Virus record (IMG/VR): IMGVR_UViG_2737471864_000010 | Span: 1-41,069 of that record | Strand: one strand, 5' to 3' | Length of the DNA stretch: 41,069 nucleotides | Source of the DNA: a virus | Taxonomy: Duplodnaviria; Heunggongvirae; Uroviricota; Caudoviricetes | Program-made: the position numbers and the translations under genes | Part shown: one piece after another, positions 1 to 41,069 of the stretch | Position numbering within the stretch: the first letter of the stretch is position 1 | How the letters are laid out: each line of letters starts with the position of its first letter | Notes under the pieces: generated by a model | Database searches by the model: none | Told to the model about the DNA's origin: nothing | What the model saw: only the letters and a program-made list of their open reading frames with translations

Positions 1-933
1 ATGGACAACGACAAAATTGATCAACACAGCGACGAAATTGAAGTTGAGAGCGAAGAAAAAGAGCGCGGCAAAAAAATAGAAATAGATGAAGACCGACTCC
101 CCTCCCGGGCGATGGCAATTCATGAGCATATCCGCCAGGATGGTGAAAAAGAGCTGGAACGCGACGCAATGGCGCTACTGTGGTCAGCCATTGCGGCGGG
201 TCTGTCGATGGGCGCTTCGTTACTGGCAAAAGGGATATTTCAAGTCGAACTGGAAGGTGTGCCGGGCAGCTTCTTGCTGGAGAATCTCGGTTATACCTTT
301 GGTTTTATTATCGTCATTATGGCCCGCCAGCAATTATTTACCGAAAATACCGTGACTGCGGTACTACCCGTCATGCAAAAACCGACAATGAGCAACGTCG
401 GCTTACTTATACGGTTATGGGGCGTCGTGCTGCTGGGTAATATTCTCGGGACAGGTATTGCGGCGTGGGCATTTGAATATATGCCTATCTTCAATGAAGA
501 AACTCGCGATGCATTTGTCAAAATCGGCATGGATGTGATGAAGAACACCCCCAGCGAGATGTTTGCCAACGCGATCATTTCCGGCTGGCTGATCGCCACT
601 ATGGTTTGGATGTTTCCTGCAGCGGGTGCGGCAAAGATTGTGGTGATTATATTGATGACCTGGCTTATTGCCCTGGGTGACACCACCCATATCGTGGTCG
701 GTTCTGTTGAAATCCTCTATCTGGTGTTTAACGGTACGCTGCACTGGAGCGATTTCATCTGGCCCTTCGCACTACCTACTTTAGCGGGGAACATCTGCGG
801 CGGCACCTTTATCTTCGCGTTAATGAGTCATGCACAGATTCGTAACGACATGAGCAATAAGCGTAAAGCAGAAGCACGCCAAAAAGCAGAACGTGCGGAA
901 AACATTAAGAAAAATTATAAAAACCCGGCATAA
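1..933 (+). CDS. yfdC: Formate/nitrite transporter (FNT) family inner-membrane protein, chromosomal flank of the prophage
   Basis: 310-aa ORF with several hydrophobic segments; recognised as the YfdC-like FNT protein that sits next to argW in E. coli. Recognition from memory. Confidence 0.75.
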   Translation: MDNDKIDQHSDEIEVESEEKERGKKIEIDEDRLPSRAMAIHEHIRQDGEKELERDAMALLWSAIAAGLSMGASLLAKGIFQVELEGVPGSFLLENLGYTFGFIIVIMARQQLFTENTVTAVLPVMQKPTMSNVGLLIRLWGVVLLGNILGTGIAAWAFEYMPIFNEETRDAFVKIGMDVMKNTPSEMFANAIISGWLIATMVWMFPAAGAAKIVVIILMTWLIALGDTTHIVVGSVEILYLVFNGTLHWSDFIWPFALPTLAGNICGGTFIFALMSHAQIRNDMSNKRKAEARQKAERAENIKKNYKNPA

Positions 934-985
934 ATGGCGAGGGTTTAAGCAATCGAGCGGCAGCGTACTTACCCCGCACTCCATT

Positions 986-1005
986 AGCGGGTATACTCAT
1001 GCCGC
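986..1005 (+). promoter_or_regulatory. Candidate argW promoter -10 element (TATACT) just upstream of the tRNA 5' end
   Basis: TATACT hexamer about 12 nt upstream of the mature tRNA start; no clear -35 identified. Confidence 0.3.
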
Positions 1006-1008
1006 ATT

Positions 1009-1083
1009 GTCCTCTTAGTTAAATGGATATAACGAGCCCCTCCTAAGGGCTAATTGCAGGTTCGATTCCTGCAGGGGACACCA
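1009..1083 (+). tRNA. argW: tRNA-Arg, anticodon CCU
   Basis: 75-nt sequence GTCCTCTTAGTTAAATGGATATAACGAGCCCCTCCTAAGGGCTAATTGCAGGTTCGATTCCTGCAGGGGACACCA with cloverleaf-compatible stems, anticodon loop CTCCTAA, T-loop GGTTCGATTCC and encoded CCA. Confidence 0.9.
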
Positions 1084-1244
1084 TTTATCAGTTCGCTCCC
1101 ATCCGTACCAGTCCGCAAAACCCCCTGAATATCAAGCCTTCTGTAGATGCACAGTTCGTAATGGTTCGCGTCAGATCGTTGACAGCCGCACTCCATGACG
1201 GGTAAAAAGTGGATAAAATAATTTTACCCACCGGATTTTTACCC

Positions 1245-2402
1245 ATGCTCACCGTTAAGCAGATTGAAGCAGCAAAGCCGAAAGAAAAACCATACCGCCT
1301 ACTCGATGGTAATGGCCTGTACCTTTATGTCCCTGTATCCGGAAAAAAGGTCTGGCAGCTTCGCTACAAGATTGACGGTAAGGAAAAAATACTGACCGTA
1401 GGAAAATATCCGCTTATGACTTTGCAGGAGGCAAGGGATAAAGCATGGACTGCGAGGAAAGACATCTCGGCTGGTATCGATCCGGTAAAAGCGAAAAAGA
1501 CTTCGTCTAACAACAATTCCTTTAGCGCCATTTACAAGGAATGGTACGAGCACAAGAAGCAAGTCTGGTCAGTAGGCTATGCGACTGAACTTGCAAAAAT
1601 GTTTGATGACGACATTTTACCCATCATCGGCGGTCTTGAGATTCAGGATATTGAGCCGATGCAACTGTTGGAAGTAATCCGCAGATTTGAAGATCGCGGT
1701 GCAATGGAGCGAGCCAACAAAGCACGCAGAAGATGCGGCGAGGTTTTCCGTTACGCTATTGTCACCGGCAGGGCTAAATATAACCCGGCACCTGACCTTG
1801 CAGACGCCATGAAAGGATACCGCAAGAAGAACTTCCCGTTTCTTCCAGCAGACCAGATCCCTGCATTCAACAAAGCACTGGCAACATTTTCAGGAAGTAT
1901 CGTATCGCTCATTGCGACCAAAGTTTTACGCTATACAGCCCTAAGAACGAAAGAGCTTCGTTCCATGCAATGGAAGAACGTCGATTTTGAAAACAGGATT
2001 ATCACCATCGACGCCAATGTGATGAAGGGACGCAAAATTCATGTGGTTCCTATGTCAGACCAGGTAGTTGAACTTCTCACTACGTTAAGCTCCATCACCA
2101 AACCAGTATCAGAGTTTGTTTTTGCCGGGCGAAACGATAAGAAGAAGCCAATCTGCGAGAATGCGGTATTGCTTGTGATCAAACAAATCGGCTATGAAGG
2201 TCTGGAAAGCGGTCACGGATTCAGGCATGAATTCAGCACGATTATGAACGAGCACGAATGGCCTGCTGACGCTATTGAAGTGCAACTGGCACATGCCAAC
2301 GGCGGATCTGTGCGCGGGATTTACAACCATGCTCAGTATCTCGATAAACGCAGAGAAATGATGCAGTGGTGGGCTGACTGGATTGATGAAAAGGTTGAGT
2401 GA
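1245..2402 (+). CDS. intS: Tyrosine recombinase / prophage integrase (P4-like family), 385 aa from the internal ATG
   Basis: Track ORF 1209..2402 begins at a GTG; the ATG at 1245 gives MLTVKQIEAAKPKEKPYRL..., the typical N-terminus of P4-like integrases, and a C-terminal catalytic region ending ...HAQYLDKRREMMQWWADWID. Position next to argW matches IntS of CPS-53-type prophages. Confidence 0.85.
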   Translation: MLTVKQIEAAKPKEKPYRLLDGNGLYLYVPVSGKKVWQLRYKIDGKEKILTVGKYPLMTLQEARDKAWTARKDISAGIDPVKAKKTSSNNNSFSAIYKEWYEHKKQVWSVGYATELAKMFDDDILPIIGGLEIQDIEPMQLLEVIRRFEDRGAMERANKARRRCGEVFRYAIVTGRAKYNPAPDLADAMKGYRKKNFPFLPADQIPAFNKALATFSGSIVSLIATKVLRYTALRTKELRSMQWKNVDFENRIITIDANVMKGRKIHVVPMSDQVVELLTTLSSITKPVSEFVFAGRNDKKKPICENAVLLVIKQIGYEGLESGHGFRHEFSTIMNEHEWPADAIEVQLAHANGGSVRGIYNHAQYLDKRREMMQWWADWIDEKVE

Positions 2403-2425
2403 TCCACCTGAACCATTATCGAAGA

Positions 2426-2475
2426 GCACAAAGCCTTGCAATCCAGTACAAAGCTTTGTGCGTCTTATGTTTATT
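2426..2475 (+). terminator. Candidate intrinsic terminator downstream of int
   Basis: 9-bp inverted repeat GCACAAAGC/GCTTTGTGC followed by a T-rich tract; the loop is long, so confidence is low. Confidence 0.35.
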
Positions 2476-2523
2476 GTTATGGTGTATTTATTTGTAATAC
2501 AAGAACCAAAATAATAAATATTA

Positions 2524-4359
2524 TCAATCAACCATTGATGGGAATGATGTTGCTATAGTAAGAACAGAACCTGAAGGAAATGATTGAATTGTAACATTTC
2601 CGTTAGCCGAAATATTGATCAGTGCTATAGCATTGTTTGTTCCACAAGGTATATAAGATATATCTTTTTCTGGCCTGAACCCTGAAGGAAGATTCATTAT
2701 AACCGTTCCAACAGAAGTTGCCCCTCCAGTTAAAACGCAATTTATATTTATAATACCATCCAGAGATTTTTGGTATGTCCCTTTCCTTGATTCTCCTATA
2801 ACCCATCCATTTTGTAACAGGCCAGATATTTCATATTGCTTACCACGCCACTGTGACCATGTGTTCTCACTTATCCTTCCTATGCGAGTAAAACACACTC
2901 TGCTACTTTCAGATATATATCCATATAATTTTTGCAACACTACTCCATCAACAAATCTATCGACCTGAATAACACCATCAAGAGGCCAAGAAGAATCATC
3001 AGGATTTGTTCTCCACCATGAAGTCCCCATATGAAACGTATTTGGTGGATATGAACTACCAACAAATTGCAAAGATGAACCATTGTTAGAAAATAAATTA
3101 GAACTTCCATTTACTACTTTGCATGGGCCATATATGTAATCAAGTAACTCATGGTGAATTTGGGCGCTAAAAACATAATTTGGATGAATTCCGCGACCAT
3201 CCACATATGGATTATCAAGCCAGTTACCTGCTGCGCCTCTGGAATCCTGCCACATACCGTAAGTGTCAAAAAACATGCACTTATATTGTTTAGCTTTAGC
3301 TCTAAGCACGGCTGTTAACTGTTCATACCATTTTTCATCACGTCCGTTTGGTGTGTCTGATGTTGAGTTTGGGGACATGATAATAATTGATTGCTGGGAA
3401 ACTGATTTGTTATTTCGTAACTTGGAAAGACCTCTATCTAATGCGTCTTTTACTTGATCCAATGTATAACCATAATATGGATCGTTAATTCCCCATCGTA
3501 AAACAATCAAATCAGCAGCAGAAAAAACAGACCATTCCCGATCAATATACCAATTACCCCATTCGTATAGAGTTTTACCTGAATGACCTAACGATGTATT
3601 TTTTACATCAATAATTCCATACCTTTTTGCATAAAAATCAGCGATAGTGGCTGGAGGCCATGACTCAGAGTTTACACCAACTATAGTGGAGTCTCCAGAC
3701 CATAAAATATATGTTTTTTTATCTGAAGTTACTCCGTCACCGTTAATAAGTTTATTTGTAACATAATTTAAATACTCTTGACCTATAACAAATCTATTCC
3801 TCGGATTTGTGTATGTTGATAACTGGACACCATCCCTATTAAAAACTCTTCCCCTTCTAGCATCGATTTCCACACCATAATCATTGTTAATAGAATCAAC
3901 AACCTCATCTTCATTAATTGTTAACACCGTCTGACCTGAGACGGATGAATTAATAGCGTCTTGTATTTTTGTTTCGATAGCGCCAGATCTTTTAATGTCT
4001 TTTTCAGCACGATAATATGCCTGATCTGGGTCATATTTTAACACATTCGGAAAATAGAACTGCTGTGCACCATATGCATCATAAACAGCCATAGAATGGC
4101 CTTGCACAGTTACGAACTTGGCAATCTGTCCGTTATATACCGGGTAACCAGCAGCGTTAATGATGATTGGTTGCGATACAGGAACGTGAGAGCCATCTTC
4201 GTTCTCCACATAAACCTGCACTTGATTCTGTGGGAGCGTAGGATCGGAATCTATCTTACCAATGAATATCTTGCCATTGCTTGCGGCCTGGAATTTTCTG
4301 GCTAACGTAAATAGTTGACTTGGCATTGAAATTATAACATTTGGCACAATATTTGACAT
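2524..4359 (-). CDS. Tailspike protein: P22-type N-terminal head-binding domain fused to an SGNH/GDSL-hydrolase-like (esterase) domain
   Basis: N-terminal ~110 aa (…NGKIFIGKIDSDPTLPQNQVQVYVENEDGSHV…VTVQGHSMAVYDAYG…NVLKYDPDQ) closely resembles the P22 gp9 head-binding domain; central region carries SGNH blocks WSGDSTIVG, RWGINDP and DGRGIHP. The 3' two-thirds is visibly AT-rich. Confidence 0.75.
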   Translation of the reverse strand: MSNIVPNVIISMPSQLFTLARKFQAASNGKIFIGKIDSDPTLPQNQVQVYVENEDGSHVPVSQPIIINAAGYPVYNGQIAKFVTVQGHSMAVYDAYGAQQFYFPNVLKYDPDQAYYRAEKDIKRSGAIETKIQDAINSSVSGQTVLTINEDEVVDSINNDYGVEIDARRGRVFNRDGVQLSTYTNPRNRFVIGQEYLNYVTNKLINGDGVTSDKKTYILWSGDSTIVGVNSESWPPATIADFYAKRYGIIDVKNTSLGHSGKTLYEWGNWYIDREWSVFSAADLIVLRWGINDPYYGYTLDQVKDALDRGLSKLRNNKSVSQQSIIIMSPNSTSDTPNGRDEKWYEQLTAVLRAKAKQYKCMFFDTYGMWQDSRGAAGNWLDNPYVDGRGIHPNYVFSAQIHHELLDYIYGPCKVVNGSSNLFSNNGSSLQFVGSSYPPNTFHMGTSWWRTNPDDSSWPLDGVIQVDRFVDGVVLQKLYGYISESSRVCFTRIGRISENTWSQWRGKQYEISGLLQNGWVIGESRKGTYQKSLDGIININCVLTGGATSVGTVIMNLPSGFRPEKDISYIPCGTNNAIALINISANGNVTIQSFPSGSVLTIATSFPSMVD

Positions 4360-4379
4360 AGTGAATCTCTATTTAAGGA

Positions 4380-4874
4380 ATGAATATGATTACTCATAAA
4401 GAATTAACCTCTTCACTCAACTACAACCCAGAAACAGGCGTCTTCACTTGGAAGATAGCTTCTGGTAGCTCCAGTATCGGAAAGGTTGCTGGATTTAAGA
4501 CGAACTCACAGGCCGACTACTTATCAATACGGATTAATGGAAAATCGTATCTTTGCCACCGACTTGCTTGGTTTTATATGAAAGGATGCTGGCCTAAAGG
4601 GTTAATTGACCATATTAACGGGGTTAAAAATGACAATAGAATTTCAAACCTAAGAGAAGTAACCAGAGGTCAGAATAAAACCAACAGCGTTTCATCATCC
4701 AATACAGGTATAAAAGGAGTTCATCTTCTTAAAGGGAAAAACACATATAAAGTTATGTTCAAACTAAAAGGTAAGTCTATTTTCCTTGGGTATACCGATG
4801 ATATTGAGCTGGCAGAATTAATGTCTATTGCATTCAGGGAAAAATATCATGGCGAGTTTGCTTGTTTTAGGTAA
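4380..4874 (+). CDS. HNH homing endonuclease with AP2-like DNA-binding domain (paralog 1 of 3)
   Basis: 164 aa; motifs NYNPETG, HRLAW, DHINGVKNDNRISNLR and C-terminal GIKGV…KYHGEF; AAGGA ribosome-binding site 7 nt upstream. Confidence 0.75.
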   Translation: MNMITHKELTSSLNYNPETGVFTWKIASGSSSIGKVAGFKTNSQADYLSIRINGKSYLCHRLAWFYMKGCWPKGLIDHINGVKNDNRISNLREVTRGQNKTNSVSSSNTGIKGVHLLKGKNTYKVMFKLKGKSIFLGYTDDIELAELMSIAFREKYHGEFACFR

Positions 4875-4907
4875 TGTCTGTCATTTAATTTGCTCCAGAT
4901 ACAAGGA

Positions 4908-5007
4908 ATCGCCGCAGCATGGCTACGGTTGGCGTTTGTTTGGTTTTTGAACTACGAAAATTTCGTAGTGCTATCCATCAAGGCCATCGCCGCAGCATGG
5001 CTACGGT
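4908..5007. repeat. Two copies of a 22-bp direct repeat (ATCGCCGCAGCATGGCTACGGT) flanking a perfect 19-bp palindrome (ACTACGAAAATTTCGTAGT)
   Basis: Direct reading; copies at about 4908-4929 and 4986-5007, palindrome at about 4951-4969. Confidence 0.6.
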
Positions 5008-5019
5008 GAATTTTTGGCA

Positions 5020-5044
5020 TAAAAAAACCCAGCCGAAGCTGGGT
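5020..5044 (-). terminator. Intrinsic terminator downstream of ant
   Basis: Minus strand reads GACCCAGC-TTCG-GCTGGG followed by TTTTTTT. Confidence 0.65.
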
Positions 5045-5062
5045 CATTGCGTTGGTTATCTG

Positions 5063-5986
5063 TCAGTAGTTATGTACTGAAGGAGGTAATTCTTTATTCT
5101 TAAGTCTCATCCATGCGGAAAGATTCGCTGGTCCGTCTGGCTCATTAATATCAACATCTCGTGTGTGGTTTATTAAAACGTCTCTCGCCATTCCTATAAC
5201 ATACGAGAACTCATGACCGTAGTCGTAACATCTGCCGGAATAGTTCGATTGAATTTGTTTTAGCGCCGGATACAATTCGCGGAATAATGCCTGTGAGCGG
5301 TTGGCATAATCCCATAACCATACGAGGCTGTTTGCTTCTTTTGCAGAAAGCTCGTTGGTTTTCTTCTCTTGTTTGCAGATGAACTCACCTTCAAGCGGAA
5401 CGCGAGCTGCAAGTGACAGTGCTTCGGTAAACTGCTCCTCACTAATTTCTTTGTACGAACATCCAAAATGGGATTTCAGTGACGACCACATGGTGATCAT
5501 CGCCTTAGCCTGTTTTTCTTTTGGCAGAGACTGACCGCGACTCATGACGAGTTGTTTAATGGCTTCCTGCTGTTCAGTGGTGATTTTACCCTGCAACGCC
5601 TTTTTAGCTTTGCGTGGGTTAACTACATGGCCTTTAGTCCAGTACTCATAGAGCACATCGTCACACTCTTCCTGATACTGGATTACCTTGTCGCGGATTT
5701 CAGGGCGGACTTTGTTTGGACTGATGGTTTGCAACCAGCCATTAAGTTTACGTAAAGCAAGGCAAATCATGTTCTGCACACCGCCAACTGAAGGTATTGC
5801 GATTTCCACAATACCTTTAGCAAATCTTTGTTTTAACTTTGTAAACTGTGAAGCCCAATCCATACCCATTCCCTCAACGATAGGTTTCATTGGGGTGTAC
5901 GGCTCACCGTTGTGATTGACAACATAAAGCTCTGCGCCGTGGAATGGTACATTGATAGTAGATACTGCTGTTGCTATACTTTTCAT
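5063..5986 (-). CDS. ant: Antirepressor (Ant-like) protein
   Basis: 307 aa located downstream of an Arc-like gene and divergent from mnt, as in the P22 immI region; N-terminal region resembles phage antirepressor domains. Recognition from memory. Confidence 0.55.
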   Translation of the reverse strand: MKSIATAVSTINVPFHGAELYVVNHNGEPYTPMKPIVEGMGMDWASQFTKLKQRFAKGIVEIAIPSVGGVQNMICLALRKLNGWLQTISPNKVRPEIRDKVIQYQEECDDVLYEYWTKGHVVNPRKAKKALQGKITTEQQEAIKQLVMSRGQSLPKEKQAKAMITMWSSLKSHFGCSYKEISEEQFTEALSLAARVPLEGEFICKQEKKTNELSAKEANSLVWLWDYANRSQALFRELYPALKQIQSNYSGRCYDYGHEFSYVIGMARDVLINHTRDVDINEPDGPANLSAWMRLKNKELPPSVHNY

Positions 5987-6049
5987 GTCGTTAATTCCTA
6001 TGCGTGGTTTTACGATACCGAAGCCCTGACTGTTACCGCAGTTGGGGCT

Positions 6050-6253
6050 TCAACTTTCTGCTCTATCAGTTATATCTTTCCCTTCATATACTTCACCTAT
6101 ATTGCTAATGCTGGCAGAACATCCAAGATGCTTGTATCTTATGATGTCCAACACGCAGTCACTACACAGCATCCGACCTGTTTCTTTAGAGTAAATGTAT
6201 GTTTGATCAGCGTCTGATTCGCTAATGCCGCAGAAACAACATTCTTTACTCAT
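6050..6253 (-). CDS. Small Cys-rich (zinc-ribbon-like) hypothetical protein between arc and ant
   Basis: 67 aa with CCFC…CSDC cysteine pairs; start overlaps the arc stop. Confidence 0.4.
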   Translation of the reverse strand: MSKECCFCGISESDADQTYIYSKETGRMLCSDCVLDIIRYKHLGCSASISNIGEVYEGKDITDRAES

Positions 6254-6390
6254 ACCGTTATCCCCTCTCTCTTCAGGCTGTCCATCACCCGTTTAATTAC
6301 TTCTGCACTAAATGAGCGACACTCTTCCTTTGCTTTCTCTTCAAGGATTTTTTCTAACTTCTCTGGCATACGCAGTGTTTTTACCTTCAT
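6250..6390 (-). CDS. arc: Arc-like ribbon-helix-helix repressor (below the ORF-track length cutoff)
   Basis: Hand-called 46-aa ORF MKVKTLRMPEKLEKILEEKAKEECRSFSAEVIKRVMDSLKREGITV with a GGAGG ribosome-binding site; resembles P22 Arc. Confidence 0.5.
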   Translation of the reverse strand: MKVKTLRMPEKLEKILEEKAKEECRSFSAEVIKRVMDSLKREGITV

Positions 6391-6489
6391 TGCATCCTCC
6401 GTTGTATGTGGTACGCATACATAGTATTTAGGTACGCATTGATAGTCAATAGATACCTACATATCCTGTGGTAAAAAATTATTCAGGAT
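6391..6489. promoter_or_regulatory. Divergent immI control region (Pant/Pmnt-type) with operator-like palindromes
   Basis: Intergenic region between divergent arc and mnt-like genes; contains repeated GGTACGCAT and the palindrome ATTGATAGTCAAT. Confidence 0.4.
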
Positions 6490-6495
6490 GTGCCG

Positions 6496-6753
6496 ATGTC
6501 TGATCGTAAGTACAAAAACCCTCAAGTGAATCTGAGGCTTCCTGTAGAGATAAAGGAACGTCTTATTGAACTGGCTGAGGCTAATTCTCGTTCATTAAAT
6601 GCTGAGATGGTCGCGGCACTTGAAGCATGGACCGAAAAAAATAAACACATTCAAGCACTAGACCTTGCAACTATAGCATCACGATTGATAGATCTTGAAC
6701 ATGATGTTGAGAAGTTGAAATGCATGTATAGCAACAATAAAGACGAAAGTTAG
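6496..6753 (+). CDS. Ribbon-helix-helix (Arc/Mnt family) DNA-binding protein, second Mnt-like paralog
   Basis: Track ORF starts at a GTG at 6490; the ATG at 6496 with an AGGA site is preferred. The N-terminus NLRLPVEIKERLIELAEANSRSLNAEMVAAL fits the RHH pattern. Confidence 0.55.
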   Translation: MSDRKYKNPQVNLRLPVEIKERLIELAEANSRSLNAEMVAALEAWTEKNKHIQALDLATIASRLIDLEHDVEKLKCMYSNNKDES

Positions 6754-6776
6754 AGATACTAACTTGGAGTGATGGC

Positions 6777-7028
6777 ATGGCTAGAGACGATCCGCACTTT
6801 AACTTCCGTATGCCTTTGGAAGTAAGAGAAAAATTGAAATTAAGAGCAGAGGCTAACGGAAGGTCAATGAACTCAGAGTTATTACAAATCGTTCAGGATG
6901 CGCTATCAAAACCATCACCGATTGCAGGCTATCGAGACGATGCAGAACGCATCGCTGATGAGCAGTCCGAACTTGTTAGGAAGATGGTGTTTGATACGCT
7001 GAAGGATTTGTACAAAAAACCCACCTGA
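6777..7028 (+). CDS. mnt: Mnt repressor (ribbon-helix-helix)
   Basis: 83 aa MARDDPHFNFRMPLEVREKLKLRAEANGRSMNSELLQIVQDAL…, very close to P22 Mnt as I recall it. Confidence 0.8.
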   Translation: MARDDPHFNFRMPLEVREKLKLRAEANGRSMNSELLQIVQDALSKPSPIAGYRDDAERIADEQSELVRKMVFDTLKDLYKKPT

Positions 7029-7040
7029 CGGTGGGTTTTA
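7013..7040. terminator. Bidirectional intrinsic terminator between mnt and the convergent two-gene cassette
   Basis: AAAAAA-CCCACC-TGAC-GGTGGG-TTTT; overlaps the mnt stop codon. Confidence 0.6.
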
Positions 7041-7460
7041 TTAGTGCTTGTATAGGTTGAACTCTCTATCAAGCCATATAACAAAAAATGTCGATCCAAG
7101 ACGATAACCAACCATGGCTTTCAAATCATCAAATCTAAAAGCCAAGAAATGATCTACGTCTTCCGTTATATGACTGGGGATACCTGCTTTAATTGCACCC
7201 CTTGCAATCTTCTCAAATCCAAGCTTATGCCTACCTTGCTGCTTAATATCTGCCCATGTTAGTTGACTTAATCTGTATAATTTATCAGCTAAGCCAGCTT
7301 TCTCATCTTTTTGGCATTTCGTTATGCAGTGAGAGCTTTGGATGTAACAGAATGAAAATTTCGGTTTCTTTTGATCTGAATTCCCCCCTGACTGCGGCCC
7401 TAACTTTAACTTACCTGTAGATTCAGCAGGGGGGATAATCCTTTTAGATTTTCTTGCCAT
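7041..7460 (-). CDS. Hypothetical protein, candidate toxin partner of the upstream Panacea-domain protein
   Basis: 139 aa from MARKSKRIIPP…; starts 4 nt after the upstream stop. C-terminus …GYRLGSTFFVIWLDREFNLYKH loosely recalls RelE/YoeB-type toxin C-termini. No confident family assignment. Confidence 0.4.
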   Translation of the reverse strand: MARKSKRIIPPAESTGKLKLGPQSGGNSDQKKPKFSFCYIQSSHCITKCQKDEKAGLADKLYRLSQLTWADIKQQGRHKLGFEKIARGAIKAGIPSHITEDVDHFLAFRFDDLKAMVGYRLGSTFFVIWLDREFNLYKH

Positions 7461-7464
7461 CTCG

Positions 7465-7914
7465 TTAGTTAATCCGAGTTGCAAAGTACTCTGCCATCTC
7501 CTTAGAACTAATTTCAGAACCACCAACACCCTCAATATAGTTTGATCTCCATGGTGACTCTTCGTGTGTCATGTTCCTCAGTTTCCAGGCAGAAAATTGC
7601 CCAAAAACATCCCAGACTTCTTCTAATAGCTCTAACTGTTCTTCGCTGAATTTTTCAGCATCAAAAGACTCTGGAGAAGGGATAGCACCATTACCATATT
7701 GTTTATAACGGTGATAAAGCTCAGGGACAACAGGGCCATGCATCCAAGCTTCCATCTTATTCTGAAAAAGAGGCTCGCCAAGCAACGCCAATGAAAAACC
7801 CTGAGCATAGTAAACAAGCTTTTGTAATTTTAAATTAGAGATTGCGTCACCGCTATCCTCGTCACACCGCGACAGGAAGTAGTCGGCGACATCAAAACAA
7901 GTAAGCATGAACAC
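7465..7914 (-). CDS. DUF4065 / Panacea-domain protein (COG3600, GepA-like), candidate antitoxin
   Basis: 149 aa with the characteristic NLKLQKLVYYAQGFSLALLGEPLF…EAWMHGPVVPELY block; GGAGGTG ribosome-binding site. Recognition from memory. Confidence 0.6.
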   Translation of the reverse strand: MFMLTCFDVADYFLSRCDEDSGDAISNLKLQKLVYYAQGFSLALLGEPLFQNKMEAWMHGPVVPELYHRYKQYGNGAIPSPESFDAEKFSEEQLELLEEVWDVFGQFSAWKLRNMTHEESPWRSNYIEGVGGSEISSKEMAEYFATRIN

Positions 7915-8282
7915 ACCTCCATCTTGATAGCCACAGCTAAGTATCCAACTATGTCAAATGTCATTTAATACTATAACAAAGCTATCAGCAATCCTTCGGA
8001 GGCTAACTTACAACCACTTTAGCGACATGTTTAAACCATTACGTTTCACATTTACTGCATTTTCGCCGAAGTTACCTATAAGGTAATGTCACATTTCCTG
8101 CAAGTTTCATGCAATGTTGAAAAGTGAGCTATTCACTTTTCTATGACACCAAACACCAAAAATAGCACTTTTTGCTAAATCATTCGTCCAAGTTGTGGAT
8201 GGTTTGTCGTTGACACGTTTTCACACACCACTCCACCAATAAAGTATCATCTGGTATCCTGAGCAAAACTAAGGAGGTTGGT

Positions 8283-8777
8283 GTGTCTGATTCTATGAGT
8301 TACGCTGTGCTAGTTGCCGCAACTCTATTTCTGGGGATAGGGTTGCAGATTGCGTGGTTCTTTTTTTCTAGTTTTATTAAACGTAAAAGAATTGAATCAA
8401 GGATATCTGAGATTTCTATTGCTATAGGGAAAAATGCTGAAAATCCAGAGAATGAGGCCTGCGCACTGAATTACCTTAAAGAAAAGTTTTCCCCTGAAAA
8501 ATTTGAAAACAGAATTACTGATGCTCTTGGATTGGTAATATCAGTAATTCATATGCCACTAAGTTTGCTGATAACAGTGTGGTACTTCGCCATGATCGCC
8601 GGAAGAATATTTGGTTTCATGAATATAGAGCCTGTAGTTCTTTGGGTTCCAATGATACTGCAATTGTTGTTAAGCGTTGCTATCTTTATTTTTTCTGTTT
8701 TTATAAAAATTGTCTTCGGAAGATACCCCGGAGAAGCGAAGGGATTTAATAAAGAATTCATAAAAACTATAAAATAA
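8283..8777 (+). CDS. Polytopic inner-membrane protein at the sieA (superinfection exclusion) position
   Basis: 164 aa with about four hydrophobic segments; GTG start preceded by AAGGAGG; lies between the gp16-like gene and the immI region where P22 carries sieA. Homology to SieA not verified. Confidence 0.4.
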
Positions 8778-8799
8778 ATGCCGTCCTTGGCTTACAGTG

Positions 8800-10641
8800 C
8801 TACTGCCGGGTAGCTTCGTTAACTAAGAGCGGGCGCACGGCAGTAGCCGCCTGATTTAGCGCTCTTTCATAAGCTGGCGTTCCAGCTTTAGTGTTTGCCA
8901 GACGTAAGAGCGCATTCCTTGCTGCTTTGGATTCATACAAGCGCATCATTGCACCGAAACCAGCCTCAAGCCCCATTGATACGCCAAGAGTCGTAGTTGC
9001 GCCAATCGTCCTTATCCTGTTGGCTTGCGATTGCCCCGTCTGAGTTACTACATTTGCGGTGTCTGATCTTGCTGTTTGCTGTAGAACTTCATGAAGAGCA
9101 TCAAGTTCTTTCATGTGCTTTCCAGAAAAAATAGCGTTGTAAATTTCACCACCTGACTGAGATTTCAGCTTATTAACTTCCGTGATGAACTTGGCTGGAG
9201 AGTCACCGGCCTTTTCCGCTATTTTGCTGACGTAAGCTGCACGCATAGCATCTTTCCCTTTATCATCCAATGCGCTCCAGATTCGTTTCACGTCAGATGG
9301 TTTTCTGCTTAATACAACAGTATTTATAAGTTCAGGACTGGCTTCACTGCTTGCCTTGTTGAGCTTGTTAGCAATGTTTTTATTAAGCACCTTATTATAA
9401 ACGTTTGCATAATCGGAATTTGCTTTAAGGTATTTTGCTGCGTCTGAAGCACCGAGGTTTTTAGCAACTGCGTTACGAAGGTCTTTTGACATTGCATTCT
9501 CTACCATATTGGTAGCTGCTTTTGCCTGGTTGGGGAAGACCATGGCATCTCCCTGAACATTAGATCTAAATGCTGTTCTGTGCTGGCGCAAGAGATCAAA
9601 CGTAACATCCAAATCAGTTGCAGGGTTTGCTAATTCTTCACGTAGGTTACGCAAGGATGTAAGCAGGCTTTGATTGGCAGAAGTCCCAAGCCGTTCCTGT
9701 CTTGCGATCGCTGTATTCAGAGCATTCATGGTATTTGTGGTATCAACTGCGGCATTACCCATTTTATTGGTGACGTCATTGATAACAGCGCCAGCGGCAT
9801 CCTTCCGTCCCCTTAACGTGGTGGTCAGAGATTTCACCACATCATCAGGGTTGTACTCACCAAAACGGTCAAAATAATTGCTTACCAGCTTACTACGCGT
9901 TGCATATTGCTCCGCTCTCTTTGAGCCTGTCCCGAGCAAAGCCCCCTCGGCATCCTGAGTAAGGCCGCGAGTGAAAGCATTTTTCGGCGGGATAACATCA
10001 GATGTCATTGGTGTCACGCCCATCGATTCTGATGTGGCAATTTTCTTCGCCACTTCTGGCGCAATATCACCTTTTATAGCCGTTATTCCACGCCCTATTC
10101 CCTTTGCTGCTGCGGAAAGAACACCCTGAGCGGCAAGGTTAACTCCGGCATTTTTAGCTGCATTTTGTGCGAAATCACCTTTCTGATTTGCGGCCTCTGC
10201 CAGTGATCCAATAGCCATGCTTCCTGCCGTTCCAACTCCTGGAACTAAATACCCGCCAATTGTTTCTCCAGCTTGAGCGTAGGGGTCTGTCGGTCTGTCT
10301 ACTGGACGATAAACATCATCCAAAACCTTGGGGCCACCAAGCCCCTGACTGATTGCATTAATCAGACTTGCGCCACCCTGCAATACGTCAAATGGTATGT
10401 TTACCAGACCACGACCAGCCTGTTCTGCAATTTGCCCTGCACTTTGACCACCAGTGAGCCAATCGCCAGCTTGTTGCATCAATGATGGTTCTTCCCGTGT
10501 TGGTGCATTATTGGCCTGATTAACTGTTTGTTGCTGAACAGCCTGACCAGCAAAATACTCATCAATGGCGGTGCCAATATCTTCGGTGCTCGTACCATCA
10601 GGGAAGGTAAATGTCTTACCGTTTGCAGTTACTTTCATCAT
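8800..10641 (-). CDS. Ejection (internal virion) protein, P22 gp16-like
   Basis: 613 aa, Ala/Gly-rich; size and position after gp7 and gp20 match P22 gene 16. Confidence 0.65.
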
Positions 10642-12089
10642 TCCACCGTAAATTGAATGCCTGATTTTGACGTGTAGCTACCTCCTGCTGATTGCTGAGT
10701 AGGCGGCTGTTGCATTGATGATTTCTTCCCTCCATTACCGACATTAACGTTATATTGCTGGTTGTAATTGTCGGTATATTGCTGAATGTCGCGCATTGAT
10801 TGTTGCAGCGCTTCAGGACTTGAGAAATCAGGCTTTGGCATACCCTGAAAATACCTATTGGCCTCTGCTTCGGTGTTGATGCCAGATGCCCCCATATCTC
10901 GGGCTGCTGCAATCCCCTGATTTTGCATTTTGCCCATGATTCGCTGTGCAGCGTTGTATAGCCTCCTCTGATCACCACCAGATGCACGGCTACGAATATC
11001 TGCACCAAGAGCAAAAGAACCTGAAGAACCTGTAATACCTGTCATGAAGCCAAGATCGTCAATTGATGCGCCAGAAATTGCATCAATATCTTTCTTCATT
11101 TCGTAATTCTGTGCATTAGCTGCCGATGTAGCCGGAGCAGCAATAGAACTGGCGGGGACGCGAATCATATTGCCCTCGTTGTCTATTCCTTCGTAGAACG
11201 CATTAGCACCAGCGCCGTGAAGCTTCCTACCAACCGTTACTGTTCTGCCATCTGCCAGTTGCACAACATTCTCCCCGCCAGCATCAGGACGGCCTCGAAC
11301 ACGAAGATATGTCTTTTGTTGCTCCGGAGACAGGCTGTTGAAATATTGATATTCTTTAACAGATGCAGGAACAGCACCTCCAGCAGTGCGCAGGGAGTTT
11401 TCACGGCTAACAGCAATGCTTTGCGCCTGTAAACCTTCCCCAGCTTTATTGCTGCGAATCGTCTCTGCCAACTTGCCACGCTCAATATCCCGCCCCTCCA
11501 TTCGATCTTTTATATCGAAGTACTTCTCATGACCGAGAGAAAATAGTGCCAGATTACCTGCGAAGTGCTGGAAGCCCTGCGGGTCATTAACCTGCATTTC
11601 AGCAATAGTTTCTGGAGGTATACCTAAACGACGCATCTCCTTTTCGTTATCCATCATGAACCTGCCAAATGCACCCGAGCCAAGCGACGAAGCTACCTGA
11701 GCCTTGAGCGCCAGATTGCCAAAATCATCCCGCTGGGCGTCATCGACATAGCCCATTCCTTTACGGACTTCCTCAAACTCTTCAGGGAATGCTGTAATAA
11801 GATTACGCATCTGCTCCCTGTCGCCGGACGCATAAGCATCTGCATAACCTTTCTGGAATGCAGCTTTACGCTCCTGCTGTTGCTGCTGCTTATAAATATC
11901 AGCAACTCCAGCCAGACCACGTAACGCGGTCAGACCAACGTTATTTACACCTGAGCGAGCCAGTTCATTGTTTTCGCGGATCAGGCCAAGCGTTGCATTA
12001 ATGTCTTTTGCCTTTGGCGCATTCTCGTTTTGCGCACCAATGCCAGCCAGAAAACCACCAGAATTAATACCCTGTTGCCACGTAGCCAT
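10638..12089 (-). CDS. Ejection protein, P22 gp20-like
   Basis: 483 aa; gene order and size. Confidence 0.65.
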
Positions 12090-12099
12090 TGATTACCCC

Positions 12100-12792
12100 T
12101 TAAAACAACGAGCCAAGCAGACCAAGACCAGCACCGATACCAGCACCCCACGGAGTTGATAGCTCGAGAGCACTGGCTATGCCACCACCCAAAAGCGCAC
12201 CGGATGCAGCACCACTAACCCCCTGCTGCAATGCTGACGGTCGGTTGGCGTTTGCCGCAGCCAGCGCCGCGCTTTGCTGTGAAATCTGACTCATGTTGTT
12301 GGCATATGTTTGCCCGGCGTTTGCCTGACCTTGCAGAGCACCAAGCCCAACGTTTGCCAGATTCTGGTAGTTGTTCATCTGACCAGACAGCCACTGCTGA
12401 CCAAGCGTTGGTGCGATTGTTGCTAACTGATTACCGGTTGCAGTGGAACCCAATCCACCTGTTGCTTCCGCTGCCGCCAGACTCTGATAGCGAGCCTGAC
12501 CAGCAAGATCTTTGTACTGCTGAGAGTTGTAATACTGGTTAAGTGCCTGACCTTGCCCTTCCAGAGACGATAAGTTCTCGAGGCTGCCGACATACTTATC
12601 AGCCAGAGGAGTAAACGGCTTCAGGTTGTTCATGATGGTGTTGAACTGCTGATTTTGCAGGTCTGCTGCATACTTCTGAGCTTCTGCTGCATACTTTGCG
12701 CTTTTATCAGAGCTGCCACCTTTCCCGCCTTTTTCAGGGCAATAAGGTTCCTCGCCGCGCAGTTTTCTGCCCAGCTTAAATGCATATAACAT
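12100..12792 (-). CDS. Ejection protein, P22 gp7-like
   Basis: 230 aa, Gln/Ala/Gly-rich with a hydrophobic C-terminus; gene order and size. Confidence 0.6.
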   Translation of the reverse strand: MLYAFKLGRKLRGEEPYCPEKGGKGGSSDKSAKYAAEAQKYAADLQNQQFNTIMNNLKPFTPLADKYVGSLENLSSLEGQGQALNQYYNSQQYKDLAGQARYQSLAAAEATGGLGSTATGNQLATIAPTLGQQWLSGQMNNYQNLANVGLGALQGQANAGQTYANNMSQISQQSAALAAANANRPSALQQGVSGAASGALLGGGIASALELSTPWGAGIGAGLGLLGSLF

Positions 12793-12794
12793 GG

Positions 12795-13250
12795 CTATCT
12801 CCCGTGATTCAGGAAGTCGATTAGTTCTTCGCGTGTGGCGCTGTAAAAAGTCACGTCATCCACGCCTTTAAAGTATTTCTTGATGGTTCCTACACGATTA
12901 AGGCCAATCATTGCGCAGTAAATCTGCCCGTGGCGGAATTTGCGTGCTGCGAACGATGTGACGCACTGAACGGTGGTGTTAGTCAGAATGTATCGCCAGA
13001 ACGCCAGCCCGATTTCCTTGCTGAAGCCGCGAATCTCTGACAGGAACATGGCGTGGCAATCGAATGTCAGCGGCTGAATCTCCTGATAGTAAACAATGCC
13101 GCCGAACTGCCCGTGCACGTTCACCTCAAAGTAACGGCAATCAGGTTTGTAGTCGTATCCATCACCGTTGTTGCTCCCGGCAATAATGTCAGGGTGATTT
13201 CCTACTGCTTCTATCAGGTCGATGTTTCGCGTTGGTTTGAATGTAATCAT
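12795..13250 (-). CDS. P22 gp14-like virion assembly protein
   Basis: 151 aa between the tail-needle and gp7-like genes. Confidence 0.5.
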   Translation of the reverse strand: MITFKPTRNIDLIEAVGNHPDIIAGSNNGDGYDYKPDCRYFEVNVHGQFGGIVYYQEIQPLTFDCHAMFLSEIRGFSKEIGLAFWRYILTNTTVQCVTSFAARKFRHGQIYCAMIGLNRVGTIKKYFKGVDDVTFYSATREELIDFLNHGR

Positions 13251-13888
13251 TAATCAATCAACCCATGTGCACGCAAGGCGTCTTCCAAAGCCTTAGTGCG
13301 CCGACGCTCAGCAATTAGAGCATTGGCTATAGTCTGGATTTCAGATTGCGTGTAAGTATCGCTAACGGTGAATGTCAGGTCAGCATTGAATACGCCTTTA
13401 TTCGCCGTACCTGTTGCCGCGGTCCATCCAGTCTGGCGAGCGCCAACAACTTTTGTACCGTTAACAGAATAACTTCCTGATACGTTAAGGGATGAGGCAA
13501 GAGTTTGAGTTCCTGCTCTGCTGAGTGAAACATAATCAACGATTATCTCTGATACCTTACCGTCGATATCCTGAACTTTTATTTTCAGACCATTAACATC
13601 ATTCTCTATTTCAAGAAGCTTTACTTTTATTCCTGAAATATCCTCTTCTGTTTTTGCAATTCTTTTTTCGTGCTCATCAAGAATTACATCCTGCTCATCA
13701 TTTCTGACCTGCGCATCATAAGCACCGCCTCCTGCCTGATTTGCCTTTTCTGCAATGGAGCCAACATCAGTACCCTGATTTATGACATACAGAAGGTAAG
13801 ACTGACTGAATATGTTGCGAGGGAGAATAGATGCATCAATGCGTGTAGCCTGAACCACGACAGGCTTATTAAGTGACGGGTCTGCCAT
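13250..13888 (-). CDS. Tail needle protein (P22 gp26-like)
   Basis: 212 aa; N-terminus [27 protein letters not shown] and C-terminus …[33 protein letters not shown] closely match P22 gp26 as recalled. Confidence 0.85.
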
Positions 13889-13891
13889 ATT

Positions 13892-15310
13892 TTACTCCAG
13901 ACGAATTTGACACCCGGATAGTGTTACTGGTGACTTCGTGATAACGCGCAATTTGAAGCCGACATTTTTCCTGATGCGCCCGACTCGCTTCCACAAAACA
14001 CGTTTGTCGTAAACGAACGGTTCATTCTGTTCAATCATCTGCTCACGTCCGTAATTGATTCCGTCAGTGGTTGCAGAGAGGAACAGGCGGTCGGCGTACT
14101 GCGCAACACCAGTTGAAGATTCAACCTCAAGGTCGAACACTCTTGCGTTATCCGCTTTGAACAGCGGAGTAAACAGCAGATGTTCCTGTTGCTTGTCGTA
14201 CTGGCTGCTGATATCGAATTGCAATTTCCCGGTAACAGATTCCAGCTTATCGCCACACGTTATCTGATTGCCTTCGTAAATGAAGTCGATAGCGCGGTAC
14301 ACATCGTCATACAAGCCAGTTTTCAACACACACCATTGCGGACCATTGGCGCTTGAAGATGCGTCGTACACGAGGACGTGGCGCGGAAGGTGGATAATCA
14401 GCAACTCATGAGCATCAAACCGCAGCGATTCCATCACACCATCAGCCAGTTCATCAGCAGTGTAGGAGCGGAGAATTTTCTCAATGCTCGCGCTGGCGAT
14501 TGGTGACACCTGACCGGAGCCGATGATATATACAGACGGCGCACCTGTTGCCGGATTGCTGATGAAAGCATAGGAATCAGCGAATGGCGTTTTGCAGTAA
14601 GTCCCGGCGATACCTTTTTGCACCATCAGTGATGGCTGTGCGACATACAAAGCAGCACCAACGGTGGTTGCGCCAGTCAGGGAGAAATATTCAATCGTCG
14701 ATGAACCAAAGCAGACGATGAAGTCTCGCCATGTTCCGATGCCGATGATGCCGTCAGGCTGCGATTCTGCGCGATATTGTGCGCTGTATCGGTCAGGATG
14801 TGATTCGTCTTCAAGGTCAGTGATAAACCATGAATCAGTACCGTCTTTTGACCACGCATAACGCCCACGTAAGCGCGTAATGTCGCGAACTGAACCTAAC
14901 TCATACTGCGTGAATCCGCTGTCCGTAGGCCAGTTTGAGACGGTTTTAACCGTGCCATCATAGCGATACTCGACCAGTTGACCATTAACGCCTACCGCCT
15001 GTGATGTCCGACCATGCGCCATTGATACGCGACCACTTCCGGCAACATCACCGACCTCGCTTTCGCCCTTATACAACTTGCCACCGCAAACGCGATAAAC
15101 AGCATTCTGCGCCATGTTGTACTCGACACCGCGCGATACACCATTCACATCAGAACGTTTGGCAATGCCCGGGAATGAGCGAAGATATCCGCTGCTGTTG
15201 AGTATTTCTTTGGGTGTAGCCAACATATTCGCTGGCAGATAGTCGATATAGTCGGCGTTTCTGAAATCTTTGCCGACACCTTTCATAAGCGGAAGTTGCT
15301 GAATAGGCAT
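13892..15310 (-). CDS. Tail accessory / head completion protein (P22 gp10-like)
   Basis: 472 aa, same length as P22 gp10, in the conserved position. Confidence 0.75.
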   Translation of the reverse strand: MPIQQLPLMKGVGKDFRNADYIDYLPANMLATPKEILNSSGYLRSFPGIAKRSDVNGVSRGVEYNMAQNAVYRVCGGKLYKGESEVGDVAGSGRVSMAHGRTSQAVGVNGQLVEYRYDGTVKTVSNWPTDSGFTQYELGSVRDITRLRGRYAWSKDGTDSWFITDLEDESHPDRYSAQYRAESQPDGIIGIGTWRDFIVCFGSSTIEYFSLTGATTVGAALYVAQPSLMVQKGIAGTYCKTPFADSYAFISNPATGAPSVYIIGSGQVSPIASASIEKILRSYTADELADGVMESLRFDAHELLIIHLPRHVLVYDASSSANGPQWCVLKTGLYDDVYRAIDFIYEGNQITCGDKLESVTGKLQFDISSQYDKQQEHLLFTPLFKADNARVFDLEVESSTGVAQYADRLFLSATTDGINYGREQMIEQNEPFVYDKRVLWKRVGRIRKNVGFKLRVITKSPVTLSGCQIRLE

Positions 15311-15319
15311 TTATTCACC

Positions 15320-15781
15320 TCACGTACTCGGATCATCTTTCTCGATGTAAAACCGATTCCACGTAAACGCGCTTTTTAACCCCGCCCCGCGAGGCATGTC
15401 ATTTCGTCGCTCAAGTGGTGGTATTTTGGTTAAAGCGATACAGATTGTTTGATATGCACTGTCAGCAGCGGTAAGGAGAGCGTCTGACGGCTGAATGACG
15501 TTATCCATGCACACTTGCACAGCGAGCTTCAAAGCGACGCCATCATTTGCCCATGCAGGGATACCTGAATCATCGTCAGGCAACGGCATGATGCCGTTTT
15601 CTGTATCAGCAAACTGATACCCAAGCTCGATACCTTTCGCCTGCCATGCTGCCATCATGTCTTCGAGGTCATTAATGGCATCTTCAATTGCCTGAGGGTC
15701 GGCATCTGTCAACGTGGCATTGGAATACAGCCCGGCTTTTCGTAAAGCCTTAAGAACGAGATCACCCTTCGTTTTCGCCAT
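15320..15781 (-). CDS. Head completion / tail accessory protein (P22 gp4-like)
   Basis: 153 aa downstream of the coat gene; position and size. Confidence 0.55.
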   Translation of the reverse strand: MAKTKGDLVLKALRKAGLYSNATLTDADPQAIEDAINDLEDMMAAWQAKGIELGYQFADTENGIMPLPDDDSGIPAWANDGVALKLAVQVCMDNVIQPSDALLTAADSAYQTICIALTKIPPLERRNDMPRGAGLKSAFTWNRFYIEKDDPST

Positions 15782-15950
15782 CTTCTTCCGCCTTAGCCAC
15801 TTTTTGCTTCGTTGCGGTTTCTTCAGGAGTTTTTACCCAGCCTTTTTTCAGGTGAGATTTAACTTCTTCGTCATCAACAATGATGTAATCGACAGCAAAC
15901 TGACCACAGGTGATCATGTTGCCCGGCTTATAGAGCATTGTTCGTGCCAT
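15762..15950 (-). CDS. Small hypothetical protein after the coat-gene terminator
   Basis: Track ORF 15762..15986 trimmed to the internal ATG (MARTMLYKPG…) that follows a GGGAGA site and lies just downstream of the terminator hairpin. Confidence 0.3.
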   Translation of the reverse strand: MARTMLYKPGNMITCGQFAVDYIIVDDEEVKSHLKKGWVKTPEETATKQKVAKAEEDGENEG

Positions 15951-15961
15951 TGTCTTCTCCC

Positions 15962-15984
15962 AATAAAAATGGGGCCGAAGCCCC
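15962..15984 (-). terminator. Intrinsic terminator immediately downstream of the coat gene
   Basis: Minus strand GGGGC-TTCG-GCCCC followed by ATTTTTATT. Confidence 0.7.
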
Positions 15985-15991
15985 ACCTAAA

Positions 15992-17245
15992 TTACTGCCC
16001 GGCAATAACGATTCCCGTATATTCAGGAACAAGTACAGAGCAACCGTACAGAGTGGTGAAACGAGCAGTGGTTACGCCTTTGATGTGGTCGAAGGCGTAA
16101 GACATGATCAGCGTAGCGCCCTGCTCGGTGGTTGCTGTCATTACCTGTGGACCCTGACCAGTCGGGAACGCCAGTTTGCCGTACATCAGTTCAACAGAAC
16201 CATCAGCCCAGAACAGGTTAGCCGGTGCGGCATTTTTGTTGAGAATGGTAATTGCTGCACCATTTGCCGCGTTAGCATCAACGTTTGCATATGGACGGCT
16301 GGCGACATCCGCGTTGTCAGGCGGCAGAATTTTCGGGGAGATAGTTACTGTCGTTCCGCTAACTGCAAGAACGCGGAATACCTGCGGTTGCCCGGTGGTG
16401 TCTTTGGTGATCTGGTGTACGGAATTCACGCCAGCAATGGTGAACGCATCGCCAACCTGCAAACCAGATGCAGATACCGTAATAGTCCCCTGTCGGTTAT
16501 CCACTGGCATATCATTGTCATCTTTCGCTTCAACCTTGTGCGCAGGTTCAGCCGCCAGCGTCAGGGAAGTTGCTGTACCCTTCGGGACACGACCAGAAAT
16601 ATCGGTCTTGTAGCTATCGAAGGACGCGACAGGAGGGATTTGCGCTTTTTCGTATGCTGTCAGGGTTGCGCCCTGAGCATAGGCACGGTGACCAAGCTCG
16701 CCAGCAAGGTCTTTGTAGTTGAAGGGGTTCCAGAAAGAGCGACGGTTGATACCCTGAGGTACACCAATCGCCGTCATGGTGGCATCAATACCTGCCGCAC
16801 AGTTCCACAAATCACGGCCCTGTGAACCTGTGGTTGAGTCAGCCATCGTGATCACGTTAGTAGCACGCTGCGTAACCATGGAAATCAGGTCAGAGTCAAT
16901 CTGTGCAGCAAGGCGCATACCTGCGGCGCGACCAGCTTCAGTTTTATGTTCCGGGTCACGCATTTCACGCGCATCCAGAGTGTACAGAATGTTTTTCGGC
17001 TCCTTGAACACAGAAGGAACAAGGCGCTGAACCAGTGCTGTTGGCGTTTTGCCGCTGAGGTCTAGGCCTTCCTCAATGTTCATGTGGTAATGCTGCGGAC
17101 GATACAGAACATCACCTGCTCGCTGCATTGCTGTATCACCGGGACGGAATTTTTTAGCGTTACGGGAAACTACGCAGGCGGCCTCAAAGCCTTCAACGTA
17201 GTTTTCGAACATGATTTCAAGGTCTTTTGCTAATTGGTTAGCCAT
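15992..17245 (-). CDS. Major capsid (coat) protein, P22/Sf6 type
   Basis: 417 aa; blocks such as RPYANVDANAANGAAITILN and VFWADGSVELMYG parallel P22 gp5; follows the scaffold gene. Confidence 0.85.
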   Translation of the reverse strand: MANQLAKDLEIMFENYVEGFEAACVVSRNAKKFRPGDTAMQRAGDVLYRPQHYHMNIEEGLDLSGKTPTALVQRLVPSVFKEPKNILYTLDAREMRDPEHKTEAGRAAGMRLAAQIDSDLISMVTQRATNVITMADSTTGSQGRDLWNCAAGIDATMTAIGVPQGINRRSFWNPFNYKDLAGELGHRAYAQGATLTAYEKAQIPPVASFDSYKTDISGRVPKGTATSLTLAAEPAHKVEAKDDNDMPVDNRQGTITVSASGLQVGDAFTIAGVNSVHQITKDTTGQPQVFRVLAVSGTTVTISPKILPPDNADVASRPYANVDANAANGAAITILNKNAAPANLFWADGSVELMYGKLAFPTGQGPQVMTATTEQGATLIMSYAFDHIKGVTTARFTTLYGCSVLVPEYTGIVIAGQ

Positions 17246-17263
17246 GCTTAATGCTCCGATAGG

Positions 17264-18157
17264 TTATTTTTTTGCCTTTTTAGCGGCGAAATACGGCGTC
17301 CAGTCACCAGTTTCCAGCGCCTTGGCTTTCAGTTTGTCGAGGTTATTGATTACTGCGCCGTTGCTCCCCTTAACTGTCGGGGTTGTGGCTGCCGTGGTTT
17401 TTGCTTTTGGCATGATTCTGGCCTTCGATTCGATACGTTCCAGCAGACGACCAATTGCTACGGGGTTGGTAGCTTCTGCCAGTTGCTTGCGCAGTTCAGC
17501 GTTGCGACCGAGTGCCAGAACAACGATTTCCGGCTTCTCTGACTCAAACAGGATCGCGTTTTGTGTCTCGATGGGGATTTCCTCGAGTACGGCCTGCTCA
17601 GCTTCCTGATAGCCAGGAACTTTGAGAGCCTTAACACGTTGCTGATATTTGGATAATCGCTCTTGATAGGCAGCCTGAAGCTCCTGCTCCTTCTGCTTGC
17701 GAGCCATCTCCTGTTGCTGGTACTTGCCGTTATCCTCTGCCCACTTAGCCATGCGTTGCTGGTAGATTTCTTCATCGAAACCGATGTCCTCATCATCCAG
17801 TTTTGGCATTCGCGGTGGTTGAGTGATTACCGGCTGCTGCTCGACGGGTTTCTGAGACTGACGCATCAGCTCTTTCAGCTCGCGGTCTTTCTCTTTAATC
17901 GTCTTGCGCAGGTGTTTTACCAGTCCATGCTCTGCGCCATCTTCGCTGGTTGGCGAATCCAGCTTTTCGTCACCAAAGTAGAATTCCTGTTCTGATTCGT
18001 CGTCATCAGTTTCAGTATCTTCCTCTGCATCATTGCCGGAGGACTCACTGCCATCTTCTGTTTCGACTTCTTCAGCCCGTTCGACATCATCAGGAATCTG
18101 CTCTGACGCGTCGGTTTCGATTTCAACTTCTGGTGTGTTTTCTGCCATCTGGTCCAT
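17264..18157 (-). CDS. Scaffolding protein
   Basis: 297 aa, acidic N-terminus, helical Glu/Lys/Gln-rich middle, basic C-terminus; sits between portal and coat genes. Confidence 0.75.
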   Translation of the reverse strand: MDQMAENTPEVEIETDASEQIPDDVERAEEVETEDGSESSGNDAEEDTETDDDESEQEFYFGDEKLDSPTSEDGAEHGLVKHLRKTIKEKDRELKELMRQSQKPVEQQPVITQPPRMPKLDDEDIGFDEEIYQQRMAKWAEDNGKYQQQEMARKQKEQELQAAYQERLSKYQQRVKALKVPGYQEAEQAVLEEIPIETQNAILFESEKPEIVVLALGRNAELRKQLAEATNPVAIGRLLERIESKARIMPKAKTTAATTPTVKGSNGAVINNLDKLKAKALETGDWTPYFAAKKAKK

Positions 18158-18247
18158 TTGTTACCCCTGTTTACTCGATGTTCAGCCCATCGGAAGGCAA
18201 TAGGGTGCCAGGCCTCATAAAGACAGCCATTGCACGTTATGGGTTAA

Positions 18248-20446
18248 TTACTGCTGTGGTTGTTGCTGAGTTGATTTTTGCAGGATGCTGCTGATGTCCA
18301 TGCGCTGCGCATGGCCCTGTGCCTGACTTTTCAGGACAAGCTCTGCATCAGCACGGGCATTATCTCCTTGCTGTTGCTGGAACTGTCCGAGCAGTTTCAG
18401 AGCCTCGCGGATATCAGATTTCTGCTGACTATCGGCAGATGCGAGTATTTTCACAACATTTGCCGCTGCAACCTGAGCATCAGTCTGTGCCTGGAATGCT
18501 TTAACCTGAATGGCTGCCTGTTCGTTCTGCGCTTTCTGCAATTCAGCCTGACCAGCAAGAAGCTGACCTTGCGCAGCAACCATAGCCGGATCTGGCTGAC
18601 TGGCCTGTTGTTGTTTCGCCTGCTCAACCATTTGCTGCTCTTCTGGCGTTCTCGGCTTGATAACCCCAGACAGAAGCAACTGATTGCGGTTGTATTCTTT
18701 AAGGTCGCCCATCCCTTCGCCGTCCATATTGTCGAGAATCATCGACGATACAAGGTCGTGCTTCGGCGTTCCTGGTGGGATAAGTGCCAGCATGGAAAGT
18801 AACGACTTAACCGTTGCATCACGGCGAGTAGCGAACGACTGACCGACATCGACAGTCACTTCATAGTTACCCTGCGAAAGGTCGTTAAGCGCGATAACCC
18901 GCCCTGTCTGACGGTCAACCACTTCACCAGTCATCAGCGCCACGTCATCGCTGCCGTCCTCATTAACGATGCGCATTGGCGTATCGCTGCCATAGACTTC
19001 ACGCGCCATAGAAAGCCACACGACGCCAGCGCGGCGCATGGATTTAGCCATGTTGTCCATGTAGATATAGGACTGCGTGTCCATCCGGTTAAAGATGCTA
19101 TCAACGGTATCGGTAGCGACGTTGCTCGGCATATTCTCAAGCTGCGACGCACCTGTAATTTGCTGAATAGCCGTTCCGGTGTACTGCAATAGCCCGGCAA
19201 GAGCAGGAGGCATTTGTGTCGGAGGTGTATAACTGCTGACCTGAGCCTGCGCAGTAATATCTCCGTTTTTGTTTTTCAGACTGACCATCGGCAGGAACGC
19301 CGGGCGCTTTTTGTTGCGCTCCGCCCAATGAGTGGCAAGAGGACCAGGAATCATGTCAACATCAACTACAGGAATGCCATCGCCGCCAGCCTGAGTGGCG
19401 TTATCTGCAATCATGGAAACCATCAGGTTCTCAAGACGCTGTGCATCCATCGCTTTTGCTGCGTGGCCTTCGATTCGCTCCTGATTATCAACAAATGATC
19501 GACGCCCATATACCGGGATGAGAGGAATATGTTCGCCCGGAATACGCTTCGGTTCTTCCAGCCATTCAGCGCCAGACAGAAGACCGCAATAAACGCGGCG
19601 CTTCTTCACCGTTCGCTCGCCAATCAGTTCGAATGCACCATCGGTCAGCTCGTCGACAATATCTTTGATTTGATCTTCATCATAGATTGCCGTTTCTCCG
19701 CTAACAGGGTTACGCCATGCTGTGAGCTTCACCTTCTCTATGCGAACTTCGTAGTAGCGTCCAACATAGATGGCATCAGGCGTTGACCAGTCATATTGAG
19801 TGCCAGTGTCATCACGAGAAAGGCTTGCCGCGATGGAATCAGGGTATTCAGCCTCGAACGCTTTAGGCGTCATGGAGAACATTTCCATAGCCCACATAGC
19901 ATCAGAGCGGTCATATTGCTTGCTGTCCTGATCGAAGAAGACGCATGTCGCTGGGTCGTAAACAGGAAGAAGGCTGATGCGTCGCTGCTCGTTACTCGGA
20001 TCCATTTCATCTTCGTAATCGGCACACATGCGGAAACAACCGAATCCGCCCGTTACAGCATCATCAAATGCGTTATCACACGCTTCGCCACCGGATGTTT
20101 CCTGATAGTCAGCGCGGAATTTGCCGTTCATCTTTTCGGCTAACGCTTCCGATGCCTTGTCGTCCTTCGGCCTGAATTTAACGCTGATGCGATTCTGTCG
20201 ATACTCTCCAATGATGCGATCACATTCGCGGGCAATCTTATTCAGTTCAAAGCGCGGGTAATGCTCAAACCTTCCTTCATCAAATGAGTAACCAGCGTTT
20301 GTGCTGCCTTCCCACTGTGCGCCGGATACCCGGACGAAACGTTGAGCCTCAATAATCTGCTCACGCATATCCTGCGTTGCCGACCAGGCATTATCAAAGT
20401 TGCACAGCACCTTGCGATGCCAGTCAGTCATCTTTTTTTCTGCCAT
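18248..20446 (-). CDS. Portal protein
   Basis: 732 aa directly downstream of the large terminase gene; Gln-rich C-terminal tail typical of P22-like portals. Confidence 0.85.
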   Translation of the reverse strand: MAEKKMTDWHRKVLCNFDNAWSATQDMREQIIEAQRFVRVSGAQWEGSTNAGYSFDEGRFEHYPRFELNKIARECDRIIGEYRQNRISVKFRPKDDKASEALAEKMNGKFRADYQETSGGEACDNAFDDAVTGGFGCFRMCADYEDEMDPSNEQRRISLLPVYDPATCVFFDQDSKQYDRSDAMWAMEMFSMTPKAFEAEYPDSIAASLSRDDTGTQYDWSTPDAIYVGRYYEVRIEKVKLTAWRNPVSGETAIYDEDQIKDIVDELTDGAFELIGERTVKKRRVYCGLLSGAEWLEEPKRIPGEHIPLIPVYGRRSFVDNQERIEGHAAKAMDAQRLENLMVSMIADNATQAGGDGIPVVDVDMIPGPLATHWAERNKKRPAFLPMVSLKNKNGDITAQAQVSSYTPPTQMPPALAGLLQYTGTAIQQITGASQLENMPSNVATDTVDSIFNRMDTQSYIYMDNMAKSMRRAGVVWLSMAREVYGSDTPMRIVNEDGSDDVALMTGEVVDRQTGRVIALNDLSQGNYEVTVDVGQSFATRRDATVKSLLSMLALIPPGTPKHDLVSSMILDNMDGEGMGDLKEYNRNQLLLSGVIKPRTPEEQQMVEQAKQQQASQPDPAMVAAQGQLLAGQAELQKAQNEQAAIQVKAFQAQTDAQVAAANVVKILASADSQQKSDIREALKLLGQFQQQQGDNARADAELVLKSQAQGHAQRMDISSILQKSTQQQPQQ

Positions 20447-20447
20447 A

Positions 20448-21863
20448 TCAACCTACACCACAAGGAATTGAGTAACTGGAATAGTCGGGTTGCGCAGCCG
20501 ACTCCGGGCAATGCATACACATCATCAGCGCATCAGCCAGGTTAGGAGATGGAATACCGAGCTTCTGCTTCATTTCGACCTTAGTCATTAGCTCCAGCTT
20601 CCCGTTGTTATTGAATTTGCGCTGAATCTGCGTAAGTTCTGCAAACAGCTTCTCCAGCATCTTCTCGCCTATTGCTTCTTTGTCGAAACTCAGCATGTCG
20701 TCGGGGTCTGCATACTCACCGTGGACAACCGCCCGATATGTCAGATACAGCCTGTCAGCCAGCGCGTAATAGAATTGCGCTCGCTTATTGCGGAATACAT
20801 CGCCAATAGTACGAACGTTGTCGCCCTGTACGACTTCATCGGCCCATGCTCCGGCCTGATATGGTGCATCTTCATCGAATGGCGATTCGCTGCCCTTGAA
20901 CATCGTGGCGGTGATTTTCTTGCCGGAGAACGCTTCCGTTGTCTGTCTGCGTAGCCCCGCACCAACACCATCACCATCCCACAGGTAATGGTCAGCGCCG
21001 TCTTCAATCGCCAGCGAAGTAGCCCAGTCAGCACCCTCGTTGATGTCCATCAGCAGACCTTCGGCAATGCGCTTAACCACCGAACCGTGACGCGATGCGT
21101 AACCTTTAGCATCCGGCCCTGTATCTGACGGGTCATGTGCAGAAACAACCGCGCCTTTCGCTTTCCATCCGAGTTTCTTGTGCGCATCGGTTGCGGCTTC
21201 AAGCCATTCACGTTTGATGATTGCCATATCACTTGCGCTTACTGGCTCACCAAGCCAGATGTGACGATACAGTGTCGGATTTCTGCGTTTACACTCTTCC
21301 ATCTCCAGACGGAGAACTTCAGGAAAATGCGGGTTGTCGGTGTAGTTCACCGTCAGCAGGCAAATATCATCGGGAGGATTTACAACGAACCGCTGATAGG
21401 TATCGTCGAGGATGTTTTTCGGGTTGAAGCTCACCCATATTTCAGAGAACGGCTTACGGATGGTTGGTATCAGGATATCCCACGATTCCTTTGTTACCGC
21501 TTCCGCTTCTTCCACCCAGCAGATATCAATGCCTTCTAGCGATTTAATCTTCGTCGGGTTGTTTTTGATGCCGTAGAACATGAACTCAGCATTCGTTCCG
21601 AGATGACGAATCATGGAACGCTGAATTTCAAACTCAGCCGAATACCCTTCACGCTCGATAGTGTCTTCAAGCAACCGGATTACCGAATCGCTGATACTGT
21701 TTTGCAGTTCACGAGCGCAAAGTATGCGCACAGGCTGCCGACGCGCCGCTTCAACAAGCAGCCTCGCAATTGCCCATGACTTACCGCTACCTCGACCGCC
21801 TTTGGCGACTTTGTAGCGATGCGCCTCAATGAACGGTTCAAAGATAGGATTAATCGAGGTCAT
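20448..21863 (-). CDS. Terminase large subunit
   Basis: 471 aa; Walker A GGRGSGKS near the N-terminus; overlaps the small-subunit gene by 4 nt. Confidence 0.9.
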   Translation of the reverse strand: MTSINPIFEPFIEAHRYKVAKGGRGSGKSWAIARLLVEAARRQPVRILCARELQNSISDSVIRLLEDTIEREGYSAEFEIQRSMIRHLGTNAEFMFYGIKNNPTKIKSLEGIDICWVEEAEAVTKESWDILIPTIRKPFSEIWVSFNPKNILDDTYQRFVVNPPDDICLLTVNYTDNPHFPEVLRLEMEECKRRNPTLYRHIWLGEPVSASDMAIIKREWLEAATDAHKKLGWKAKGAVVSAHDPSDTGPDAKGYASRHGSVVKRIAEGLLMDINEGADWATSLAIEDGADHYLWDGDGVGAGLRRQTTEAFSGKKITATMFKGSESPFDEDAPYQAGAWADEVVQGDNVRTIGDVFRNKRAQFYYALADRLYLTYRAVVHGEYADPDDMLSFDKEAIGEKMLEKLFAELTQIQRKFNNNGKLELMTKVEMKQKLGIPSPNLADALMMCMHCPESAAQPDYSSYSIPCGVG

Positions 21864-22282
21864 TTTCCGAACAGAGTGCTCATCGGTGATGTTTCAATCT
21901 GAATTGCGCCGCCGTCCTTACCGACAAGCTCGTTAGTTACCTTGTCGCCATACTTACGGGGATTCATTCGGGCCAGCGCCCATTTGCGGGTATCAACGCG
22001 AAGTCTTGCCTTTGCCACTTCAGCAGCATCTGGAATCGCATTGTCAGCAATTTCGAATATCTCTTCGAAAATAGAATCAGCTCGTGCCTCAGTTGCCTTC
22101 GCGTACTTGTCGCGAAAATCCTCATGCTTTGCCAACCAGCGGAAAACAGTGGACTTATCCGGCATACCAGGACGCTTACATACTTTCAGCAAACTTTCGC
22201 CAGAAGAAAGCAACGAGCAGATATCGTCAGCCACCTCCGGCATATAATCAGAGGGGCGACCAGCTTTTGGTTCAGTCGCCAT
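21860..22282 (-). CDS. Terminase small subunit (Sf6 gp1-like)
   Basis: 140 aa MATEPKAGRPSDYMPEVADDICSLL… with a helix-turn-helix-like N-terminus; immediately upstream of the large subunit. Confidence 0.8.
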   Translation of the reverse strand: MATEPKAGRPSDYMPEVADDICSLLSSGESLLKVCKRPGMPDKSTVFRWLAKHEDFRDKYAKATEARADSIFEEIFEIADNAIPDAAEVAKARLRVDTRKWALARMNPRKYGDKVTNELVGKDGGAIQIETSPMSTLFGK

Positions 22283-22494
22283 ATTTATCTCACTTAATTG
22301 TCATTTCAGGCTGAGGACTCTTTCGCGCCTTCAATCAGTGACTGCTTCAGCAATTCGAGTGTGCCAATCGCCTCGCATAAACTGATTTCACCATCGTAAT
22401 CATGGATGACGCTTTCCAGCCTCTCGTATAGCTCTTGAGTAATTGGGAATTTCTTCTCCTTACCAAGATCAACGACGCTTGTCATAGAGGATTC

Positions 22495-22782
22495 CTATAA
22501 TTTTGAATATCCAGACTCAAATACCTCAGCAGGAGAATATGATTCATATCCATCCTCATAGACAACGTAATAGCCTCCAGACATTGGTCGGTGCTTACAG
22601 ATATATTCCGCGCTAACATCAAATGCTGCGTATTTCTTATCATCCGGATGAATAATTGCCCCATAACTAGAAGAGCCAGTCTTACCAGACTGATCTGGGT
22701 TTGGCTTATGTTCTATAGAGCCAATCTTCATGGCGCGAACTTTTTTGTGGCACTGGTATCTCGGCATTTCTTGTTCAGTCAT
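22495..22782 (-). CDS. Hypothetical phage protein
   Basis: 95-aa ORF between the Rha-like gene and terminase; no family recognised. Confidence 0.4.
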   Translation of the reverse strand: MTEQEMPRYQCHKKVRAMKIGSIEHKPNPDQSGKTGSSSYGAIIHPDDKKYAAFDVSAEYICKHRPMSGGYYVVYEDGYESYSPAEVFESGYSKL

Positions 22783-22785
22783 CTC

Positions 22786-23028
22786 TTACACTCCGGTAGT
22801 GAACAGGTCTAACGCTTCCTTCGATTTACGCACCGCTTCGATAGTGCGCGTCGTGATATCTGAATTAGCGCCGCCTGACTGGAAGTGAATTTTGAATAGC
22901 TCAAGCTTCAGCTCGTCAGTGCCAATGAACTGAAATGCTTCTTCTGCGGCTGCGTTCTGGTTCATGACCAGTTTGTAAATCTCTAACTGGAATTTCTGTT
23001 CTTCAGTCATGGGAATAATCTCTGCCAT
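22786..23028 (-). CDS. Hypothetical phage protein
   Basis: 80-aa ORF tightly packed with neighbours on the same strand. Confidence 0.4.
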   Translation of the reverse strand: MAEIIPMTEEQKFQLEIYKLVMNQNAAAEEAFQFIGTDELKLELFKIHFQSGGANSDITTRTIEAVRKSKEALDLFTTGV

Positions 23029-23131
23029 TGTTGGCTCCGTTTATCCGTTAAAAGGGATATCAGTTAAGTTATCCCGTGTAGGGTATAAGCCATTATCAAA
23101 GCCACTCTGTAGGGAATGGCTTTTGTAATAA

Positions 23132-23503
23132 CTACTGTTCGCTTAGCTTCTGCTTCAGCAAGTAACCTTCGAGCATCCAGATTTTGTTTACAGCATTCTG
23201 CCGGGCAATCTTCCGACCAATTTCTGCATCAAAATTTTCCGGACTTGCACAGGCACTCTCTCCGGTGACGGTGAAGCCGTTGCGCAGCACCAGGACGCAG
23301 AACGTCAGCAGAGAAAGTGATTCGTGCGGCTGGTAGTTTACCTCTCCGCCAGTATGTTTCGCTTTTATGGCTTTGCCAAAGGCACCATCCTCTGCTGTGA
23401 AATATGCCTCCTGAGCAATAATGCCTTCGATATGGTCTGGCGTAACGCGCGGTGCCGTTTTGCCTTTCTCAACGATTTCTTTTTCGATTTGCTGGTCGTT
23501 CAT
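23132..23503 (-). CDS. Conserved phage protein, possibly N4 gp49 / Sf6 gp66 family
   Basis: 123 aa; family assignment is from memory and tentative. Confidence 0.45.
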   Translation of the reverse strand: MNDQQIEKEIVEKGKTAPRVTPDHIEGIIAQEAYFTAEDGAFGKAIKAKHTGGEVNYQPHESLSLLTFCVLVLRNGFTVTGESACASPENFDAEIGRKIARQNAVNKIWMLEGYLLKQKLSEQ

Positions 23504-23661
23504 AATTATGACCCTGTAGAGTGGTTGCTTGATTAGGATGTCTTTCCATCAGTCCGCCACCACAAAGAATCTTTTTTGCCAGAAGACTGGAGGTTCATCT
23601 TTCAGTGGCTGCCAGTGTTATTTCCCCACTTACTGGCTTGGGTTGTTTCGCTGTACTGCCG

Positions 23662-24204
23662 TTAATTGATGAGTCCGGGGATTACGGTTTGCCCGTGCTG
23701 TTCAAGGCGTTCAATTCTAGCCATCAGCTGTGGCTTCTTAATTTTGCCCCAGCGATTTAGCAGGCGACCTGACATGCTGGCAACATCCTTCTCTTTCATG
23801 TACTCCAGCATTACGGCATTTCTCTCTTCTTCAAATTGACGATGACCAACCTGAAGCATGGCGTACATCCAGTTAAATGCGTTGATGTAAGCAATTTTGA
23901 TACGCATTGCTTCTTTTTTGGTGTAGGACATAACCAAAAGCATCAACCCATCCTTGCGGAGACGGTAGAATTTTTGCGGCTTACCATTCTGTAACTCATT
24001 GTTTTTATAGCAAAGCTCAAAGTTGAGCTTTGTATCAAACTCAGGAGGGCAAGCTTCTATGGTTCGCTCAATGTCACGAACCACGTTCTTCGGCAGCTTT
24101 CCAAATGCTTTTGCCACCATAAAAGAATCTGTAACCGGATCGTTGTTTGCCACAAAAATCAGTTCTCGGAAATCGATGCCGTTAACGATAGTTGGATAAT
24201 TCAT
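23662..24204 (-). CDS. Rha-family phage regulatory protein
   Basis: 180 aa; N-terminal …VAKAFGKLPKNVVRDIERTIE fits the Rha motif; located after the lysis genes as in P22-like phages. Confidence 0.55.
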   Translation of the reverse strand: MNYPTIVNGIDFRELIFVANNDPVTDSFMVAKAFGKLPKNVVRDIERTIEACPPEFDTKLNFELCYKNNELQNGKPQKFYRLRKDGLMLLVMSYTKKEAMRIKIAYINAFNWMYAMLQVGHRQFEEERNAVMLEYMKEKDVASMSGRLLNRWGKIKKPQLMARIERLEQHGQTVIPGLIN

Positions 24205-24349
24205 CAGTGCTCACCTTTTAGTGATGAACCTTGTCACACAGGATTCCGGCCCACAGAAAGGCACCGATAACCAAACCGGCATCCTCAAGGGTCATCCTGA
24301 AAGGTTCTGTGTTCATAAGTCGCGCGTGTGAAGCGCGTTTACTGCGGAC

Positions 24350-24376
24350 ATAAAAAAGCCCCGCATCGCGAGGCTC
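24350..24376 (-). terminator. Candidate intrinsic terminator downstream of Rz/Rz1
   Basis: Minus strand GCCTCGC-GAT-GCGGGGC followed by TTTTTT; one stem mismatch. Confidence 0.5.
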
Positions 24377-24406
24377 ATTAAATTGACTTTGTGATTTGCA
24401 AAAAAA

Positions 24407-24856
24407 TTATTTCAGGCATTGCGTCCTGATGTACTCCTGCAGGTAGTTAACCTGCGCGGTTATCTTGTCGATTCCACTTCGGAGACGGTAATAATTGAGT
24501 TCAGCATCTGCTGTAAGTCCTGGGCTTTCTCCATCGCCCATGCTGCTGGCTCCGGTCGTTGACTTTGCACAGGTGGCGGCGACTTGCAGGCGCTTACGCC
24601 CAGCAGAAACATCAGCACGGAGACTTTCGATAGTCGCGTTAGCATCAGCAAGCTCCTTTGTGTATCTGGCGTCGAGTTCAGCTACATCACGTTGACGCTT
24701 CTGCATATCAGAGATGATAGATGTGGCTTTATCGCGCTGGTCTTTGTAGGCGATGGCATTATCACGGTAATGATTGACCGCCCACGACAGGCAGACGATG
24801 ATGCAGATAACCAGAGCGGAGATAATCGCGGTTACTCTGCTCATTGTTGCCCCCAC
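24407..24856 (-). CDS. Rz-type i-spanin
   Basis: 149 aa with N-terminal transmembrane segment and helical periplasmic domain; follows the endolysin gene. Confidence 0.75.
24460..24651 (-). CDS. Rz1-type o-spanin lipoprotein, embedded in the +1 frame of Rz
   Basis: 63 aa; signal peptide with lipobox VSAC followed by a Pro-rich mature region. Confidence 0.7.
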
Positions 24857-25344
24857 AAACAGACTTCACGCTCAATCTCACGACGAGTCATCAGGCCTTT
24901 CCATTGCTTACCGCCAGCGTATGTCCAGCGACGTAGCTGGTCACATGCGCCTTTGATATCGCCCTGGTTTATTTTGCGAAGAAGCGTCGATGTTCTGAAA
25001 TTGCCAGCACCCACGTTGTAGACGAACGAGTAAAGAGCGCCGCGCGTTGTTTCCGGTATATCAACTTTTATGTACGGGTTAATTTGTCTGGCGACCGTGG
25101 CAAGGTCTTTATTCAGGAGGGCTTTGCATTCTGCTTCGGTATACGTTTTACCGAGCATAATGTCTTTTCCGGTGTGTCCGTGACATACAGTCCATACACC
25201 AACGATATCTTTGTATGGTATGTAGCTGACACCTTCCAAACCATCGTTACCACTTGGTCCAGTGATTAACACAGATGCTATAGCAATAGCCCCGCCACTT
25301 ATCGCCGCTATTACGCTATTTCGTAGTGCCGGTGACATTGCCAT
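24841..25344 (-). CDS. SAR endolysin (T4-lysozyme-type muramidase with N-terminal signal-arrest-release domain)
   Basis: 167 aa; Gly/Ala-rich weakly hydrophobic N-terminus followed by an E-x8-D-x5-T catalytic arrangement (…[24 protein letters not shown]…). Confidence 0.85.
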
Positions 25345-25519
25345 TCAATCTGTCCTCGCGCTCTTTGCGCTTGTAGTACCAGTTGATGCCAAATGTGCCG
25401 ACAGTACAAAGAATACCAATGATGACAGCCCAGTCATTCAGGGAGAGAATGCCACCCATCGCAGTCAGTCCTCCGAAGCTGTAACTGAACCATTCTCTGA
25501 TTTTGTCCATACGGTACAT
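25316..25519 (-). CDS. Holin (pinholin-like, two transmembrane segments) with dual-start motif
   Basis: 67 aa beginning MYRMDK (two Met codons separated by Tyr-Arg); two hydrophobic segments; immediately upstream of the SAR endolysin. Confidence 0.7.
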
Positions 25520-25860
25520 GCTCTACCCCTTCATTGAGGGGATTTGCTCTATTTAATTAGGAATAAGGTCGATTACTGATAGAACAAATCCAGGCTACTG
25601 TGTTTAGTAATCAGATTTGTTCGTGACCGATATGCACGGGCAAAACGGCAGGAGGTTGTTAGCGCAGCCTCTTGCCACCCGCTTTCACGAAGATCATGTG
25701 TAGAAGGCCGCAGCATAACTATCACTGATGAATTCAGGATAGCCAGTGGCTACGGCTCAGTTTGGGTTGTGCTGTTGCTGGGCGGCGATGACGCCTGTAC
25801 GCATTTGGTGATCCGGTTCTGCTTCCGGCATTCGCTTAATTCAGCACAACGGAAAGAGCA

Positions 25861-26330
25861 TTTATGGCTCGCATCGCGGGAAAAAGCCCACGGTAGAGAG
25901 TCGAACTCTACAAATACTCTTACCTGTTGTGCGCTCCGTTTCGTGGAGCTAACGGCGACGCTAGTACCGGTCTATGCGTCGCACCCTTGAGGGATTTACT
26001 AAGGCGACATGCCCGTTGTTACCCACTCAATTGGACCCTCCCCGTCGCCATCTGGGTCTAGTCAGGAATCGAACCTGCCGAGGGTACATTTGAATGGGTG
26101 CCCATTATTAATCACACCGGGCCAGTGCGCCGAATTTGGTAGCGGGGAGTCGGAAGACCCCGTGATTTTGGTTTCTTAGGCCGCCATCAACATCAAATCA
26201 TCGTTTGCATTTATCTTTGTGGTCAGTTTCTAAAAACCCGCAAAGTCGACAACTCTGACGAAAACTATCGTTGTGCTGCCACAACGATAAGAGCACTCGG
26301 TGCATTTAAGCCAAGCCCCATAAGGGAGAA
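25861..26330. other. Structured non-coding segment of about 470 bp between tR' and the holin, with a tRNA-like T-arm motif and terminator-like hairpins; appears inserted relative to the lambda arrangement I recall
   Basis: No ORF of 60 aa or more; contains GGCAGGTTCGATTCCTGAC on the minus strand, a 10-bp perfect inverted repeat TATCGTTGTG/CACAACGATA, and copies of CTCTTACCTGTT at about 25917 and 26333. Confidence 0.4.
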
Positions 26331-26352
26331 TGCTCTTACCTGTTACACAGAT

Positions 26353-26412
26353 ATAAAAAATCCCGAAACCGTTATGCAGGCTCTAACTATTACCTGCGAA
26401 CTGTTTCGGGAT
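26353..26412 (-). terminator. tR'-like terminator of the short late-leader (6S-type) transcript
   Basis: Long hairpin CCCGAAAC…GTTTCGGG followed by TTTTTT on the minus strand; matches lambda tR' as recalled. Confidence 0.7.
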
Positions 26413-26543
26413 TGCATTTTACAGACCTCTCAGCCTGCGATGGTTGGAGTTCCAGACGATACGTCGAAGTGACCAACTAGGCGGAATCGGTAGTAAGCGC
26501 CGCCTCTTTTTATCTCACTACCACAACGAGCGAATTAACCCAT

Positions 26544-27035
26544 CTATCCCATACTGGAGAATTCACCATGATATTTTATCCTGGCATTTTCCATTGCCTT
26601 TCTCGCCTCCTCGATATCGTCAAAACACCCTACATGAATCCTTTTACCATTGACCCTAATTCTTCCAACCCACTTGTTTGCAGCAGAATTAAAAGTCACC
26701 CCCTTCACACCAGATGAATTGTTTTTCCTCATCTTGCTGTTCCATGAGTTTTGAGTGTTAGTAACAACACGAAGATTGGCTATCCGGTTATCAGATCTAT
26801 CACCATTAATATGGTCAATCACATCGGTTGGCCAATCATTGTAAACCATCAGCCATGCAATTCTATGGACATATAGCCGCATTCCATAAAGTTTTACCTG
26901 CAGATATCCATTTGTTTTATAGCCAACAACAGCGCCATAGATAAATCTAGATGACCGAGGTGGATTCTTCCATGTAAGAATTCCAGTATCTGGATTGTAA
27001 TTAAAAAGTCTCAATGCATCTTCACGTTTTAACAT
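26544..27035 (-). CDS. HNH homing endonuclease with AP2-like domain (paralog 2 of 3), located inside the pR'-tR' leader
   Basis: 163 aa; NYNPDTG, HRIAW, DHINGDRSDNRIANLR, GVKGV…KYHGEF. Confidence 0.75.
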   Translation of the reverse strand: MLKREDALRLFNYNPDTGILTWKNPPRSSRFIYGAVVGYKTNGYLQVKLYGMRLYVHRIAWLMVYNDWPTDVIDHINGDRSDNRIANLRVVTNTQNSWNSKMRKNNSSGVKGVTFNSAANKWVGRIRVNGKRIHVGCFDDIEEARKAMENARIKYHGEFSSMG

Positions 27036-27235
27036 AGGCGAACCACATAGATATTAGAGCCTGCTGACATAGAAATATCACCACGAGAGAAGTCGCCAAA
27101 AGCGATATTTCTCAGGCTCTATTCCTATGTGCTCTCGAGTTTATGATGCGCATGTCAGTGCGCTTAGAACTTAAAGATGAGGTGGGTAAAAACTGAAAGA
27201 ATGTGAACGGATATAAATCTGCCATTCTTGGGTCA

Positions 27236-27264
27236 AATTTACCCAACTTTATTCAAAAAGTCAA
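27236..27264 (-). promoter_or_regulatory. Late promoter pR' (-35 TTGACT, 17-bp spacer, -10 TAAATT) with the start of the Q-utilisation region
   Basis: Minus strand TTGACTTTTTGAATAAAGTTGGGTAAATTTGAC…, near-identical to lambda pR' as recalled, about 40 bp downstream of Q. Confidence 0.7.
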
Positions 27265-27306
27265 TATTATGCCGTTAATATGTTGCCATCCGTGGCAATC
27301 ATGCAG

Positions 27307-27930
27307 CTAACGTGTGACCGCATTCAAAATGTTGTCTGCGATTGACTCTTCTTTGTGGCATTGCACCACCAGAGCATCATACAGCGGCTTAACAGTGCGT
27401 GACCAGGTGGGTTGAGTAAGGTTTGGGATTAGCATCGTTACAGCGCGATATGCGGCGCTTGCTGGCATTCTTGAATAGCCGACACCTTTGCATCTTCCGC
27501 ACTCTTTCTCAACAACTCTCCCCCACTGCTCTGTTTTGGCTATATCAACCGCACGGCCTGTACCGTGGCAATCTCTGCATCTTGCGCCCGGCGTCGCGGC
27601 ACTACGGCAATAATCCGCATAAGCGAATGTTGCGAGCACTTGCAGTACCTTTGCCTTAGTATTTCCTTCAAGCTTTGCCACGCCACGGTATTTCCCCGAT
27701 ACCTTGTGTGCAAATTGCATCAGATAGTTGATAGCCTTTTGTTTGTCATTCTGGCTGAGTTCATGCTTACCGCAGAATGCAGCCATTCCGAATCCGGCTT
27801 GTGATTGCGCCATCCCCATAGCAGCCATCACATCAGTACCGGAAAGAGAGTCAGAAGCCGTGGCCCGTGGTGAGTCGCTCATCATCGGGCTTTTTGGCGA
27901 ATGAAATTTAGCTACGCTTTCGAGTCTCAT
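27307..27930 (-). CDS. Q: Late-gene antiterminator Q (lambda Q type)
   Basis: 207 aa MRLESVAKFHSPKSPMMSDSPRATASDSLSGTDVMAAMGMAQSQAGFGMAAF…, which I recognise as essentially lambda Q. Confidence 0.9.
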   Translation of the reverse strand: MRLESVAKFHSPKSPMMSDSPRATASDSLSGTDVMAAMGMAQSQAGFGMAAFCGKHELSQNDKQKAINYLMQFAHKVSGKYRGVAKLEGNTKAKVLQVLATFAYADYCRSAATPGARCRDCHGTGRAVDIAKTEQWGRVVEKECGRCKGVGYSRMPASAAYRAVTMLIPNLTQPTWSRTVKPLYDALVVQCHKEESIADNILNAVTR

Positions 27931-28475
27931 CGTCTTCCCTTTTTGCCTGGCGTTACCATCAGGACGCCGTTAACTATTACGTGACGCTCGCCTTTGCTGT
28001 CTCGGTTGTACTTGAGCACTGTTCCTCTTGCGCAGGAAAGCATCCTCGCCACTTCGCTCTGATTGCCTCGTGTCTGGATAAGAAGCTCTGGTATCGTTTG
28101 AATTGTGGCGTTCATACGTTCTCCAGGTTCGGTGATTTTTATTCCAAGCCTTCCGCCTGGTACTTTCACACCACGAATTACGCGAATGTCATCGAATTGC
28201 TCGTCGTCTTCCGCAAATCCGGCGTGGATAAGGGAGTCGAGTAAACCTTTCAGGATGTTGTCGAGGTCGCGGCGGCGGGAGTCTGGAACGTCTGCAATGA
28301 CTTTGATGCGGAGTCGTGATTTGGTGAAAATGTCTAACTTGAGTTGCCGGATTATTTGCTGTACGTCTTTTCGGTATTTCTGGCCTTTATCGCTTATGTA
28401 ATATTGGCTTCCCCGTCTTCGCCAGTAGGTATTCAGCGACGGTGGGTACGGAAGTGTGAATCTGTATTCTGCCAT
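27927..28475 (-). CDS. rusA: Holliday-junction resolvase RusA fused in frame to a NinH-like helix-turn-helix domain
   Basis: 182 aa; first ~120 aa show RusA motifs (LPYPPSLNTYW, DVPDSRRRDLDNILKGLLDSL); last ~60 aa (MNATIQTIPELL…GNQSEVARMLSCARGTVLKY…) resemble lambda NinH. Confidence 0.7.
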   Translation of the reverse strand: MAEYRFTLPYPPSLNTYWRRRGSQYYISDKGQKYRKDVQQIIRQLKLDIFTKSRLRIKVIADVPDSRRRDLDNILKGLLDSLIHAGFAEDDEQFDDIRVIRGVKVPGGRLGIKITEPGERMNATIQTIPELLIQTRGNQSEVARMLSCARGTVLKYNRDSKGERHVIVNGVLMVTPGKKGRR

Positions 28476-29000
28476 TTATCCTCTCCCATGATTATGGTGA
28501 TACCCCAATCGTGATTCCGCCAATTTTCTGGCATTAACGGCTAGAGATATGTCATCGTATAATCCAAGAAATATCTTTTTATTATCACTGTTTATATATG
28601 CGCCCCACTTTTTATTCTTCTTATAGTAGGCAACACCCATTACTCCAGAGCGATTATTAATAGGCTTTTTTCTGTTCCTTGAGTTCTGTTTATCATCTAC
28701 AACGCGCAAATTGCATATTCTGTTATCGCTTTTAATTCCATTTATGTGGTCAATTTCCCCATCAGGTTCGCTTCCATAAAATGATATCCATGCGATTCTA
28801 TGAGCTCGACAAACTTTTTTATTTACAGATATACGAACGTATCCTTTTTCATCTATAGAACCAGCAATCTTACCGGCATATGTTGAATTCCAGCACTCTC
28901 TTACACTTTCTCTTCTTTTGTATATAAACAAACCTGTTTCGCTATTATATTCATACAATTCATTGATTTCTTTTTGTGTTGGATATCTTTTACCGTTCAT
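28476..29000 (-). CDS. HNH homing endonuclease with AP2-like domain (paralog 3 of 3)
   Basis: 174 aa; EYNSETG, HRIAW, DHINGIKSDNRICNLR, GVMGV; strongly AT-rich; start and stop abut the neighbouring genes. Confidence 0.75.
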   Translation of the reverse strand: MNGKRYPTQKEINELYEYNSETGLFIYKRRESVRECWNSTYAGKIAGSIDEKGYVRISVNKKVCRAHRIAWISFYGSEPDGEIDHINGIKSDNRICNLRVVDDKQNSRNRKKPINNRSGVMGVAYYKKNKKWGAYINSDNKKIFLGLYDDISLAVNARKLAESRLGYHHNHGRG

Positions 29001-29287
29001 GGCTTAATCTTCCCCTCCTTCAGCAATACCGCCTGCGTCCTGATTACGCCTTCGAGGTGGTAAAGTCTGGCGTCTTTGTTGTCGAGGTTATGGGTGCGTC
29101 GGTCGATCTCCGCGTGGCAGTCACTACAAGCCCATGCGCCGATCAGGTCGTCAGGCTTCATTCCCGTTCCGCAAATTCCAGCCATCCGGTAATGTGCCAG
29201 AACTGTAGTTTCAGGATTGCCATTGCATACGCCGTAAATACGTACCTGGCATTCTCTGCCGCGCGCTTCTTTGCGTAGGTTAGCCAT
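28997..29287 (-). CDS. ybcO: YbcO-like DUF1364 protein (putative Zn-binding nuclease)
   Basis: 96 aa MANLRKEARGRECQVRIYGVCNGNPETTVLAHY…CSDCHAEIDRR…, matching DLP12 YbcO as recalled. Confidence 0.7.
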   Translation of the reverse strand: MANLRKEARGRECQVRIYGVCNGNPETTVLAHYRMAGICGTGMKPDDLIGAWACSDCHAEIDRRTHNLDNKDARLYHLEGVIRTQAVLLKEGKIKP

Positions 29288-29556
29288 TATGGTTCACTCC
29301 AGTAATTCTCAATTGCAGCAGCCATTCTCTGCATCCACTCAGCCAGCTTTAACGCGGCTTCTCTTTCAGAACCACACTTAGGGAAATCCTTCATTTCCAT
29401 GCTGGCCTTATATGTTCTGAATGCCAGGTCTCCGGTAATAATCAACTCCTGATCAAGCACCGAGCGTTTATTCCGGTGTTGAACGTAATAGACAGATTCA
29501 GTCCGCATTTCTTCTCTGTCTTTTTTGAAGGAAATAAGCTCAGAGAAATCACTCAT
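29287..29556 (-). CDS. Hypothetical nin-region protein
   Basis: 89-aa ORF; stop overlaps the ybcO start; no family recognised. Confidence 0.45.
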   Translation of the reverse strand: MSDFSELISFKKDREEMRTESVYYVQHRNKRSVLDQELIITGDLAFRTYKASMEMKDFPKCGSEREAALKLAEWMQRMAAAIENYWSEP

Positions 29557-29719
29557 CGTTTTCTTCCTCGTACATTGAACTATTCGGATCGCTCATCAGT
29601 TCTGCGCAGCAATCTGAGCACACGTGAACTTCCAGCACATGCAGCTTCTGACCGCAGTTAGCGCACGTTAAAGCCCGCTCGACGCTTTCTTGTTCGTAAC
29701 TTCGATTTGGGTCAATCAC
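29549..29719 (-). CDS. ninD: NinD-like zinc-ribbon protein (GTG start, below track cutoff)
   Basis: Hand-called 56 aa …[33 protein letters not shown]… resembling lambda NinD; GAGGA site upstream; coordinates set by overlap with neighbours. Confidence 0.55.
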
Positions 29720-29898
29720 CTTGTTTTCCTCGCACGTTCTCTAAGCCACCGGATATCCCACAGGTGAGCCGTGTAGTTGAAGGTTTTTACGTCAGATTCT
29801 TTTGGGATTGGCTTGCGTTTATTTCTGGAGCGTTTCGTTGGAAGGTATTTGCAGTTTTCGCAGATTATGTCGGTGATGCTTCGTCGCTGTCGTCTCAT
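29716..29898 (-). CDS. ninE: NinE
   Basis: Track ORF 29716..29943 trimmed to the ATG that overlaps the ninB stop; [52 protein letters not shown]… matches lambda NinE as recalled. Confidence 0.7.
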
Positions 29899-30317
29899 TC
29901 GTACCTCCTGTCGGTAAATCTGACACCCTGACCAATAGCCCATGCTGTCGTGTACTCAATCAGGCTTGCCATGCGCTTCACGCTCATCTGCGCGCTACTT
30001 TCGCGAATGTTGACGTATTCGCCTTCAAGCCCGGGCAAAACATCAGCTTCCTGCTTTGTTGCCACTGCATGACCGCTTATCAACAAAACCTTCCATTGTT
30101 CTGGTTTTAACCATTTGCCGCACCATTGAACCTGACTTGCGATATCCGCCAGCATCGCGTGAAATTTTGCGTTCTGGTCAAGGTTGCGCTTGTAGTCAGT
30201 AATGCGGATGGTAACTGGCTTGTCTTTATCGAGTGGTGTTGCGAGGATGGCGGTGATTGCGGCTTGCTGTTGTTGCTTACTCCTGAGGAAAATTGTCTGT
30301 TTCATGGAATTCCTCAA
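29895..30317 (-). CDS. ninB: NinB/Orf-family recombination mediator
   Basis: 140 aa with the NinB-type central block …[32 protein letters not shown]…. Confidence 0.7.
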
Positions 30318-30526
30318 TATGTGTAAAGGCTATATCCGTTTTTATTTGTCCTGGTGCCATAGCCATATAGGCTCCAGTCATCCTGTTTTCTCTCACCAAA
30401 AATATGCTTGCGGTATTCTTCCTGCTGGCGTCTCCATATTTCCATCATGTCTGGCTGGTTCTTTTCTCGCATTTTTCGAATCTGCTCAAGGATGAACTCT
30501 ATTTGCTGCTGATTTGTCATGCTCAC
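30314..30526 (-). CDS. Hypothetical protein
   Basis: 70-aa ORF translationally coupled to ninB. Confidence 0.4.
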   Translation of the reverse strand: MSMTNQQQIEFILEQIRKMREKNQPDMMEIWRRQQEEYRKHIFGERKQDDWSLYGYGTRTNKNGYSLYTY

Positions 30527-30530
30527 TCCT

Positions 30531-30746
30531 TTACTTTAAATCCAGACTCCGAATAATTCTGTTGCGCTGAAACTCATTGTTGAGTTTGGACAACCGTCGA
30601 AGAACACGGTCACGCGGATAGCGTCGTGCAGCAGGTGAATGCTCATACAACTCATCAATCGGCAAACTGGACGATGAACGATACCGATACCAACGCACCA
30701 ACTCTTCACGAAAATTAGCCCTGACAAGCTCAGCTATCGTACTCAT
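30531..30746 (-). CDS. Hypothetical protein
   Basis: 71-aa ORF with a GGAGG ribosome-binding site. Confidence 0.4.
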   Translation of the reverse strand: MSTIAELVRANFREELVRWYRYRSSSSLPIDELYEHSPAARRYPRDRVLRRLSKLNNEFQRNRIIRSLDLK

Positions 30747-30775
30747 TTCTTAAAGCCTCCAATTCCCTCTCCCCC

Positions 30776-30806
30776 AAATAAAAAGGCCTGCGATTACCAG
30801 CAGGCC
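30776..30806 (-). terminator. Intrinsic terminator downstream of the primase-helicase gene (tR2-like position)
   Basis: Minus strand GGCCTGC-TGGTAATC-GCAGGCC followed by TTTTTATTT. Confidence 0.55.
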
Positions 30807-30836
30807 TGTTATTAGCTCAGTGATGTAGATGGTCAT

Positions 30837-32717
30837 TTAATACTCCGTCACGTTTTCCTGTCGCCACGCCTCGTCATATTCCGATTTCGGCATATTGGCG
30901 ATGTAGCTATATGGCGATCCTGATTCAAGTTGCAGGAACTGGTGCGATTGCTCGTCAAGGAACAACGGGACACCACCCTCCCAACCTTCGCCGTTACGTT
31001 GTTTTTCAAGCATCAAAACAGATGCCGGAGATGCCAGTAGCTGTTCGTCCTTCTCTGACATCTTTTCACCACTCTGAACTCTCTGTAACGCTCTCTCGCG
31101 AGCCTTGTTACGCCAGATGATGAAAAGGTTGTCTGTCAGGTCTGTTATCGCTCCAGAGCCTTTTACGTCCATTTTCCCGGTTGGTTTTTCTTCGCTGTCT
31201 CCTTTTCGCGAGTGAGTAACGAGAATGACGTGGGAGTTTGTTTTGTTTTTGAAGTCGCAAATCGAGTCAACAAACGCCTTCTGCCCGTTATAGTCATCGT
31301 CGCCTATGCCACATTTCATCAGGCTGTCGATGATGAATAACTGGATCCCGTATCGGCGGCGAGCGTAGTCGAATATTTCGATCAGCCTGTCGGCTTTCGC
31401 CGTTCCGGTCAGGCCAAACACCCAAAGTCTTTCGTCATAAAATTTAAATGCAGAGTCAATTTCCAGCACTGGCGGCATCTTGCAGCACGTCGCCTGACGG
31501 GTAAGTCGCTTAAGGAGAATGCCTGGCTTCAGCTCAAGTGACGCGATGCACGTCTTCACACCCTGACGCATTGCCTCAAGTGCCATATGCCCGACAACCT
31601 CCGTTTTTCCGTGACCGTTCACACCATTGACCAGCGTCAACTCTGCCTCACGGAACTGGAATTTATCTGCCAGAGATTCCCACGGTGGATTAAACAGATA
31701 CTGCTGCTTGCCGTAGAAAGCGTTGATAGTGTCCTGGTAAAACTCTCGCGCACTGTAGAGTTCTTCAGGATCGAAGTAGGATGCCGTGCCGATGTACTGC
31801 CAGATTTCATCCTCGGTAACACCGTTCATCAGGCATTCGTTGATGTCTTTGTACGGCAGAGTAACAAGACGGCAACGATGTTCACCGAGTCGGCTTGCGA
31901 TTTCCCTTGCGGCTTCACGACCAACATCATCAACATCCATCGAGATGAATATTTCCTCAAACCTGTCGAGGTTGTGATACTCAAACTCAATCCACTGTTG
32001 CTTAGCGCCTTTCCCGCCACCAAACGGCACGGATAACGCCGAGATGCCGTATTGCGCATAGCTCATACAATCAATTTCGCCTTCGCAAAGTACAACCGCC
32101 CTCACGCCAGCGTCCAGAGCCTGCCATCCGAACAGACAAGGTTCGCAATCACCTTCTGCCATAATGACTTTCTTCCCGTCCGGGCGCTCAGTGCTGATTC
32201 GCTTGACCTGCAACAACTCACCATCGCGTTTGTACGGAAGCACCAGAGCATCCAGTTCCCGCTCTCCATTCCACACCTTGCCGCTGACAACCTCGTAGCG
32301 CTTTACGATTTCTGGCGATATGCCACGCGATTGCAGGTACTCAAGATGGGATTCTGTTCTGGTAACGTAGCGGGAGATTTTCTTGCGATCAGGTCTGGAG
32401 AATTTCTTCTCACGTTTGGCATCGAAATGGTGATCGTCATCCTTGATACCGAGAAATGCTTTCGCTTCCTGCATAGCCTGATGCAGGTTAATTCCTCGAC
32501 ATGCCATCCACAAATCAAGCATGTCACCGCCGTCTCCCTCAGCGAAATCAGCCCATTTTTTCTTGCCGCTAAGGTTGACCTTAAGGCTGTTTCCCTTGTC
32601 ACCGTTGACGTTACCGGCAACCCACTCATGCCCCTCTTTCTTGCCGTTTGGCAACAGGTGCGGAGCCACCCTGTCAACCTGCGCCCAAAGCAGGTCGCTG
32701 AGTTCACTTGGCCTCAT
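30837..32717 (-). CDS. Bifunctional DNA primase-helicase (Toprim primase domain plus SF4 DnaB/gp4-like helicase domain)
   Basis: 626 aa; central acidic Toprim-like region (…VVLCEGEIDCMSYAQ…DVDDVGREAA…); Walker A GVNGHGKT and Walker B-like LFIIDSL in the C-terminal half. Confidence 0.8.
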   Translation of the reverse strand: MRPSELSDLLWAQVDRVAPHLLPNGKKEGHEWVAGNVNGDKGNSLKVNLSGKKKWADFAEGDGGDMLDLWMACRGINLHQAMQEAKAFLGIKDDDHHFDAKREKKFSRPDRKKISRYVTRTESHLEYLQSRGISPEIVKRYEVVSGKVWNGERELDALVLPYKRDGELLQVKRISTERPDGKKVIMAEGDCEPCLFGWQALDAGVRAVVLCEGEIDCMSYAQYGISALSVPFGGGKGAKQQWIEFEYHNLDRFEEIFISMDVDDVGREAAREIASRLGEHRCRLVTLPYKDINECLMNGVTEDEIWQYIGTASYFDPEELYSAREFYQDTINAFYGKQQYLFNPPWESLADKFQFREAELTLVNGVNGHGKTEVVGHMALEAMRQGVKTCIASLELKPGILLKRLTRQATCCKMPPVLEIDSAFKFYDERLWVFGLTGTAKADRLIEIFDYARRRYGIQLFIIDSLMKCGIGDDDYNGQKAFVDSICDFKNKTNSHVILVTHSRKGDSEEKPTGKMDVKGSGAITDLTDNLFIIWRNKARERALQRVQSGEKMSEKDEQLLASPASVLMLEKQRNGEGWEGGVPLFLDEQSHQFLQLESGSPYSYIANMPKSEYDEAWRQENVTEY

Positions 32718-32824
32718 GATTCCCTCAGATTGAGATTTTTAAACCAGAAATCGACAAACGAAATACTTAACCAGCCGTGGTTATAACCAGCGACCAGTAG
32801 CGATTTGATTTTTGATTTCATGGT

Positions 32825-33685
32825 TCACCTGTCGAAAAACACGTAGCCAGTTTTCGATACGGTGATTGCGGATGATGGTTTGGATTGTGGTTGAATGGTT
32901 TCTGGCTTTTCGTCGTTCCAGCGCTGACCGTTCAGGTAGCTCGATGGTAACAACCTGTCGAATCCGAACTGCTTACCATTCCTGCATGCGATGTCTTCTG
33001 CCAGCATCGTGGCAAACTCTCTTGCCGTACCCCTGGTAGTTTTACGCCATTCCCTGAACTGTGTTCTGAATGCCGAAGCTGCGTTTTTCTTCCCGGCTTT
33101 CCGCATGCCTGCACACCAGAATATTTCCTCGAATGCCTTGTCGGTTTCTTCGTGACGGTCAGATGATTTTTCACACTCCGTCCGAACACTTTCGGACATA
33201 GTGTTTTTATTATTTCTTTTTTCTTTTGTAATAGTTTCTTTTGTGTGTCCCTGTTTTGGTGACAGCGCTGTCACCGTTTTGGTGACACTTTTTGTCACCA
33301 ATGCAGTGACATTATCACCAGAGTAGTGACACCCTTCGATTTGCCATTCTTCGATGTTCTTGTTAGGCCCGATTTGCTGGCCTTCGCGAAGGATAACCTT
33401 CATCGCGATAAGCTCATTCTTGGCCTTGTTTACCTTCTGTCTTGGCAGCCTGGTAATTTGAGCTAACTGACTATCAGAGATGCGATCCATCTTTTTACCG
33501 TAGCCGTATGTTTTACGGCATATGGCGTGGGCAACCTTGCTCTGATTTTTCGTTAAATCTGCGCCGATAAGCTCTTCATACAGGGCATTTGCAAGACGGG
33601 TATAACCATCTTCAACTTCTGCCACACGACGCTCCACAGGCCGTTGTGAAGGCCTTAAATGTGTTACGGTTGCAAGATTACTCAT
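32825..33685 (-). CDS. Replication initiator with lambda O-like N-terminal origin-binding domain
   Basis: 286 aa; N-terminus …[56 protein letters not shown]… parallels lambda O; iteron-like repeats lie inside the coding sequence. Confidence 0.75.
33258..33334. repeat. Origin-like iteron array inside the initiator gene, followed by an AT-rich tract
   Basis: Reiterated GGTGACA/TGTCACC-type inverted repeats at roughly 20-bp spacing; AT-rich run at about 33205-33250 on the side toward the initiator C-terminus. Confidence 0.65.
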
Positions 33686-33856
33686 GACCTTTCTCCTTCT
33701 GCATCAGCTTCACTTTTTCCAACTCAGCCCGGAATCGACCAGGCTGCTTGAAGCTGGACAGGAAGCGATCACGTAGTATGTGTTTGTGAATTTTGTCCTG
33801 GTAAGGACTGAGTTGTTTTGTCATAATTACTCCCGTGGATTGATCCAGTAATTCCC

Positions 33857-34153
33857 TCAGAATTGCATATCAATTTGCTTAAAATCCTCGGTGGCGGCCG
33901 GGGATTTTTTCTTTGTGAGTCCATCAAGCGCATACTTAAAAGCCCTGCTAATCGGACTGATGTCTGATGCCATTCCGAAAGCACACAAGACCGAAGCAAT
34001 AAATCTCCAGTCCGTTCTGCTTATCTTCGATTCATGACAGCCAATCATCTTTGCCAGACCGCGCTGGGTAAGCGTTGACAGGTTGATGAGTAAATCAGTT
34101 TCAGCGCGATCAATTTCTCGCTGTGTTGGCTTGCTGTAACTTGTTTGTGTCAT
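33857..34153 (-). CDS. cII: CII-like transcriptional activator
   Basis: 98 aa; helix-turn-helix [15 protein letters not shown] and C-terminal [18 protein letters not shown] parallel lambda CII. Confidence 0.7.
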
Positions 34154-34274
34154 TTCTTACTATCTCCATAGGTAAATAATTTGGGTTTTTATCGTGCACC
34201 ATTGACAGTCATCCTTGACCACGCCGGGCACCCGACCGTATACCGGGCCGTTCGGTACTAAAAGTACATTTTTA

Positions 34275-34505
34275 TTACATAACAAACTGCTGTTTACCGA
34301 TACGGCGAATCTGTGCTGCTGAGTACTTGCCGCCTGATGCCTTGGCGATCTTATCCGCATATTCGGTTTCACCAGTGAACTCGGTACGCGGCAGAGAACC
34401 ACGCTCAAGCCACTTATAGATGGCTTTTGGCGTAAGTCCACAAACATCAGCCACAACAGAAACTCGAACGGATTTGATAACTTCTCCAAACGTAACTTCG
34501 TTCAT
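34275..34505 (-). CDS. cro: Cro-like helix-turn-helix repressor
   Basis: 76 aa, divergent from cI, AGGAGA site 6 nt upstream; helix-turn-helix VADVCGLTPKAIYKWLERG. Confidence 0.6.
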   Translation of the reverse strand: MNEVTFGEVIKSVRVSVVADVCGLTPKAIYKWLERGSLPRTEFTGETEYADKIAKASGGKYSAAQIRRIGKQQFVM

Positions 34506-34520
34506 GCTTCTCTCCTGCGG

Positions 34521-34592
34521 TGAACTTATGGTTCATATTATGACGGAACTGATAGTACAGTCAATACCTAATATAGTTGAACTTATGGTTCA
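34521..34592. promoter_or_regulatory. Immunity control region: two copies of a 15-bp operator palindrome TGAACTTATGGTTCA, PR for cro, and PRM-like promoter for cI
   Basis: Operator copies at about 34521-34535 and 34578-34592; minus-strand PR -35 TTGACT and -10 ATAATA with a 17-bp spacer; plus-strand TAATAT 10 nt before the cI ATG. Confidence 0.6.
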
Positions 34593-35292
34593 ACAGAAAG
34601 AGCGTGAAACTTTCTCGCAGAGGCTTGCGCTGGCCTGTGATAAAGCGGGATTACCTTTGCATGGTAGGCAGGCTGATTTAGCTGTCAGGCTTAAGGTCAC
34701 ACCAAAAGCCATTAGTAAATGGTTCAACGGGGAGTCAATACCAAGAAAAGACAAGATGGAATCTCTGGCTTCGGTGCTGGGAACTACTGCTGCATATCTG
34801 CATGGCTATGCTGATGATGACGGTATCACGGTAAATCATCTATCAAGATCAAATGATTATTATCGTGTTGATGTATTGGATGTTCAGGCGAGCGCCGGGC
34901 CAGGAACCATGGTTTCCAATGAATTTATAGAAAAGATAAGAGCAATTGAATATACGACCGAGCAGGCAAGAATTTTATTTAATGGAAGGCCACAGGAAAG
35001 CGTAAAAGTCATCACGGTTCGCGGTGACAGCATGGAGGGAACCATCAATCCGGGAGATGAGATCTTTGTTGATGTATCCATAACCTGTTTTGATGGCGAT
35101 GGCATTTATGTGTTTGTATACGGGAAAACAATGCACGTTAAGCGCCTGCAAATGCAAAAGAACAGGCTTGCCGTCATCTCTGACAATGCCGCTTATGATC
35201 GATGGTACATAGAAGAAGGTGAAGAAGAGCAACTTCACATTCTAGCCAAAGTCCTCATTAGGCAGTCAATCGATTACAAGCGATTCGGATAA
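34585..35292 (+). CDS. cI: CI-type prophage repressor (N-terminal helix-turn-helix, C-terminal S24 LexA-like autopeptidase domain)
   Basis: Track ORF 34420..35292 trimmed to the ATG at 34585 because the longer form overlaps cro and the promoter; helix-turn-helix QADLAVRLKVTPKAISKWFNG; S24 Ser motif VRGDSMEG and Lys in GKTMHVKRLQ. Confidence 0.85.
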   Translation: MVQQKERETFSQRLALACDKAGLPLHGRQADLAVRLKVTPKAISKWFNGESIPRKDKMESLASVLGTTAAYLHGYADDDGITVNHLSRSNDYYRVDVLDVQASAGPGTMVSNEFIEKIRAIEYTTEQARILFNGRPQESVKVITVRGDSMEGTINPGDEIFVDVSITCFDGDGIYVFVYGKTMHVKRLQMQKNRLAVISDNAAYDRWYIEEGEEEQLHILAKVLIRQSIDYKRFG

Positions 35293-35307
35293 AAATAAAT
35301 TTCCTTA

Positions 35308-35342
35308 AAGTTCACTAACTTATGATGTAGTGAGCTTTTTAT
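35308..35342 (+). terminator. Candidate intrinsic terminator just downstream of cI
   Basis: 10-bp stem AAGTTCACTA/TAGTGAGCTT with a 10-nt loop, followed by TTTTTATA. Confidence 0.4.
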
Positions 35343-35644
35343 ACCCATAAAATGTACTATTGGTACTTTACATTAATGAACTTTAAGTACATCATAAGCC
35401 CATAGACGAACGGCGCGTCTTTAAACCATGCGTCGGGAGCGCGGCGGGTTCAGGATGAACGGCAATGCTGCTCATTAGCGAGAAGGCTTTTTTGCTTTTA
35501 GTCACAAAAAGCAAAGCAGCTTTTTGATATAGAAGTCGTTCGAAAAAATAGAAGTATTTATTGCAAAGATTCAAACCCATTAGGAAACAAAATACATGCA
35601 GTCCAAAAAATAAAATTGTACAGTAAACTACCGTACGGTGCTTA

Positions 35645-35989
35645 TTGGGTATGCTTATGGTGAAAAAGACTATTTATGTTAATCCTGACAGCGGACAAAA
35701 CAGAAAAGTATCTGATAGAGGTCTTACATCTCGAGACAGGAGGAGAATAGCGAGATGGGAAAAAAGGATAGCATATGCATTAAAAAACGGTGTAACACCT
35801 GGATTTAATGCTATAGATGACGGTCCTGAATATAAGATTAATGAAGAACCAATGGACAAAGTTGACAAAGCATTAGCAACACCATTTCCTCGCGATGTCG
35901 AAAAAATTGAAGATGAAAAATATGAGGATGTAATGCACAGAGTTGTTAATCACGCTCACCAACGAAATCCAAATAAAAAATGGTCATAG
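35645..35989 (+). CDS. Candidate N-like transcription antiterminator (arginine-rich motif protein); true start uncertain
   Basis: First gene of the early-left operon; arginine-rich segment TSRDRRRIARWEKRIAYA; followed immediately by a strong intrinsic terminator and more same-strand genes. No sequence match to known N proteins recognised. Confidence 0.35.
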   Translation: MGMLMVKKTIYVNPDSGQNRKVSDRGLTSRDRRRIARWEKRIAYALKNGVTPGFNAIDDGPEYKINEEPMDKVDKALATPFPRDVEKIEDEKYEDVMHRVVNHAHQRNPNKKWS

Positions 35990-36012
35990 CCCACTTCGGT
36001 GGGTTTTTTTGT
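35990..36012 (+). terminator. Intrinsic terminator (tL1-like) immediately after the N-like gene
   Basis: CCCAC-TTCG-GTGGG followed by TTTTTTTG. Confidence 0.8.
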
Positions 36013-36193
36013 TGTCTGAACAAACCTAATTTACTACCGCAAGCCACGCAGTGAAATGGGCGTGACTTGTGTTGGTCGCCAGAAAATGAAATTAGGCAGC
36101 AAACCACTTATTTGAGGTGATATATGGAAGAAGAATTTGAAGAGTTCGAAGAGCATCCGCAGGATGTGATGGAACAATACCAGGACTATCCGT

Positions 36194-36394
36194 ATGACTA
36201 CGACTATTGATAAGAATCAATGGTGTGGACAATTCAAACGATGCAATGGATGCAAGCTGCAATCGGAATGCATGGTTAAGCCTGAAGAAATGTTTCCTGT
36301 AATGGAAGATGGGAAATATGTCGATAAATGGGCAATACGAACGACGGCAATGATTGCCAGAGAACTTGGTAAACAGAATAACAAGGCTGCCTGA
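36194..36394 (+). CDS. ral: Ral-like restriction-alleviation protein
   Basis: 66 aa MTTTIDKNQWCGQFKRCNGCKLQSECMV…, at the position lambda carries ral; identity is from memory and not verified. Confidence 0.5.
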   Translation: MTTTIDKNQWCGQFKRCNGCKLQSECMVKPEEMFPVMEDGKYVDKWAIRTTAMIARELGKQNNKAA

Positions 36395-36528
36395 TGGTAG
36401 CCTTTATTTTTGGCATAAACAACAGAATAAACACTGCACTGTGTATTCATTCCAACGAGTGAATACACGGAGCAATGTCGCTCGTAACTAAACAGGAGCC
36501 GACTTGTTCTGATTATTGGAAATCTTCT

Positions 36529-36558
36529 TTGCCCTCTAATGTGAGGGCAATTTTTTTG
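36529..36558 (+). terminator. Intrinsic terminator within the early-left operon (tL2-like)
   Basis: TTGCCCTC-TAATGTG-GAGGGCAA followed by TTTTTTT, 12 bp before the next gene's ribosome-binding site. Confidence 0.8.
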
Positions 36559-36569
36559 ACGGAGGAATT

Positions 36570-36986
36570 ATGGAAATTACAGATATTCTGGTTAATCCAG
36601 ATAATTACGACCAATTCAATATCTCTACTCAATCAGTTGATTTGGGATGTGCAACTGTCAGCGCATGGCTACTTAATGGTAAACAGTTGGATAAATGCCT
36701 TGATGCACATATGACGGTTAACAACTTCCTTGCAGAAAAAACACACTGGCAAGATGCTGGAGGGAAATATGCTGGATGGCTTGAAAGCATGGGGTTTGAA
36801 TATCAATCTGATGAAGGTTGGTGGAGCCTTATAGCTGTAACGCCTGAGACAATAGAATGCTTCGTTAAATACTCAAACGACGATGACTATAAAAACCAGG
36901 TAGATTCTGCGATAGAAAGATATAAAAGAAAATCATTCAGCCACGAAATATCATCAGTTCTTGATTTCATAGAAGTCTTCAAATAA
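36570..36986 (+). CDS. Hypothetical early protein
   Basis: 138-aa acidic ORF with a GGAGG site; no family recognised. Confidence 0.45.
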   Translation: MEITDILVNPDNYDQFNISTQSVDLGCATVSAWLLNGKQLDKCLDAHMTVNNFLAEKTHWQDAGGKYAGWLESMGFEYQSDEGWWSLIAVTPETIECFVKYSNDDDYKNQVDSAIERYKRKSFSHEISSVLDFIEVFK

Positions 36987-37069
36987 GCCGCCAAGCGCGG
37001 CTTTACCGCATACCAATAACGCTTCACTCGAGGCGTTTTCGTTATGCAATCAAACAGAAGGAGCATCCT

Positions 37070-37240
37070 ATGCAACAGTTCGCTATTGCAGGGGCGGCAT
37101 CGGTTCGCCCTTTCAACCCGATTTTATCGGTACAGCATTCACGAAAAAATATTTTAACCGGAGCAGACTTTAAACAACCAAGAATGAAAAGTTTGCTCGA
37201 AAAGCTTTGGGATATTTTGAAACAACAAGGCCGTCCATGA
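37070..37240 (+). CDS. cIII: CIII-like protein (below track cutoff; frame and start uncertain)
   Basis: Hand-read C-terminal portion …AIAGAASVRPFNPILSV…SLLEKLWDILKQQGRP resembles lambda CIII; my reading of the 5' end disagreed with the track frame by one base. Confidence 0.4.
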   Translation: MQQFAIAGAASVRPFNPILSVQHSRKNILTGADFKQPRMKSLLEKLWDILKQQGRP

Positions 37241-37407
37241 GTTTTACCAATAACTGGTCAGACGAAGAATTCATTCGTCAGATGAAAGATTTAATCGGTA
37301 ACGAAGGAGATATTCATGTCACTTGCAACCACAGTGAAGGAGAGCAAGTTACAGAGACGCATGTACACGCAGCAGGCGTTAATGTATCGCCAGAAGGGAG
37401 ATCGTGA
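37237..37407 (+). CDS. Small hypothetical early protein
   Basis: Track ORF 37207..37407 (TTG start) trimmed to the ATG that overlaps the preceding stop; 56 aa. Confidence 0.35.
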   Translation: MSFTNNWSDEEFIRQMKDLIGNEGDIHVTCNHSEGEQVTETHVHAAGVNVSPEGRS

Positions 37408-37496
37408 AGGTGTTCGCGTCTTTTTAAATGCGGCAAAGACCGAAGTATTAAATCAGCGTTATTTCCTTGGTCCATGTCCATTCTGAGAACAATCAT

Positions 37497-38102
37497 ATGA
37501 GCAAAGAATTTTACGCAAGACTGGCAGCTATTCAGGAAAATCTGAACGCGCCCAAGAATCAGTACAACTCATTCGGTAAATATAAATACAGAAGCTGCGA
37601 AGACATTCTTGAAGGCGTTAAGCCGTTACTGAATGGTCTGTTTTTATCAATCAGCGATGAAGTTGTGTTGATTGGTGATCGGTATTACGTGAAAGCCACG
37701 GCAACTATTACCGATGGCGAAAACAGTCATACGGCAACCGCTCTTGCACGAGAGGAAGAAAGCAAGAAAGGAATGGATTCTGCACAAGTTACGGGAGCTA
37801 CAAGCTCTTATGCACGCAAGTATTGCCTCAATGGTTTGTTCGGCATTGATGATGCGAAAGATGCAGATACAGACGAGCATAAACATCAGCAGAACGCAGC
37901 AGCAAAGCAATCAAAACCATCACCTACACCTGAACAGGTTCTAAAAGCATTCACTGACGCAGCATTGCAGAAAAACACCGTAGAAGAGCTTAAACAGGCG
38001 TTCGCCAAAGCGTGGAAGATGCTCGAAGGCACACCGGAGCAGCACAAAGCGCAGGACGTTTACAACATCAGACGAGACGAATTAGAAGGAGCGGCTGCTT
38101 AA
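37497..38102 (+). CDS. erf: ERF-family single-strand annealing protein
   Basis: Track ORF trimmed to ATG; MSKEFYARLAAIQENLNAPKNQYNSFGKYKYRSCEDILEGVKPLL… closely matches P22 Erf as recalled. Confidence 0.85.
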   Translation: MSKEFYARLAAIQENLNAPKNQYNSFGKYKYRSCEDILEGVKPLLNGLFLSISDEVVLIGDRYYVKATATITDGENSHTATALAREEESKKGMDSAQVTGATSSYARKYCLNGLFGIDDAKDADTDEHKHQQNAAAKQSKPSPTPEQVLKAFTDAALQKNTVEELKQAFAKAWKMLEGTPEQHKAQDVYNIRRDELEGAAA

Positions 38103-38485
38103 TGGCACATTCGATTACTGTAAGACTAAACAAGCCCGCAAGAGAGTTTCAGGCCGGGGAAAATATCGGATTCAACATCCGTGCTGGCGTTCAGTATTAC
38201 GATCGCCAGACAAAAAAGAAAGAATGGACAAACTACAGCGCCGTTGTATTTGCCAAGCCTGGAGCGCAAGCGGATTACTACCGTAGTGTTCTTGTTGAAG
38301 GTGGCATTGTGGAAATTACCGGAGAAAACATCAGGGTTGATGTTTATCAGGGGCAAAATGGTCAATCAATCACTCTTGAATTACTGAATGCAAAGATTGG
38401 ATTTGCAACTTCAGGAAACAGCCAACAGCAACAAAGTAGCAATCATCAAAATCATCCTGAATACGACGATTCAATTCCCTTCTAA
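38102..38485 (+). CDS. Phage single-stranded-DNA-binding protein (OB-fold, acidic C-terminal tail)
   Basis: Track ORF 38012..38485 trimmed to the ATG overlapping the erf stop; 127 aa ending …EYDDSIPF, which mimics the SSB C-terminal DDDIPF tail. Confidence 0.6.
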   Translation: MAHSITVRLNKPAREFQAGENIGFNIRAGVQYYDRQTKKKEWTNYSAVVFAKPGAQADYYRSVLVEGGIVEITGENIRVDVYQGQNGQSITLELLNAKIGFATSGNSQQQQSSNHQNHPEYDDSIPF

Positions 38486-38508
38486 ATTAGCAACATAAGG
38501 ATTCCATT

Positions 38509-38805
38509 ATGCCAGCGCCTCTGTATGGTGCGGATGACCCGCGCCGCTGTTCCGGCAATTCCGTATCGGAGGTGCTGGATAAATTCAGAAAAAACTACGA
38601 TCGAATAATGTCTCTACAACAGGAAACGAAAGAGGAAAAGGAATTTCGCCACTGTATATGGCTTGCAGAGAAAGAAGAACGAGAGCGAATTTACCAGACA
38701 TCAATCCGACCATTCCGCAAAGCCACATATACCCACTTCCCTGAATATATCGACCCGCGCCTGCGTAATTACCGCTCACGCTATGGCGCTATCAGTAATG
38801 ACTGA
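38509..38805 (+). CDS. Hypothetical early protein
   Basis: 98-aa ORF; no family recognised. Confidence 0.45.
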   Translation: MPAPLYGADDPRRCSGNSVSEVLDKFRKNYDRIMSLQQETKEEKEFRHCIWLAEKEERERIYQTSIRPFRKATYTHFPEYIDPRLRNYRSRYGAISND

Positions 38806-38815
38806 GGAATTAACA

Positions 38816-39106
38816 ATGAAAACAATGAAGCTAAACATCGACCTCGGAAAATACGTTATTACCGGAACCAAACACGATCTGATTCTTAGCGAAAGAGGAA
38901 TTATCAAAGAAGGCGAGAATGCAGGGAAAGAAACACTAAGCCGTATCGGTTATTACAGCAAGTTTGAGCATCTGGTTAAAGAGTTATGCAACCGTGAAAT
39001 TCTGTTATCTCAGGCACGGACGCTACAGGATATTCAGCAGCATATCGAAGCTTTAGGTATGTCACTTAGCATGGCTATTGACCAGTTCGTGGAGAGTAAA
39101 TCATGA
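38816..39106 (+). CDS. Hypothetical early protein
   Basis: Track ORF 38663..39106 trimmed to [13 protein letters not shown]… which follows a GAGGAA site; 96 aa. Confidence 0.45.
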
Positions 39107-39266
39107 GAGGACTTGCATACAATCCCGGCATTCTTCCGGCAGAAATGATTATTCGCCAACGCGTAAAGCCAATGCCATCGAGAGAGGAATTGCTTAAGAG
39201 AAATAGTTTCGGTTCTGTTAATGACAACAAATATCTGAATGCGATGTGGCGCAAAGGAGGCAACCA

Positions 39267-39812
39267 GTGAGTGTAACGGTTGAAAAGATTGATGTGTTGT
39301 CATTCGTTATAACCGGTGCAGAGCGACTAGATCCGGTTCGAGTGATGATTGAAAACTACGAACCTGGTAAGGGAAGAATCACCATCACCTGCTACGGAAA
39401 AGCGTGGACTGCGGCTTGGTTTGCTATGGGCGGTGATGATGTGCAGACGTTCATTAAGCGGGTCAGCAACGAGTATCTAATCGGCTATTTCGACCCTCAA
39501 CTGCGAAGCACGGTCGACGATGACAACGATGCAAATCTGCTTTTCGTGAAGTCAGAAATCATAAAATTACGAAGAGAGAGAGAAATCGACGCGGTACAGG
39601 CTCGCGAAATGTGGGACGAGGCGGAAAACGCCGATGACGTAAAAGAAAGCTGCTGTTGTTTCGGCGTCGGTAACAAACTGCTGAATCTCTTTGGTGATGA
39701 TCCATGGTATGCCGACTGGCCAAAGGCACCAAACCCGAAATACCAGTATCTGGAACGCGTACTTAATGCAGTGAGAGACGGTCTTAAGCAAATAGAGAAG
39801 GTGGAACCATGA
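39267..39812 (+). CDS. Hypothetical early protein
   Basis: Track ORF 39246..39812 trimmed to the GTG preceded by AAAGGAGG; 181 aa, acidic. Confidence 0.5.
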
Positions 39813-39864
39813 CTGTATGTCTTATTGATAAACGTCGACGTGGGCAACAATACCATCTGTTGGA

Positions 39865-40107
39865 ATGCCGAATCACACATGGTTTTGCGTACTTGATATC
39901 GATGGTATGGATGCGTTGGTTGAAACTCGTCATTACTGCGATACCGCAACAGCTACTCCGGCGAAAGCAAAGAAAATGGCTGCTCTGATAGAAAACTGGA
40001 CTCCACCTGATGGTTGGTGCAATGGGAATGATCGAGATTGGCATGAAAAAATGAAGGGCTATATCTGCGATTTCTTACGTAAATGCAACGGCTTCAGGGT
40101 GATGTGA
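39865..40107 (+). CDS. Hypothetical early protein
   Basis: 80-aa ORF; an alternative overlapping frame starting near 39809 exists, so start and frame are uncertain. Confidence 0.35.
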   Translation: MPNHTWFCVLDIDGMDALVETRHYCDTATATPAKAKKMAALIENWTPPDGWCNGNDRDWHEKMKGYICDFLRKCNGFRVM

Positions 40108-40108
40108 T

Positions 40109-40798
40109 ATGACCAAAATTAACTATCAGTCACTGCGTGAAGCGGCAGAAAAAGCAACGTGTGGTGAGTGGTCGCTCGAATATGGAGAAAGCCGATTTGA
40201 TGGTGATGATGCGCTAATTCATCGTGAAGTTGCTGGATATATTCCTATTTGCAGAATTGAAGGAGCGCATCCTGAAAGCGGTTTCGATGAAGATTTCCAA
40301 ATGGAACAGCAGGCCAATGCTGAATTCATCGCTGCAGCCAATCCGGCTACCGTGCTGGCACTGCTGGATGAACGGGAAAGAAACCAGCAATACATCAAAC
40401 GCCGCGACCAGGAGAACGAGGAAATTGCGCTAGCGGTAGGGAAACTGCGTGTTGAGCTGGAAGCCGCAGAGAAGCGCAACGCAAAATTACAAAGCGAGAA
40501 TGCATACATCCGCAACCGGTTCAAAGAACTGGACCTGTTAATCGGGAAAAACATTCTGGTCATGCAGGCTGCGATTATCGAATGGCAGGCAACTGGCGAC
40601 GCTAAAAGCGGACTGGCATGGATTTATAACACACTGTTTGGCCCAGGCGAATTGCCGGACGAATCTGAGAAAGATGCTCAGGCCTACTTTAATCGCAAAT
40701 ATGCACCGATTGACGAAAAGCTTATGGAGCTTCACAAGTGGTTTTGGGAACAAAGTGAAGCCGAGCGCACTGCTGGTATTCGCATCAAAGGAGAGTGA
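40109..40798 (+). CDS. Ead/Ea22-like early protein
   Basis: 229 aa; N-terminus MTKINYQSLREAAEKATCGEW and a coiled-coil central region resemble Ead/Ea22-family proteins; tentative. Confidence 0.45.
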   Translation: MTKINYQSLREAAEKATCGEWSLEYGESRFDGDDALIHREVAGYIPICRIEGAHPESGFDEDFQMEQQANAEFIAAANPATVLALLDERERNQQYIKRRDQENEEIALAVGKLRVELEAAEKRNAKLQSENAYIRNRFKELDLLIGKNILVMQAAIIEWQATGDAKSGLAWIYNTLFGPGELPDESEKDAQAYFNRKYAPIDEKLMELHKWFWEQSEAERTAGIRIKGE

Positions 40799-41000
40799 TA
40801 TGAGCAGGAATACGGGTTTGTAAAAAATAACGCTTGTGAAAATGCTGAATTTCGCGTCGTCTTCACAGCGATGCCAGAGTCTGTAGTGTCAGATGATGAC
40901 CGTACTCAAACATCGGGTTGAGTATTATCTTACTGTTTCTTTACATAAACATTGCTGATACCGTTTAGCTGAAACGACATACATTGCAAGGAGTTTATAA

Positions 41001-41069
41001 ATGAGTATCAATGAGTTAGAGTCTGAGCAAAAAGATTGGGCGTTATCAATGTGGATTTGCCCCTATATT
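41001..41069 (+). CDS. 5' fragment of a further early-operon gene, truncated by the window end
   Basis: ATG preceded by CAAGGAG; only 23 codons visible. Confidence 0.3.
   Translation, partial: MSINELESEQKDWALSMWICPYI

What the first reader, a model, noticed from the sequence alone, without database searches (positions are those of the whole stretch)
2524..4359. Chimeric tailspike: P22-type head-binding domain fused to an SGNH esterase-like domain
The N-terminal ~110 residues match the conserved head-binding domain of P22-like tailspikes, but the receptor-binding body carries SGNH/GDSL hydrolase blocks (WSGDSTIVG, RWGINDP, DGRGIHP) instead of an endoglycosidase beta-helix. That points to a receptor-modifying deacetylase/esterase rather than a glycan-cleaving spike. 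No O-antigen conversion (gtr/oac) genes lie between int and the tailspike. The body of the gene is strongly AT-rich compared with the head-binding part, consistent with domain swapping.
Basis: partly seen in the sequence, partly recalled or inferred. Interest (0 to 1): 0.6.

Follow-up and report, generated by a model that had tools for sequence, protein, structure and literature searches.

The report
P22-type tailspike with esterase body
This prophage gene encodes a phage tailspike in which the usual sugar-cutting body has been replaced by a predicted acetyl-removing (SGNH esterase) domain plus a small receptor-binding head; this is a real but fairly ordinary example of a module that many phages share.

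The parts
2524..4359 (-). Tailspike gene, 611 codons plus stop
   Evidence: ORF list; Pfam PF09008 + PF13472; 99%-identical RefSeq cluster named 'phage tailspike protein'
4021..4359 (-). Residues 1-113: P22-type head-binding (virion-attachment) domain, ending in KYDPDQ
   Evidence: Pfam E 8.8e-65; Sf6/P22 tailspike structures; residues 48-113 identical to the CUS-3 tailspike, with homology stopping at Q113; other E. coli prophages share window 4021-4400 but carry a different body
3715..4020 (-). Residues 114-215: neck/linker domain (one helix and short strands, pLDDT about 70-77), already part of the mobile body
   Evidence: AF2 model; homologues with other N-terminal adaptors align from residue ~121 onward; 59% aa identity to the variant in the other prophage type
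3136..3714 (-). Residues 216-408: SGNH/GDSL hydrolase domain (predicted O-acetyl esterase)
3688..3690 (-). Codon of Ser224, the block I (GDS) nucleophile
   Evidence: Ser in 216 of 218 family members; aligns with GDS of solved SGNH enzymes
3184..3186 (-). Codon of His392 (block V); Arg389 occupies the canonical Asp position and Asp387 lies two residues further upstream
   Evidence: His in 218/218; Arg at His-3 in 165/218; Asp at His-5 in 164/218; alignment to Ape1 'DGVH'
2527..3135 (-). Residues 409-611: C-terminal beta-sandwich with the fold of phage receptor-binding heads
2403..2523 (.). 121-bp convergent intergenic spacer between integrase and tailspike; no room for conversion genes
   Evidence: ORF list
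1009..2402 (+). tRNA-Arg(CCU) attachment site and IntS-type integrase: the left end of the prophage
   Evidence: ARAGORN; Pfam integrase domains; same layout annotated in E. coli genomes
12795..20446 (-). P22-like virion genes that give the head-binding domain its docking site: portal, scaffold, coat, gp4-type and gp10-type connector proteins, tail needle and a head-morphogenesis protein
   Evidence: PHROGs hits E 1e-68 to 1e-229

Best explanation
This is the tailspike of an apparently complete P22/Sf6-like prophage integrated at argW. Residues 1-113 anchor the spike (presumably a trimer) to the tail hub, as in P22. The usual beta-helix endoglycosidase has been replaced by a mobile cassette that starts just after DPDQ113. 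The cassette consists of a neck, an SGNH esterase domain and a distal receptor-binding head. I infer that the head binds an O-acetylated surface polysaccharide (O-antigen or another exopolysaccharide). I also infer that the SGNH domain, with Ser224 as nucleophile, His392 as base, and Gly258/Asn292 forming the oxyanion hole, removes acetyl groups without cutting the chain. Repeated binding and release would then carry the virion to the outer membrane, as shown for G7C gp63.1. Shown here: the domain architecture, the fold, conservation of the catalytic residues, the modular exchange and purifying selection. Inferred: esterase activity, the acetyl substrate, trimer formation, the division of labour between head and esterase, and the identity of the receptor.
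Against: No member of this particular sequence family has been assayed, as far as the searches show. The canonical block V Asp is replaced by Arg, so the catalytic machinery is not textbook. There is no sequence homology to G7C gp63.1 (hhalign probability 0.6%). Near-identical spikes sit in lysogens with three different O-antigen clusters (O84, O45 and an unnamed type), and one of those clusters has no recognisable acetyltransferase. This fits poorly with a simple serotype-specific O-antigen receptor. The monomer model says nothing about trimer geometry.
Confidence: 0.7

Rival explanations
1. The SGNH domain is catalytically dead and serves only as a scaffold or carbohydrate-binding module. 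Adsorption relies entirely on the C-terminal head.
For: The canonical Asp of the DxxH motif is Arg389 in this protein and in 165 of 218 relatives.
Against: The nucleophile Ser, the oxyanion-hole Gly and Asn, and the His are kept in 94-100% of 218 diverged relatives, and dN/dS is 0.07. That pattern is what an active site shows. From my own knowledge, Ser-His dyad SGNH esterases exist, for example the Streptomyces scabies esterase and CE2 enzymes.
Confidence: 0.08
2. The domain is a lipase or another kind of esterase that acts on something other than O-acetyl groups of a polysaccharide, for example phospholipid, lipid A acyl chains or peptidoglycan O-acetyl, to help envelope penetration.
For: The structural neighbours include thioesterase/lysophospholipase TesA (TM 0.81) and lipases, and the closest sequence match, Ape1, acts on peptidoglycan.
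Against: The domain sits between the virion anchor and a distal receptor-binding head on an external spike, far from the membrane at first contact. Every characterised phage-spike SGNH domain deacetylates surface polysaccharide (PMC10743462, PMC6989608, PMC13123978).
Confidence: 0.1
3. The gene is a decaying prophage remnant that is no longer used in virions.
For: In two of the three complete genomes that carry it, the prophage is damaged: IS insertion and a truncated DNA-transfer gene in MDR_56, and a partial integrase and pseudogenes in UTAK-1.
Against: In the window the ORF is intact and lies in a full P22-like virion module. The cluster at 90% identity has 270 member sequences. Purifying selection is strong.
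Confidence: 0.05
4. The domain is an SGNH-fold acetyltransferase (like PatB/OatA) that modifies the receptor rather than de-modifying it.
Confidence: 0.02

Closest known systems
Coliphage G7C tailspike gp63.1 (PDB 4QNL), an O-antigen deacetylase
   Different: No detectable sequence homology (hhalign probability 0.6%). G7C has the Tail_spike_N adaptor plus the G7C_GBD and G7C_C domains, none of which are found here. G7C is a lytic N4-like phage, whereas this is a temperate P22-like prophage. Here the SGNH domain is followed by a different, head-type domain.
P22 / Sf6 / HK620 / CUS-3 tailspikes (Lederbergvirus)
   Same: The N-terminal head-binding domain is 80-88% identical, and residues 48-113 are identical to CUS-3. 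The gene position next to int and the immI region is the same, and so is the swap point after DPDQ.
   Different: Those bodies are beta-helix endoglycosidases or an endosialidase. This one is SGNH plus head, with no beta-helix.
SGNH-domain receptor-binding proteins of Klebsiella and Acinetobacter prophages (PMC13123978, PMC12115436)
   Same: Temperate-phage RBPs that carry SGNH domains, reported as among the most prevalent enzymatic RBP domains. Two were shown to be esterases. They associate less strictly with capsule type, and similar proteins occur in hosts of different K-types. This parallels the three O-types seen here.
   Different: Different hosts and adaptors. I did not test sequence relationship to the proteins assayed in those papers.
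Neisseria meningitidis Ape1 peptidoglycan O-acetylesterase (PDB 4K3U)
   Different: Ape1 has the canonical Asp-x-x-His motif, whereas here that Asp position is Arg. Ape1 is a periplasmic bacterial enzyme, not a virion protein.
Receptor-binding heads of Listeria phage PSA gp15, lactococcal phages TP901-1/p2/bIL170, and the Pa223 tail needle
   Different: Only 10-22% identity and no Pfam family match. In those phages the head follows a simple stalk, not an esterase.
SFP21A phage tail fibre gp09 (PDB 9LNA)
   Different: 14% identity, and not found by the family profile. I found no paper that describes it.

Membership tests
P22-like (Lederbergvirus) tailspike | N-terminal head-binding domain (PF09008) | tested here: met
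   E 8.8e-65, full-length match 1-113; Sf6 and P22 structures
P22-like (Lederbergvirus) tailspike | Encoded in a P22-type virion module with gp4/gp10/needle docking partners, next to the immI region and int | tested here: met
   PHROGs hits for portal, coat, scaffold, adaptor Ad3, Hc3 and needle; ant/arc/mnt and int
P22-like (Lederbergvirus) tailspike | Right-handed parallel beta-helix body with endoglycosidase activity | tested here: not met
P22-like (Lederbergvirus) tailspike | Homotrimer | not testable with these tools
   Only monomer prediction was available.
SGNH/GDSL hydrolase superfamily | SGNH alpha/beta fold, shown by structural match to solved SGNH hydrolases | tested here: met
SGNH/GDSL hydrolase superfamily | Block I Ser, block II Gly, block III Asn, block V His | tested here: met
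   S224, G258, N292, H392, kept in 216, 204, 216 and 218 of 218 relatives
SGNH/GDSL hydrolase superfamily | Block V Asp three residues before His (D-x-x-H triad) | tested here: not met
   That position is R389 (Arg in 165/218), and D387 lies at His-5.
SGNH/GDSL hydrolase superfamily | Esterase activity | not testable with these tools
   Needs an enzyme assay.
G7C gp63.1-type esterase tailspike | Sequence homology to gp63.1 and its G7C_GBD / G7C_C domains | tested here: not met
   hhalign probability 0.6%. PF21988 and PF22245 are present in gp63.1 and absent here.
G7C gp63.1-type esterase tailspike | O-deacetylation of the receptor polysaccharide is required for infection | not testable with these tools
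   Experimental.
Phage receptor-binding head domain (PSA gp15 / lactococcal RBP type) | Beta-sandwich head fold at the distal C-terminus of the RBP | tested here: met
Phage receptor-binding head domain (PSA gp15 / lactococcal RBP type) | Saccharide binding | not testable with these tools
   Experimental.

The most novel reading that the evidence does not exclude
The SGNH-plus-head cassette does not target a serotype-specific O-antigen. Instead it targets an acetylated surface glycan shared across O-serogroups (for example ECA, colanic acid or a common acetylated epitope). This would give P22-like and other temperate phages an O-type-independent way in, using a non-canonical Ser-His(-Arg/shifted Asp) active site. 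Supporting hints: near-identical spikes occur in O84, O45 and a third O-type. In addition, the only two complete E. coli genomes that carry the homologous spike of a second prophage type are two of the three that carry this one. Those two strains look related, so this is weak evidence.
Probability: 0.2. Interest if true: 0.55.

Novelty: new member of a known kind. Interest (0 to 1): 0.3.

Why it matters
It adds a P22-type example to the growing list of phage spikes that strip acetyl groups from their receptor instead of cutting it. It also shows the same esterase-plus-head cassette moving between unrelated phage types in E. coli. For phage host-range prediction and engineering, it is a reminder that P22-like tailspikes cannot all be treated as serotype-specific glycanases. 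The Arg-for-Asp change in the active-site motif across most of the family, and the spread over different O-types, are two small points that can be tested directly.

Tried and rejected
Sequence searches of solved structures with the whole protein, the body profile and the SGNH domain alone found only generic SGNH enzymes, not G7C gp63.1 or 9LNA. hhalign of the family profile against G7C gp63.1 was negative, so I rejected membership of the G7C family.

The apparent 51% match to the CUS-3 endosialidase spike over residues 1-227 turned out to be real only up to residue 113. The rest is a gapped, meaningless extension.

The 53 Lactococcus phage hits match the SGNH part through 'neck passage structure' proteins at 27% identity. 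They do not match the head domain.

No isolated phage in the collection carries the full protein. The best body match is 33% identity, in Vibrio phage martha 12B12.

I tried to infer the receptor from the O-antigen clusters of the three complete-genome lysogens. They are different (O84, O45, unnamed), so no receptor could be assigned.

No attR copy of the tRNA 3' end lies inside the window.

Several papers could not be read: the G7C paper, the epsilon15 preprint and Casjens & Grose 2016.

Full report
**Observation.**
- Pfam finds a full-length P22 Head_binding domain at residues 1-113 (E 8.8e-65). It also finds Lipase_GDSL_2 at residues 222-394 (E 3.7e-14, 54 bits against a gathering score of 32.9).
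- The three quoted motifs are at residues 220, 288 and 387.
- Sequence matches to solved structures are confined to the N-terminus: Sf6 gp14 and the P22 tailspike.
- The gene converges on an IntS-type integrase (1209..2402) next to tRNA-Arg(CCU) and a formate/nitrite transporter gene that is annotated yfdC at the same position in E. coli genomes. This is the argW site.
- Only 121 bp separate the two stop codons, so there are indeed no conversion genes there.

**Composition.** The head-binding part has GC 41.9% and GC3 39.8%. The rest of the gene has GC 36.7% and GC3 24.5%. The virion genes of the same prophage have GC about 50% and GC3 about 52%.

**Structure.** I modelled residues 115-611 from a 51-sequence alignment (mean pLDDT 85.9).
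- *SGNH domain.* It contains no beta-helix. Residues about 216-408 form an SGNH fold:
  - Foldseek gives TM 0.81 to TesA.
- *C-terminal domain.* I modelled residues 409-611 separately (pLDDT 90). This part is a beta-sandwich, and its best matches are all viral attachment heads:
  - then reovirus sigma1 and adenovirus knobs.
- *Neck.* Residues 114-215 form a small, less confident neck.
- *Overall.* The body is therefore neck, then esterase, then head.

**Catalytic residues.** In 218 family members, Ser224 is kept in 216, Gly258 in 204 (Ala in the rest), Asn292 in 216 and His392 in all 218.
- There is one departure from the textbook motif. The residue three positions before the His aligns with the catalytic Asp of Ape1, and here it is Arg389. 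It is Arg in 165 of 218 members. An Asp (D387, 164 of 218) sits two residues further upstream.
- From my own knowledge, some SGNH esterases work with a Ser-His dyad.

**Mosaicism.**
- Residues 48-113 are identical to the CUS-3 endosialidase spike, and similarity stops dead at DPDQ113.
- Other argW prophages share window 4021-4400 (the head-binding part plus the neighbouring HNH gene) at 93-97% identity but carry a different body.
- Three complete E. coli genomes share window 2400-4218 at 98.4-98.7% but have a different 5' end.
- Homologues of the body from residue ~121 onward follow other N-terminal adaptors: TSP1/gp66-type, T7-tail-fibre-type, tail-collar, Mtd and T4 gp36-type. Some also carry pectate-lyase-like stretches.
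- Five of 217 relatives carry a P22 head-binding domain. Three of these are only about 30-35% identical in the body, which suggests the fusion arose more than once.
- A search of 1.84 billion cluster representatives gives 944 relatives, 257 of them at E<1e-30. Nearly all listed hits match to within about 25 residues of the protein's C-terminus.
- A 79%-identical body occurs in E. coli in a prophage with a T7-type portal, placed next to the lysis genes. From memory, that layout and N-terminus resemble epsilon15/phiV10.
- Against that copy, dN/dS is 0.07 for the SGNH domain (94% aa identity) and 0.14 for the head (74%). The neck is only 59% identical. The gene is under purifying selection, and the head diverges faster than the enzyme.

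**Context.** The window holds a complete P22-like virion module: portal, scaffold, coat, gp4- and gp10-type connectors, needle and ejection proteins. It also holds an immI-type region with ant, arc and mnt. The head-binding domain therefore has its docking partners.

**Mechanism.** The most likely reading (confidence about 0.7) is a virion spike that is anchored as in P22. Its distal head binds a surface polysaccharide, and its SGNH domain removes O-acetyl groups. This would allow repeated binding and release towards the outer membrane.
- This was shown experimentally for G7C gp63.1 and proposed as a general motor (PMC10743462).
- There are further precedents in PP99 gp55 (PMC6989608), Moo19/B2 (PMC11654681) and Klebsiella prophage SGNH fibres (PMC13123978).
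- Activity, substrate and trimer state are inferred, not shown.

**Comparison and membership.** The protein works like G7C gp63.1 but is not a member of its family. Profile comparison finds no homology (probability 0.6%), and the G7C-specific domains are absent. It is a P22-type tailspike by anchor and context, but not by body. It belongs to the SGNH superfamily by fold and by three and a half of the four blocks.

**Receptor.** I tried to read the receptor from the lysogens.
- OkiPb01711 has an O84 cluster with a hexapeptide acetyltransferase gene.
- UTAK-1 has an O45 cluster with a CysE/WcaB-like acetyltransferase gene.
- MDR_56 has a rare unnamed cluster with rhamnose and fucose synthesis genes and no recognisable acetyltransferase. 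That cluster occurs in 7 of 5426 genomes.
- So a near-identical spike sits in three O-types.
- The variant from the other prophage type occurs in only two of 5426 complete genomes, and both also carry the P22-type spike.
- That prophage sits at the same yfgI locus in both strains, and they share identical proteins there. They are probably related, so the co-occurrence is only weak evidence.
- Similar loose coupling of SGNH RBPs to capsule type has been reported in Klebsiella (PMC13123978, PMC12115436).

[quoted passage not shown] RefSeq already names this protein 'phage tailspike protein'. I found no paper that describes a P22-type head-binding domain fused to an SGNH body. No assayed member of this sequence family turned up either. 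I rate it a new member of a known kind, of modest interest. The two open points are the non-canonical active-site motif and the unknown, possibly serotype-independent, receptor.

Noticed in passing
window 4217-4884: An HNH_3 endonuclease ORF (4380..4874, plus strand) lies 20 bp from the tailspike start codon and points the other way. Prophages without it (MDR_56) match the window up to 4216. After that, the first ~50 tailspike codons are only 58% identical at the DNA level. A 14-nt remnant of the usual tailspike start (ATGACAGACATTAC, 'MTDIT') survives at 4871-4884, just past the HNH gene. It looks as if the HNH gene arrived together with a replacement 5' end of the tailspike gene, which would fit homing with co-conversion.
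   Followed up: partly
window 4908-4929 and 4986-5007: A perfect 22-nt direct repeat (ATCGCCGCAGCATGGCTACGGT) lies between the HNH gene and ant. In CUS-3 the equivalent ant-tailspike spacer is annotated as a 'boundary sequence'.
   Followed up: no
window 5026-5045 (minus strand): A terminator-like GC hairpin followed by a T-run lies just downstream of ant and upstream of the tailspike. The spike is therefore probably expressed by read-through of the late transcript.
   Followed up: no
window 7041-7914 (minus strand): A SocA/Panacea-domain ORF (7465..7914) is followed by an overlapping 164-aa ORF with no Pfam match (7041..7535). This is a candidate toxin-antitoxin pair in the moron region beside immI. 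A Panacea-domain protein followed by a hypothetical one is annotated at the equivalent place in OkiPb01711.
   Followed up: no
L015 8602-10596 (OkiPb01711) and L017 6602-8596 (UTAK-1): A 664-aa 'SGNH/GDSL hydrolase family protein' has a body 79% identical to this spike. It belongs to a second prophage type inserted next to yfgI. It occurs in only 2 of 5426 complete E. coli genomes, and both also carry the P22-type esterase spike.
   Followed up: partly
L008 (OkiPb01711), L011 (UTAK-1), L007 (MDR_56): The three complete-genome lysogens have different O-antigen clusters: O84, O45 and a rare unnamed cluster with rhamnose and fucose synthesis genes. The first two encode hexapeptide-type acetyltransferases, and the third has none recognisable.
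   Followed up: partly
L010 (UTAK-1, 11667-13939): In UTAK-1 the same spike sits in a P22-like prophage near yedK, next to a truncated integrase, and not at argW. The prophage or its end has moved or been rearranged.
   Followed up: no
window 3175-3201 (residues 387-395): Block V reads D-G-R-[A/G]-I-H-P across most of the family, with Arg where SGNH enzymes normally have the triad Asp.
   Followed up: partly

Follow-up and report, generated by a model that had tools for sequence, protein, structure and literature searches.

The DNA analysed here (hereafter the window, 41,069 nt in total) is a P22-like (Lederbergvirus-type) Escherichia coli prophage, with tRNA-Arg(CCT) as its integration site, and contains three HNN-AP2 endonuclease genes: HNH1 (4380..4874, + strand, 164 aa), antisense to ant and the tailspike gene, HNH2 (26544..27035, - strand, 163 aa) and HNH3 (28476..29000, - strand, 174 aa). 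These coordinates and strands agree with those of the original prediction. The three ORFs matched the Pfam HNH_3 profile with 55.5, 61.5 (E 6e-17) and 60.7 bits, respectively, for a cut-off of 24.8 bits, and PHROG 99 (phrog_99) was the best match for each, while NCBIfam returned no match for any of them. The motifs noticed beforehand (NYNPETG-like, HRxAW, DHINGxxxDNRIxNLR and GxxGV...YH) were all found in the alignment of the three proteins. An AP2-like domain had also been attributed to each of them. This domain is present in all three, but the Pfam AP2 cut-off (33.3 bits) was passed by HNH2 alone (33.6 bits). In HNH1 and HNH3, which fall below it, the domain was demonstrated by structure prediction, the models (pLDDT 93 and 88) presenting complete C-terminal AP2 folds (three strands and a helix).

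Residues D77, H78, N86, N90 and N99 (HNH1 numbering) are invariant across HNH1, HNH2 and HNH3. Among 42 homologues, the first four are also invariant and N99 is nearly so (at least 90%). The catalytic residues align with D74/H75/N87/N96 of I-HmuI, the D-H...N...N arrangement being kept in all three proteins, and no CxxC zinc-binding dyad was found in their sequences (HNN subtype). Each protein has a zinc-less HNH nuclease, preceded by an I-HmuI-like DNA-binding sheet at the N-terminus and followed by an AP2 DNA-binding domain at the C-terminus, and belongs to the known HNN-AP2 family of free-standing homing endonucleases. Each gene has its own start and stop codons, with no in-frame fusion to a host gene, and a Rfam search at the gathering thresholds detected only the sar RNA and a tRNA; none of the three sites matched an intron or leader family. 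A family HMM run on the six frames of the window found exactly three members and no remnant. In addition, the AT-richness claimed at least for the third ORF holds for all of them, since their GC contents are 0.370 (HNH1), 0.392 (HNH2) and 0.349 (HNH3), compared with 0.463 over the whole window and 0.49-0.54 in the neighbouring Q, rusA and DUF1364 genes.

The three proteins share only 37-43% pairwise identity, and have therefore diverged from one another, as was claimed, rather than being recent duplicates. In a set of 42 sequences, each of them ranks 17th to 41st among the relatives of the others. None is the closest relative of another, which argues for separate acquisitions and is in line with the repeated invasion initially suggested. 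Their common architecture and similar lengths could also be explained by a duplication inside this genome followed by divergence. Yet many other prophages contain one type by itself, at the site proper to that type, and an intragenomic duplication is so improbable that we ruled it out, given the relatedness ranking and these single-type loci.

We then compared the window with about 200 related loci, including relatives lacking the insertions, and found one fixed presence/absence site per gene. At least 12 types (<85% identity) were distinguished among about 190 loci, every type occurring at one site, and exact-protein look-ups of HNH1, HNH2 and HNH3 returned the same neighbours every time. HNH2 and HNH3 occur together in two loci (L175 and L179), HNH1 and HNH3 in ET734, and all three in the window. 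No protein type was found at more than one site, whatever the distal background. These sites had been described as intergenic, a description that needs to be corrected: HNH3 lies at codon 3 of rusA and HNH1 after codon 5 of the tailspike gene, HNH2 being located at position +3 of the pR' transcript. The near absence of intergenic space, also put forward for all three genes, varies from one site to another.

At the HNH3 site this compactness is real, with a 4-nt overlap upstream and 0 nt downstream. The ATGA start of HNH3 overlaps the stop codon of the DUF1364/YbcO gene and its TAA stop abuts the ATG of rusA. The gene lacks its own signals, and translational coupling places it in the nin operon. 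The insertion, at codon 3 of rusA, is associated with a recoded rusA 5' end (28443..28475, - strand), in which MAEYRFTLPYP replaces MNEYQFVLPYP. Between 5 filled and 78 empty alleles, we identified 13 fixed differences, all within nt 4-33 of rusA, and none in the remaining rusA sequence examined (about 325 nt) or across 288 nt of DUF1364. Moreover, HNH3 lies directly upstream of the recoded rusA 32-mer in 18 out of the 18 IMG/VR contigs carrying it, the recoded tract never being found apart from the gene in these contigs. The site is occupied in about 4-6% of the sampled alleles.

HNH2, on the other hand, does not fit the description of a tightly wedged gene, as it starts about 271-272 nt after Q and lies about 1 kb before the holin gene. 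Its protein occurs in exact form in 1,724 indexed blocks, and the same distance downstream of a lambda-type Q gene was found in 8 out of 8 places among the matches listed. In the cassette (26545..27227, - strand), 683 nt take the place of one C, at +3 of the late transcript; they consist of a structured leader of about 190 nt followed by the HNH2 ORF, whose stop codon extends to 26544. Filled alleles (n = 12) read CCAA-[GAATGGCAG...GGGATA]-GATGGG and empty alleles (n = 14) CCAA-C-GATGGG, with no fixed difference in the 200 nt on either flank. The 210-nt fold, which takes in the leader and extends 16 nt into the ORF, has a dG of -59 kcal/mol (z -3.5). The sequence AACGA is present at both the HNH2 and HNH3 insertion points, probably by chance.

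Directly upstream of the HNH2 cassette, the late promoter pR' (TTGACT-17-TAAATT) and the Q-binding region are intact (27236..27264, - strand), according to a promoter scan and an alignment with lambda 44,499-44,899. The homologous pR' stretch is annotated as 'promoter | similar to lambda Qut site' in the HK630 record. At +1..+6 (27224..27229, - strand), AAGAAT replaces the lambda AACGAT in 12 out of 12 filled alleles, the A at position 2 and the T at position 6 being kept. We take AACGAT to be the sigma70-dependent pause-inducing element of lambda qut, and by analogy AAGAAT may act as a pause element. Downstream of HNH2, a lambda-type tR' terminator (CCCGAAAC...GTTTCGGGATTTTTT; 26355..26410, - strand) was recognised by its near-identity to the 3' region of the lambda 6S RNA. 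In lambda, the stretch from pR' to tR' is transcribed without Q. The leader downstream of Q hosts three endonuclease types among the loci compared, and we found no description in the literature of an endonuclease gene within the pR' leader.

For HNH1, the claim of almost no intergenic space is half true, with 20 nt to the tailspike start but 188 nt to the ant stop. Its true start is probably the ATG at 4386, which is preceded by AAGGA 6 nt upstream and is the RefSeq start in ET734. A remnant of the P22-type tailspike gene (4875..4900, - strand), identified by alignment with CUS-3, epsilon34 and Kapi1, comprises the ribosome-binding site and the first five codons (GGAGCAAATTAA ATGACAGACATTAC). 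It now reads directly into a TAA made by the insertion and marks the insertion point of HNH1, antisense and after codon 5. From the remnant motif to codon 11, we counted 16 nt in the 39 P22-type empty loci and 541 nt in the 6 loci filled by HNH1. The tailspike gene begins instead with a substitute 5' end (4225..4359, - strand; about the first 135 nt, MSNIVPNVII...), which is 97-100% identical among all HNH1-bearing loci and shares 47-70% identity with the insertion-free P22-class alleles, whereas identity reaches 90-100% past about nt 165. In Kapi1, the same junction is occupied by a paralog 42% identical to HNH1, and in total four distinct endonuclease types were found at the tailspike 5' end. 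We found no description in the literature of the Kapi1 HNH gene or of homing endonucleases at the P22-like tailspike junction.

The three genes are rarely encountered. Of 5,426 complete E. coli genomes, only 7-33 (0.1-0.6%) contain any given type, and none of these genomes covers at least 80% of positions 4300-29100 of the window, which span all three genes, or of positions 26000-29700. Such low frequencies, like the 4-6% occupancy of the HNH3 site, count against a rapidly sweeping element. Cycles of gain, decay and loss are typical of such genes. A search of 50,697 deposited phage genomes yielded no member of the three types with at least 60% identity. With only 51 and 30 phage records presenting the corresponding empty sites, and an occupancy of 3-6%, no occupied site is expected, and we did not retain this absence as a special feature.

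The presence of three such genes in one lambdoid prophage had been considered unusual. This is overstated, because the family is common and phage genomes with several copies have already been described; the rarity lies in this specific set of three. Of the 50,697 deposited phage records, 3,057 contain matches to the family (4,617 places in total), single records among those listed having as many as 5, and another P22-like IMG/VR contig of 39 kb has three members. Xanthomonas phages carry 6-8 HNH endonuclease genes, mostly of the HNN-AP2 type (PMC2248197), and the P22-like phage SEN22 has two homing endonuclease genes by annotation only (PMC5261728). Separately, the DUF1364/YbcO gene is labelled 'HNH endonuclease' in the GenBank record of Kapi1, and apparently in several RefSeq lambdoid records too, so naive counts of HNH endonuclease genes are inflated.

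To what extent the three reading frames are maintained was assessed from polymorphism, counting only the copies not chosen by protein identity. We found 15 synonymous and 5 non-synonymous polymorphic sites (expected synonymous fraction 0.21, p = 3e-7). The reading frames are under purifying selection. This result bears on the possibility that the genes are inactive relics of old invasions, passively carried after loss of the endonuclease activity. Members of the family decay after fixation (PMC2248197), one HNH2 copy is disrupted (L069), a relative of HNH1 is truncated to 116 aa (P0002), and HNH1 itself falls short of the Pfam AP2 model. However, the excess of synonymous changes, the three full-length ORFs with their invariant D-H...N...N residues and the confidently modelled, complete AP2 folds make this explanation very unlikely.

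We consider it likely that the prophage carries three separately acquired free-standing HNN-AP2 homing endonuclease genes, spread by homing. Each enzyme would recognise its own site where it is uninterrupted, in related phages without the gene, and nick or cut it: the first 30 nt or so of rusA for HNH3, the pR' start/qut for HNH2 and the tailspike 5' end for HNH1. Recombinational repair templated by the gene-bearing genome would then transfer the endonuclease gene along with a short stretch of its flank. The signs that may point to such cleavage and homing are indirect: the recoded 5' tracts of rusA and of the tailspike gene, and the splitting of the pR' site. Immunity of the carrier would result from the insertion itself in the case of HNH2, which splits the target, and, in the case of HNH1 and HNH3, from recoding of the target gene at its adjoining 5' end. 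The recoded tracts beside these two genes could also be donor-lineage DNA linked by adjacency and not selected for immunity.

Each cassette also makes good what it disrupts. HNH3 takes the translationally coupled start of rusA and provides a new ATG, and HNH1 provides a new tailspike start with about 45 codons. HNH2 retains the -10-like AAGAAT at +1..+6, so that Q presumably still loads and Q function would be kept despite the cassette. Judging from the sequence context, HNH3 is probably expressed with the nin delayed-early operon, and HNH2 from pR', including a Q-independent leader transcript ending at tR'. HNH1 would have its own antisense promoter; a consensus scan found a weak promoter-like match (TTGAAA-16-AATATT; 4326..4353, + strand) upstream of it, within the recoded tailspike 5' end, that may fulfil this function.

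Several of these features would also suit accessory or 'moron' cargo benefiting the prophage or its host, for example nucleases directed against superinfecting competitors, and spread by ordinary homologous recombination in the conserved flanks. All three genes are AT-rich inserts in a mosaic region, their ORFs are under purifying selection and their occupancy is low and patchy; HNH2, between pR' and tR', is possibly expressed in lysogens, given the Q-independent transcription of this stretch in lambda. Against this, no defence-system model was matched, the sole PADLOC match being a weak generic 'homing endonuclease', and the architecture is that of a homing endonuclease family. Precise insertions at gene or transcript starts, with recoded or split sites, are moreover what homing predicts. 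We therefore regard cargo as an unlikely explanation, while exclusion of competitors and homing are compatible and not mutually exclusive.

A bolder and rather doubtful extension of the homing explanation is that HNH2 targets a cis-regulatory sequence, the pR' start/qut, is made continuously in lysogens because it lies inside the Q-independent pR'-tR' leader transcript, and cuts the late-promoter region of lambdoid phages without HNH2. It would thus join homing with interference competition against superinfecting or co-resident lambdoid phages, the AAGAAT of the cassette keeping Q antitermination working in the carrier. In a wider view, the tailspike 5' end and the leader downstream of Q would be hot spots contested by rival endonuclease lineages.

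HNH-AP2 is a homing endonuclease family already established in the literature (Magnani 2004, cited in PMC2248197 and PMC10448857), and such genes are found at the boundaries of inter-phage genetic exchange (PMC10448857). HNH1, HNH2 and HNH3 resemble the genes of Xanthomonas phages Xp10, OP1 and Xop411 (PMC2248197) and the IPA-HNH of ICP1 (PMC10448857) in their N-terminal zinc-less HNH (HRLAW, DH, DNR and NLR boxes) and C-terminal AP2, their length (about 160-175 aa) and their occurrence as several diverged copies per genome between conserved genes. In the Xanthomonas study, no conserved flanks were found and a sequence-independent spread was proposed (PMC2248197), whereas the genes described here have one exact site per type, defined empty alleles and a recoded or split target. 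Their host also differs, being a temperate P22-like/lambdoid E. coli prophage. I-HmuI (PDB 1u3e), an HNH nicking endonuclease of Bacillus phage SPO1, lies inside a group I intron and its C-terminal DNA-binding part is helical/HTH, whereas our three genes are plain ORF cassettes with AP2 instead. Since the fold similarity holds, they may work like I-HmuI without being intron-encoded members.

The likeness to T4 SegF, SegG and MobE concerns the gene position, beside a conserved gene with the presumed target in the neighbouring gene of element-free genomes, as well as the co-conversion of flanking sequence and the difference of carrier genomes at the target. These T4 enzymes are free-standing, mostly of the GIY-YIG type and from virulent phages, and their 'intronless homing' was experimentally demonstrated, whereas homing of HNH1, HNH2 and HNH3 is deduced from comparative anatomy. 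HK97 gp74 is also a lambdoid member of the HNH superfamily, but with a zinc-binding PF01844 domain and a location adjoining the terminase genes of cos phages. A terminase-helper role of this kind was rejected, our genes matching HNH_3 and not PF01844 and lying in the tailspike, Q and nin regions, far from the likely terminase ORFs (20448..22282, assigned by collinearity with Kapi1). They are also absent from most relatives.

Because both the family and its occurrence in several copies per genome were known before, the value of these observations is mainly descriptive, HNH1, HNH2 and HNH3 being essentially further members and ordinary phage biology. They nevertheless provide three exact, testable candidate homing sites in the best-understood group of temperate phages, for which empty alleles (lambda, HK97, P22, CUS-3) and presumably resistant ones both occur naturally. 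HNH2 would be a test case for whether an endonuclease gene can reside inside the qut/6S leader without breaking late-gene control. Lambdoid and P22-like phages would thus be a convenient system for measuring the effect of homing endonucleases on the mosaic boundaries of temperate phages.

The window is a P22-like prophage. At its left end, host DNA (within 1-1083) carries a gene of the formate/nitrite-transporter family, followed by a tRNA-Arg(CCT) (1009-1083) and, directly after it, the integrase (1209-2402). The attachment locus is a tRNA-Arg of the same kind in E. coli ET734 (locus L192), and the window ends before the right prophage boundary. Its gene content comprises ant, the sar RNA, virion genes and a region of lambda type with the lysis genes, Q and nin. 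The tailspike (2524..4359, minus strand) is AT-rich (GC 0.376) and joins a P22 head-binding domain to a GDSL/SGNH esterase domain, not a glycosidase; these domains suggest an O-antigen-deacetylating receptor-binding protein.

The three ORFs of the original prediction are present exactly as described: HNH1 (4380..4874, plus strand, 164 aa), HNH2 (26544..27035, minus strand, 163 aa) and HNH3 (28476..29000, minus strand, 174 aa). All three obtain strong scores with Pfam HNH_3 and belong to PHROG 99 ("HNH endonuclease"). As predicted, they share motifs yet have diverged: they can be aligned end to end with 37-43% identity and 45 invariant columns, among them the DH, DNR, NLR and QN boxes. They are therefore not near-identical duplicates but genes of separate origins, and their catalytic residues are intact. 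A profile built from the three proteins matched I-HmuI (PDB 1u3e) at E 5e-6, with the invariant D, H, N and N aligned with D74, H75, N87 and N96; by analogy with this enzyme, they may nick one strand rather than cut both. The C-terminal part of the profile matched plant AP2 domains. Because only HNH2 passed the Pfam AP2 threshold, structure models of HNH1 and HNH3 were built with a 42-sequence alignment. These models are confident (pLDDT 93.4 and 87.6, respectively) and end in three strands and a helix, so that sequence and fold agree on family membership. CxxC pairs are absent from the three sequences, which therefore fall in the zinc-less "HNN-AP2" class. This class is known from phages (PMC2248197; Magnani 2004, as cited in that paper and in PMC10448857). 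The AT-richness noted for at least the third ORF extends to all three: their GC is 0.35-0.39, while the whole window has 0.463 and the neighbouring genes Q, rusA and DUF1364 have 0.49-0.54. A search of the window in six reading frames with the family HMM matched only these three genes and found no remnants of further members.

Comparison with relatives lacking the insertions, a check proposed with the original prediction, gave one defined site for each gene. At the HNH3 site of empty relatives, the DUF1364/YbcO stop and the rusA start overlap in ATGA. In the window, the ATGAACG start at the DUF1364/YbcO stop is now used by HNH3, whose TAA stop is directly followed by a new rusA start, ATGGCAG. 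Between 5 filled and 78 empty alleles, we found 13 fixed differences, all within rusA nt 4-33; the remaining ~325 rusA nucleotides that were compared had none, and neither did 288 nt of DUF1364. An exact-match scan found the recoded rusA 32-mer in 18 IMG/VR contigs, all 18 with HNH3 immediately upstream. In the assembly collection, 1,444 indexed blocks contain the exact HNH3 protein; in 8 out of 8 places listed it is flanked by YbcO and RusA, with either of two Q types downstream. In addition, rusA and ninH form a single 182-aa ORF in the window (27927..28475, minus strand), while they are two overlapping genes in all relatives examined. The fusion results from one extra C at about 28126-28127, 12 nt ahead of the normal rusA stop (GAACCTGG vs. 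GAACTGG in the related loci L001, L002 and L004); this may reflect either a genuine frameshift or an error in the sequence.

At the HNH1 site, ant and the tailspike start (ATGACAGACATTAC...) are 100 nt apart in CUS-3 and epsilon34, with the ant terminator in between. In the window, the old tailspike start is retained at 4888-4875 but leads directly into a TAA; HNH1 comes next on the opposite strand, and the tailspike has a new start (MSNIVPNVII) at 4359. Over its first ~135 nt, this tailspike shares only 47-70% identity with P22-class alleles, and identity reaches 90-100% beyond about nt 165. This 5' block is 97-100% identical between the window and all five other HNH1-bearing IMG/VR loci. In phage Kapi1, another paralog (42% identical) is joined to the same tailspike remnant at the same base, and two further types occupy the tailspike 5' end in loci L128 and L132. 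The stretch from HNH1 to the ant terminator contains an extra segment with a small hairpin (GAACTACGAAAATTTCGTAGT), flanked by the two copies of a perfect 22-bp direct repeat (ATCGCCGCAGCATGGCTACGGT; 4908-4929 and 4986-5007, at a spacing of 78 nt). CUS-3, epsilon34 and Kapi1 have a single repeat copy without this segment, which appears to be common to another HNH1 locus (L087).

For HNH2, alignment with lambda itself identified the flanks as the pR' promoter, the 6S leader and tR' (26410-26355, minus strand, downstream of HNH2); the HK630 record labels the homologous stretch promoter and qut. The 14 empty alleles read ...TAAATTTGACCCAA-C-GATGGGTTAATTCG and the 12 filled ones CCAA-(683 nt)-GATGGG, which therefore places the insertion at +3 of the late transcript. 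No fixed difference was found between these alleles in 200 nt on each side of the cassette. Positions +1 to +6 change from AACGAT in empty alleles to AAGAAT in filled ones. In lambda, AACGAT is a -10-like element inducing the sigma70-dependent pause needed for Q loading, with A2 and T6 as key positions; both are kept in the AAGAAT of the cassette. The ~190-nt leader before the HNH2 ORF forms a stable fold (a 210-nt stretch gives dG -59 kcal/mol and z -3.5), with a long hairpin right before the start codon and no U-tract behind it. The pR' promoter is constitutive, and Q is needed for its transcripts to extend beyond tR'; the HNH2 ORF would therefore be expected to belong to a Q-independent pR'-tR' transcript. 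The exact HNH2 protein is indexed in 1,724 blocks; in 8 out of 8 places listed, a lambda-type Q gene precedes its start by 272 nt, whatever flanks lie further upstream or downstream. In locus L069 (about 3013-3500), part of the HNH2 copy is duplicated internally (~137 nt), which disrupts the gene; this cassette seems to be in decay. AACGA is also found within or next to the HNH3 and HNH2 insertion points of empty alleles (ATGAACG/AATAT and CCAAC/GATGG; window counterparts 28994-29000 and 27224-27229), which may be a coincidence.

We then surveyed the family in ~190 fetched loci, with types separated at <85% identity. At least 12 types were distinguished, each confined to one site. The tailspike 5' site holds four types; three lie downstream of Q, two after the lambda-type Q and one after a second Q type, which we take to be the 82-type; the remaining types are elsewhere in the nin and replication region. 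HNH2 and HNH3 are combined in loci L175 and L179, HNH1 and HNH3 without HNH2 in E. coli ET734 (prophage at tRNA-Arg), and a 39-kb IMG/VR P22-like contig carries three members (two in locus L043, one in L128). Different types have landed repeatedly in the Q-to-holin leader (L014 3704-4204; L008, L013, L043 and L082 at about 4545-5057) and at the 5' end of the tailspike gene (L085, L128 and L132), with three and four types, all <85% identical to one another. Among copies not chosen by protein identity, polymorphic sites were 15 synonymous to 5 non-synonymous (expected synonymous fraction 0.21; p = 3e-7). HNH1-HNH3 are thus under purifying selection and, judging from their sequences, probably still functional. 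The main rival explanation, that they are kept as competitor-excluding cargo, is compatible with homing.

The family was matched in 3,057 of 50,697 deposited phage records (4,617 places), with a maximum of five members per record among the records listed. Phages of Xanthomonas have six to eight genes for HNH endonucleases, mostly of HNN-AP2 type (PMC2248197), and the P22-like SEN22 carries two homing endonuclease genes by annotation alone (PMC5261728). The three specific types were detected in 19, 33 and 7 of 5,426 complete E. coli genomes, and in none of these genomes does a single place cover 80% or more of window 4300-29100, the interval that holds all three genes. This combination of three genes is thus uncommon, whereas the phenomenon as such is already known. 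At ≥60% identity, no member of the three types was found among the 50,697 deposited phage genomes, whereas bacterial assemblies commonly contain HNH2 and HNH3. This absence is probably a sampling effect, given that the corresponding empty sites occur in just 51 and 30 of the phage records. In Kapi1 (L190), the 96-aa gene that precedes rusA and occupies the DUF1364/YbcO position (13842-14132) is labelled "HNH endonuclease" in GenBank, and the same label in HK97, HK620, mEp235 and other RefSeq lambdoid records appears to designate this same DUF1364/YbcO gene. This gene is outside the HNH-AP2 family, and a simple tally based on its label would overestimate the number of homing endonuclease genes.

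HNH1-HNH3 show strict site specificity and an exact insertion anatomy, and they are tightly linked to flanks that are either recoded or split. They are best read as three separately acquired free-standing homing endonuclease genes. With 37-43% identity and a site of its own for each gene, the repeated invasion originally proposed is retained, while its "unusual" character is only partly borne out, multi-copy phages being known. The original observation holds, and its interpretation is supported in part. Expressed by putative routes, each enzyme would cut its own corresponding empty site, the recoded tracts would give the carrier immunity, and repair would copy the endonuclease genes into the cut genome. 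HNH1-HNH3 are further members of an already known endonuclease class, and what is most interesting about them is that one endonuclease cassette sits within the pR'-tR' leader, at +3 of the late transcript.

What the first reader, a model, noticed from the sequence alone, without database searches (positions are those of the whole stretch)
4875..5062. 22-bp direct repeats flanking a perfect palindrome in the convergent gap between HNH paralog 1 and ant
ATCGCCGCAGCATGGCTACGGT occurs twice 78 bp apart, flanking the perfect palindrome ACTACGAAAATTTCGTAGT. Neither element looks like a terminator. This could be a protein-binding site, an insertion scar from the endonuclease gene, or a small mobile-element remnant.
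Basis: seen in the sequence. Interest (0 to 1): 0.4.

Follow-up and report, generated by a model that had tools for sequence, protein, structure and literature searches.

The report
Antirepressor-gene relic between duplicated leader hairpins
The repeats and palindrome are real, but they are a leftover 56-bp scrap of a second type of antirepressor gene, bracketed by two copies of the conserved hairpin sequence that precedes the tailspike gene in P22-like phages; it is a scar of ordinary phage mosaic recombination and has nothing to do with the HNH endonuclease gene.

Summary
Observation confirmed: ATCGCCGCAGCATGGCTACGGT lies at 4908-4929 and 4986-5007, and the palindrome at 4951-4969.

The window is a P22-like prophage. 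One 22-mer, just upstream of the tailspike ribosome-binding site, is conserved across P22-like phages whatever lies upstream. It folds as a 7-bp hairpin only in the tailspike-sense RNA.

The 54 bp at 4935-4988, palindrome included, match codons about 50-67 of KilAC-type antirepressor genes (90.7%, E=8e-12) and carry an in-frame stop. Intact genes of this type sit 0.4-0.6 kb upstream of the tailspike start in JEP4-like relatives. P22 itself carries a longer relic of about 93 nt between 17-bp repeats. Most relatives have no relic and one 22-mer, which is exactly the product of deletion between the repeats.

The HNH gene is unlinked. The same HNH (98-99% nt identity) sits next to the short form in four E. 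coli genomes, and the long form is common without HNH.

In the intact genes the palindrome is a hairpin kept by compensatory changes (95% paired, 5 of 9 pairs covary). Its function is unknown.

Verdict: an ordinary recombination relic, with one interesting by-product.

The parts
5016..5045 (-). Intrinsic terminator of ant (t_ant): an 8-bp stem with 5 G-C pairs, a 4-nt loop and a U-run
   Evidence: Found by the terminator scan. Conserved in Emek, CUS-3, Kapi1 and P22, and annotated as a terminator in Emek, epsilon34 and P22.
4986..5007 (-). R copy of the 22-mer (ant-proximal). In most long-form relatives it is a diverged or hybrid sequence. Here it is 22/22 identical to the L copy.
   Evidence: R' variants include ATCGCCGCTTAGTTGCTGCGGT and ATAGCCGCTGAGTAGCTACGGT. 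L equals R only in the window, the UTAK-1 remnant and L014.
4935..4988 (-). Relic of a KilAC-type antirepressor gene (codons about 50-67, sense on the minus strand), with an in-frame TAG replacing GAG
   Evidence: The window piece scanned against all phage records hit phiKp_30 gene 080 at 88.7%, E=3e-8. A local BLAST scaled to a 2.3-Gb database gave 90.7% over 54 nt, E=8e-12, against gene nt 148-201. Gene alleles are listed.
4951..4969 (-). The palindrome. It is the copy of a hairpin that is conserved by covariation inside intact KilAC-type antirepressor genes (motif GE-x-Y-E-I-F-V).
   Evidence: Covariation counts are (genes plus relics; 19 gene alleles: 95.3% paired, 5 of 9 pairs changed on both sides).
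4930..4940 (-). Right-hand junction. TGGCG is the flank found next to the 22-mer in JEP4-like phages. TTTGTT (AACAAA on the minus strand) is microhomology shared by that flank and the KilA-type gene.
   Evidence: JEP4-like flanks read ...GTAACAAATACCA-22mer or ...TACTC-22mer, and the gene reads ...GCAAACAAA|ACAACC.
4908..4929 (-). L copy of the 22-mer: the conserved leader stem-loop (CCGUAGC-CAU-GCUGCGG in minus-strand RNA) about 10 nt upstream of the tailspike Shine-Dalgarno sequence
   Evidence: Present once in the short form. Conserved with at least four different upstream contexts. Pair counts on 27 variants are. It folds on its own in the short form and in P22.
4867..4897 (-). Ancestral tailspike Shine-Dalgarno (GGAG) and vestigial start ATG ACA GAC ATT ACC TAA (MTDIT*). 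This is the tailspike-side end of the conserved boundary sequence.
   Evidence: The same sequence starts intact tailspike genes in L006, L008, L009, Emek, CUS-3 and P22.
4380..4874 (+). HNH endonuclease gene (Pfam HNH_3). Context only: it lies antisense in the tailspike leader and is not associated with the repeats.

Best explanation
The 188-bp spacer between ant and the old tailspike start is a recombination palimpsest within the fast-changing 'ant moron' of P22-like phages.

Read in the direction of transcription (minus strand), it holds:
- the ant terminator;
- a second (R) copy of the 22-mer;
- the resident (L) 22-mer, which is the conserved stem-loop of the tailspike mRNA leader;
- the tailspike ribosome-binding site.

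Inferred history:
1. An unequal, illegitimate crossover joined an 'ant-terminator-22-mer' module of the short form to the inside of a KilA-type gene. That gene lay, as in JEP4-like phages, a few hundred bp upstream of another 22-mer-tailspike module. This step duplicated the 22-mer.
2. Later deletions trimmed the KilA-type gene. One of them occurred at an AACAAA microhomology.
3. Recombination or slippage between the two repeats removes the relic precisely and gives the short form, which is the commonest state.

The perfect 22/22 identity in this window is unusual. It is attributed to copy correction or template switching between the repeats, or to this haplotype being close to the original joint.

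What is shown: the homologies, the allele series, the lack of linkage to HNH, and hairpin conservation in the intact genes.

What is inferred: the order of events, the idea that the L hairpin acts on stability or processing of the tailspike mRNA, and the idea that the relic itself has no function of its own.
For: (1) Short, long and P22 forms. Kapi1, Emek and CUS-3 have one 22-mer and lack exactly 78 bp. Seventy-two E. coli genomes hold the long form. All 11 distinct long variants have exactly 100 nt from the start of L to the end of R. P22 has an insert about 110 bp long that carries a relic of about 93 nt between 17-bp repeats TGGCTACGGTGAATTTT. Deleting between those repeats reproduces the short form.

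(2) Relic homology. Window 4935-4988 matches gene nt 148-201 at 90.7%, E=8e-12. The P22 spacer matches gene nt 149-228 at 80%, E=3e-11. The independent database hit was E=3e-8. The gene family is real: tblastn matches in 229 phage records, annotated as antirepressor or KilA.

(3) Source genes are in the right place. Fourteen of 19 JEP4-like loci have an intact KilA-type gene ending 0.4-0.6 kb upstream of the tailspike start, in the same orientation. None of the long-form loci does. The 5-nt flank next to L (TACCA or TACTC) and the relic centre (EIF-type or TKS-type) match the haplotypes seen in JEP4-like phages.

(4) The 22-mer belongs to the tailspike side. It is conserved with four or more unrelated upstream contexts: short 64 loci, mnt-operator-adjacent 20, JEP4-like 18, long 7, P22-type 3. 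CUS-3 annotates the spacer as 'bsq1; boundary sequence'.

(5) HNH is not linked to the repeats.

(6) Literature. [quoted passage not shown] Short boundary sequences and illegitimate recombination are the two recognised routes to phage mosaic joints, and deletion between repeats of about 50 bp has been described in mycobacteriophages (PMC3029335).
Against: The order of events cannot be read from the sequences. The short form could be ancestral and the relic an insertion with a 17-22-bp duplication.

The E. coli long form and the P22 form have different right-hand junctions, so two events, or secondary events, are needed.

Two relic centre types (GAAATTTTC and ACAAAAAGT) each match a different live gene allele, while the relic flanks are shared. 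This needs either recurrent formation or patchy recombination with intact genes.

The relic hairpin is intact in all three relic forms, and no haplotype has a broken stem. The two 22-mers can pair with each other to give a compound stem-loop of about 100 nt. Selection on the relic is therefore not excluded.

Identical L and R copies arose in at least two haplotypes that differ at the same base (the window and L014). A purely neutral relic does not predict that.
Confidence: 0.8

Rival explanations
1. The long form is a selected RNA element. In the ant/late read-through transcript, the R 22-mer, the relic hairpin and the L 22-mer fold into a compound stem-loop of about 100 nt between the ant terminator and the tailspike ribosome-binding site. 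This structure would tune tailspike expression through processing, stability or extra termination, or would act as a decoy for whatever recognises the hairpin in KilAC-type ant mRNAs.
For: The minus-strand fold is -61.7 kcal/mol with z=-4.8. The consensus fold of 10 long haplotypes keeps R:L pairing. All one-sided changes there are G-U to G-C or the reverse, and the variable part of R' falls in an internal loop. Several pairs are G-U, which are possible only in the minus-strand RNA. The hairpin stems are unbroken in all relic haplotypes and in the P22 relic. L and R are identical in two different haplotypes.
Against: Two direct copies of a quasi-palindrome pair with each other automatically, so the R:L pairing may carry no meaning. 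Most relatives lack the element: 64 short against 10 long in an arbitrary sample, and about 9% of E. coli genomes that have the boundary carry the long form. There are few independent changes, so covariation outside the relic hairpin is not significant. The hairpin variants in the relics are simply those of live gene alleles.
Confidence: 0.13
2. The repeats are a target-site duplication or scar left by the HNH homing endonuclease cassette at 4380-4874.
For: Only proximity: the L copy lies 34 bp from the HNH stop codon.
Against: The same HNH (98-99% nt identity) is found with the short form in ET734, K71-77, WP4-S18-ESBL-08 and ET490. The Kapi1 HNH (42% aa identity, same site) is also next to the short form. 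The long form occurs without HNH in many prophages and in P22. The repeats do not flank the HNH gene.
Confidence: 0.01
3. The 100-bp unit is a miniature mobile element (MITE or IS remnant) with a 22-bp target duplication.
For: It is flanked by direct repeats, it is present or absent at an otherwise identical site, and it contains an internal palindrome.
Against: It has no terminal inverted repeats. There is a single copy in the window. Every other genomic match to the core lies inside a KilAC-type gene or a decayed copy of one. A 17-22-bp duplication is far longer than transposase target duplications (established knowledge). The P22 and E. coli forms have different ends.
Confidence: 0.03
4. 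The palindrome is an operator for a dimeric DNA-binding protein, such as an Arc/Mnt-type repressor of the adjacent immI region.
For: It has perfect dyad symmetry, and it lies near arc and mnt (6250-6753).
Against: Across alleles the two arms change together, keeping Watson-Crick complementarity but not sequence: ACTACGAAA, CCTACAC, TTTTACAA and GGTTACGAAA. That pattern is expected for a hairpin, not for a protein recognition site. The site is absent from most relatives that have the same arc, ant and mnt. From my own recollection, it does not resemble the published P22 Arc or Mnt operators; this was not tested here.
Confidence: 0.03

Closest known systems
Phage P22 ant-gene 9 spacer (NC_002371 15994-16203)
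   Same: It has the same terminator, the same 22-mer leader sequence and the same tailspike start. It also holds a KilAC-type gene relic with an intact hairpin, bracketed by direct repeats.
   Different: The P22 relic is longer: about 93 nt, codons about 46-76, from another allele (frame ELEGETYKKIVGRK...). Its repeat is 17 bp (TGGCTACGGTGAATTTT) and its right-hand junction is different. I found no paper in the searchable library that describes this relic.
'Ant moron' of P22-like phages, with degraded ant genes (Villafane, Casjens et al. 2008, PMC2629481)
   Same: It is the same genomic interval between genes 16 and 9. That paper documents rapid insertion and deletion flux there, and truncated antirepressor genes in HK620 and Scho1.
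   Different: Here the degraded gene is of the KilAC type, not the P22 Ant type. It has been reduced to 54 bp and sits downstream of an intact P22-type ant.
Conserved 'boundary sequences' at lambdoid module junctions (the model as cited in PMC3029335; CUS-3 annotation 'bsq1')
   Same: The 22-mer, ribosome-binding site and first five tailspike codons form a short block that stays conserved while the sequence on either side is swapped.
   Different: Here the block is duplicated. The 22-mer also looks like a functional RNA hairpin rather than a mere recombination linker.
Deletion or insertion between short direct repeats in mycobacteriophages Island3 and Brujita (PMC3029335)
   Same: A present/absent segment is bounded by short direct repeats and can be explained by recombination between them.
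   Different: The repeats here are 17-22 bp rather than about 50 bp, and the enclosed segment is an identifiable gene fragment.
sar antisense RNA of immI (Rfam RF00262)
   Same: It is a small structured RNA element of the same region, and it is present in this window at 5988-6055.
   Different: It is unrelated in sequence, position and strand. Nothing in 4875-5062 reaches the gathering score of any Rfam family.

Membership tests
Gene remnant of a KilAC-type antirepressor | Statistically significant, collinear nucleotide homology to intact family members | tested here: met
   90.7% over 54 nt, E=8e-12 at a database size of 2.3 Gb. The independent phage-database hit was E=3e-8.
Gene remnant of a KilAC-type antirepressor | Loss of coding capacity (truncation or stop codon) | tested here: met
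   Only codons about 50-67 of about 242 remain. GAG has become TAG in frame (GGC CTT GAT GGA TAG CAC TAC...), as read.
Gene remnant of a KilAC-type antirepressor | Intact homologues occupy the same locus and orientation in relatives | tested here: met
   Fourteen of 19 JEP4-like loci have the intact gene ending 0.4-0.6 kb upstream of the tailspike start, on the same strand.
Module boundary sequence / conserved tailspike leader | The same short sequence is kept next to the tailspike start while the upstream DNA differs | tested here: met
   Four or more upstream classes share the 22-mer and the ribosome-binding site. CUS-3 annotates it as 'bsq1'.
Structured RNA leader hairpin (the 22-mer) | Base pairs are maintained through substitutions, and the preferred strand is consistent with transcription | tested here: inconclusive
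   In 27 variants the inner 7 pairs are about 95% paired, with pair types CG/UA/UG, UG/CG and AU/GU. Many G-U pairs would be A-C mismatches on the + strand. Covariation is modest (score reached by 3 of 500 shuffles), and a +3 register also pairs at 72%.
Homing-endonuclease insertion scar | The repeats flank the endonuclease gene, or co-occur with it and are absent without it | tested here: not met
MITE / IS remnant with target-site duplication | Terminal inverted repeats, multiple dispersed copies, and a short (2-14 bp) duplication | tested here: not met
   No terminal inverted repeats. Single copy in the window. Other matches are genes or pseudogenes of one family. The duplication is 17-22 bp.
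Intrinsic terminator | A G+C-rich stem-loop followed by a U-run on the transcribed strand | tested here: not met
   The scan finds only t_ant at 5045-5026. The palindrome is followed by an A-run on the minus strand and by GCTATCC on the + strand.
Known RNA families (Rfam 15) | A match that reaches the family's gathering score | tested here: not met
   Only sar (RF00262, 85.7 bits) at 5988-6055 passes. Hits overlapping 4875-5062 score 15-24 bits against thresholds of 30-54.
Arc/Mnt operator | Sequence match to the operator half-sites and binding by the repressor | not tested
   The only evidence is the indirect covariation argument. Binding cannot be tested with these tools.

The most novel reading that the evidence does not exclude
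The palindrome is a copy of a previously undescribed cis-acting hairpin. In live KilAC-type antirepressor genes of Enterobacterales phages, this hairpin is maintained by compensatory changes that alter the amino acids on both sides. In this reading, its survival in three independent relic forms, always between the ant terminator and the tailspike leader hairpin, reflects co-option. The compound R-hairpin-L structure would regulate or process the tailspike message, or would titrate the factor that recognises the ant-gene hairpin.
Probability: 0.15. Interest if true: 0.6.

Novelty: new member of a known kind. Interest (0 to 1): 0.35.

Why it matters
For this finding, the main value is a correction. 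The feature is not an endonuclease scar, an operator or a mobile element. It is a datable trace of how the immI / 'ant moron' region is rebuilt by illegitimate recombination and then cleaned up by deletion between short repeats. P22, the E. coli long form and the short form look like successive states of that process.

Two by-products can be tested directly:
- A hairpin embedded in the coding sequence of KilAC-type antirepressor genes has strong covariation support. It may be an unrecognised control element for antirepressor expression, and therefore for prophage induction.
- A small conserved stem-loop lies in the tailspike leader of P22-like phages.

The analysis also flags a probably spurious PGAP gene call across the repeats.

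Tried and rejected
- Rfam scan of 4300-6600 at a permissive E-value found only sar. The hits STnc370, istR and SNORA5 over the spacer are far below threshold.
- The terminator/promoter scan found no promoter in the spacer, and only t_ant as a terminator.
- A window-wide search for further copies of the 22-mer or the palindrome found none.
- Small-ORF reading: the 53-aa + strand ORF at 4919-5080 is annotated as 'hypothetical protein' in UTAK-1. Its start lies in the variable loop of the 22-mer and it is not annotated in the other long-form loci inspected, so I rejected it.
- Pfam scan of phiKp30_080 gave no family at E<0.01. The 'KilAC/antirepressor' label therefore rests on annotations in other records.
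- boxB/nut-like reading of the gene hairpin: rejected from my own knowledge of boxB, because the loop varies (AAAAA, AAUUU-type, GAUUU, UAAAA).
- A second hairpin in the P22 relic and in EIF-type genes (ACAACTT-CTGAAA-AAGTTGT) is not conserved in other alleles. I did not pursue it.
- The CUS-3 paper that defines 'bsq' could not be retrieved.
- The genome-contig scan gave only 13 loci, of which 7 were usable for the hairpin.
- I could not decide from the sequences whether the short form is ancestral or derived.

Full report
**1. What is in the sequence**

The window is a P22-like (Lederbergvirus-type) prophage. It has the following features:
- tailspike with a P22-type head-binding N-terminus, 2524-4359 (-)
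- HNH_3 endonuclease, 4380-4874 (+)
- P22-type antirepressor Ant (P22_AR_N + P22_AR_C), 5063-5986 (-)
- sar antisense RNA, 5988-6055 (+; Rfam, 85.7 bits)
- arc, 6250-6390 (-)
- mnt, 6490-6753 (+)

The 22-mer lies at 4908-4929 and 4986-5007, and no such pair is expected by chance. The 9+1+9 palindrome lies at 4951-4969.

Two things were missed:
- A canonical intrinsic terminator for ant lies at 5045-5026 plus its U-run.
- Read on the minus strand, 4867-4897 is GGAGCAAATTAA-ATGACAGACATTACC-TAA. This is the ribosome-binding site and the first five codons (MTDIT) of a standard P22-type tailspike gene.

The spacer is therefore the classical ant-to-gene-9 spacer. The HNH gene lies antisense inside the tailspike leader, followed by a second, divergent tailspike start.

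**2. Relatives define three forms of the spacer**

- **Short form.** Kapi1, Emek, CUS-3 and N7 have one 22-mer and lack exactly 78 bp, which is the 56-bp core plus one repeat. CUS-3 annotates this spacer as 'bsq1; boundary sequence'.
- **E. coli long form.** Seventy-two of 5,426 complete E. coli genomes hold the long form, among 770 that match part of the spacer. In the loci I inspected it lies between ant and an intact tailspike gene, with no HNH. An IMG/VR scan added 19 loci. All 11 distinct variants have exactly 100 nt from the start of L to the end of R.
- **P22 form.** P22 has an insert of about 110 bp bracketed by a 17-bp direct repeat, TGGCTACGGTGAATTTT.

In an arbitrary IMG/VR sample of 112 loci holding the tailspike start, the counts were as follows:

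| Upstream type | Loci |
|---|---|
| Short form | 64 |
| No ant, mnt-operator-adjacent | 20 |
| No ant, JEP4-like | 18 |
| E. coli long form | 7 |
| P22 form | 3 |

Deleting between the repeats, in P22 or in the window, reproduces the short form apart from lineage-specific single-base differences.

**3. The core is a gene fragment**

The only non-P22-like hit to the 56-bp core was inside a 242-aa gene of Klebsiella phage phiKp_30 (88.7%, E=3e-8). That gene belongs to a large family annotated as antirepressor, KilA or KilAC-domain, with tblastn matches in 229 phage records including Stx phages. A separate nucleotide search also found P1-like ant1 genes.

With the database size set to 2.3 Gb, the homologies were as follows:

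| Spacer | Gene positions | Identity | E-value |
|---|---|---|---|
| Window 4935-4988 | nt 148-201 | 90.7% | 8e-12 |
| O111-type long form | nt 161-201 | 95% | 4e-9 |
| P22 spacer | nt 149-228 | 80% | 3e-11 |

The sense strand of the relic is the minus strand, the same direction as ant and the tailspike. The frame is broken by TAG where the genes have GAG.

Intact genes of this family are native to the same locus. In JEP4 the order is Rha, KilA, orf, mnt (reverse strand), 22-mer, tailspike start. Fourteen of 19 JEP4-like loci have the gene ending 0.4-0.6 kb upstream of the tailspike start, in the same orientation. No long-form locus has it.

The right-hand junction of the E. coli relic lies at an AACAAA microhomology. 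This is shared by the gene (...GCAAACAAA|ACAACC) and by the JEP4-like flank (...GTAACAAA|TACCA-22mer). The two flank variants (TACCA and TACTC) and the two relic centres (EIF-type and TKS-type) pair up just as they do in JEP4-like phages.

Other decayed copies of the same gene region occur in unrelated E. coli prophage-like elements.

**4. The 22-mer**

The L copy, the ribosome-binding site and the first tailspike codons stay constant while the upstream DNA belongs to at least four unrelated classes. The 22-mer therefore belongs to the tailspike side.

In minus-strand RNA it folds as CCGUAGC-CAU-GCUGCGG, both in the short form and in P22. Across 27 distinct variants the seven inner pairs are about 95% paired. 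Observed pair types include C-G / U-A / U-G, U-G / C-G and A-U / G-U. Most sequence variation lies in the loop. The many G-U pairs would be A-C mismatches on the + strand.

Statistical support is modest. Three of 500 shuffles reach the observed covariation score, and an alternative register also pairs at 72%. I read the 22-mer as a probable leader stem-loop of the tailspike mRNA. Any role in stability or processing is inference.

**5. The R copy**

In most long-form haplotypes R' differs from L at 5-6 of 22 positions, clustered in the middle (for example CTTAGTTG or CTGAGTAG in place of CAGCATGG). In P22 only the half nearest the terminator is 22-mer-like, and the rest continues the gene homology.

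Perfect L=R identity is seen only in three places:
- this window;
- a prophage remnant in E. coli UTAK-1, which is 100% identical over 4871-5070 but has no HNH and no ant;
- IMG/VR locus L014, where both copies carry the same A-to-G change.

This suggests copy correction between the repeats, or a haplotype close to the original joint. I cannot tell which.

**6. The HNH gene is irrelevant to the repeats**

E. coli ET734, K71-77, WP4-S18-ESBL-08 and ET490 carry the same HNH (98-99% nt identity) at the same site, with a spacer exactly 78 bp shorter. ET734, K71-77 and a fifth strain, ET479, were aligned; all three have typical short-form bases where the window has its private ones. Kapi1 has an HNH that is 42% identical in protein sequence, at the same site, next to the short form.

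**7. The palindrome is a conserved hairpin in the live genes**

Nineteen distinct gene alleles were compared, from phages and from Buttiauxella, Citrobacter, Kluyvera, Pantoea and other genomes. All carry a 7-10-bp inverted repeat at the motif GE-x-Y-[ETK]-[IK]-[FS]-V.

The stem sequences differ between alleles:
- ACTACGAAA / TTTCGTAGT
- GCACTACAC-AAAAA-GTGTAGTGC
- ACCTACAC / GTGTAGGT
- ACCTACAAAA / TTTTGTAGGT
- TTTTACAA / TTGTAAAA
- TTTTACAC / GTGTAAAA
- GGTTACGAAA / TTTCGTAACC

The flanking amino acids also differ between alleles: H/V, T/G, F/K, G/T and Y/V.

Pair counts:

| Measure | Value |
|---|---|
| Cells paired | 95.3% |
| Pairs with changes on both sides | 5 of 9 (38 cells) |
| Covariation score, observed | 0.523 |
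| Covariation score, shuffled mean | 0.169 (0 of 500 shuffles reach the observed value) |
| Covariation score, slid controls | at most 0.09 |

This is good evidence for a selected nucleic-acid structure inside the coding sequence. It has no U-run on either strand, so it is not a terminator. Its function is unknown.

The relic centres in the window (EIF-type) and in O111-type prophages (TKS-type) are identical to live alleles. The P22 relic has a further compensated variant (GACCTACAA-AAAAA-TTGTAGGTC).

**8. Could the long form be functional?**

The minus-strand spacer folds at -61.7 kcal/mol (z=-4.8). R pairs with L, and the relic hairpin sits at the tip. RNAalifold keeps this architecture in 10 haplotypes, with only wobble-type one-sided changes.

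However, two copies of a quasi-palindrome pair with each other automatically. Most relatives lack the element, and the independent substitutions are too few for a test. I give this reading about 0.13.

**9. Context from the literature**

Villafane et al. 2008 named this interval the 'ant moron'. They described it as being in rapid flux, with degraded ant genes in some phages, and noted that it affects read-through into the tailspike gene (PMC2629481).

Short boundary sequences and illegitimate recombination are the two recognised routes to mosaic joints, and deletion between repeats of about 50 bp has been documented in mycobacteriophages (PMC3029335).

[quoted passage not shown] That shows the + strand of this region can matter in some relatives, although the G-U pattern here favours the minus strand.

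I found no paper in the searchable library that describes the KilAC-type relic in the P22 spacer or the hairpin inside these genes.

**10. Verdict**

It is explained as a relic of a KilAC-type antirepressor gene, bracketed by a duplicated tailspike-leader sequence. It is one more member of the known class of recombination scars in the ant moron, and it is unrelated to the HNH gene. The interest of the finding itself is low to moderate. The covarying hairpin inside the live antirepressor genes is the part that deserves follow-up.

Noticed in passing
Loci L004 2510-2535, L029 1008-1035, L030-L032, L035-L114, L228-L237 (intact KilAC-type antirepressor genes); the copy in the window is at 4951-4969: A 7-10-bp hairpin inside the coding sequence, at the motif GE-x-Y-E/T/K-I/K-F/S-V, is kept by compensatory changes that alter the flanking amino acids. 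In 19 alleles it is 95% paired, 5 of 9 pairs covary, and 0 of 500 shuffles reach the covariation score. It has no U-run, its function is unknown, and I found no description of it in the searchable literature.
   Followed up: partly
L115 (P22, NC_002371 15994-16203): The ant-gene 9 spacer of P22 itself contains a relic of a KilAC-type antirepressor gene about 93 nt long (80% identity, E=3e-11), between 17-bp direct repeats TGGCTACGGTGAATTTT. The relic has two predicted hairpins.
   Followed up: partly
window 4359-4884: The HNH gene lies antisense between a vestigial tailspike start (MTDIT*, 4884-4867) and a second, divergent tailspike start at 4359, only 20 bp from the HNH start codon. The tailspike must therefore be transcribed through the HNH gene in antisense. 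Kapi1 has a 42%-identical HNH at the same site, so this is an old and diversified occupant of that position.
   Followed up: partly
window 5988-6055 (+): A full-length sar antisense RNA (Rfam RF00262, 85.7 bits against a threshold of 43) lies at the arc-ant junction, so the immI circuit looks intact.
   Followed up: no
L005 (E. coli UTAK-1, NZ_CP157165 3775339-3775538): A decayed prophage next to bioA-ybhB carries a 200-bp stretch 100% identical to window 4871-5070, but with a truncated tailspike, no HNH and no ant. PGAP annotates a 63-aa 'hypothetical protein' (WP_347938120.1) across the repeats, which is probably spurious.
   Followed up: partly
L033 1495-1540 and L034 1499-1545 (E. coli chromosomes, between a phage DNA ejection protein gene and primase-like genes): Unannotated decayed copies of the same KilAC-type gene region, with the hairpin intact, occur in other prophage-like elements in many E. 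coli genomes.
   Followed up: no
window 7041-7914 (-): Two overlapping ORFs lie here. One resembles the Panacea-domain protein annotated at the corresponding place in UTAK-1. They may form an antitoxin/toxin-type pair in the ant moron.
   Followed up: no
L147 (IMG/VR contig 3300045988_070738): One short-form phage also has an intact KilA-type gene 2.6 kb upstream of the tailspike start. Phages with both antirepressor types, the postulated intermediate state, therefore exist.
   Followed up: no

What the first reader, a model, noticed from the sequence alone, without database searches (positions are those of the whole stretch)
6050..7040. Expanded immI-type second immunity region with two Mnt-like repressors
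Besides arc, a small Cys-rich protein and ant on the minus strand, the plus strand has two consecutive ribbon-helix-helix genes: one very close to P22 Mnt and a second, more divergent paralog (6496..6753). The divergent control region (6391-6489) carries repeated GGTACGCAT and the palindrome ATTGATAGTCAAT. A duplicated Mnt suggests additional operator specificity or cross-immunity control.
Basis: partly seen in the sequence, partly recalled or inferred. Interest (0 to 1): 0.45.

Follow-up and report, generated by a model that had tools for sequence, protein, structure and literature searches.

The report
Stacked Mnt repressors in prophage immI
A P22-like E. coli prophage carries a complete antirepressor-control region of a non-P22 type, plus an extra P22-type Mnt repressor gene that has no binding site in the prophage and may silence the antirepressor of invading P22-type phages.

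Summary
On the minus strand lie ant, the sar antisense RNA, a 67-aa Cys-rich ORF and a 46-aa Arc-like gene. On the plus strand two Mnt-family ribbon-helix-helix genes sit 23 bp apart (6496-6753 and 6777-7028). The GGTACGCAT repeat and the ATTGATAGTCAAT palindrome are real.

It is not a local duplication. The "divergent" gene (RHH2) is the resident Mnt of a separate, widespread immI type. It is the only Mnt-like gene in 61 of 78 related viral loci. It always sits beside the same ~60-bp control core, which stays nearly unchanged even where the protein is only about 50% identical.

The P22-like Mnt (90% identical to P22 Mnt, DNA-reading arm identical) is an added cassette. It keeps only the P22 mnt leader. 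The P22 mnt operator is absent from the whole 41-kb window at up to 4 mismatches.

Other loci stack different Mnt types, up to three in a row. My best reading is that the extra Mnt acts in trans on superinfecting P22-type phages. This is inferred, not shown.

The two-gene arrangement is already annotated in phage CUS-3 (2007), so novelty is modest.

The parts
5063..5986 (-). ant, antirepressor (307 aa)
   Evidence: Matches PF10547 at 1.8e-45 and PF10548 at 5.6e-30. It is 57% identical to P22 Ant.
5952..5980 (+). Psar-like promoter (TTGATA-17-TATACT, with TG)
   Evidence: Consensus scan, 10 of 12 positions. It lies just upstream of the sar match, at the position of Psar in the P22 record.
5988..6055 (+). 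sar antisense RNA, opposite the ant translation start
   Evidence: Rfam RF00262, 85.7 bits against a gathering score of 43, E 7e-18, full-length match 1-68.
6050..6253 (-). orf67, a Cys-rich 67-aa ORF between arc' and sar/ant. Its start overlaps the arc' stop (ATGA). Function unknown.
   Evidence: Matches phrog_7150 at 3e-50, unknown function. No Pfam hit. Only 5 clusters in 5.8 billion proteins. Present in only part of the related loci. The AlphaFold model is poor, pLDDT 56.
6250..6390 (-). arc', a 46-aa Arc-like RHH repressor and the first gene of the ant operon
   Evidence: Matches PF03869 at 2.9e-9. PDB Arc entries hit at 5e-4 and pArc at 3e-8. The N-terminus MKVKT[LI]RMPE is nearly invariant in related loci. 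It is not annotated in CUS-3.
6403..6421 (.). Site A: 19-bp near-palindrome TGTATGTGGTACGCATACA. It covers the predicted start and the -10 edge of the leftward (ant) promoter.
   Evidence: Read from the sequence; the terminator-type scan also lists it as an 8-pair stem. It is conserved in 45 unique homologous control regions. Its position matches that of Omnt in P22.
6410..6451 (+). Two tandem 21-bp units, each beginning GGTACGCAT
   Evidence: 76% identity, spacing 21 bp; exactly 2 copies in the window, 0.18 expected.
6425..6463 (.). Site B: inverted repeat with 18-nt arms centred on ATTGATAGTCAAT. It covers the -35 hexamers of both divergent promoters.
   Evidence: The palindrome core is two -35 boxes sharing one base: TTGATA (+, 6439-6444) and TTGACT (-, 6449-6444). 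This is the most conserved part of the region.
6421..6449 (-). Predicted leftward promoter for arc'-orf67-ant (TTGACT-17-TACTAT)
   Evidence: Consensus scan, 9 of 12 positions. It lies inside the conserved core. There is no experimental evidence.
6439..6467 (+). Predicted rightward promoter for RHH2-mnt (TTGATA-17-TATCCT)
   Evidence: Consensus scan, 9 of 12 positions. There is no experimental evidence.
6496..6753 (+). RHH2 (mnt'), an 85-aa Mnt-family repressor and the cognate maintenance repressor of this immI type
   Evidence: Family assignment rests. The N-terminal arm YK[NH]PQVNLRLP is invariant in all relatives found. The conserved control core lies upstream in 87 of 89 loci. The C-terminal heptad helix 57-83 has block-mean pLDDT of about 85-91.
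6759..6776 (+). Retained P22 mnt leader with its Shine-Dalgarno (CTAACTTGGAGTGATGGC). This is the left junction of the added cassette.
   Evidence: It is identical to the 18 nt before the mnt ATG in P22 and in 76 P22-type loci. The P22 promoter and operator sequence that precedes it in P22 is missing here.
6777..7028 (+). P22-type mnt (83 aa), second cistron, with no promoter or operator of its own
   Evidence: Matches PF03869 and PF11423. It is 90% identical to P22 Mnt, with residues 1-13 identical. No Omnt is found anywhere in the window.
7016..7041 (+). Terminator hairpin overlapping the last mnt codons (AAAACCCACC TGAC GGTGGGTTTT)
   Evidence: Fold energy -18.1 kcal/mol, z -4.4. The same unit ends the RHH2 gene of SEN22 and a type-D Mnt.

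Best explanation
The region is a mosaic immI (second immunity) region.

(1) A complete immI module of a non-P22 specificity type occupies 5063-6753. It consists of ant, sar, orf67, arc', a ~60-bp divergent promoter/operator core, and RHH2. RHH2 is this module's own Mnt. It is made from the rightward promoter in the lysogen and keeps the leftward arc'-orf67-ant promoter shut. By position, site A (6403-6421, at the ant promoter start) corresponds to Omnt. Site B (6425-6463, over both -35 boxes) corresponds to Oarc.

(2) A P22-type mnt cistron was fused 23 bp after the RHH2 stop. It begins at about the 5' end of the P22 mnt mRNA and carries none of the P22 promoter or operator DNA. It is therefore co-transcribed with RHH2 and ends at a shared terminator.

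(3) This Mnt keeps the P22 DNA-reading arm, but the prophage has no P22 operator. Its most likely targets are therefore in trans: the P22-type Pant/Omnt of superinfecting or co-resident P22-like phages. Blocking their Ant would stop them from inactivating the resident CI/C2-type repressor. That would extend immI immunity to a second specificity.

Steps 1 and 2 are shown by sequence comparison. The assignment of operators to proteins, and step 3, are inferred.
For: RHH2 is the cognate Mnt of this module:
- It is a full-length Mnt homologue.
- In 78 IMG/VR loci it is the only Mnt-like gene in 61. Phage SEN22 also has it alone, with arc' and ant.
- The control core is found upstream in 87 of 89 loci that have the RHH2 motif. 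It is at least 80-95% conserved over 45 unique versions, down to Photorhabdus, Xenorhabdus and Arsenophonus relatives with 48-59% protein identity, while the flanking leaders diverge.
- The RHH2 N-arm is invariant.

The P22-type mnt is an added, operator-less cassette:
- The junction keeps only the P22 leader.
- Omnt is absent from the whole window at up to 4 mismatches, and from every stacked locus at up to 3.
- In contrast, 76 of 82 P22-type mnt loci have Omnt and Oarc immediately upstream.

The added gene looks functional:
- It is intact in the stacked copies examined.
- Residues 1-13 are conserved apart from two single substitutions (D4N in L020, M12I in L015).
- dN/dS of the RHH domain is 0.02-0.08 in pairs with dS of about 0.7-1.6.
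- It has its own Shine-Dalgarno, and no terminator separates it from RHH2.

Stacking recurs:
- 16 of 78 loci carry a second or third Mnt-family gene, with partners of at least 6 different beta-strand types.
- One locus has three in a row (type C + RHH2 + P22-type).
- There are reciprocal cases in which RHH2 is itself the passenger, lacking its own core.

Targets exist in the same host:
- Among 5426 complete E. coli genomes, the P22-type control region is in 173, the RHH2-type in 146, and the stack in 45.
- Classical P22-type ant-arc-mnt prophages are present in E. coli.

Precedent for a lone Mnt without ant or arc: phages L, ST64T and ST104 (PMC2629481, PMC8022706).
Against: - No expression or binding data exist for any of these proteins.
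- In another E. coli P22-like lysogen (Kapi1), mnt transcripts were below detection (PMC12922286).
- All RHH2 + P22-type stacks share one junction, so they descend from a single event that could have spread by hitch-hiking.
- The low dN/dS may largely reflect alleles imported by recombination from P22-type phages, where the gene has its operator, rather than selection in the stacked state.
- The GGTACGCAT motif occurs in both site A and site B, so the Mnt/Arc-by-position assignment may be wrong. RHH2 could bind both sites.
- Whether a P22-type Ant inactivates this prophage's repressor (34420-35292) is unknown.
- The right end of the prophage may lie just beyond the window.
Confidence: 0.55

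Rival explanations
1. The P22-type mnt is a neutral passenger. It is a leftover of one recombination between two immI types, is carried along in the RHH2 operon, and has no role.
For: - All RHH2 + P22-type stacks have the identical junction, which points to a single origin.
- The region between gene 16 and the tailspike is known to be in rapid flux (PMC2629481).
- The prophage contains no operator for it.
- An mnt-like gene of phage L has been suggested to be a remnant (PMC8022706).
Against: - The gene is intact with a conserved DNA-reading arm in every stacked copy examined, including one where RHH2 itself is frameshifted (L086).
- The RHH domain shows strong purifying selection.
- Stacking with at least 6 other Mnt types arose independently.
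- The stack is found in 45 complete E. coli genomes.
Confidence: 0.25
2. Both Mnt proteins act in cis on the local control region, giving two-layer control of this phage's own ant.
For: - The control region is complex: two tandem 21-bp units plus a long inverted repeat.
- Both genes sit in one operon beside it.
Against: - There is no sequence within 4 mismatches of Omnt.
- The control core is the same in loci with RHH2 alone and in stacked loci, so no element correlates with the presence of the second gene.
- The Mnt reading arm is identical to that of P22 Mnt. P22 Mnt's operator matches site A at only 3 of 17 positions (read from the sequences).
Confidence: 0.08
3. RHH2 and the P22-type Mnt form mixed tetramers with a new, hybrid operator specificity.
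For: Both have a C-terminal helix after the RHH domain. P22 Mnt is a tetramer held by that helix (established knowledge of the family).
Against: - The RHH2 C-terminus does not match PF11423.
- It aligns to the Mnt tail only with gaps.
- RHH2 works without a partner in most loci.
- No hybrid half-site arrangement is visible in the window.
Confidence: 0.05
4. The pair is a toxin-antitoxin or plasmid-partition-type module. Some pipelines name these proteins "partition protein ATPase".
For: PHROG and RefSeq-derived names for phrog_795 and for the phage records.
Against: - Both proteins are 83-85 aa RHH DNA binders with no ATPase or toxin domain.
- The name is an annotation error carried over from P22 Mnt records.
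- A separate candidate toxin-antitoxin pair lies next door, at 7041-7914.
Confidence: 0.01

Closest known systems
Phage P22 immI region (mnt / Omnt-Oarc / arc / sar / ant)
   Same: - The same gene kinds in the same order and orientation, between the gene 16 homologue and the tailspike.
- ant with the P22_AR domains, and a sar RNA at its start.
- A small Arc-like first gene, and a divergent Mnt-family gene.
- Two operator-like palindromes at the same distances from the arc start: about 22 and 54 bp here, against about 28 and 53 bp in P22.
   Different: - The operator sequences are unrelated to Omnt and Oarc.
- The predicted promoters are back-to-back and share only their -35 boxes, whereas in P22 the two promoters overlap fully.
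- There is an extra ORF (orf67) between arc' and sar.
- Arc' is 46 aa, with a different beta-strand.
- There are two Mnt-family cistrons instead of one.
Phage CUS-3 (CP000711) "ant moron"
   Same: The same arrangement at 94.7% DNA identity. Both plus-strand genes are already annotated as "mnt: phage regulatory protein" (ECRS218_0005 and _0006).
   Different: - arc' and orf67 are not annotated in CUS-3, where they lie inside "bsq2, boundary sequence".
- The epsilon34 paper concluded that CUS-3 lacks arc (PMC2629481), whereas a 46-aa Arc homologue is present.
- In the papers I could search and read, I found no analysis of why there are two mnt genes.
Salmonella phage SEN22 (KT630648) immI
   Same: It has arc', a control core identical to the window's at all but two positions, and an RHH2 that is 84% identical.
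   Different: - It has no second Mnt and no orf67, and its ant is disrupted by a transposon.
- It shows the RHH2-type module in its unstacked form.
Lone mnt genes of phages L, ST64T and ST104
   Same: Each has an Mnt-family gene kept in the prophage without an ant to control in cis (PMC2629481, PMC8022706). The extra Mnt here is in the same position: a repressor without a local target.
   Different: In those phages the lone gene is the only immI remnant. Here the orphan rides behind a complete, different immI module.
Trans-acting antirepressor crosstalk among Gifsy/Fels prophages (Lemire et al. 2011, PMC3121763)
   Same: It shows that antirepressors of one prophage can inactivate repressors of another. 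This is the threat that an extra Mnt would counter.
   Different: - Those antirepressors are LexA-controlled, Tum-like proteins, not Mnt/Arc-controlled Ant.
- No stacked repressors are described there.

Membership tests
P22-type immI second immunity region | ant gene encoding a P22-family antirepressor | tested here: met
   PF10547 and PF10548.
P22-type immI second immunity region | sar antisense RNA overlapping the ant translation start | tested here: met
   RF00262, 85.7 bits against a gathering score of 43.
P22-type immI second immunity region | Small Arc-family repressor as the first gene of the ant operon | tested here: met
   A 46-aa ORF matching PF03869 at 2.9e-9, with PDB Arc hits.
P22-type immI second immunity region | Divergently transcribed Mnt-family repressor | tested here: met
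   RHH2 and mnt.
P22-type immI second immunity region | P22 operators Omnt (AGGTCCACCGTGGACCT) and Oarc between arc and mnt | tested here: not met
   No match in the window at up to 4 mismatches. The control core has a different sequence. This is therefore the same kind of system with a different specificity type.
P22-type immI second immunity region | Mnt represses Pant in the lysogen; Arc represses both promoters late in infection | not testable with these tools
   Needs reporter or in vitro transcription assays.
Mnt repressor family (RHH2, 6496-6753) | N-terminal Arc/Mnt-type ribbon-helix-helix domain | tested here: met
   PF03869 at 3.3e-10; 1mnt at 1.7e-5; hhalign 98.8%.
Mnt repressor family (RHH2, 6496-6753) | C-terminal Mnt tetramerisation helix (PF11423) | tested here: inconclusive
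   - No PF11423 hit.
- hhalign extends to the C-terminus with gaps.
- The AlphaFold single-sequence model has a helix at 57-83.
- Residues L57, I60, L64, L67, V71, L74 follow a 3-4 heptad spacing, read directly from the sequence.
Mnt repressor family (RHH2, 6496-6753) | Tetramer that binds a roughly 17-21-bp symmetric operator | not testable with these tools
   A 19-bp near-palindrome sits at the expected position (6403-6421), but binding is untested.
Mnt repressor family (second gene, 6777-7028) | RHH domain plus the Repressor_Mnt C-terminal domain, with the P22 reading residues | tested here: met
   PF03869 at 1e-27 and PF11423 at 1.6e-17. Residues 1-13 are identical to P22 Mnt.
Mnt repressor family (second gene, 6777-7028) | Cognate operator adjacent to the gene | tested here: not met
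   Absent here and in all stacked loci; present in 76 of 82 P22-type loci.
Type II toxin-antitoxin with RHH antitoxin / ParG-like partition protein | A partner toxin or ParA ATPase encoded next to the RHH gene in the same operon | tested here: not met
   The neighbour in the operon is another RHH protein, followed by a terminator.

The most novel reading that the evidence does not exclude
P22-like prophages collect operator-less Mnt repressors of foreign specificities in the one operon that is always on in the lysogen. Arrays reach at least three. Each extra Mnt would act in trans to silence the antirepressor promoter of a different immI type. The array would then be an expandable anti-induction immunity that protects the resident prophage from being forced out by heterotypic relatives.
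Probability: 0.4. Interest if true: 0.6.

Novelty: new variant of a known kind. Interest (0 to 1): 0.42.

Why it matters
immI is a textbook regulatory circuit, and Arc and Mnt are classic models of protein-DNA recognition. Its natural diversity has hardly been analysed.

If the extra Mnt acts in trans, it would be a simple way for a prophage to resist antirepressor-mediated induction by related phages. It would also explain why lone mnt genes persist in phages such as L and ST64T.

The very strongly conserved RHH2-type control core, together with two invariant reading arms, offers a second natural Arc/Mnt-like operator system for specificity studies.

On the practical side, the analysis corrects two points. 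CUS-3-type regions do have an arc gene. The "partition protein ATPase" names on these proteins are wrong.

Tried and rejected
- The genome-contig scan with RHH2 returned only 8 distant loci, because the collection holds one genome per species. They were useful for operator conservation but not for prevalence.
- The CUS-3 paper (PMC1951898) is not held in the library. Five literature searches found no treatment of tandem mnt genes.
- orf67 remains unexplained:
  - No Pfam family matched.
  - Only 5 protein clusters were found.
  - There is a weak RING-like Cys-pattern hit to RNF4 at E 0.005.
  - The AlphaFold single-sequence model has pLDDT 56, too poor for a fold search.
- The AlphaFold single-sequence model of RHH2 merges the two RHH helices and leaves the beta-strand unstructured, as expected for an obligate dimer. 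I used it only for the C-terminal helix.
- I tried to assign site A and site B to RHH2 or Arc' by covariation. It failed because both sites and both reading arms are nearly invariant. Arc' beta-strands do vary (KTLRMP, SSVRFP, VSVRMP) without a matching operator change, so the assignment rests on position only.
- RNAalifold on the -10/Shine-Dalgarno hairpin gave no consensus structure. Folding each sequence alone was suggestive only.
- I considered toxin-antitoxin and partition readings and rejected them on domain content.
- I considered a P22 Oarc-like site for RHH2, which shares the Q/N/R reading residues with P22 Arc. The core contains no inverted pair of TAGA boxes.
Full report
WHAT IS THERE

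The window is a P22-like (Lederbergvirus) prophage in E. coli.
- It starts in host DNA: a formate/nitrite-transporter-family ORF at 1-933 and tRNA-Arg(CCT) at 1009-1083.
- An integrase follows at 1209-2402, and then the phage runs from the tailspike to the early-left genes.
- The immI segment is 100% identical to a prophage of E. coli STEC346 and 94.7% identical to phage CUS-3.

Between the tailspike and the gene 16 homologue I find the following:
- ant, 5063-5986 (-).
- A Psar-like promoter and a full-length sar antisense RNA, 5988-6055 (+), 85.7 bits.
- A 67-aa Cys-rich ORF, 6050-6253 (-), whose start overlaps the stop of the next gene.
- A 46-aa Arc homologue, arc', 6250-6390 (-).
- A 105-bp divergent control region.
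- RHH2, 6496-6753 (+).
- 23 bp of spacer.
- A P22-type mnt, 6777-7028 (+).
- A terminator hairpin that overlaps the last mnt codons.

This includes the two exact GGTACGCAT copies (0.18 expected in the whole window) and the palindrome ATTGATAGTCAAT.

THE CONTROL REGION

The two GGTACGCAT copies head two adjacent 21-bp units, 6410-6430 and 6431-6451, which are 76% identical. The palindrome is the centre of an inverted repeat with 18-nt arms, 6425-6442 and 6446-6463.

The palindrome core is also two -35 hexamers that share one base: TTGATA for a rightward promoter and TTGACT for a leftward one. Each has a 17-bp spacer and a plausible -10.

A 19-bp near-palindrome, TGTATGTGGTACGCATACA (6403-6421), lies at the predicted start of the leftward promoter.

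Measured from the arc start, these two symmetric elements sit about where Omnt and Oarc sit in P22. By position, site A is the Mnt-type operator and site B the Arc-type operator. This is inference only. The shared 9-mer means that one protein could bind both.

WHICH MNT BELONGS TO THIS REGION

RHH2 is a true, full-length Mnt homologue:
- Pfam Arc domain at 3.3e-10.
- The Mnt phrog at 2e-25 over residues 1-82.
- Best PDB hit Mnt (1mnt).
- Profile-profile match to an alignment of Mnt-family proteins at 98.8% probability, E 1e-16, residues 8-85 against 5-82.
- A C-terminal heptad helix.

It is only about 31% identical to the neighbouring Mnt, so this is not a recent duplication.

I collected 80 viral loci and 8 genome loci that encode RHH2 relatives.
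- RHH2 is the only Mnt-like gene in 61 of the 78 viral loci that could be scored, and also in phage SEN22.
- In 87 of 89 loci with the RHH2 motif, the same control core lies directly upstream.
- Over 45 unique versions the core (about 6402-6461) is 80-95% or more conserved. This holds in Photorhabdus, Xenorhabdus and Arsenophonus, where RHH2 is only 48-59% identical.
- The flanking ribosome-binding leaders are not conserved.
- The RHH2 N-terminal arm YK[NH]PQVNLRLP is invariant.

RHH2, arc' and this core therefore form one coherent immI specificity type, distinct from P22's.

THE P22-TYPE MNT IS AN ADD-ON

The second gene is 90% identical to P22 Mnt, and residues 1-13, the DNA-reading arm, are identical.

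Homology with P22 starts 18 nt before the ATG (CTAACTTGGAGTGATGGC). That is roughly the start of the P22 mnt mRNA. The P22 promoter and operator DNA that precedes this leader in P22 is missing.

The P22 mnt operator does not occur anywhere in the 41-kb window at up to 4 mismatches, nor in any stacked locus at up to 3. In contrast, 76 of 82 loci with a P22-type mnt have Omnt and Oarc directly upstream. The 6 that do not all sit behind RHH2 with the identical junction.

The control core is the same whether or not the second gene is present. Nothing in cis correlates with it.

IS THE ADD-ON FUNCTIONAL?

- It has its own Shine-Dalgarno.
- No terminator lies between it and RHH2.
- It is intact in the stacked copies examined. 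In one of them RHH2 itself is frameshifted.
- Its RHH domain shows dN/dS of 0.02-0.08 between alleles whose synonymous divergence is about 0.7-1.6.

Caveat: the single junction means a single origin. The allele diversity was probably imported by recombination from P22-type phages, so the selection signal is not specific to the stacked state.

STACKING IS RECURRENT

Sixteen of the 78 loci carry more than one Mnt-family gene in the operon. The partners have at least six different beta-strand types: PHFNFRMP, PLGIRIP, PYSVRMP, PQINIRVS, PFGVRMT and PFGLRMP.
- One locus has three genes in a row: type C, RHH2, then P22-type.
- In the two loci where type C comes first, the control region is a different one with its own repeats (CTACACCGTG twice, plus CTACACTGTGTAG), and the RHH2 core is absent. 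There, RHH2 is itself the passenger.
- In the loci where I could test this (the RHH2-first stacks and the two type-C-first stacks), the first gene matches the adjacent control region and the later genes lack their own.

In other loci the same operon carries unrelated cargo. Examples are a gene annotated as a Rap1a/Tai family immunity protein downstream of mnt in a P22-type E. coli prophage, and a 178-aa ORF that phiv205-1 annotates as a head maturation protease. This fits a slot for functions expressed from the prophage.

MOST LIKELY MECHANISM

In the lysogen the rightward promoter makes one RHH2-mnt transcript. RHH2 keeps this phage's arc'-orf67-ant operon off. The P22-type Mnt has nothing to bind in the prophage, so the simplest function is in trans. 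It would occupy Omnt on incoming or co-resident P22-type-immI phages and block their Ant.

Such phages share the host. Among 5426 complete E. coli genomes, the P22-type control region is in 173, the RHH2-type in 146, and the stack in 45. Classical P22-type ant-arc-mnt prophages are present in E. coli.

Antirepressors acting across prophages are documented (PMC3121763). From memory, not verified here, P22 Ant is known to act on repressors of several lambdoid phages.

I give the mosaic and cognate-assignment part about 0.85 and the trans-immunity part about 0.4-0.45.

Points against:
- There are no expression or binding data.
- mnt was not detected in RNA-seq of another E. coli P22-like lysogen (PMC12922286).
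- The passenger explanation cannot be excluded.

COMPARISON WITH WHAT IS KNOWN

This is an immI region in kind: ant, sar, arc and a divergent mnt are all present. It fails the P22 operator test, so it is a different specificity type.

The two-gene arrangement is not new as an annotation. CUS-3 (2007) lists both genes as mnt. The epsilon34 comparative paper drew the CUS-3 region but concluded that it lacks arc and so must control ant differently (PMC2629481). The 46-aa arc' shows that conclusion was due to a missed small ORF.

Lone mnt genes in L, ST64T and ST104 are a known oddity (PMC2629481, PMC8022706). The present reading would explain them as well.

In the searchable library I found no paper that treats tandem or orphan Mnt genes as a class.

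VERDICT

It is partly wrong: there was no duplication, and there is no extra local operator.
- This is a new variant of a known kind of system. The arrangement itself is already in the databases.
- Interest is moderate. The idea is cheaply testable with CUS-3.

Noticed in passing
window 6460-6492: The inverted repeat CATATCCTG / CAGGATGTG pairs the predicted -10 of the RHH2 promoter with the RHH2 Shine-Dalgarno. Several distant homologous loci keep a hairpin here with different sequences (CCATG/CATGG, TCTTA/TAAGA, CCTGTAA/TTACGGG), but not all do. It could matter on the late read-through (minus-strand) transcript or on transcripts that start upstream.
   Followed up: partly
window 7041-7914 (-): A SocA/Panacea-domain protein (7465-7908, PF13274 at 8e-25) is followed by a 139-aa protein of unknown function (7041-7460, phrog_8366). 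This is probably a PanA-type antitoxin/toxin pair. It converges on the mnt terminator. The same pair is present in phages Emek and phiv205-1.
   Followed up: partly
window 6050-6253 (-): orf67 has a CxxC...CxxC pattern and is translationally coupled to arc' inside the ant operon. It is present in only some RHH2-type loci and absent from P22 and SEN22. The family is very narrow (5 protein clusters). Its function is unknown.
   Followed up: partly
window 4908-4929 and 4986-5007: An exact 22-nt direct repeat, ATCGCCGCAGCATGGCTACGGT, occurs 78 bp apart between the HNH ORF and the ant terminator. It lies in the stretch that CUS-3 annotates as "bsq1, boundary sequence".
   Followed up: no
window 4380-4874 (+): An HNH_3 endonuclease ORF (164 aa) lies between the tailspike and ant, on the opposite strand. 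It may be a free-standing homing endonuclease. It is absent from CUS-3 at this position.
   Followed up: no
window 2524-4359 (-): The tailspike combines the P22 head-binding domain with a GDSL/SGNH esterase domain, so it is probably a deacetylase-type receptor-destroying enzyme rather than a glycosidase.
   Followed up: no
window 1-2402: The window begins in host DNA (formate/nitrite-transporter-family gene, tRNA-Arg CCT). The integrase lies directly next to the tailspike, as in the argW prophage CUS-3. This prophage gene order differs from that of P22.
   Followed up: partly
L020 2244-3036 (IMGVR_UViG_2541047931_000005): Three Mnt-family genes lie in tandem (type C, RHH2, P22-type), followed by an overlapping 178-aa ORF that phiv205-1 annotates as a head maturation protease. 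This is the longest stack seen.
   Followed up: partly
L001 4017-4498 (CUS-3 CP000711 6505-6986): The CUS-3 record annotates this stretch only as "bsq2, boundary sequence". It in fact contains sar, orf67, arc' and the control core. The published statement that CUS-3 lacks arc should be corrected.
   Followed up: yes
window 6496-6540: The beta-strand of RHH2 (PQVNLRLP) carries the same three DNA-reading residues (Q, N, R) as P22 Arc and is nearly identical to the Arc FV10 mutant (PQVNLRWP). Yet the local operators do not resemble Oarc.
   Followed up: partly

Follow-up and report, generated by a model that had tools for sequence, protein, structure and literature searches.

The question raised by this locus is whether a short gene that lies against the late operon of an E. 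coli prophage encodes a superinfection-exclusion protein and, if so, of which kind. The DNA under study, hereafter the window, is one stretch of 41,069 nt, in which a sequence-only reading had marked a polytopic membrane protein gene at the place where phage P22 carries sieA, leaving its similarity to SieA unconfirmed. The coordinates proposed for the gene were exact, and the ORF list gives the same plus-strand frame with a GTG start and 164 codons (Table 1). The gene is very probably the orthologue of P22 sieA (type A) in a CUS-3-like, P22-like E. coli prophage, and its product would block injection by P22-like podoviruses. With the SieA annotated for P22 (DAA00996.1 in BK000583; Hofer et al., 1995; Leavitt et al., 2024, PMC10883804), which is also 164 aa long, BLASTP gave an ungapped alignment with 152 identical and 160 positive positions of 164 (93% identity, E=3e-114). 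All 164 positions matched PHROG 7745, "superinfection exclusion SieA-like" (E=7e-109), and the resemblance to SieA that had been suspected is thereby supplied. In a tblastn search, 41 phage records (38 Salmonella and 3 Enterobacteria) matched at about 92% identity, and the matching gene is annotated there as sieA. At the DNA level, the homology to P22 spans 8252-8900, from 31 nt 5' of the GTG into the 3' end of gene 16, with 93.4% identity. Within the coding sequence, 21 of the 495 positions differ from P22, 9 of them synonymous and 12 non-synonymous. The substitutions relative to P22 SieA are L26F, N30S, L37I, V44I, K53E, Y60C, V61A, R73K, I85V, I91M, I132V and N153K, and 11 of the 12 are positive in BLASTP, the exception being Y60C. 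Because the gene is conserved with P22 at 95.8% (nucleotides) and 92.7% (amino acids) with a dN/dS of 0.36, the reading of 8283-8777 as a chance ORF was dismissed.

The search for similarity to SieB or Imm-type proteins gave the SieA-like family as the only PHROG match at E<=0.01 and nothing relevant in Pfam, NCBIfam and PADLOC, where the scans of the protein returned sub-threshold noise (Kri1, DUF6161) or no match. The negative results of these three libraries are uninformative on identity because they contain no SieA model. It is extremely improbable that a different small membrane protein, such as a holin, an Imm/Sp-like protein or an abortive-infection pore, merely occupies the sieA position. 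Small polytopic membrane proteins are indeed common in phages and Pfam assigns the ORF no family, but the identity extends over the full length of a genetically and biochemically characterised SieA, the gene is located outside the lysis cassette, and no Abi-type model was found for the ORF with PADLOC. The gene is therefore best read as sieA; it is of a known, experimentally characterised kind of exclusion protein, in a host range reported before.

Table 1. Features at and around sieA in the window, with coordinates, strand and the basis of each assignment.
Feature	Position	Strand	Details and basis
Panacea cassette	7041..7914	-	Panacea-domain gene 7465-7914 and downstream 139-aa ORF 7041-7460
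Putative sieA promoter region	8210..8260	+	Weak; by eye, alignment to PsieA of BK000583
Translation-initiation junction AACTAAGGAGGTTGGTGTG	8267..8285	+	Shine-Dalgarno AAGGAGG 8271-8277, 5-nt spacer, GTG
sieA CDS (type A SieA)	8283..8777	+	GTG start, TAA stop, 164 aa; ORF list, homology, dN/dS
Transmembrane segment 1	8298..8375	+	~aa 6-31; hydropathy, model helix 2-51, P22 TMHMM
Transmembrane segment 2	8523..8603	+	~aa 81-107; hydropathy, model, P22 TMHMM
Transmembrane segment 3	8631..8717	+	~aa 117-145; hydropathy, model, P22 TMHMM
C-terminal motif FxRYPxEAxxFNK	8715..8753	+	aa 145-157, predicted cytoplasmic; read from translation
Terminator-like hairpin, weak candidate	8871..8888	+	~95 nt past sieA stop, in the convergent gene 16 3' end
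Minus-strand ejection-protein genes convergent with sieA	8800..10641, 10638..12089, 12100..12792	-	ORF list
Gene 16 homologue (ejection/DNA transfer protein, 613 aa)	8800..10641	-	76% identity to P22 gp16; PHROG 770 "DNA transfer protein"
Gene 20 homologue (ejection protein, 483 aa)	10638..12089	-	57% identity to the C-terminal 423 aa of P22 gp20

The genomic surroundings of the gene are also those of P22 sieA. The window represents a P22-like (Lederbergvirus-type) E. coli prophage, and its nearest phages are phiv205-1 and CUS-3, to which 60% of the first 25 kb is about 95% identical. A tRNA-Arg(CCT) gene (1009-1083) is located at the left prophage junction. The homology to CUS-3 begins at position 1054, which is the CUS-3 attL core; thus, the window opens with ~1 kb of host DNA, and the tRNA-Arg gene is the site of the prophage. 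The order of genes (gene 20, gene 16, sieA, variable cargo, mnt-like genes, arc, ant and tailspike) is the P22 immI arrangement, and the position proposed for the gene, which is that of P22 sieA between gene 16 and mnt/arc/ant/tailspike, was borne out. In E. coli, sieA genes of type A and type B were reported from P22-like prophages, in the interval from the gene 16 to the gene 9 homologue (Leavitt et al., 2024). The window gene occupies this interval as well, with the tailspike gene as the gene 9 homologue, and is convergent with gene 16. Its orientation on the plus strand, against the minus-strand homologues of genes 16, 20 and 7, had been read correctly, as had its AT-rich composition. The GC content of sieA, 35.6% (GC3 32.7%), is lower than that of the window (46.3%) and of its neighbours, genes 16 and 20 (47-49%), and sieA was the most AT-rich gene of the neighbourhood in this comparison.

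Among 5,426 complete E. coli genomes, 35 contained a sieA gene of at least 95% identity, and these copies were 98-100% identical, several of them 100%. Most E. coli copies are recorded in RefSeq as "hypothetical protein" although they are clear SieA orthologues, and a few as "superinfection exclusion protein A", for example WP_106832615.1. Correct annotation is the main value of the assignment. The gene for WP_106832615.1, from a prophage of E. coli FDAARGOS_1251, shows 99.8% DNA identity over its whole length and likewise adjoins ejection-protein genes in a P22-like prophage. That prophage differs from the window in its upstream layout, which is P22-like (mnt, an orf59a-like gene and one minus-strand ORF) and without the Panacea cassette. 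Carriage of SieA predicts resistance of the lysogen to CUS-3-like and other P22-like podoviruses, which bears on phage typing and therapy of such E. coli.

Membrane segments were predicted as had been expected for the protein, but their number is three and not "about four". Kyte-Doolittle hydropathy (19-residue window) gave three peaks above 1.6, a single-sequence AlphaFold model gave three long hydrophobic helices (2-51, 71-109 and 117-147), and TMHMM predicts three transmembrane helices in the 93%-identical P22 SieA (Leavitt et al., 2024). The model, which is of low confidence (pLDDT 67, pTM 0.43) and served for helix boundaries only, also contains short amphipathic helices in the charged loop and the tail. 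The region of aa 81-145 is a nearly unbroken hydrophobic block and is therefore easily over-split by eye. After the first transmembrane segment, the KRKR at aa 33-36 marks the cytoplasmic side. The FxRYPxEAxxFNK pattern is the sole motif reported as conserved among the three SieA sequence types and was placed in the cytoplasm (Leavitt et al., 2024); it is intact in the window protein. The KRKR and the published placement of the motif point to a topology with the N-terminus out and the C-terminus in. There would be almost no periplasmic mass, since hydropathy and the model leave only aa 1-5 and ~108-116 in the predicted periplasmic parts, and this near-absence would fit a protein that acts inside the membrane or on its cytoplasmic side.

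The three predicted transmembrane helices, the missing N-terminal extension and a length equal to that of P22 SieA assign the protein to type A. The window protein and P22 SieA share the Shine-Dalgarno sequence with GTG, the position and orientation by gene 16, the three transmembrane segments and the C-terminal motif. They differ in the 12 substitutions and in the host, which is Salmonella for P22 and E. coli for the window allele. SieA of type B (prophage HS1 of E. coli HS) and type C (Providencia/Proteus/Morganella) occupies the same slot, with a similar transmembrane prediction and the same motif. Both types are described as ~25% identical to type A, with an extra N-terminal transmembrane segment of 30-40 aa, and the exclusion spectrum of type B was indistinguishable from that of type A (Leavitt et al., 2024).

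Identity, position, ribosome-binding site, hydrophobic architecture and motif are observed directly in the window, and with 93% identity the window allele would be expected to act as P22 SieA does. In a lysogen, a promoter of its own would give weak transcription of sieA, opposite to the silent late operon, and translation would start at GTG 8283 behind a strong Shine-Dalgarno sequence. The 19-kDa product would then enter the inner membrane via its three transmembrane helices, with the N-terminus outside, and aa 32-80 (the charged loop) and the FxRYPxEAxxFNK of the C-terminus would face the cytoplasm. From there, SieA would stop superinfecting P22-like podoviruses from delivering their DNA across the inner membrane, by hindering the assembly or the working of the trans-envelope conduit built by the ejection proteins gp20 and gp16, while phages of other types would not be affected.

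This proposal follows what was reported for P22. When present once in the chromosome with 85 bp of its upstream flank, sieA sufficed to decrease P22 plating at least 10^7-fold and lysogenisation 10^5-fold and to abolish K+ efflux; since K+ efflux, plating and lysogenisation were all blocked, the block is at DNA injection (Leavitt et al., 2024). FLAG-tagged P22 SieA was detected in the inner-membrane fraction only. Escape from P22 SieA was obtained with gp16 G532W and P546S plus gp20 T338I, T341I, A348T or G350D, positions which belong to the C-terminal parts of the two proteins, while gp16 P546S alone gave no escape (Leavitt et al., 2024). An injection block with escape via gp16/gp20, which concerned P22-like phages only, was seen for both P22 and HS1 SieA. 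Furthermore, P22 SieA is active in E. coli, where CUS-3 was excluded to <=10^-8 and HK620 only to 0.33. In the model of the same authors, SieA interferes with the gp20/gp16 conduit at the inner membrane, and the masking of a host factor (YajC) was raised as an alternative (Leavitt et al., 2024).

We infer a direct contact of SieA with gp16 and gp20. In the alternative, SieA would make no contact with the ejection proteins and would instead mask a host inner-membrane factor (e.g., YajC) needed by the tip of the injection conduit. Such masking would explain why SieA types that are 24% identical exclude phages with very divergent gp16 and gp20 equally well, and it agrees with a predicted topology in which SieA is almost without a periplasmic part. 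However, exclusion is partly overcome at high multiplicity of infection, which was attributed to titration of SieA by the ejection proteins (Leavitt et al., 2024), and we regard the masking of a host factor as unlikely.

In P22, gp16 and gp20 are the genetic targets of SieA. Of the six escape positions, five are occupied by the SieA-sensitive residue in the ejection proteins of the resident prophage. In resident gp16, the G532 of P22 is kept (G536), and P546 is replaced by T550, which is the one exception. The four escape positions of P22 gp20 (T338, T341, A348 and G350) are all wild-type in resident gp20 (T350, T353, A360 and G362). Because P546S alone gave no escape from P22 SieA, the resident phage type, like P22, is probably subject to exclusion by the SieA it encodes. 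The block around the escape residues of resident gp16 (aa 537-580) is locally divergent from P22. The last ~40 residues of gp16 are, like sieA, much closer to P22, suggesting joint transfer of sieA and the gene 16 3' end.

HK97 gp15, Tuc2009 Sie2009 and TP-J34 Ltp are likewise phage or prophage membrane proteins that stop DNA entry after adsorption, and T4 Imm is another phage membrane protein with this effect. All of these are unrelated to SieA in sequence and act on long-tailed phages (via the tape measure protein) or on T-even phages, unlike SieA, whose target would be the gp7/gp20/gp16 conduit of P22-like podoviruses.

Expression of the gene was considered separately. A consensus scan upstream of sieA gave no sigma-70 promoter, so expression is inferred, and the promoter region listed in Table 1, read by eye, is putative. 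The PsieA annotated for P22 (BK000583) is only patchily conserved in the window: the TTGACA at 8210-8215 aligns with its -35 element, but it is displaced by a 12-nt insertion. Two candidates may be read by eye. TTCACA(8220)-N19-TATCAT(8245-8250) would reproduce the geometry of the P22 annotation, and the putative extended -10 element TGgTATCCT (8252-8260) is common to P22. Both would be consistent with the weak transcription reported for P22 sieA (Leavitt et al., 2024). A further reading of the locus is that the P22-type promoter was lost when the Panacea cassette was inserted upstream, leaving sieA intact but silent or decaying and the lysogen without protection. The upstream DNA is indeed unlike that of P22 beyond position -31, where P22 has the orf59a region and the window has the Panacea cassette, and the displaced -35 element and the negative consensus scan point in the same direction. 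Nevertheless, we consider this very unlikely, as sieA is full length with a conserved motif and a dN/dS of 0.36, and many E. coli prophages keep the same upstream sequence (99-100%), which drives hkcB as well. Moreover, the two by-eye candidates are plausible weak promoters, and P22 sieA is itself weakly transcribed.

Two terminator-like sites were observed by consensus scan in 7850-8950 against 1.0 expected, and a weak candidate hairpin is given in Table 1. The stop and last codons of gene 16 are overlapped by an inverted repeat with perfect 10-nt arms, GCTACTGCCG / CGGCAGTAGC, and a loop of 29 nt (8799-8847). In the P22 version, 2 of the 20 arm positions are changed and the stem is imperfect. 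This repeat (8799-8808/8838-8847) was rejected as a terminator because it overlaps the gene 16 stop codon and is without a T run.

The sole mildly new lead at the locus is the start-codon junction that is common to sieA and hkcB. The excellent ribosome-binding site attributed to the gene was confirmed, with AAGGAGG placed 5 nt 5' of the GTG, and the same stretch is present in P22. The entire 19-nt junction AACTAAGGAGGTTGGTGTG occurs once in the window, with 0 expected by chance, and is identical in P22 and one E. coli sieA prophage. When five loci were aligned, the block AACTAAGG(A/G)GGTTGGTGTG, comprising the Shine-Dalgarno sequence and the GTG, was invariant before sieA and before the unrelated hkcB, while the flanks differed; this block also occurs once in the window. 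The junction precedes hkcB in CUS-3 and in E. coli XJ23PTE1 (hkcB loci L002, 6268-6613, and L004 of CUS-3, 8603-8926). The XJ23PTE1 sequence is 100% identical to the window over 6000-8285, through the GTG, and then continues into an unrelated 109-aa ORF. This ORF is hkcB of HK620 (98% identical), and it has 50%-identical homologues in CUS-3, epsilon34 and SEN22. The hkcB product (109 aa) combines one N-terminal transmembrane segment with a coiled coil, and the gene occurs in HK620, CUS-3, epsilon34 and many E. coli prophages.

The start of P22 sieA was described as uncertain (Leavitt et al., 2024). The invariant block that is common to sieA and hkcB ends at the GTG and therefore supports GTG 8283 as the true start of sieA. 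An in-frame ATG at 8295 was rejected as a less probable start, given its distance of 17 nt from the Shine-Dalgarno sequence and the end of the hkcB-shared block at the GTG. The arrangement suggests that the translation-initiation region is a recombination junction for swapping membrane proteins expressed by the prophage. hkcB was rejected by sequence as a fourth SieA type, with E=0.048 over 7 residues in the comparison with SieA. We tentatively hypothesize, while regarding it as rather doubtful, that the 19-nt junction is a fixed slot at which unrelated membrane-anchored genes were recombined exactly at the start codon, and that hkcB might be an exclusion or defence gene replacing SieA. In a smaller variant of the slot hypothesis, the E. 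coli SieA allele and the divergent C-terminal block of resident gp16, with T at the P546 site, might reflect the co-evolution of excluder and target. The shared junction offers a cheap route to asking whether hkcB is a second exclusion function.

Together with the adjacent Panacea cassette, sieA had been proposed to form a lysogen-protective cargo island. The PanA gene is real and neighbours sieA, but the two do not belong to one unit. sieA is present without Panacea in P22 and in E. coli FDAARGOS_1251, Panacea is present without sieA in E. coli XJ23PTE1, and both occur together in the window and in a few E. coli prophages. Because they assort independently among prophages, sieA and Panacea are accessory ("moron") genes in one variable region and not a functional unit. 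The cassette in the window stands where P22 has orf59a and a non-coding stretch. Its Panacea (SocA-like) gene was assigned to Pfam PF13274 (E=8e-25), and the downstream 139-aa ORF gave a weak PADLOC match to NsnC (E=4e-6) and no Pfam family. The cassette genes match PHROG 1281 and PHROG 8366, the latter being the 139-aa ORF, and both are families of unknown function. The two genes are probably an antitoxin/toxin pair of the PanA type, with the 139-aa ORF as the putative toxin.

On the other flank of the cassette, three ribbon-helix-helix genes were observed: an arc-like gene at 6250-6390 on the minus strand, an Arc-family gene at 6490-6753 on the plus strand, and mnt at 6777-7028 on the plus strand, with Arc and Repressor_Mnt domains. 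CUS-3 has the same ribbon-helix-helix arrangement with two "mnt" genes, and P22 has one. The composition profile of the window also contains more patches of low GC content (35-40%), at 2501-4000, 26501-27000, 28501-29000 and 35501-36000, which may correspond to other moron or variable genes, for example around the tailspike.

Follow-up and report, generated by a model that had tools for sequence, protein, structure and literature searches.

The segment that lies between the tR'-type terminator and the holin gene of the viral sequence studied here, a stretch of 41,069 nucleotides that we call the window, contains a member of a family of predicted RNAs that have only the message half of a tmRNA, together with a putative antisense anchor to the tmRNA of the host; the family is annotated nowhere. 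The best overall explanation of the segment, to which we give roughly one chance in two, is that its RNA is a tmRNA message half of about 170 nucleotides held by antisense pairing to the host tmRNA. The conjunction of a message half and of a 5' complementarity to host tmRNA implies that the RNA probably hijacks or blocks the tagging step of host ribosome rescue. The tmRNA is regarded as a self-contained molecule and, to our knowledge, the copies of it described in phages are whole genes, apart from one that consists of the tRNA half only.

Lambda matches the window at positions 26544..26329 and again at 25860..25524; the 41 nucleotides that separate these matches in lambda, which form the loop of a hairpin just after tR', are replaced here by 468 nucleotides (26328..25861). 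The first-pass annotation had described the segment as extra relative to lambda and free of open reading frames of 60 amino acids or more, and both statements hold: a mechanically called GTG frame of 73 amino acids on the plus strand (25769..25990) overlaps the edge of the segment, and none lies wholly inside it. The RNA gene has the same orientation as all phage genes in the window, which lie on the minus strand. The neighbourhood includes the Q gene (Pfam Antiterm, 27307-27930), a promoter-like TTGACT-17-TAAATT at 27264..27236, and the tR'-type terminator of the late leader (26353..26410, minus strand), 97% identical to the lambda 6S/tR' region, whose hairpin CCCGAAAC...GGUUUCGGG, followed by a U-tract, can be read directly from the sequence. 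Judging from these alignments, the segment is RNA cargo placed into the loop of a lambda-type late-leader hairpin. Since this cargo starts just downstream of tR', it is expected to be transcribed in this prophage only by Q-antiterminated polymerase. Phages mEp506 and HK446 carry a tRNA-Asn and a tRNA-Thr at the same insertion site.

The conserved core of the insert is at 26268..26100, on the minus strand. Describing the segment as structured non-coding DNA, as had been done, missed that this core resembles a tmRNA, with a frame for a tag and a domain antisense to the tmRNA of the host. The family is present in about 470 deposited phage genomes, with records in Drexlerviridae, Ackermannviridae, Gamaleyavirus, Punavirus (P1, P7, D6), Skatevirus, Sashavirus and Chaseviridae; copies occur in 444 of 5426 E. 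coli genomes (about 8% of complete genomes), where nothing is annotated, and a literature search found no description of such an RNA. The family may have spread as a cassette exchanged between phages of at least seven lineages, a proposal that we make tentatively and jointly with the tag reprogramming discussed below. Elsewhere the core has unrelated neighbours: it heads the tRNA operon of P1, belongs to non-coding arrays of Kuttervirus, adjoins the tail or terminase genes of siphoviruses, and also occurs in N4-like phages. These contexts count against the idea that the segment acts only in cis, as a leader or processing region for the late operon made up of RNase III hairpins and elements for stability or antitermination, and yields no RNA that works in trans. 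The location between tR' and holin would suit such a region, as would the flanking F:R hairpins, which are covarying lambda late-leader features; but lambda does without the core, and we hold this explanation to be very unlikely.

The likeness to tmRNA starts ahead of the tag. The motif GAUAAAU (26209..26215, minus strand) stands upstream of the resume codon, and its U(-5) and A(-4), the counterparts of U85 and A86 of E. coli tmRNA, are invariant in 29 of 29 aligned sequences (T72 and A73 of the alignment), in the context AUAAAU then GCA; A86 of tmRNA is essential for the choice of frame (PMC2481249). The tag frame occupies 26176..26208 on the minus strand and reads GCA AAC GAU GAU UUG AUG UUG AUG GCG GCC UAA, or ANDDLMLMAA*. 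All 83 full-length relatives keep the ten codons and the stop, through 28 nucleotide variants and 15 peptides: third positions vary at nine of the ten codons, second positions at four of the ten, and the other frames are closed. The peptides end in MAA, VAA, AVA, AAA or IAA, and one in VAP; the tag of Cba120, for instance, is GCU AAU GAU AAC ACG UUC CUG GCA GUA GCU UAA. This pattern of variation points to a short tag frame under coding constraint, without a start codon, that ends in a hydrophobic residue, two alanines and a stop. A mini-frame in the +1 register, AUG CAA ACG AUG AUU UGA, was rejected: its length varies, and its AUG is lost in Cba120.

In Rfam, where the tmRNA models are RF00023, RF01849, RF01850 and RF04321, the best matches of the window are to tmRNA_permuted, at 23.7 bits (gathering threshold 47), and to beta_tmRNA, at 17.5 bits (threshold 84). 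Every relative tested has sub-threshold matches to the permuted, beta and alpha tmRNA models on the tag, with scores of at most 31 bits, none reaching the gathering threshold. The comparison with Rfam and with relatives that the first-pass annotation had proposed thus yields consistent tmRNA matches below threshold, for a segment that is absent from lambda. Complete permuted tmRNAs are found in related viral contigs with near-identical resume and tag sequences, such as ANDERFLMAA.

The predicted structure that follows the resume codon also recalls part of that of a tmRNA. The stop codon lies in a hairpin equivalent to tmRNA helix 5 (26163..26189, minus strand, UGAUGG...CC...AUCA; helix 3 of our alignment), 91% paired, with one pair that is A-U in 15 sequences and G-C in 14. 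Pseudoknot A (26130..26162, minus strand; helices 5-7) has a stem CGGGG/CCCCG and a loop CCGA that pairs with UCGG downstream; it is 93-96% paired, with two-sided changes at 6 pairs. Pseudoknot B (26100..26129, minus strand; helices 8-9) has a stem CGCAC/GUGUG and a loop GCCC that pairs with GGGC downstream, again with two-sided changes at 6 pairs. A PK1-like pairing (helix 2) is weak, 82% paired and without covariation, and does not establish an equivalent of PK1; the 3' strand of the P2 helix is absent. Over 29 diverse homologs, 90.3% of the cells of the core structure are paired, versus 41-52% in slid controls, and 13 pairs have changes on both sides. The minimum free energy of the core alone has a z-score of only -1.7, as expected of a pseudoknotted RNA. 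Conserved G-U pairs identify the minus strand as the RNA strand. The GC hairpin and T-run reported earlier on the plus strand do exist as sequence, but they only mirror stem 1 of a pseudoknot in the minus-strand RNA, and we regard a plus-strand terminator as unlikely.

The 5' part of the core (26230..26268, minus strand), AUAGUUUUCGUCAGAGUUGUCGACUUUGCGGGUUUUUAG, is complementary to nucleotides 67-107 of E. coli tmRNA, a region that covers the 3' strand of PK1, A86, the resume codon and tag codons 2-6. In the established structure of E. coli tmRNA, nucleotides 79-107 are single-stranded. The longest perfect complement is an 11-mer, and 11 nucleotides or more are reached in 12 of 1000 shuffles; the predicted duplex has 31 base pairs and -36.0 kcal/mol, at the best site on the whole tmRNA. 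For 11 subfamily representatives, the best predicted site always falls inside nucleotides 67-108: ten of them form 29-35 base pairs at -34 to -40 kcal/mol, and the eleventh, L018, forms 23 at -25.6 kcal/mol. All 29 aligned homologs share the target site, and Pantoea phage SSEM1 and Aeromonas phage phiA050 reach nucleotides 79-108 with 25-26 base pairs from a different 5' sequence. In our alignment A1 the antisense blocks are invariant, and the linker that joins them has anywhere from 2 to about 9 nucleotides. On the host side, the 22-nucleotide target is exactly conserved in many gamma- and beta-proteobacteria, an invariance that leaves no room for covariation between host and phage. When the antisense sequence was compared by BLAST with E. 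coli genomes, it matched only the element's own copies.

Extended and conserved complementarity to an accessible site is one mark of a trans-acting antisense RNA, and, as far as sequence comparison can tell, this RNA displays it with respect to tmRNA. The duplexes reach z-scores of only -2.0 to -5.8 when compared with mononucleotide shuffles, a modest range attributable to a U-rich query set against an A-rich target, and the consistency of the complementarity across homologs is partly inherited rather than independent. Moreover, the first 5' block resembles the (U)AGUUUCGAC motif of the tRNA-like domains of tmRNAs, so that ancestry could explain part of the 5' similarity. In the minimum free energy fold, the antisense domain pairs with the RNA's own tag region, and this modelled self-pairing might compete with host binding.

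From these computed features we propose the following mechanism. The RNA of the main gene would have its origin in a two-piece tmRNA of a phage, as the coding piece; it would have lost the tRNA-like domain, and its 5' 39 or so nucleotides are instead antisense to nucleotides 67-107 of host tmRNA. The segment would be transcribed from the minus strand within the Q-dependent late transcript, and cleavage in the flanking F:R hairpins would free the RNA. It would then anneal to the host tmRNA-SmpB complex, so that a duplex of about 30 base pairs covers A86, the resume codon and the first tag codons of the host, and present the phage UA-NNN-GCA resume site where PK1 normally sits. Rescued ribosomes would add (A)ANDDLMLMAA, not (A)ANDENYALAA; at a minimum, host tagging would be blocked. 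The full version, in which the host tmRNA becomes part of a hybrid two-piece tmRNA, so that rescue by tmRNA-SmpB persists and a phage-specified tag (ANDDLMLMAA and its variants) replaces the degradation tag, is one that we rate somewhat below even odds. We know of no ribosome that resumes translation on a template held to tmRNA by base pairing alone, and the free 3' end of the phage RNA, which breaks the closed ring of tmRNA structures, speaks against a tag swap.

The minimum outcome is also the whole outcome in the main rival explanation, in which the RNA is purely an inhibitor: tagging and rescue would be shut off by occlusion, or by creation of an RNase III substrate, and the tmRNA-like 3' part would be an untranslated decoy or scaffold, for S1, SmpB or RNase R for example. 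The complementarity to host tmRNA serves this explanation equally well, as does the lack of a tRNA-like domain. An antisense oligonucleotide to the message region suffices to block trans-translation (PMC8012679), a precedent shared with the main reading; the main reading also has the precedent that pairing around the resume codon and loss of access to A86 abolish tmRNA function (PMC2481249). What an inhibitor leaves unexplained is the frame of ten codons and its stop, the wobble variation, and the invariant UA at -5/-4, kept in 83 of 83 members. Such features are the marks of a decoded sequence and argue against inhibition pure and simple, which we judge rather unlikely; the anchored message half is the reading that we favour.

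No tRNA-like domain, defined by a 7-bp acceptor stem with G3-U70, a T-arm and a 3' (A)CCA, was found within the segment, either with ARAGORN or with Rfam at E<=10; ARAGORN detects no tmRNA in the window or in sequences L001-L003, L126-L129 and L228, and no T-arm or acceptor stem is conserved. The sole tRNA of the window, according to ARAGORN and Rfam, is a tRNA-Arg(CCT) at 1009-1083. These searches bear on a further possibility, that a true two-piece tmRNA exists, with this RNA as its coding piece and with an acceptor piece, encoded elsewhere in the phage or in the host, that escapes recognition. The 5' GUUUUCG would then be the 5' strand of the acceptor stem, and (U)AGUUUUCGUC / GCGAC the analogue of a D-loop. 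The homology to permuted viral tmRNAs, whose coding piece begins with GGGCUUGACUAGUUUCGAC, is in its favour, and so are a spacing in the window that mimics nucleotides 1-21 of E. coli tmRNA and the tRNA-like elements that lie nearby in some phages. However, the window has no match to the pattern CGAAAAC-NCCA with which a partner should end, and the whole 48-kb genome of Cronobacter phage CS01 has, by ARAGORN and Rfam, neither a tRNA nor a tRNA-like sequence. No G3-U70 pair is present in the neighbouring tRNA-like elements, which are not conserved. The two 5' blocks stand at distances that vary from 2 to about 9 nucleotides, and in place of the universally conserved GAC the first block has GUC, exactly what pairing with the host GAC GAA AAC requires. 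A missing acceptor piece is thus an unlikely explanation. Two candidate acceptors were examined and rejected. The first is an acceptor-like stem formed by an upstream R' and a downstream F (C1-G72/A2-U71/G3-U70/A73): F covaries with the downstream R, not with the upstream R' (L066, L089, L018), and the G-U pair becomes G-C or A-U in P1, in L122 and in the window's own F2:R2. The second combines the hairpin GCUCC-ACGAAAC-GGAGC of block 2, described below, as T-arm, with GCACAAC as the 3' strand of the acceptor; it has no G3-U70 and is missing in most family members.

The core is flanked by hairpins that recall the lambda late leader, in which RNase III sites were reportedly mapped by Daniels and colleagues in 1988. 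The 5' arm F1, AACAGGUAAGAGCAUU (26329..26344, minus strand), is homologous to the lambda F arm, and the 3' arm copy R1, GAGUGCUCUUAUCGUUGUG (26280..26298, minus strand), is complementary to it; F and R arms form stems of 18-20 base pairs, with compensatory changes in 26 distinct hairpins. The two copies of CTCTTACCTGTT noticed in the first-pass annotation are real: on the minus strand they read AACAGGTAAGAG, at 26344..26329 and 25931..25913, and are this recurrent arm F. Directly 5' of the conserved RNA, at about 26266..26289 on the minus strand, is a hairpin of 10-11 base pairs, UAUCGUUGUG GCAG CACAACGAUA. It had been noted as a 10-bp inverted repeat with a U-run, and it is indeed there (26289..26266), followed by GUUUUCG, and fits a simple terminator pattern, but what looks like its U-tract is the antisense seed, with which the conserved RNA begins and which is invariant. 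L105, L047 and L018 share this arrangement, and most relatives lack the hairpin; its role is probably in structure or processing at the 5' side, not in termination.

On the other side of the core, a spacer (26027..26099, minus strand) holds the T-arm-like GGCAGGUUCGAUUCCUGAC at 26079..26061; it cannot be aligned to Skatevirus or other relatives, has no tRNA call, and is probably a decayed tRNA-like or hairpin cassette. Next comes block 2 (25933..26026, minus strand, GUGGGUAACAACGGGC...GCUCCACGAAACGGAGC), a second, rarer structured RNA cassette, with 82-87% identity to seven records of Skatevirus, Sashavirus and Bas77-81 phages and lower or only partial similarity to Cronobacter ES2 (74.5%) and to a Proteus phage; its alignment shows two hairpins with compensatory changes. 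The segment closes on the F2-x-R2 hairpin (25845..25931, minus strand; F2 at 25931..25913, and R2 at 25863..25845, the arm homologous to lambda), where x comprises a T-arm-like GUAGAGUUCGACUCUCUAC (25911..25893) and a hairpin CGUGGG/CCCGCG. Block 2 and F2-x-R2 together fold with z = -4.5.

The T-arm-like element GGCAGGTTCGATTCCTGAC on which an earlier tRNA reading was built is thus present on the minus strand, at 26079..26061, and a second motif of the kind, GTAGAGTTCGACTCTCTAC, lies at 25911..25893 on the same strand; the emphasis on tRNA was misplaced, both motifs being in non-conserved spacers, with no cloverleaf recognised by ARAGORN or by Rfam RF00005 and only fragments of 7 bits. Of the proposals made then, a cargo insertion and one or more small-RNA genes stand in outline, and a tRNA remnant does not. 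The T-arm-like motifs could also suggest that the segment is decaying junk, a functionless degenerate tRNA or ssrA fragment picked up in an imprecise event of excision or recombination: mEp506 has genuine tRNAs at this very site, and prophage ssrA fragments are known (PMC9004378). Against this stand a conservation that extends to several phage families and about 470 genomes, the covariation, the coding constraint, and a relation to host ssrA that is antisense, not sense. Junk is effectively refuted for the core, making this the least probable of the explanations, and an extremely unlikely one; it could still hold for the spacer 26099..26027.

The family is carried by hundreds of well-studied phages, among them P1, Kuttervirus/CBA120, T1-like, N4-like/G7C-like phages and lambdoid prophages. 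An anchored message half would be a new form of viral control over the quality control of host translation, and a tag swap would amount to a trans-acting reprogramming of trans-translation; even an inhibitor would be the first natural anti-tmRNA RNA. The question bears on the long-known, unexplained tmRNA dependence of lambda-P22 hybrid phages, on why the lambdoid Q-to-lysis interval gathers translation-related cargo, such as tRNAs and Shiga-toxin-linked tRNAs, and on how phage therapy strains and orthogonal tagging tools are designed. The family, now called "hypothetical protein" or left blank, merits an Rfam model.

Among known systems, the closest is the coding piece of two-piece, or circularly permuted, tmRNAs, phage-encoded examples of which include that of the pelagiphage/methylophage Melnitz (PMC9004378) and those of the IMG/VR contigs L009, L057 and L010. 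Both have the resume context AAUAAAU-GCA-AAC-GAU-GA, a tag of ten residues ending in (L/M)(M/V/A)AA, a stop codon in a hairpin, pseudoknots downstream, and a phage as carrier; they differ in that the RNA described here has no acceptor piece, acceptor stem, T-arm, CCA or P2 helix, is missed by ARAGORN and Rfam, and has a 5' end that is antisense to host tmRNA instead of being half of a tRNA-like domain. With the one-piece SsrA of enterobacteria it shares the order of elements (equivalents of U85/A86, resume codon, tag, helix 5, pseudoknots) and a tag that begins with ANDD or ANDE, but it has about 170 nucleotides versus 363, two pseudoknots versus four, and no tRNA-like domain. Its tag residues 5-8 are hydrophobic (LMLM, VVLM, QFLA), unlike the NYAL of SsrA, and the SspB-binding residues are therefore absent.

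Mycobacteriophage DS6A also carries a partial tmRNA, a "TLD-only" form thought to interfere with host trans-translation (PMC4131195). The present RNA is its mirror image: DS6A has the tRNA-like domain only, and this RNA the message domain only, with an antisense anchor. Finally, trans-acting antisense RNAs and prophage anti-sRNAs or sponges likewise direct a 5'-proximal seed at a single-stranded functional region of a host RNA, and a synthetic anti-ssrA oligonucleotide used in ribosome display (Hanes and Pluckthun 1997, as cited in PMC8012679) is known to block tagging when directed at the same region. Unlike these antisense RNAs and sponges, the phage RNA has tmRNA itself as its target, and brings with it a replacement copy of the region that it masks.

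On the minus strand, where this region of the window has its phage genes, antiterminator Q (27930..27307, Pfam Antiterm) and an ORF for an HNH-AP2 endonuclease (27035..26544, HNH_3+AP2) are separated from the holin (25519..25316), the lysozyme (25344..24841) and a third lysis-cassette ORF (24856..24407) by a 1-kb non-coding stretch that runs from the HNH-AP2 ORF to the holin. Alignment to lambda covers 26544..26329, the 6S/tR' region (97%), and 25860..25524. Between these, 468 nt (26328..25861) stand where lambda has 41 nt, so the figure of about 470 extra base pairs in the first-pass annotation is exact. In lambda, a long hairpin lies immediately 3' of tR', and the 41 replaced nucleotides are its loop; its arms are here named F (CACAACAGGUAAGAGCAUU) and R (AGUGCUCUUUCCGUUGUG). 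The lambda-homologous arms in the window are F1 and R2, and additional copies, R1 and F2, are internal: the cargo thus lies inside the loop of the ancestral hairpin. Two copies of CTCTTACCTGTT, noticed at first pass, are F1 and F2. The same site is occupied by tRNA-Asn and tRNA-Thr in phages mEp506 and HK446.

Neither ARAGORN nor Rfam, the latter at its gathering thresholds, calls a tRNA or tmRNA in the insert. Their only calls over the whole window are a tRNA-Arg(CCT) near the window start (1009-1083, +), probably the prophage attachment site, of argW type, and the sar antisense RNA (5988-6055, +, Rfam 85.7 bits), a marker of the P22-type immI region. A permissive Rfam scan gives weak but specific matches on the minus strand to tmRNA_permuted (23.7 bits) and beta_tmRNA (17.5 bits), both centred on AUAAAU GCA AAC GAU GAU UUG AUG UUG AUG GCG GCC UAA.

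This segment belongs to a core RNA of about 170 nt (26268..26100). In an alignment of 29 diverse members, the 5' blocks GUUUUCG, GCGAC, UGCGG and UUUAGAAAC are invariant, as is UA at positions -5/-4 before GCN; the tag follows, then a structured 3' half. The tag frame has exactly 10 codons and a stop in 83/83 full-length members of the loci examined, with 28 nucleotide and 15 peptide variants, including ANDDLMLMAA, ANDDVVLMAA, ANDDLMMVAA, ANDEQFLAVA, ANDNTFLAVA and ANEEMYLAVA. Third positions vary in 9 of the 10 codons against 4 for second positions, and the other frames are closed in 24 to 27 of the 28 variants. The frame thus behaves as coding. Decay of the RNA is a less likely reading. Read directly, the frame has no in-frame start codon and is preceded by a UAG stop 22 nt upstream; this is the signature of a tmRNA message domain. 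In tmRNA, the choice of frame is set by the nucleotides equivalent to U85/A86 (PMC2481249).

The proposed structure, scored on the same alignment, has 90.3% of cells paired, versus 41-52% when partners are slid, with changes on both sides at 13 pairs. The stop codon lies within a hairpin, and two H-type pseudoknots (CGGGG/CCCCG with loop CCGA:UCGG, and CGCAC/GUGUG with loop GCCC:GGGC) show six compensatory pairs each; conserved G-U pairs fix the strand, so the RNA is the minus strand. All the features listed in the first-pass annotation are present in the sequence, but their meanings differ. The 10-bp repeat with its U-run is there, the U-run being the invariant first nucleotides of the minus-strand RNA; what was taken for a plus-strand GC hairpin with a T-run is one of that RNA's pseudoknot stems seen on the complementary strand. 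The T-arm-like motifs also exist, at 26079..26061, in the non-conserved spacer after the core (26099..26027), and at 25911..25893, but their reading as tRNA does not hold: they score about 7 bits and are in stretches that fail to align with relatives.

We rate the core family as tmRNA-derived. Nothing resembling a tRNA-like domain was found in the window, in the relatives' flanks or anywhere in the whole genome of Cronobacter phage CS01, which has the core and zero tRNAs; that an unrecognised acceptor piece lies elsewhere is a less likely reading. Phage-borne permuted, two-piece tmRNA genes are already known (PMC9004378), and complete ones occur on other viral contigs with the same resume/tag sequence, for example L009, with tag ANDERFLMAA. 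The enterobacterial-phage RNA therefore seems to descend from the coding piece of a permuted tmRNA gene. Complete permuted genes were seen in IMG/VR contigs L009 (7154-7563) and L057 (3485-3882), and further in L010, L016, L041, L051, L075, L090, L102, L103 and L123. In resume/tag sequence (ANDERFLMAA, ANDESAYLMAA, ANDDSFTPMALAA and others) they differ little from the enterobacterial-phage RNA, which makes these contigs likely relatives or ancestors.

The invariant 5' blocks of the core, which take the place of the tRNA half, correspond in reverse complement to one uninterrupted stretch of host tmRNA. The ideal antisense to nt 87-106 of E. coli tmRNA is UAGUUUUCGUCGUUUGCGAC; lambdoid-type copies have CAGUUUUCGUC-AC-GUUAGCGAC, and the following block, UUUGCGG(N)UUUUUA, is complementary to nt 68-81. 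For the window domain, AUAGUUUUCGUCAGAGUUGUCGACUUUGCGGGUUUUUAG (26268..26230), the best predicted pairing site on the whole 363-nt tmRNA is nt 67-107, with 31 bp at -36.0 kcal/mol, a duplex that would cover the 3' strand of the first pseudoknot (PK1), A86, the resume codon and tag codons 2-6. Pairing at this site is likewise predicted for 29/29 aligned members, with 29-35 bp in 10 of 11 subfamily representatives and 23 bp in the remaining one (L018).

Different lineages reach this complementarity by different sequences: Ackermannviridae have a contiguous GUUUUCGUUGUGCGUGAC; N4-like phages have GCGAUUAUGCGGUUUUUU, with pairing extended to A84/U85; Pantoea phage SSEM1 and Aeromonas phage phiA050 have ...CGAUUAUUUUUAC (25-26 bp), having dropped the PK1 part and paired the A-run 79-86 instead. 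The linker between the blocks varies in length and sequence, and the pairing blocks are invariant. This invariance and the breadth of hosts fit the 22-nt host target, which is identical in Enterobacter, Raoultella, Serratia, Pectobacterium, Providencia, Pantoea, Aeromonas, Vibrio and many others. The antisense domain matches its own tag, GAU GAU UUG, much more poorly than the host GAC GAA AAC, and in minimum free energy folding (26268-26176, -) it pairs, more weakly, with the RNA's own resume/tag region. Such self-pairing could keep the free RNA closed, opening on the better-matched host tmRNA.

An antisense oligonucleotide to the same tmRNA region blocks trans-translation (PMC8012679), and tmRNA loses its function when secondary structure forms around the resume codon (PMC2481249). 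The phage RNA itself holds a replacement, intact and under selection, for precisely the stretch that it would mask. On these three points we infer that it may anneal to host tmRNA-SmpB, after which its own resume site would be used and the tag would switch from ANDENYALAA to ANDDLMLMAA, a tag that is without the residues read by SspB and keeps the C-terminal AA. The main alternative is pure inhibition of host tmRNA, like that by the oligonucleotide, instead of use of the replacement resume site. Resume-site use has at least a reasonable geometry: the strand of the phage RNA would exit the duplex beside host nt 67, where PK1 sits, and the distance from there to the phage resume codon is 21 nt, versus 11 nt in the host. 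Tanner et al. reportedly found in 2006 that a simple helix can replace PK1.

A BLAST search detects the core, with 71-91% identity, in about 470 deposited phage genomes, from lineages that include Drexlerviridae and other T1-like siphoviruses of Escherichia, Klebsiella, Cronobacter, Salmonella and Shigella, Ackermannviridae (CBA120, PhiSH19, Taipeivirus, Agtrevirus), N4-like Gamaleyavirus, P1, P7 and D6, Skatevirus, Sashavirus and Chaseviridae. It is present, unannotated, in 444 of 5426 complete E. coli genomes, 41 of which have the whole insert at 99% or above; the family is absent from Rfam 15 and from genome annotations. Many IMG/VR copies lie directly 3' of a lambdoid tR', as in the window, and in P1 the core heads the tRNA operon, downstream of dmt; a role as a cis-acting leader is less likely than action on host tmRNA.

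The insert holds a second structured RNA of about 95 nt (26026..25933, -), bracketed by R/F arms like the core. It has no Rfam match, and matches nine phage records: seven of Skatevirus, Sashavirus and Bas77-81 (82-87% identity), Cronobacter ES2 (74.5%) and, partially, a Proteus phage. Two of its hairpins show compensatory changes, and together with the F2-x-R2 hairpin it folds with z = -4.5. The F:R hairpins themselves have 18-20 bp and -17 to -38 kcal/mol, with compensatory changes in 26 distinct examples; cleavage in them would plausibly release the tmRNA-like core RNA from the late transcript. For the lambda late leader, Daniels et al. reportedly mapped RNase III sites in 1988, to which these hairpins may correspond.

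The F:R arms (window 25845-26344; lambda 44786-44865, L124 1396-1475; many other loci) bracket tRNA genes and non-coding RNA cassettes, and the covarying hairpin is met again in lambda, P1, N4-like, Ackermannviridae and T1-like phages; it resembles a module, common to these phages, for processing and/or recombination of RNA cargo. In some loops there are tRNA-like elements, a D-like hairpin and a T-arm, without an anticodon arm. In Ackermannviridae, an unannotated non-coding array of about 2 kb surrounds the core (CBA120 134.3-136.4 kb, L126 900-2990; also L128 and L129), with several GGUUCGAnUCC T-arm-like motifs. L128 has at about 1305-1385 a tRNA-like element whose 7-bp acceptor stem covaries and whose 'anticodon' loop is 3 nt long, and in L129 the pseudoknot-B region is tandemly duplicated. 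In phage St11Ph5 (L127 1320-1391), a gene annotated as 'tRNA-Ala(cgc)' lies 110 nt upstream of the core. It probably does not accept alanine, because U3-A70 replaces G3-U70 and Rfam scores it higher for tRNA-Sec than for tRNA. The Salmonella sRNA family STnc100 matches the far end of two arrays, below its gathering threshold of 47 bits (L129 2762-2871, 33.4 bits; L127 2710-2793, 24.1 bits).

An HNH homing endonuclease adjoins the Kuttervirus array (L126 2996-3154), and the window has two HNH_3 genes. One ORF (28476-29000, -) is upstream of rusA-ninH. The HNH_3+AP2 gene (26544-27221; ORF 26544-27035, -) is an insertion by comparison with lambda, some 10 nt into the pR' transcript; its flanks, TAAATT-TGACCCAA before and GATGGGTTAATTCG after, place it between the late promoter/qut region and tR', and the lysogen might transcribe it constitutively within an enlarged '6S' RNA.

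Our literature search found complete phage tmRNAs and a form reduced to the tRNA-like domain (PMC4131195), and found no RNA that lacks this domain and is antisense to host tmRNA. There is a substantial chance that the core RNA has a categorically new mode of action, the reprogramming of host tmRNA in trans.
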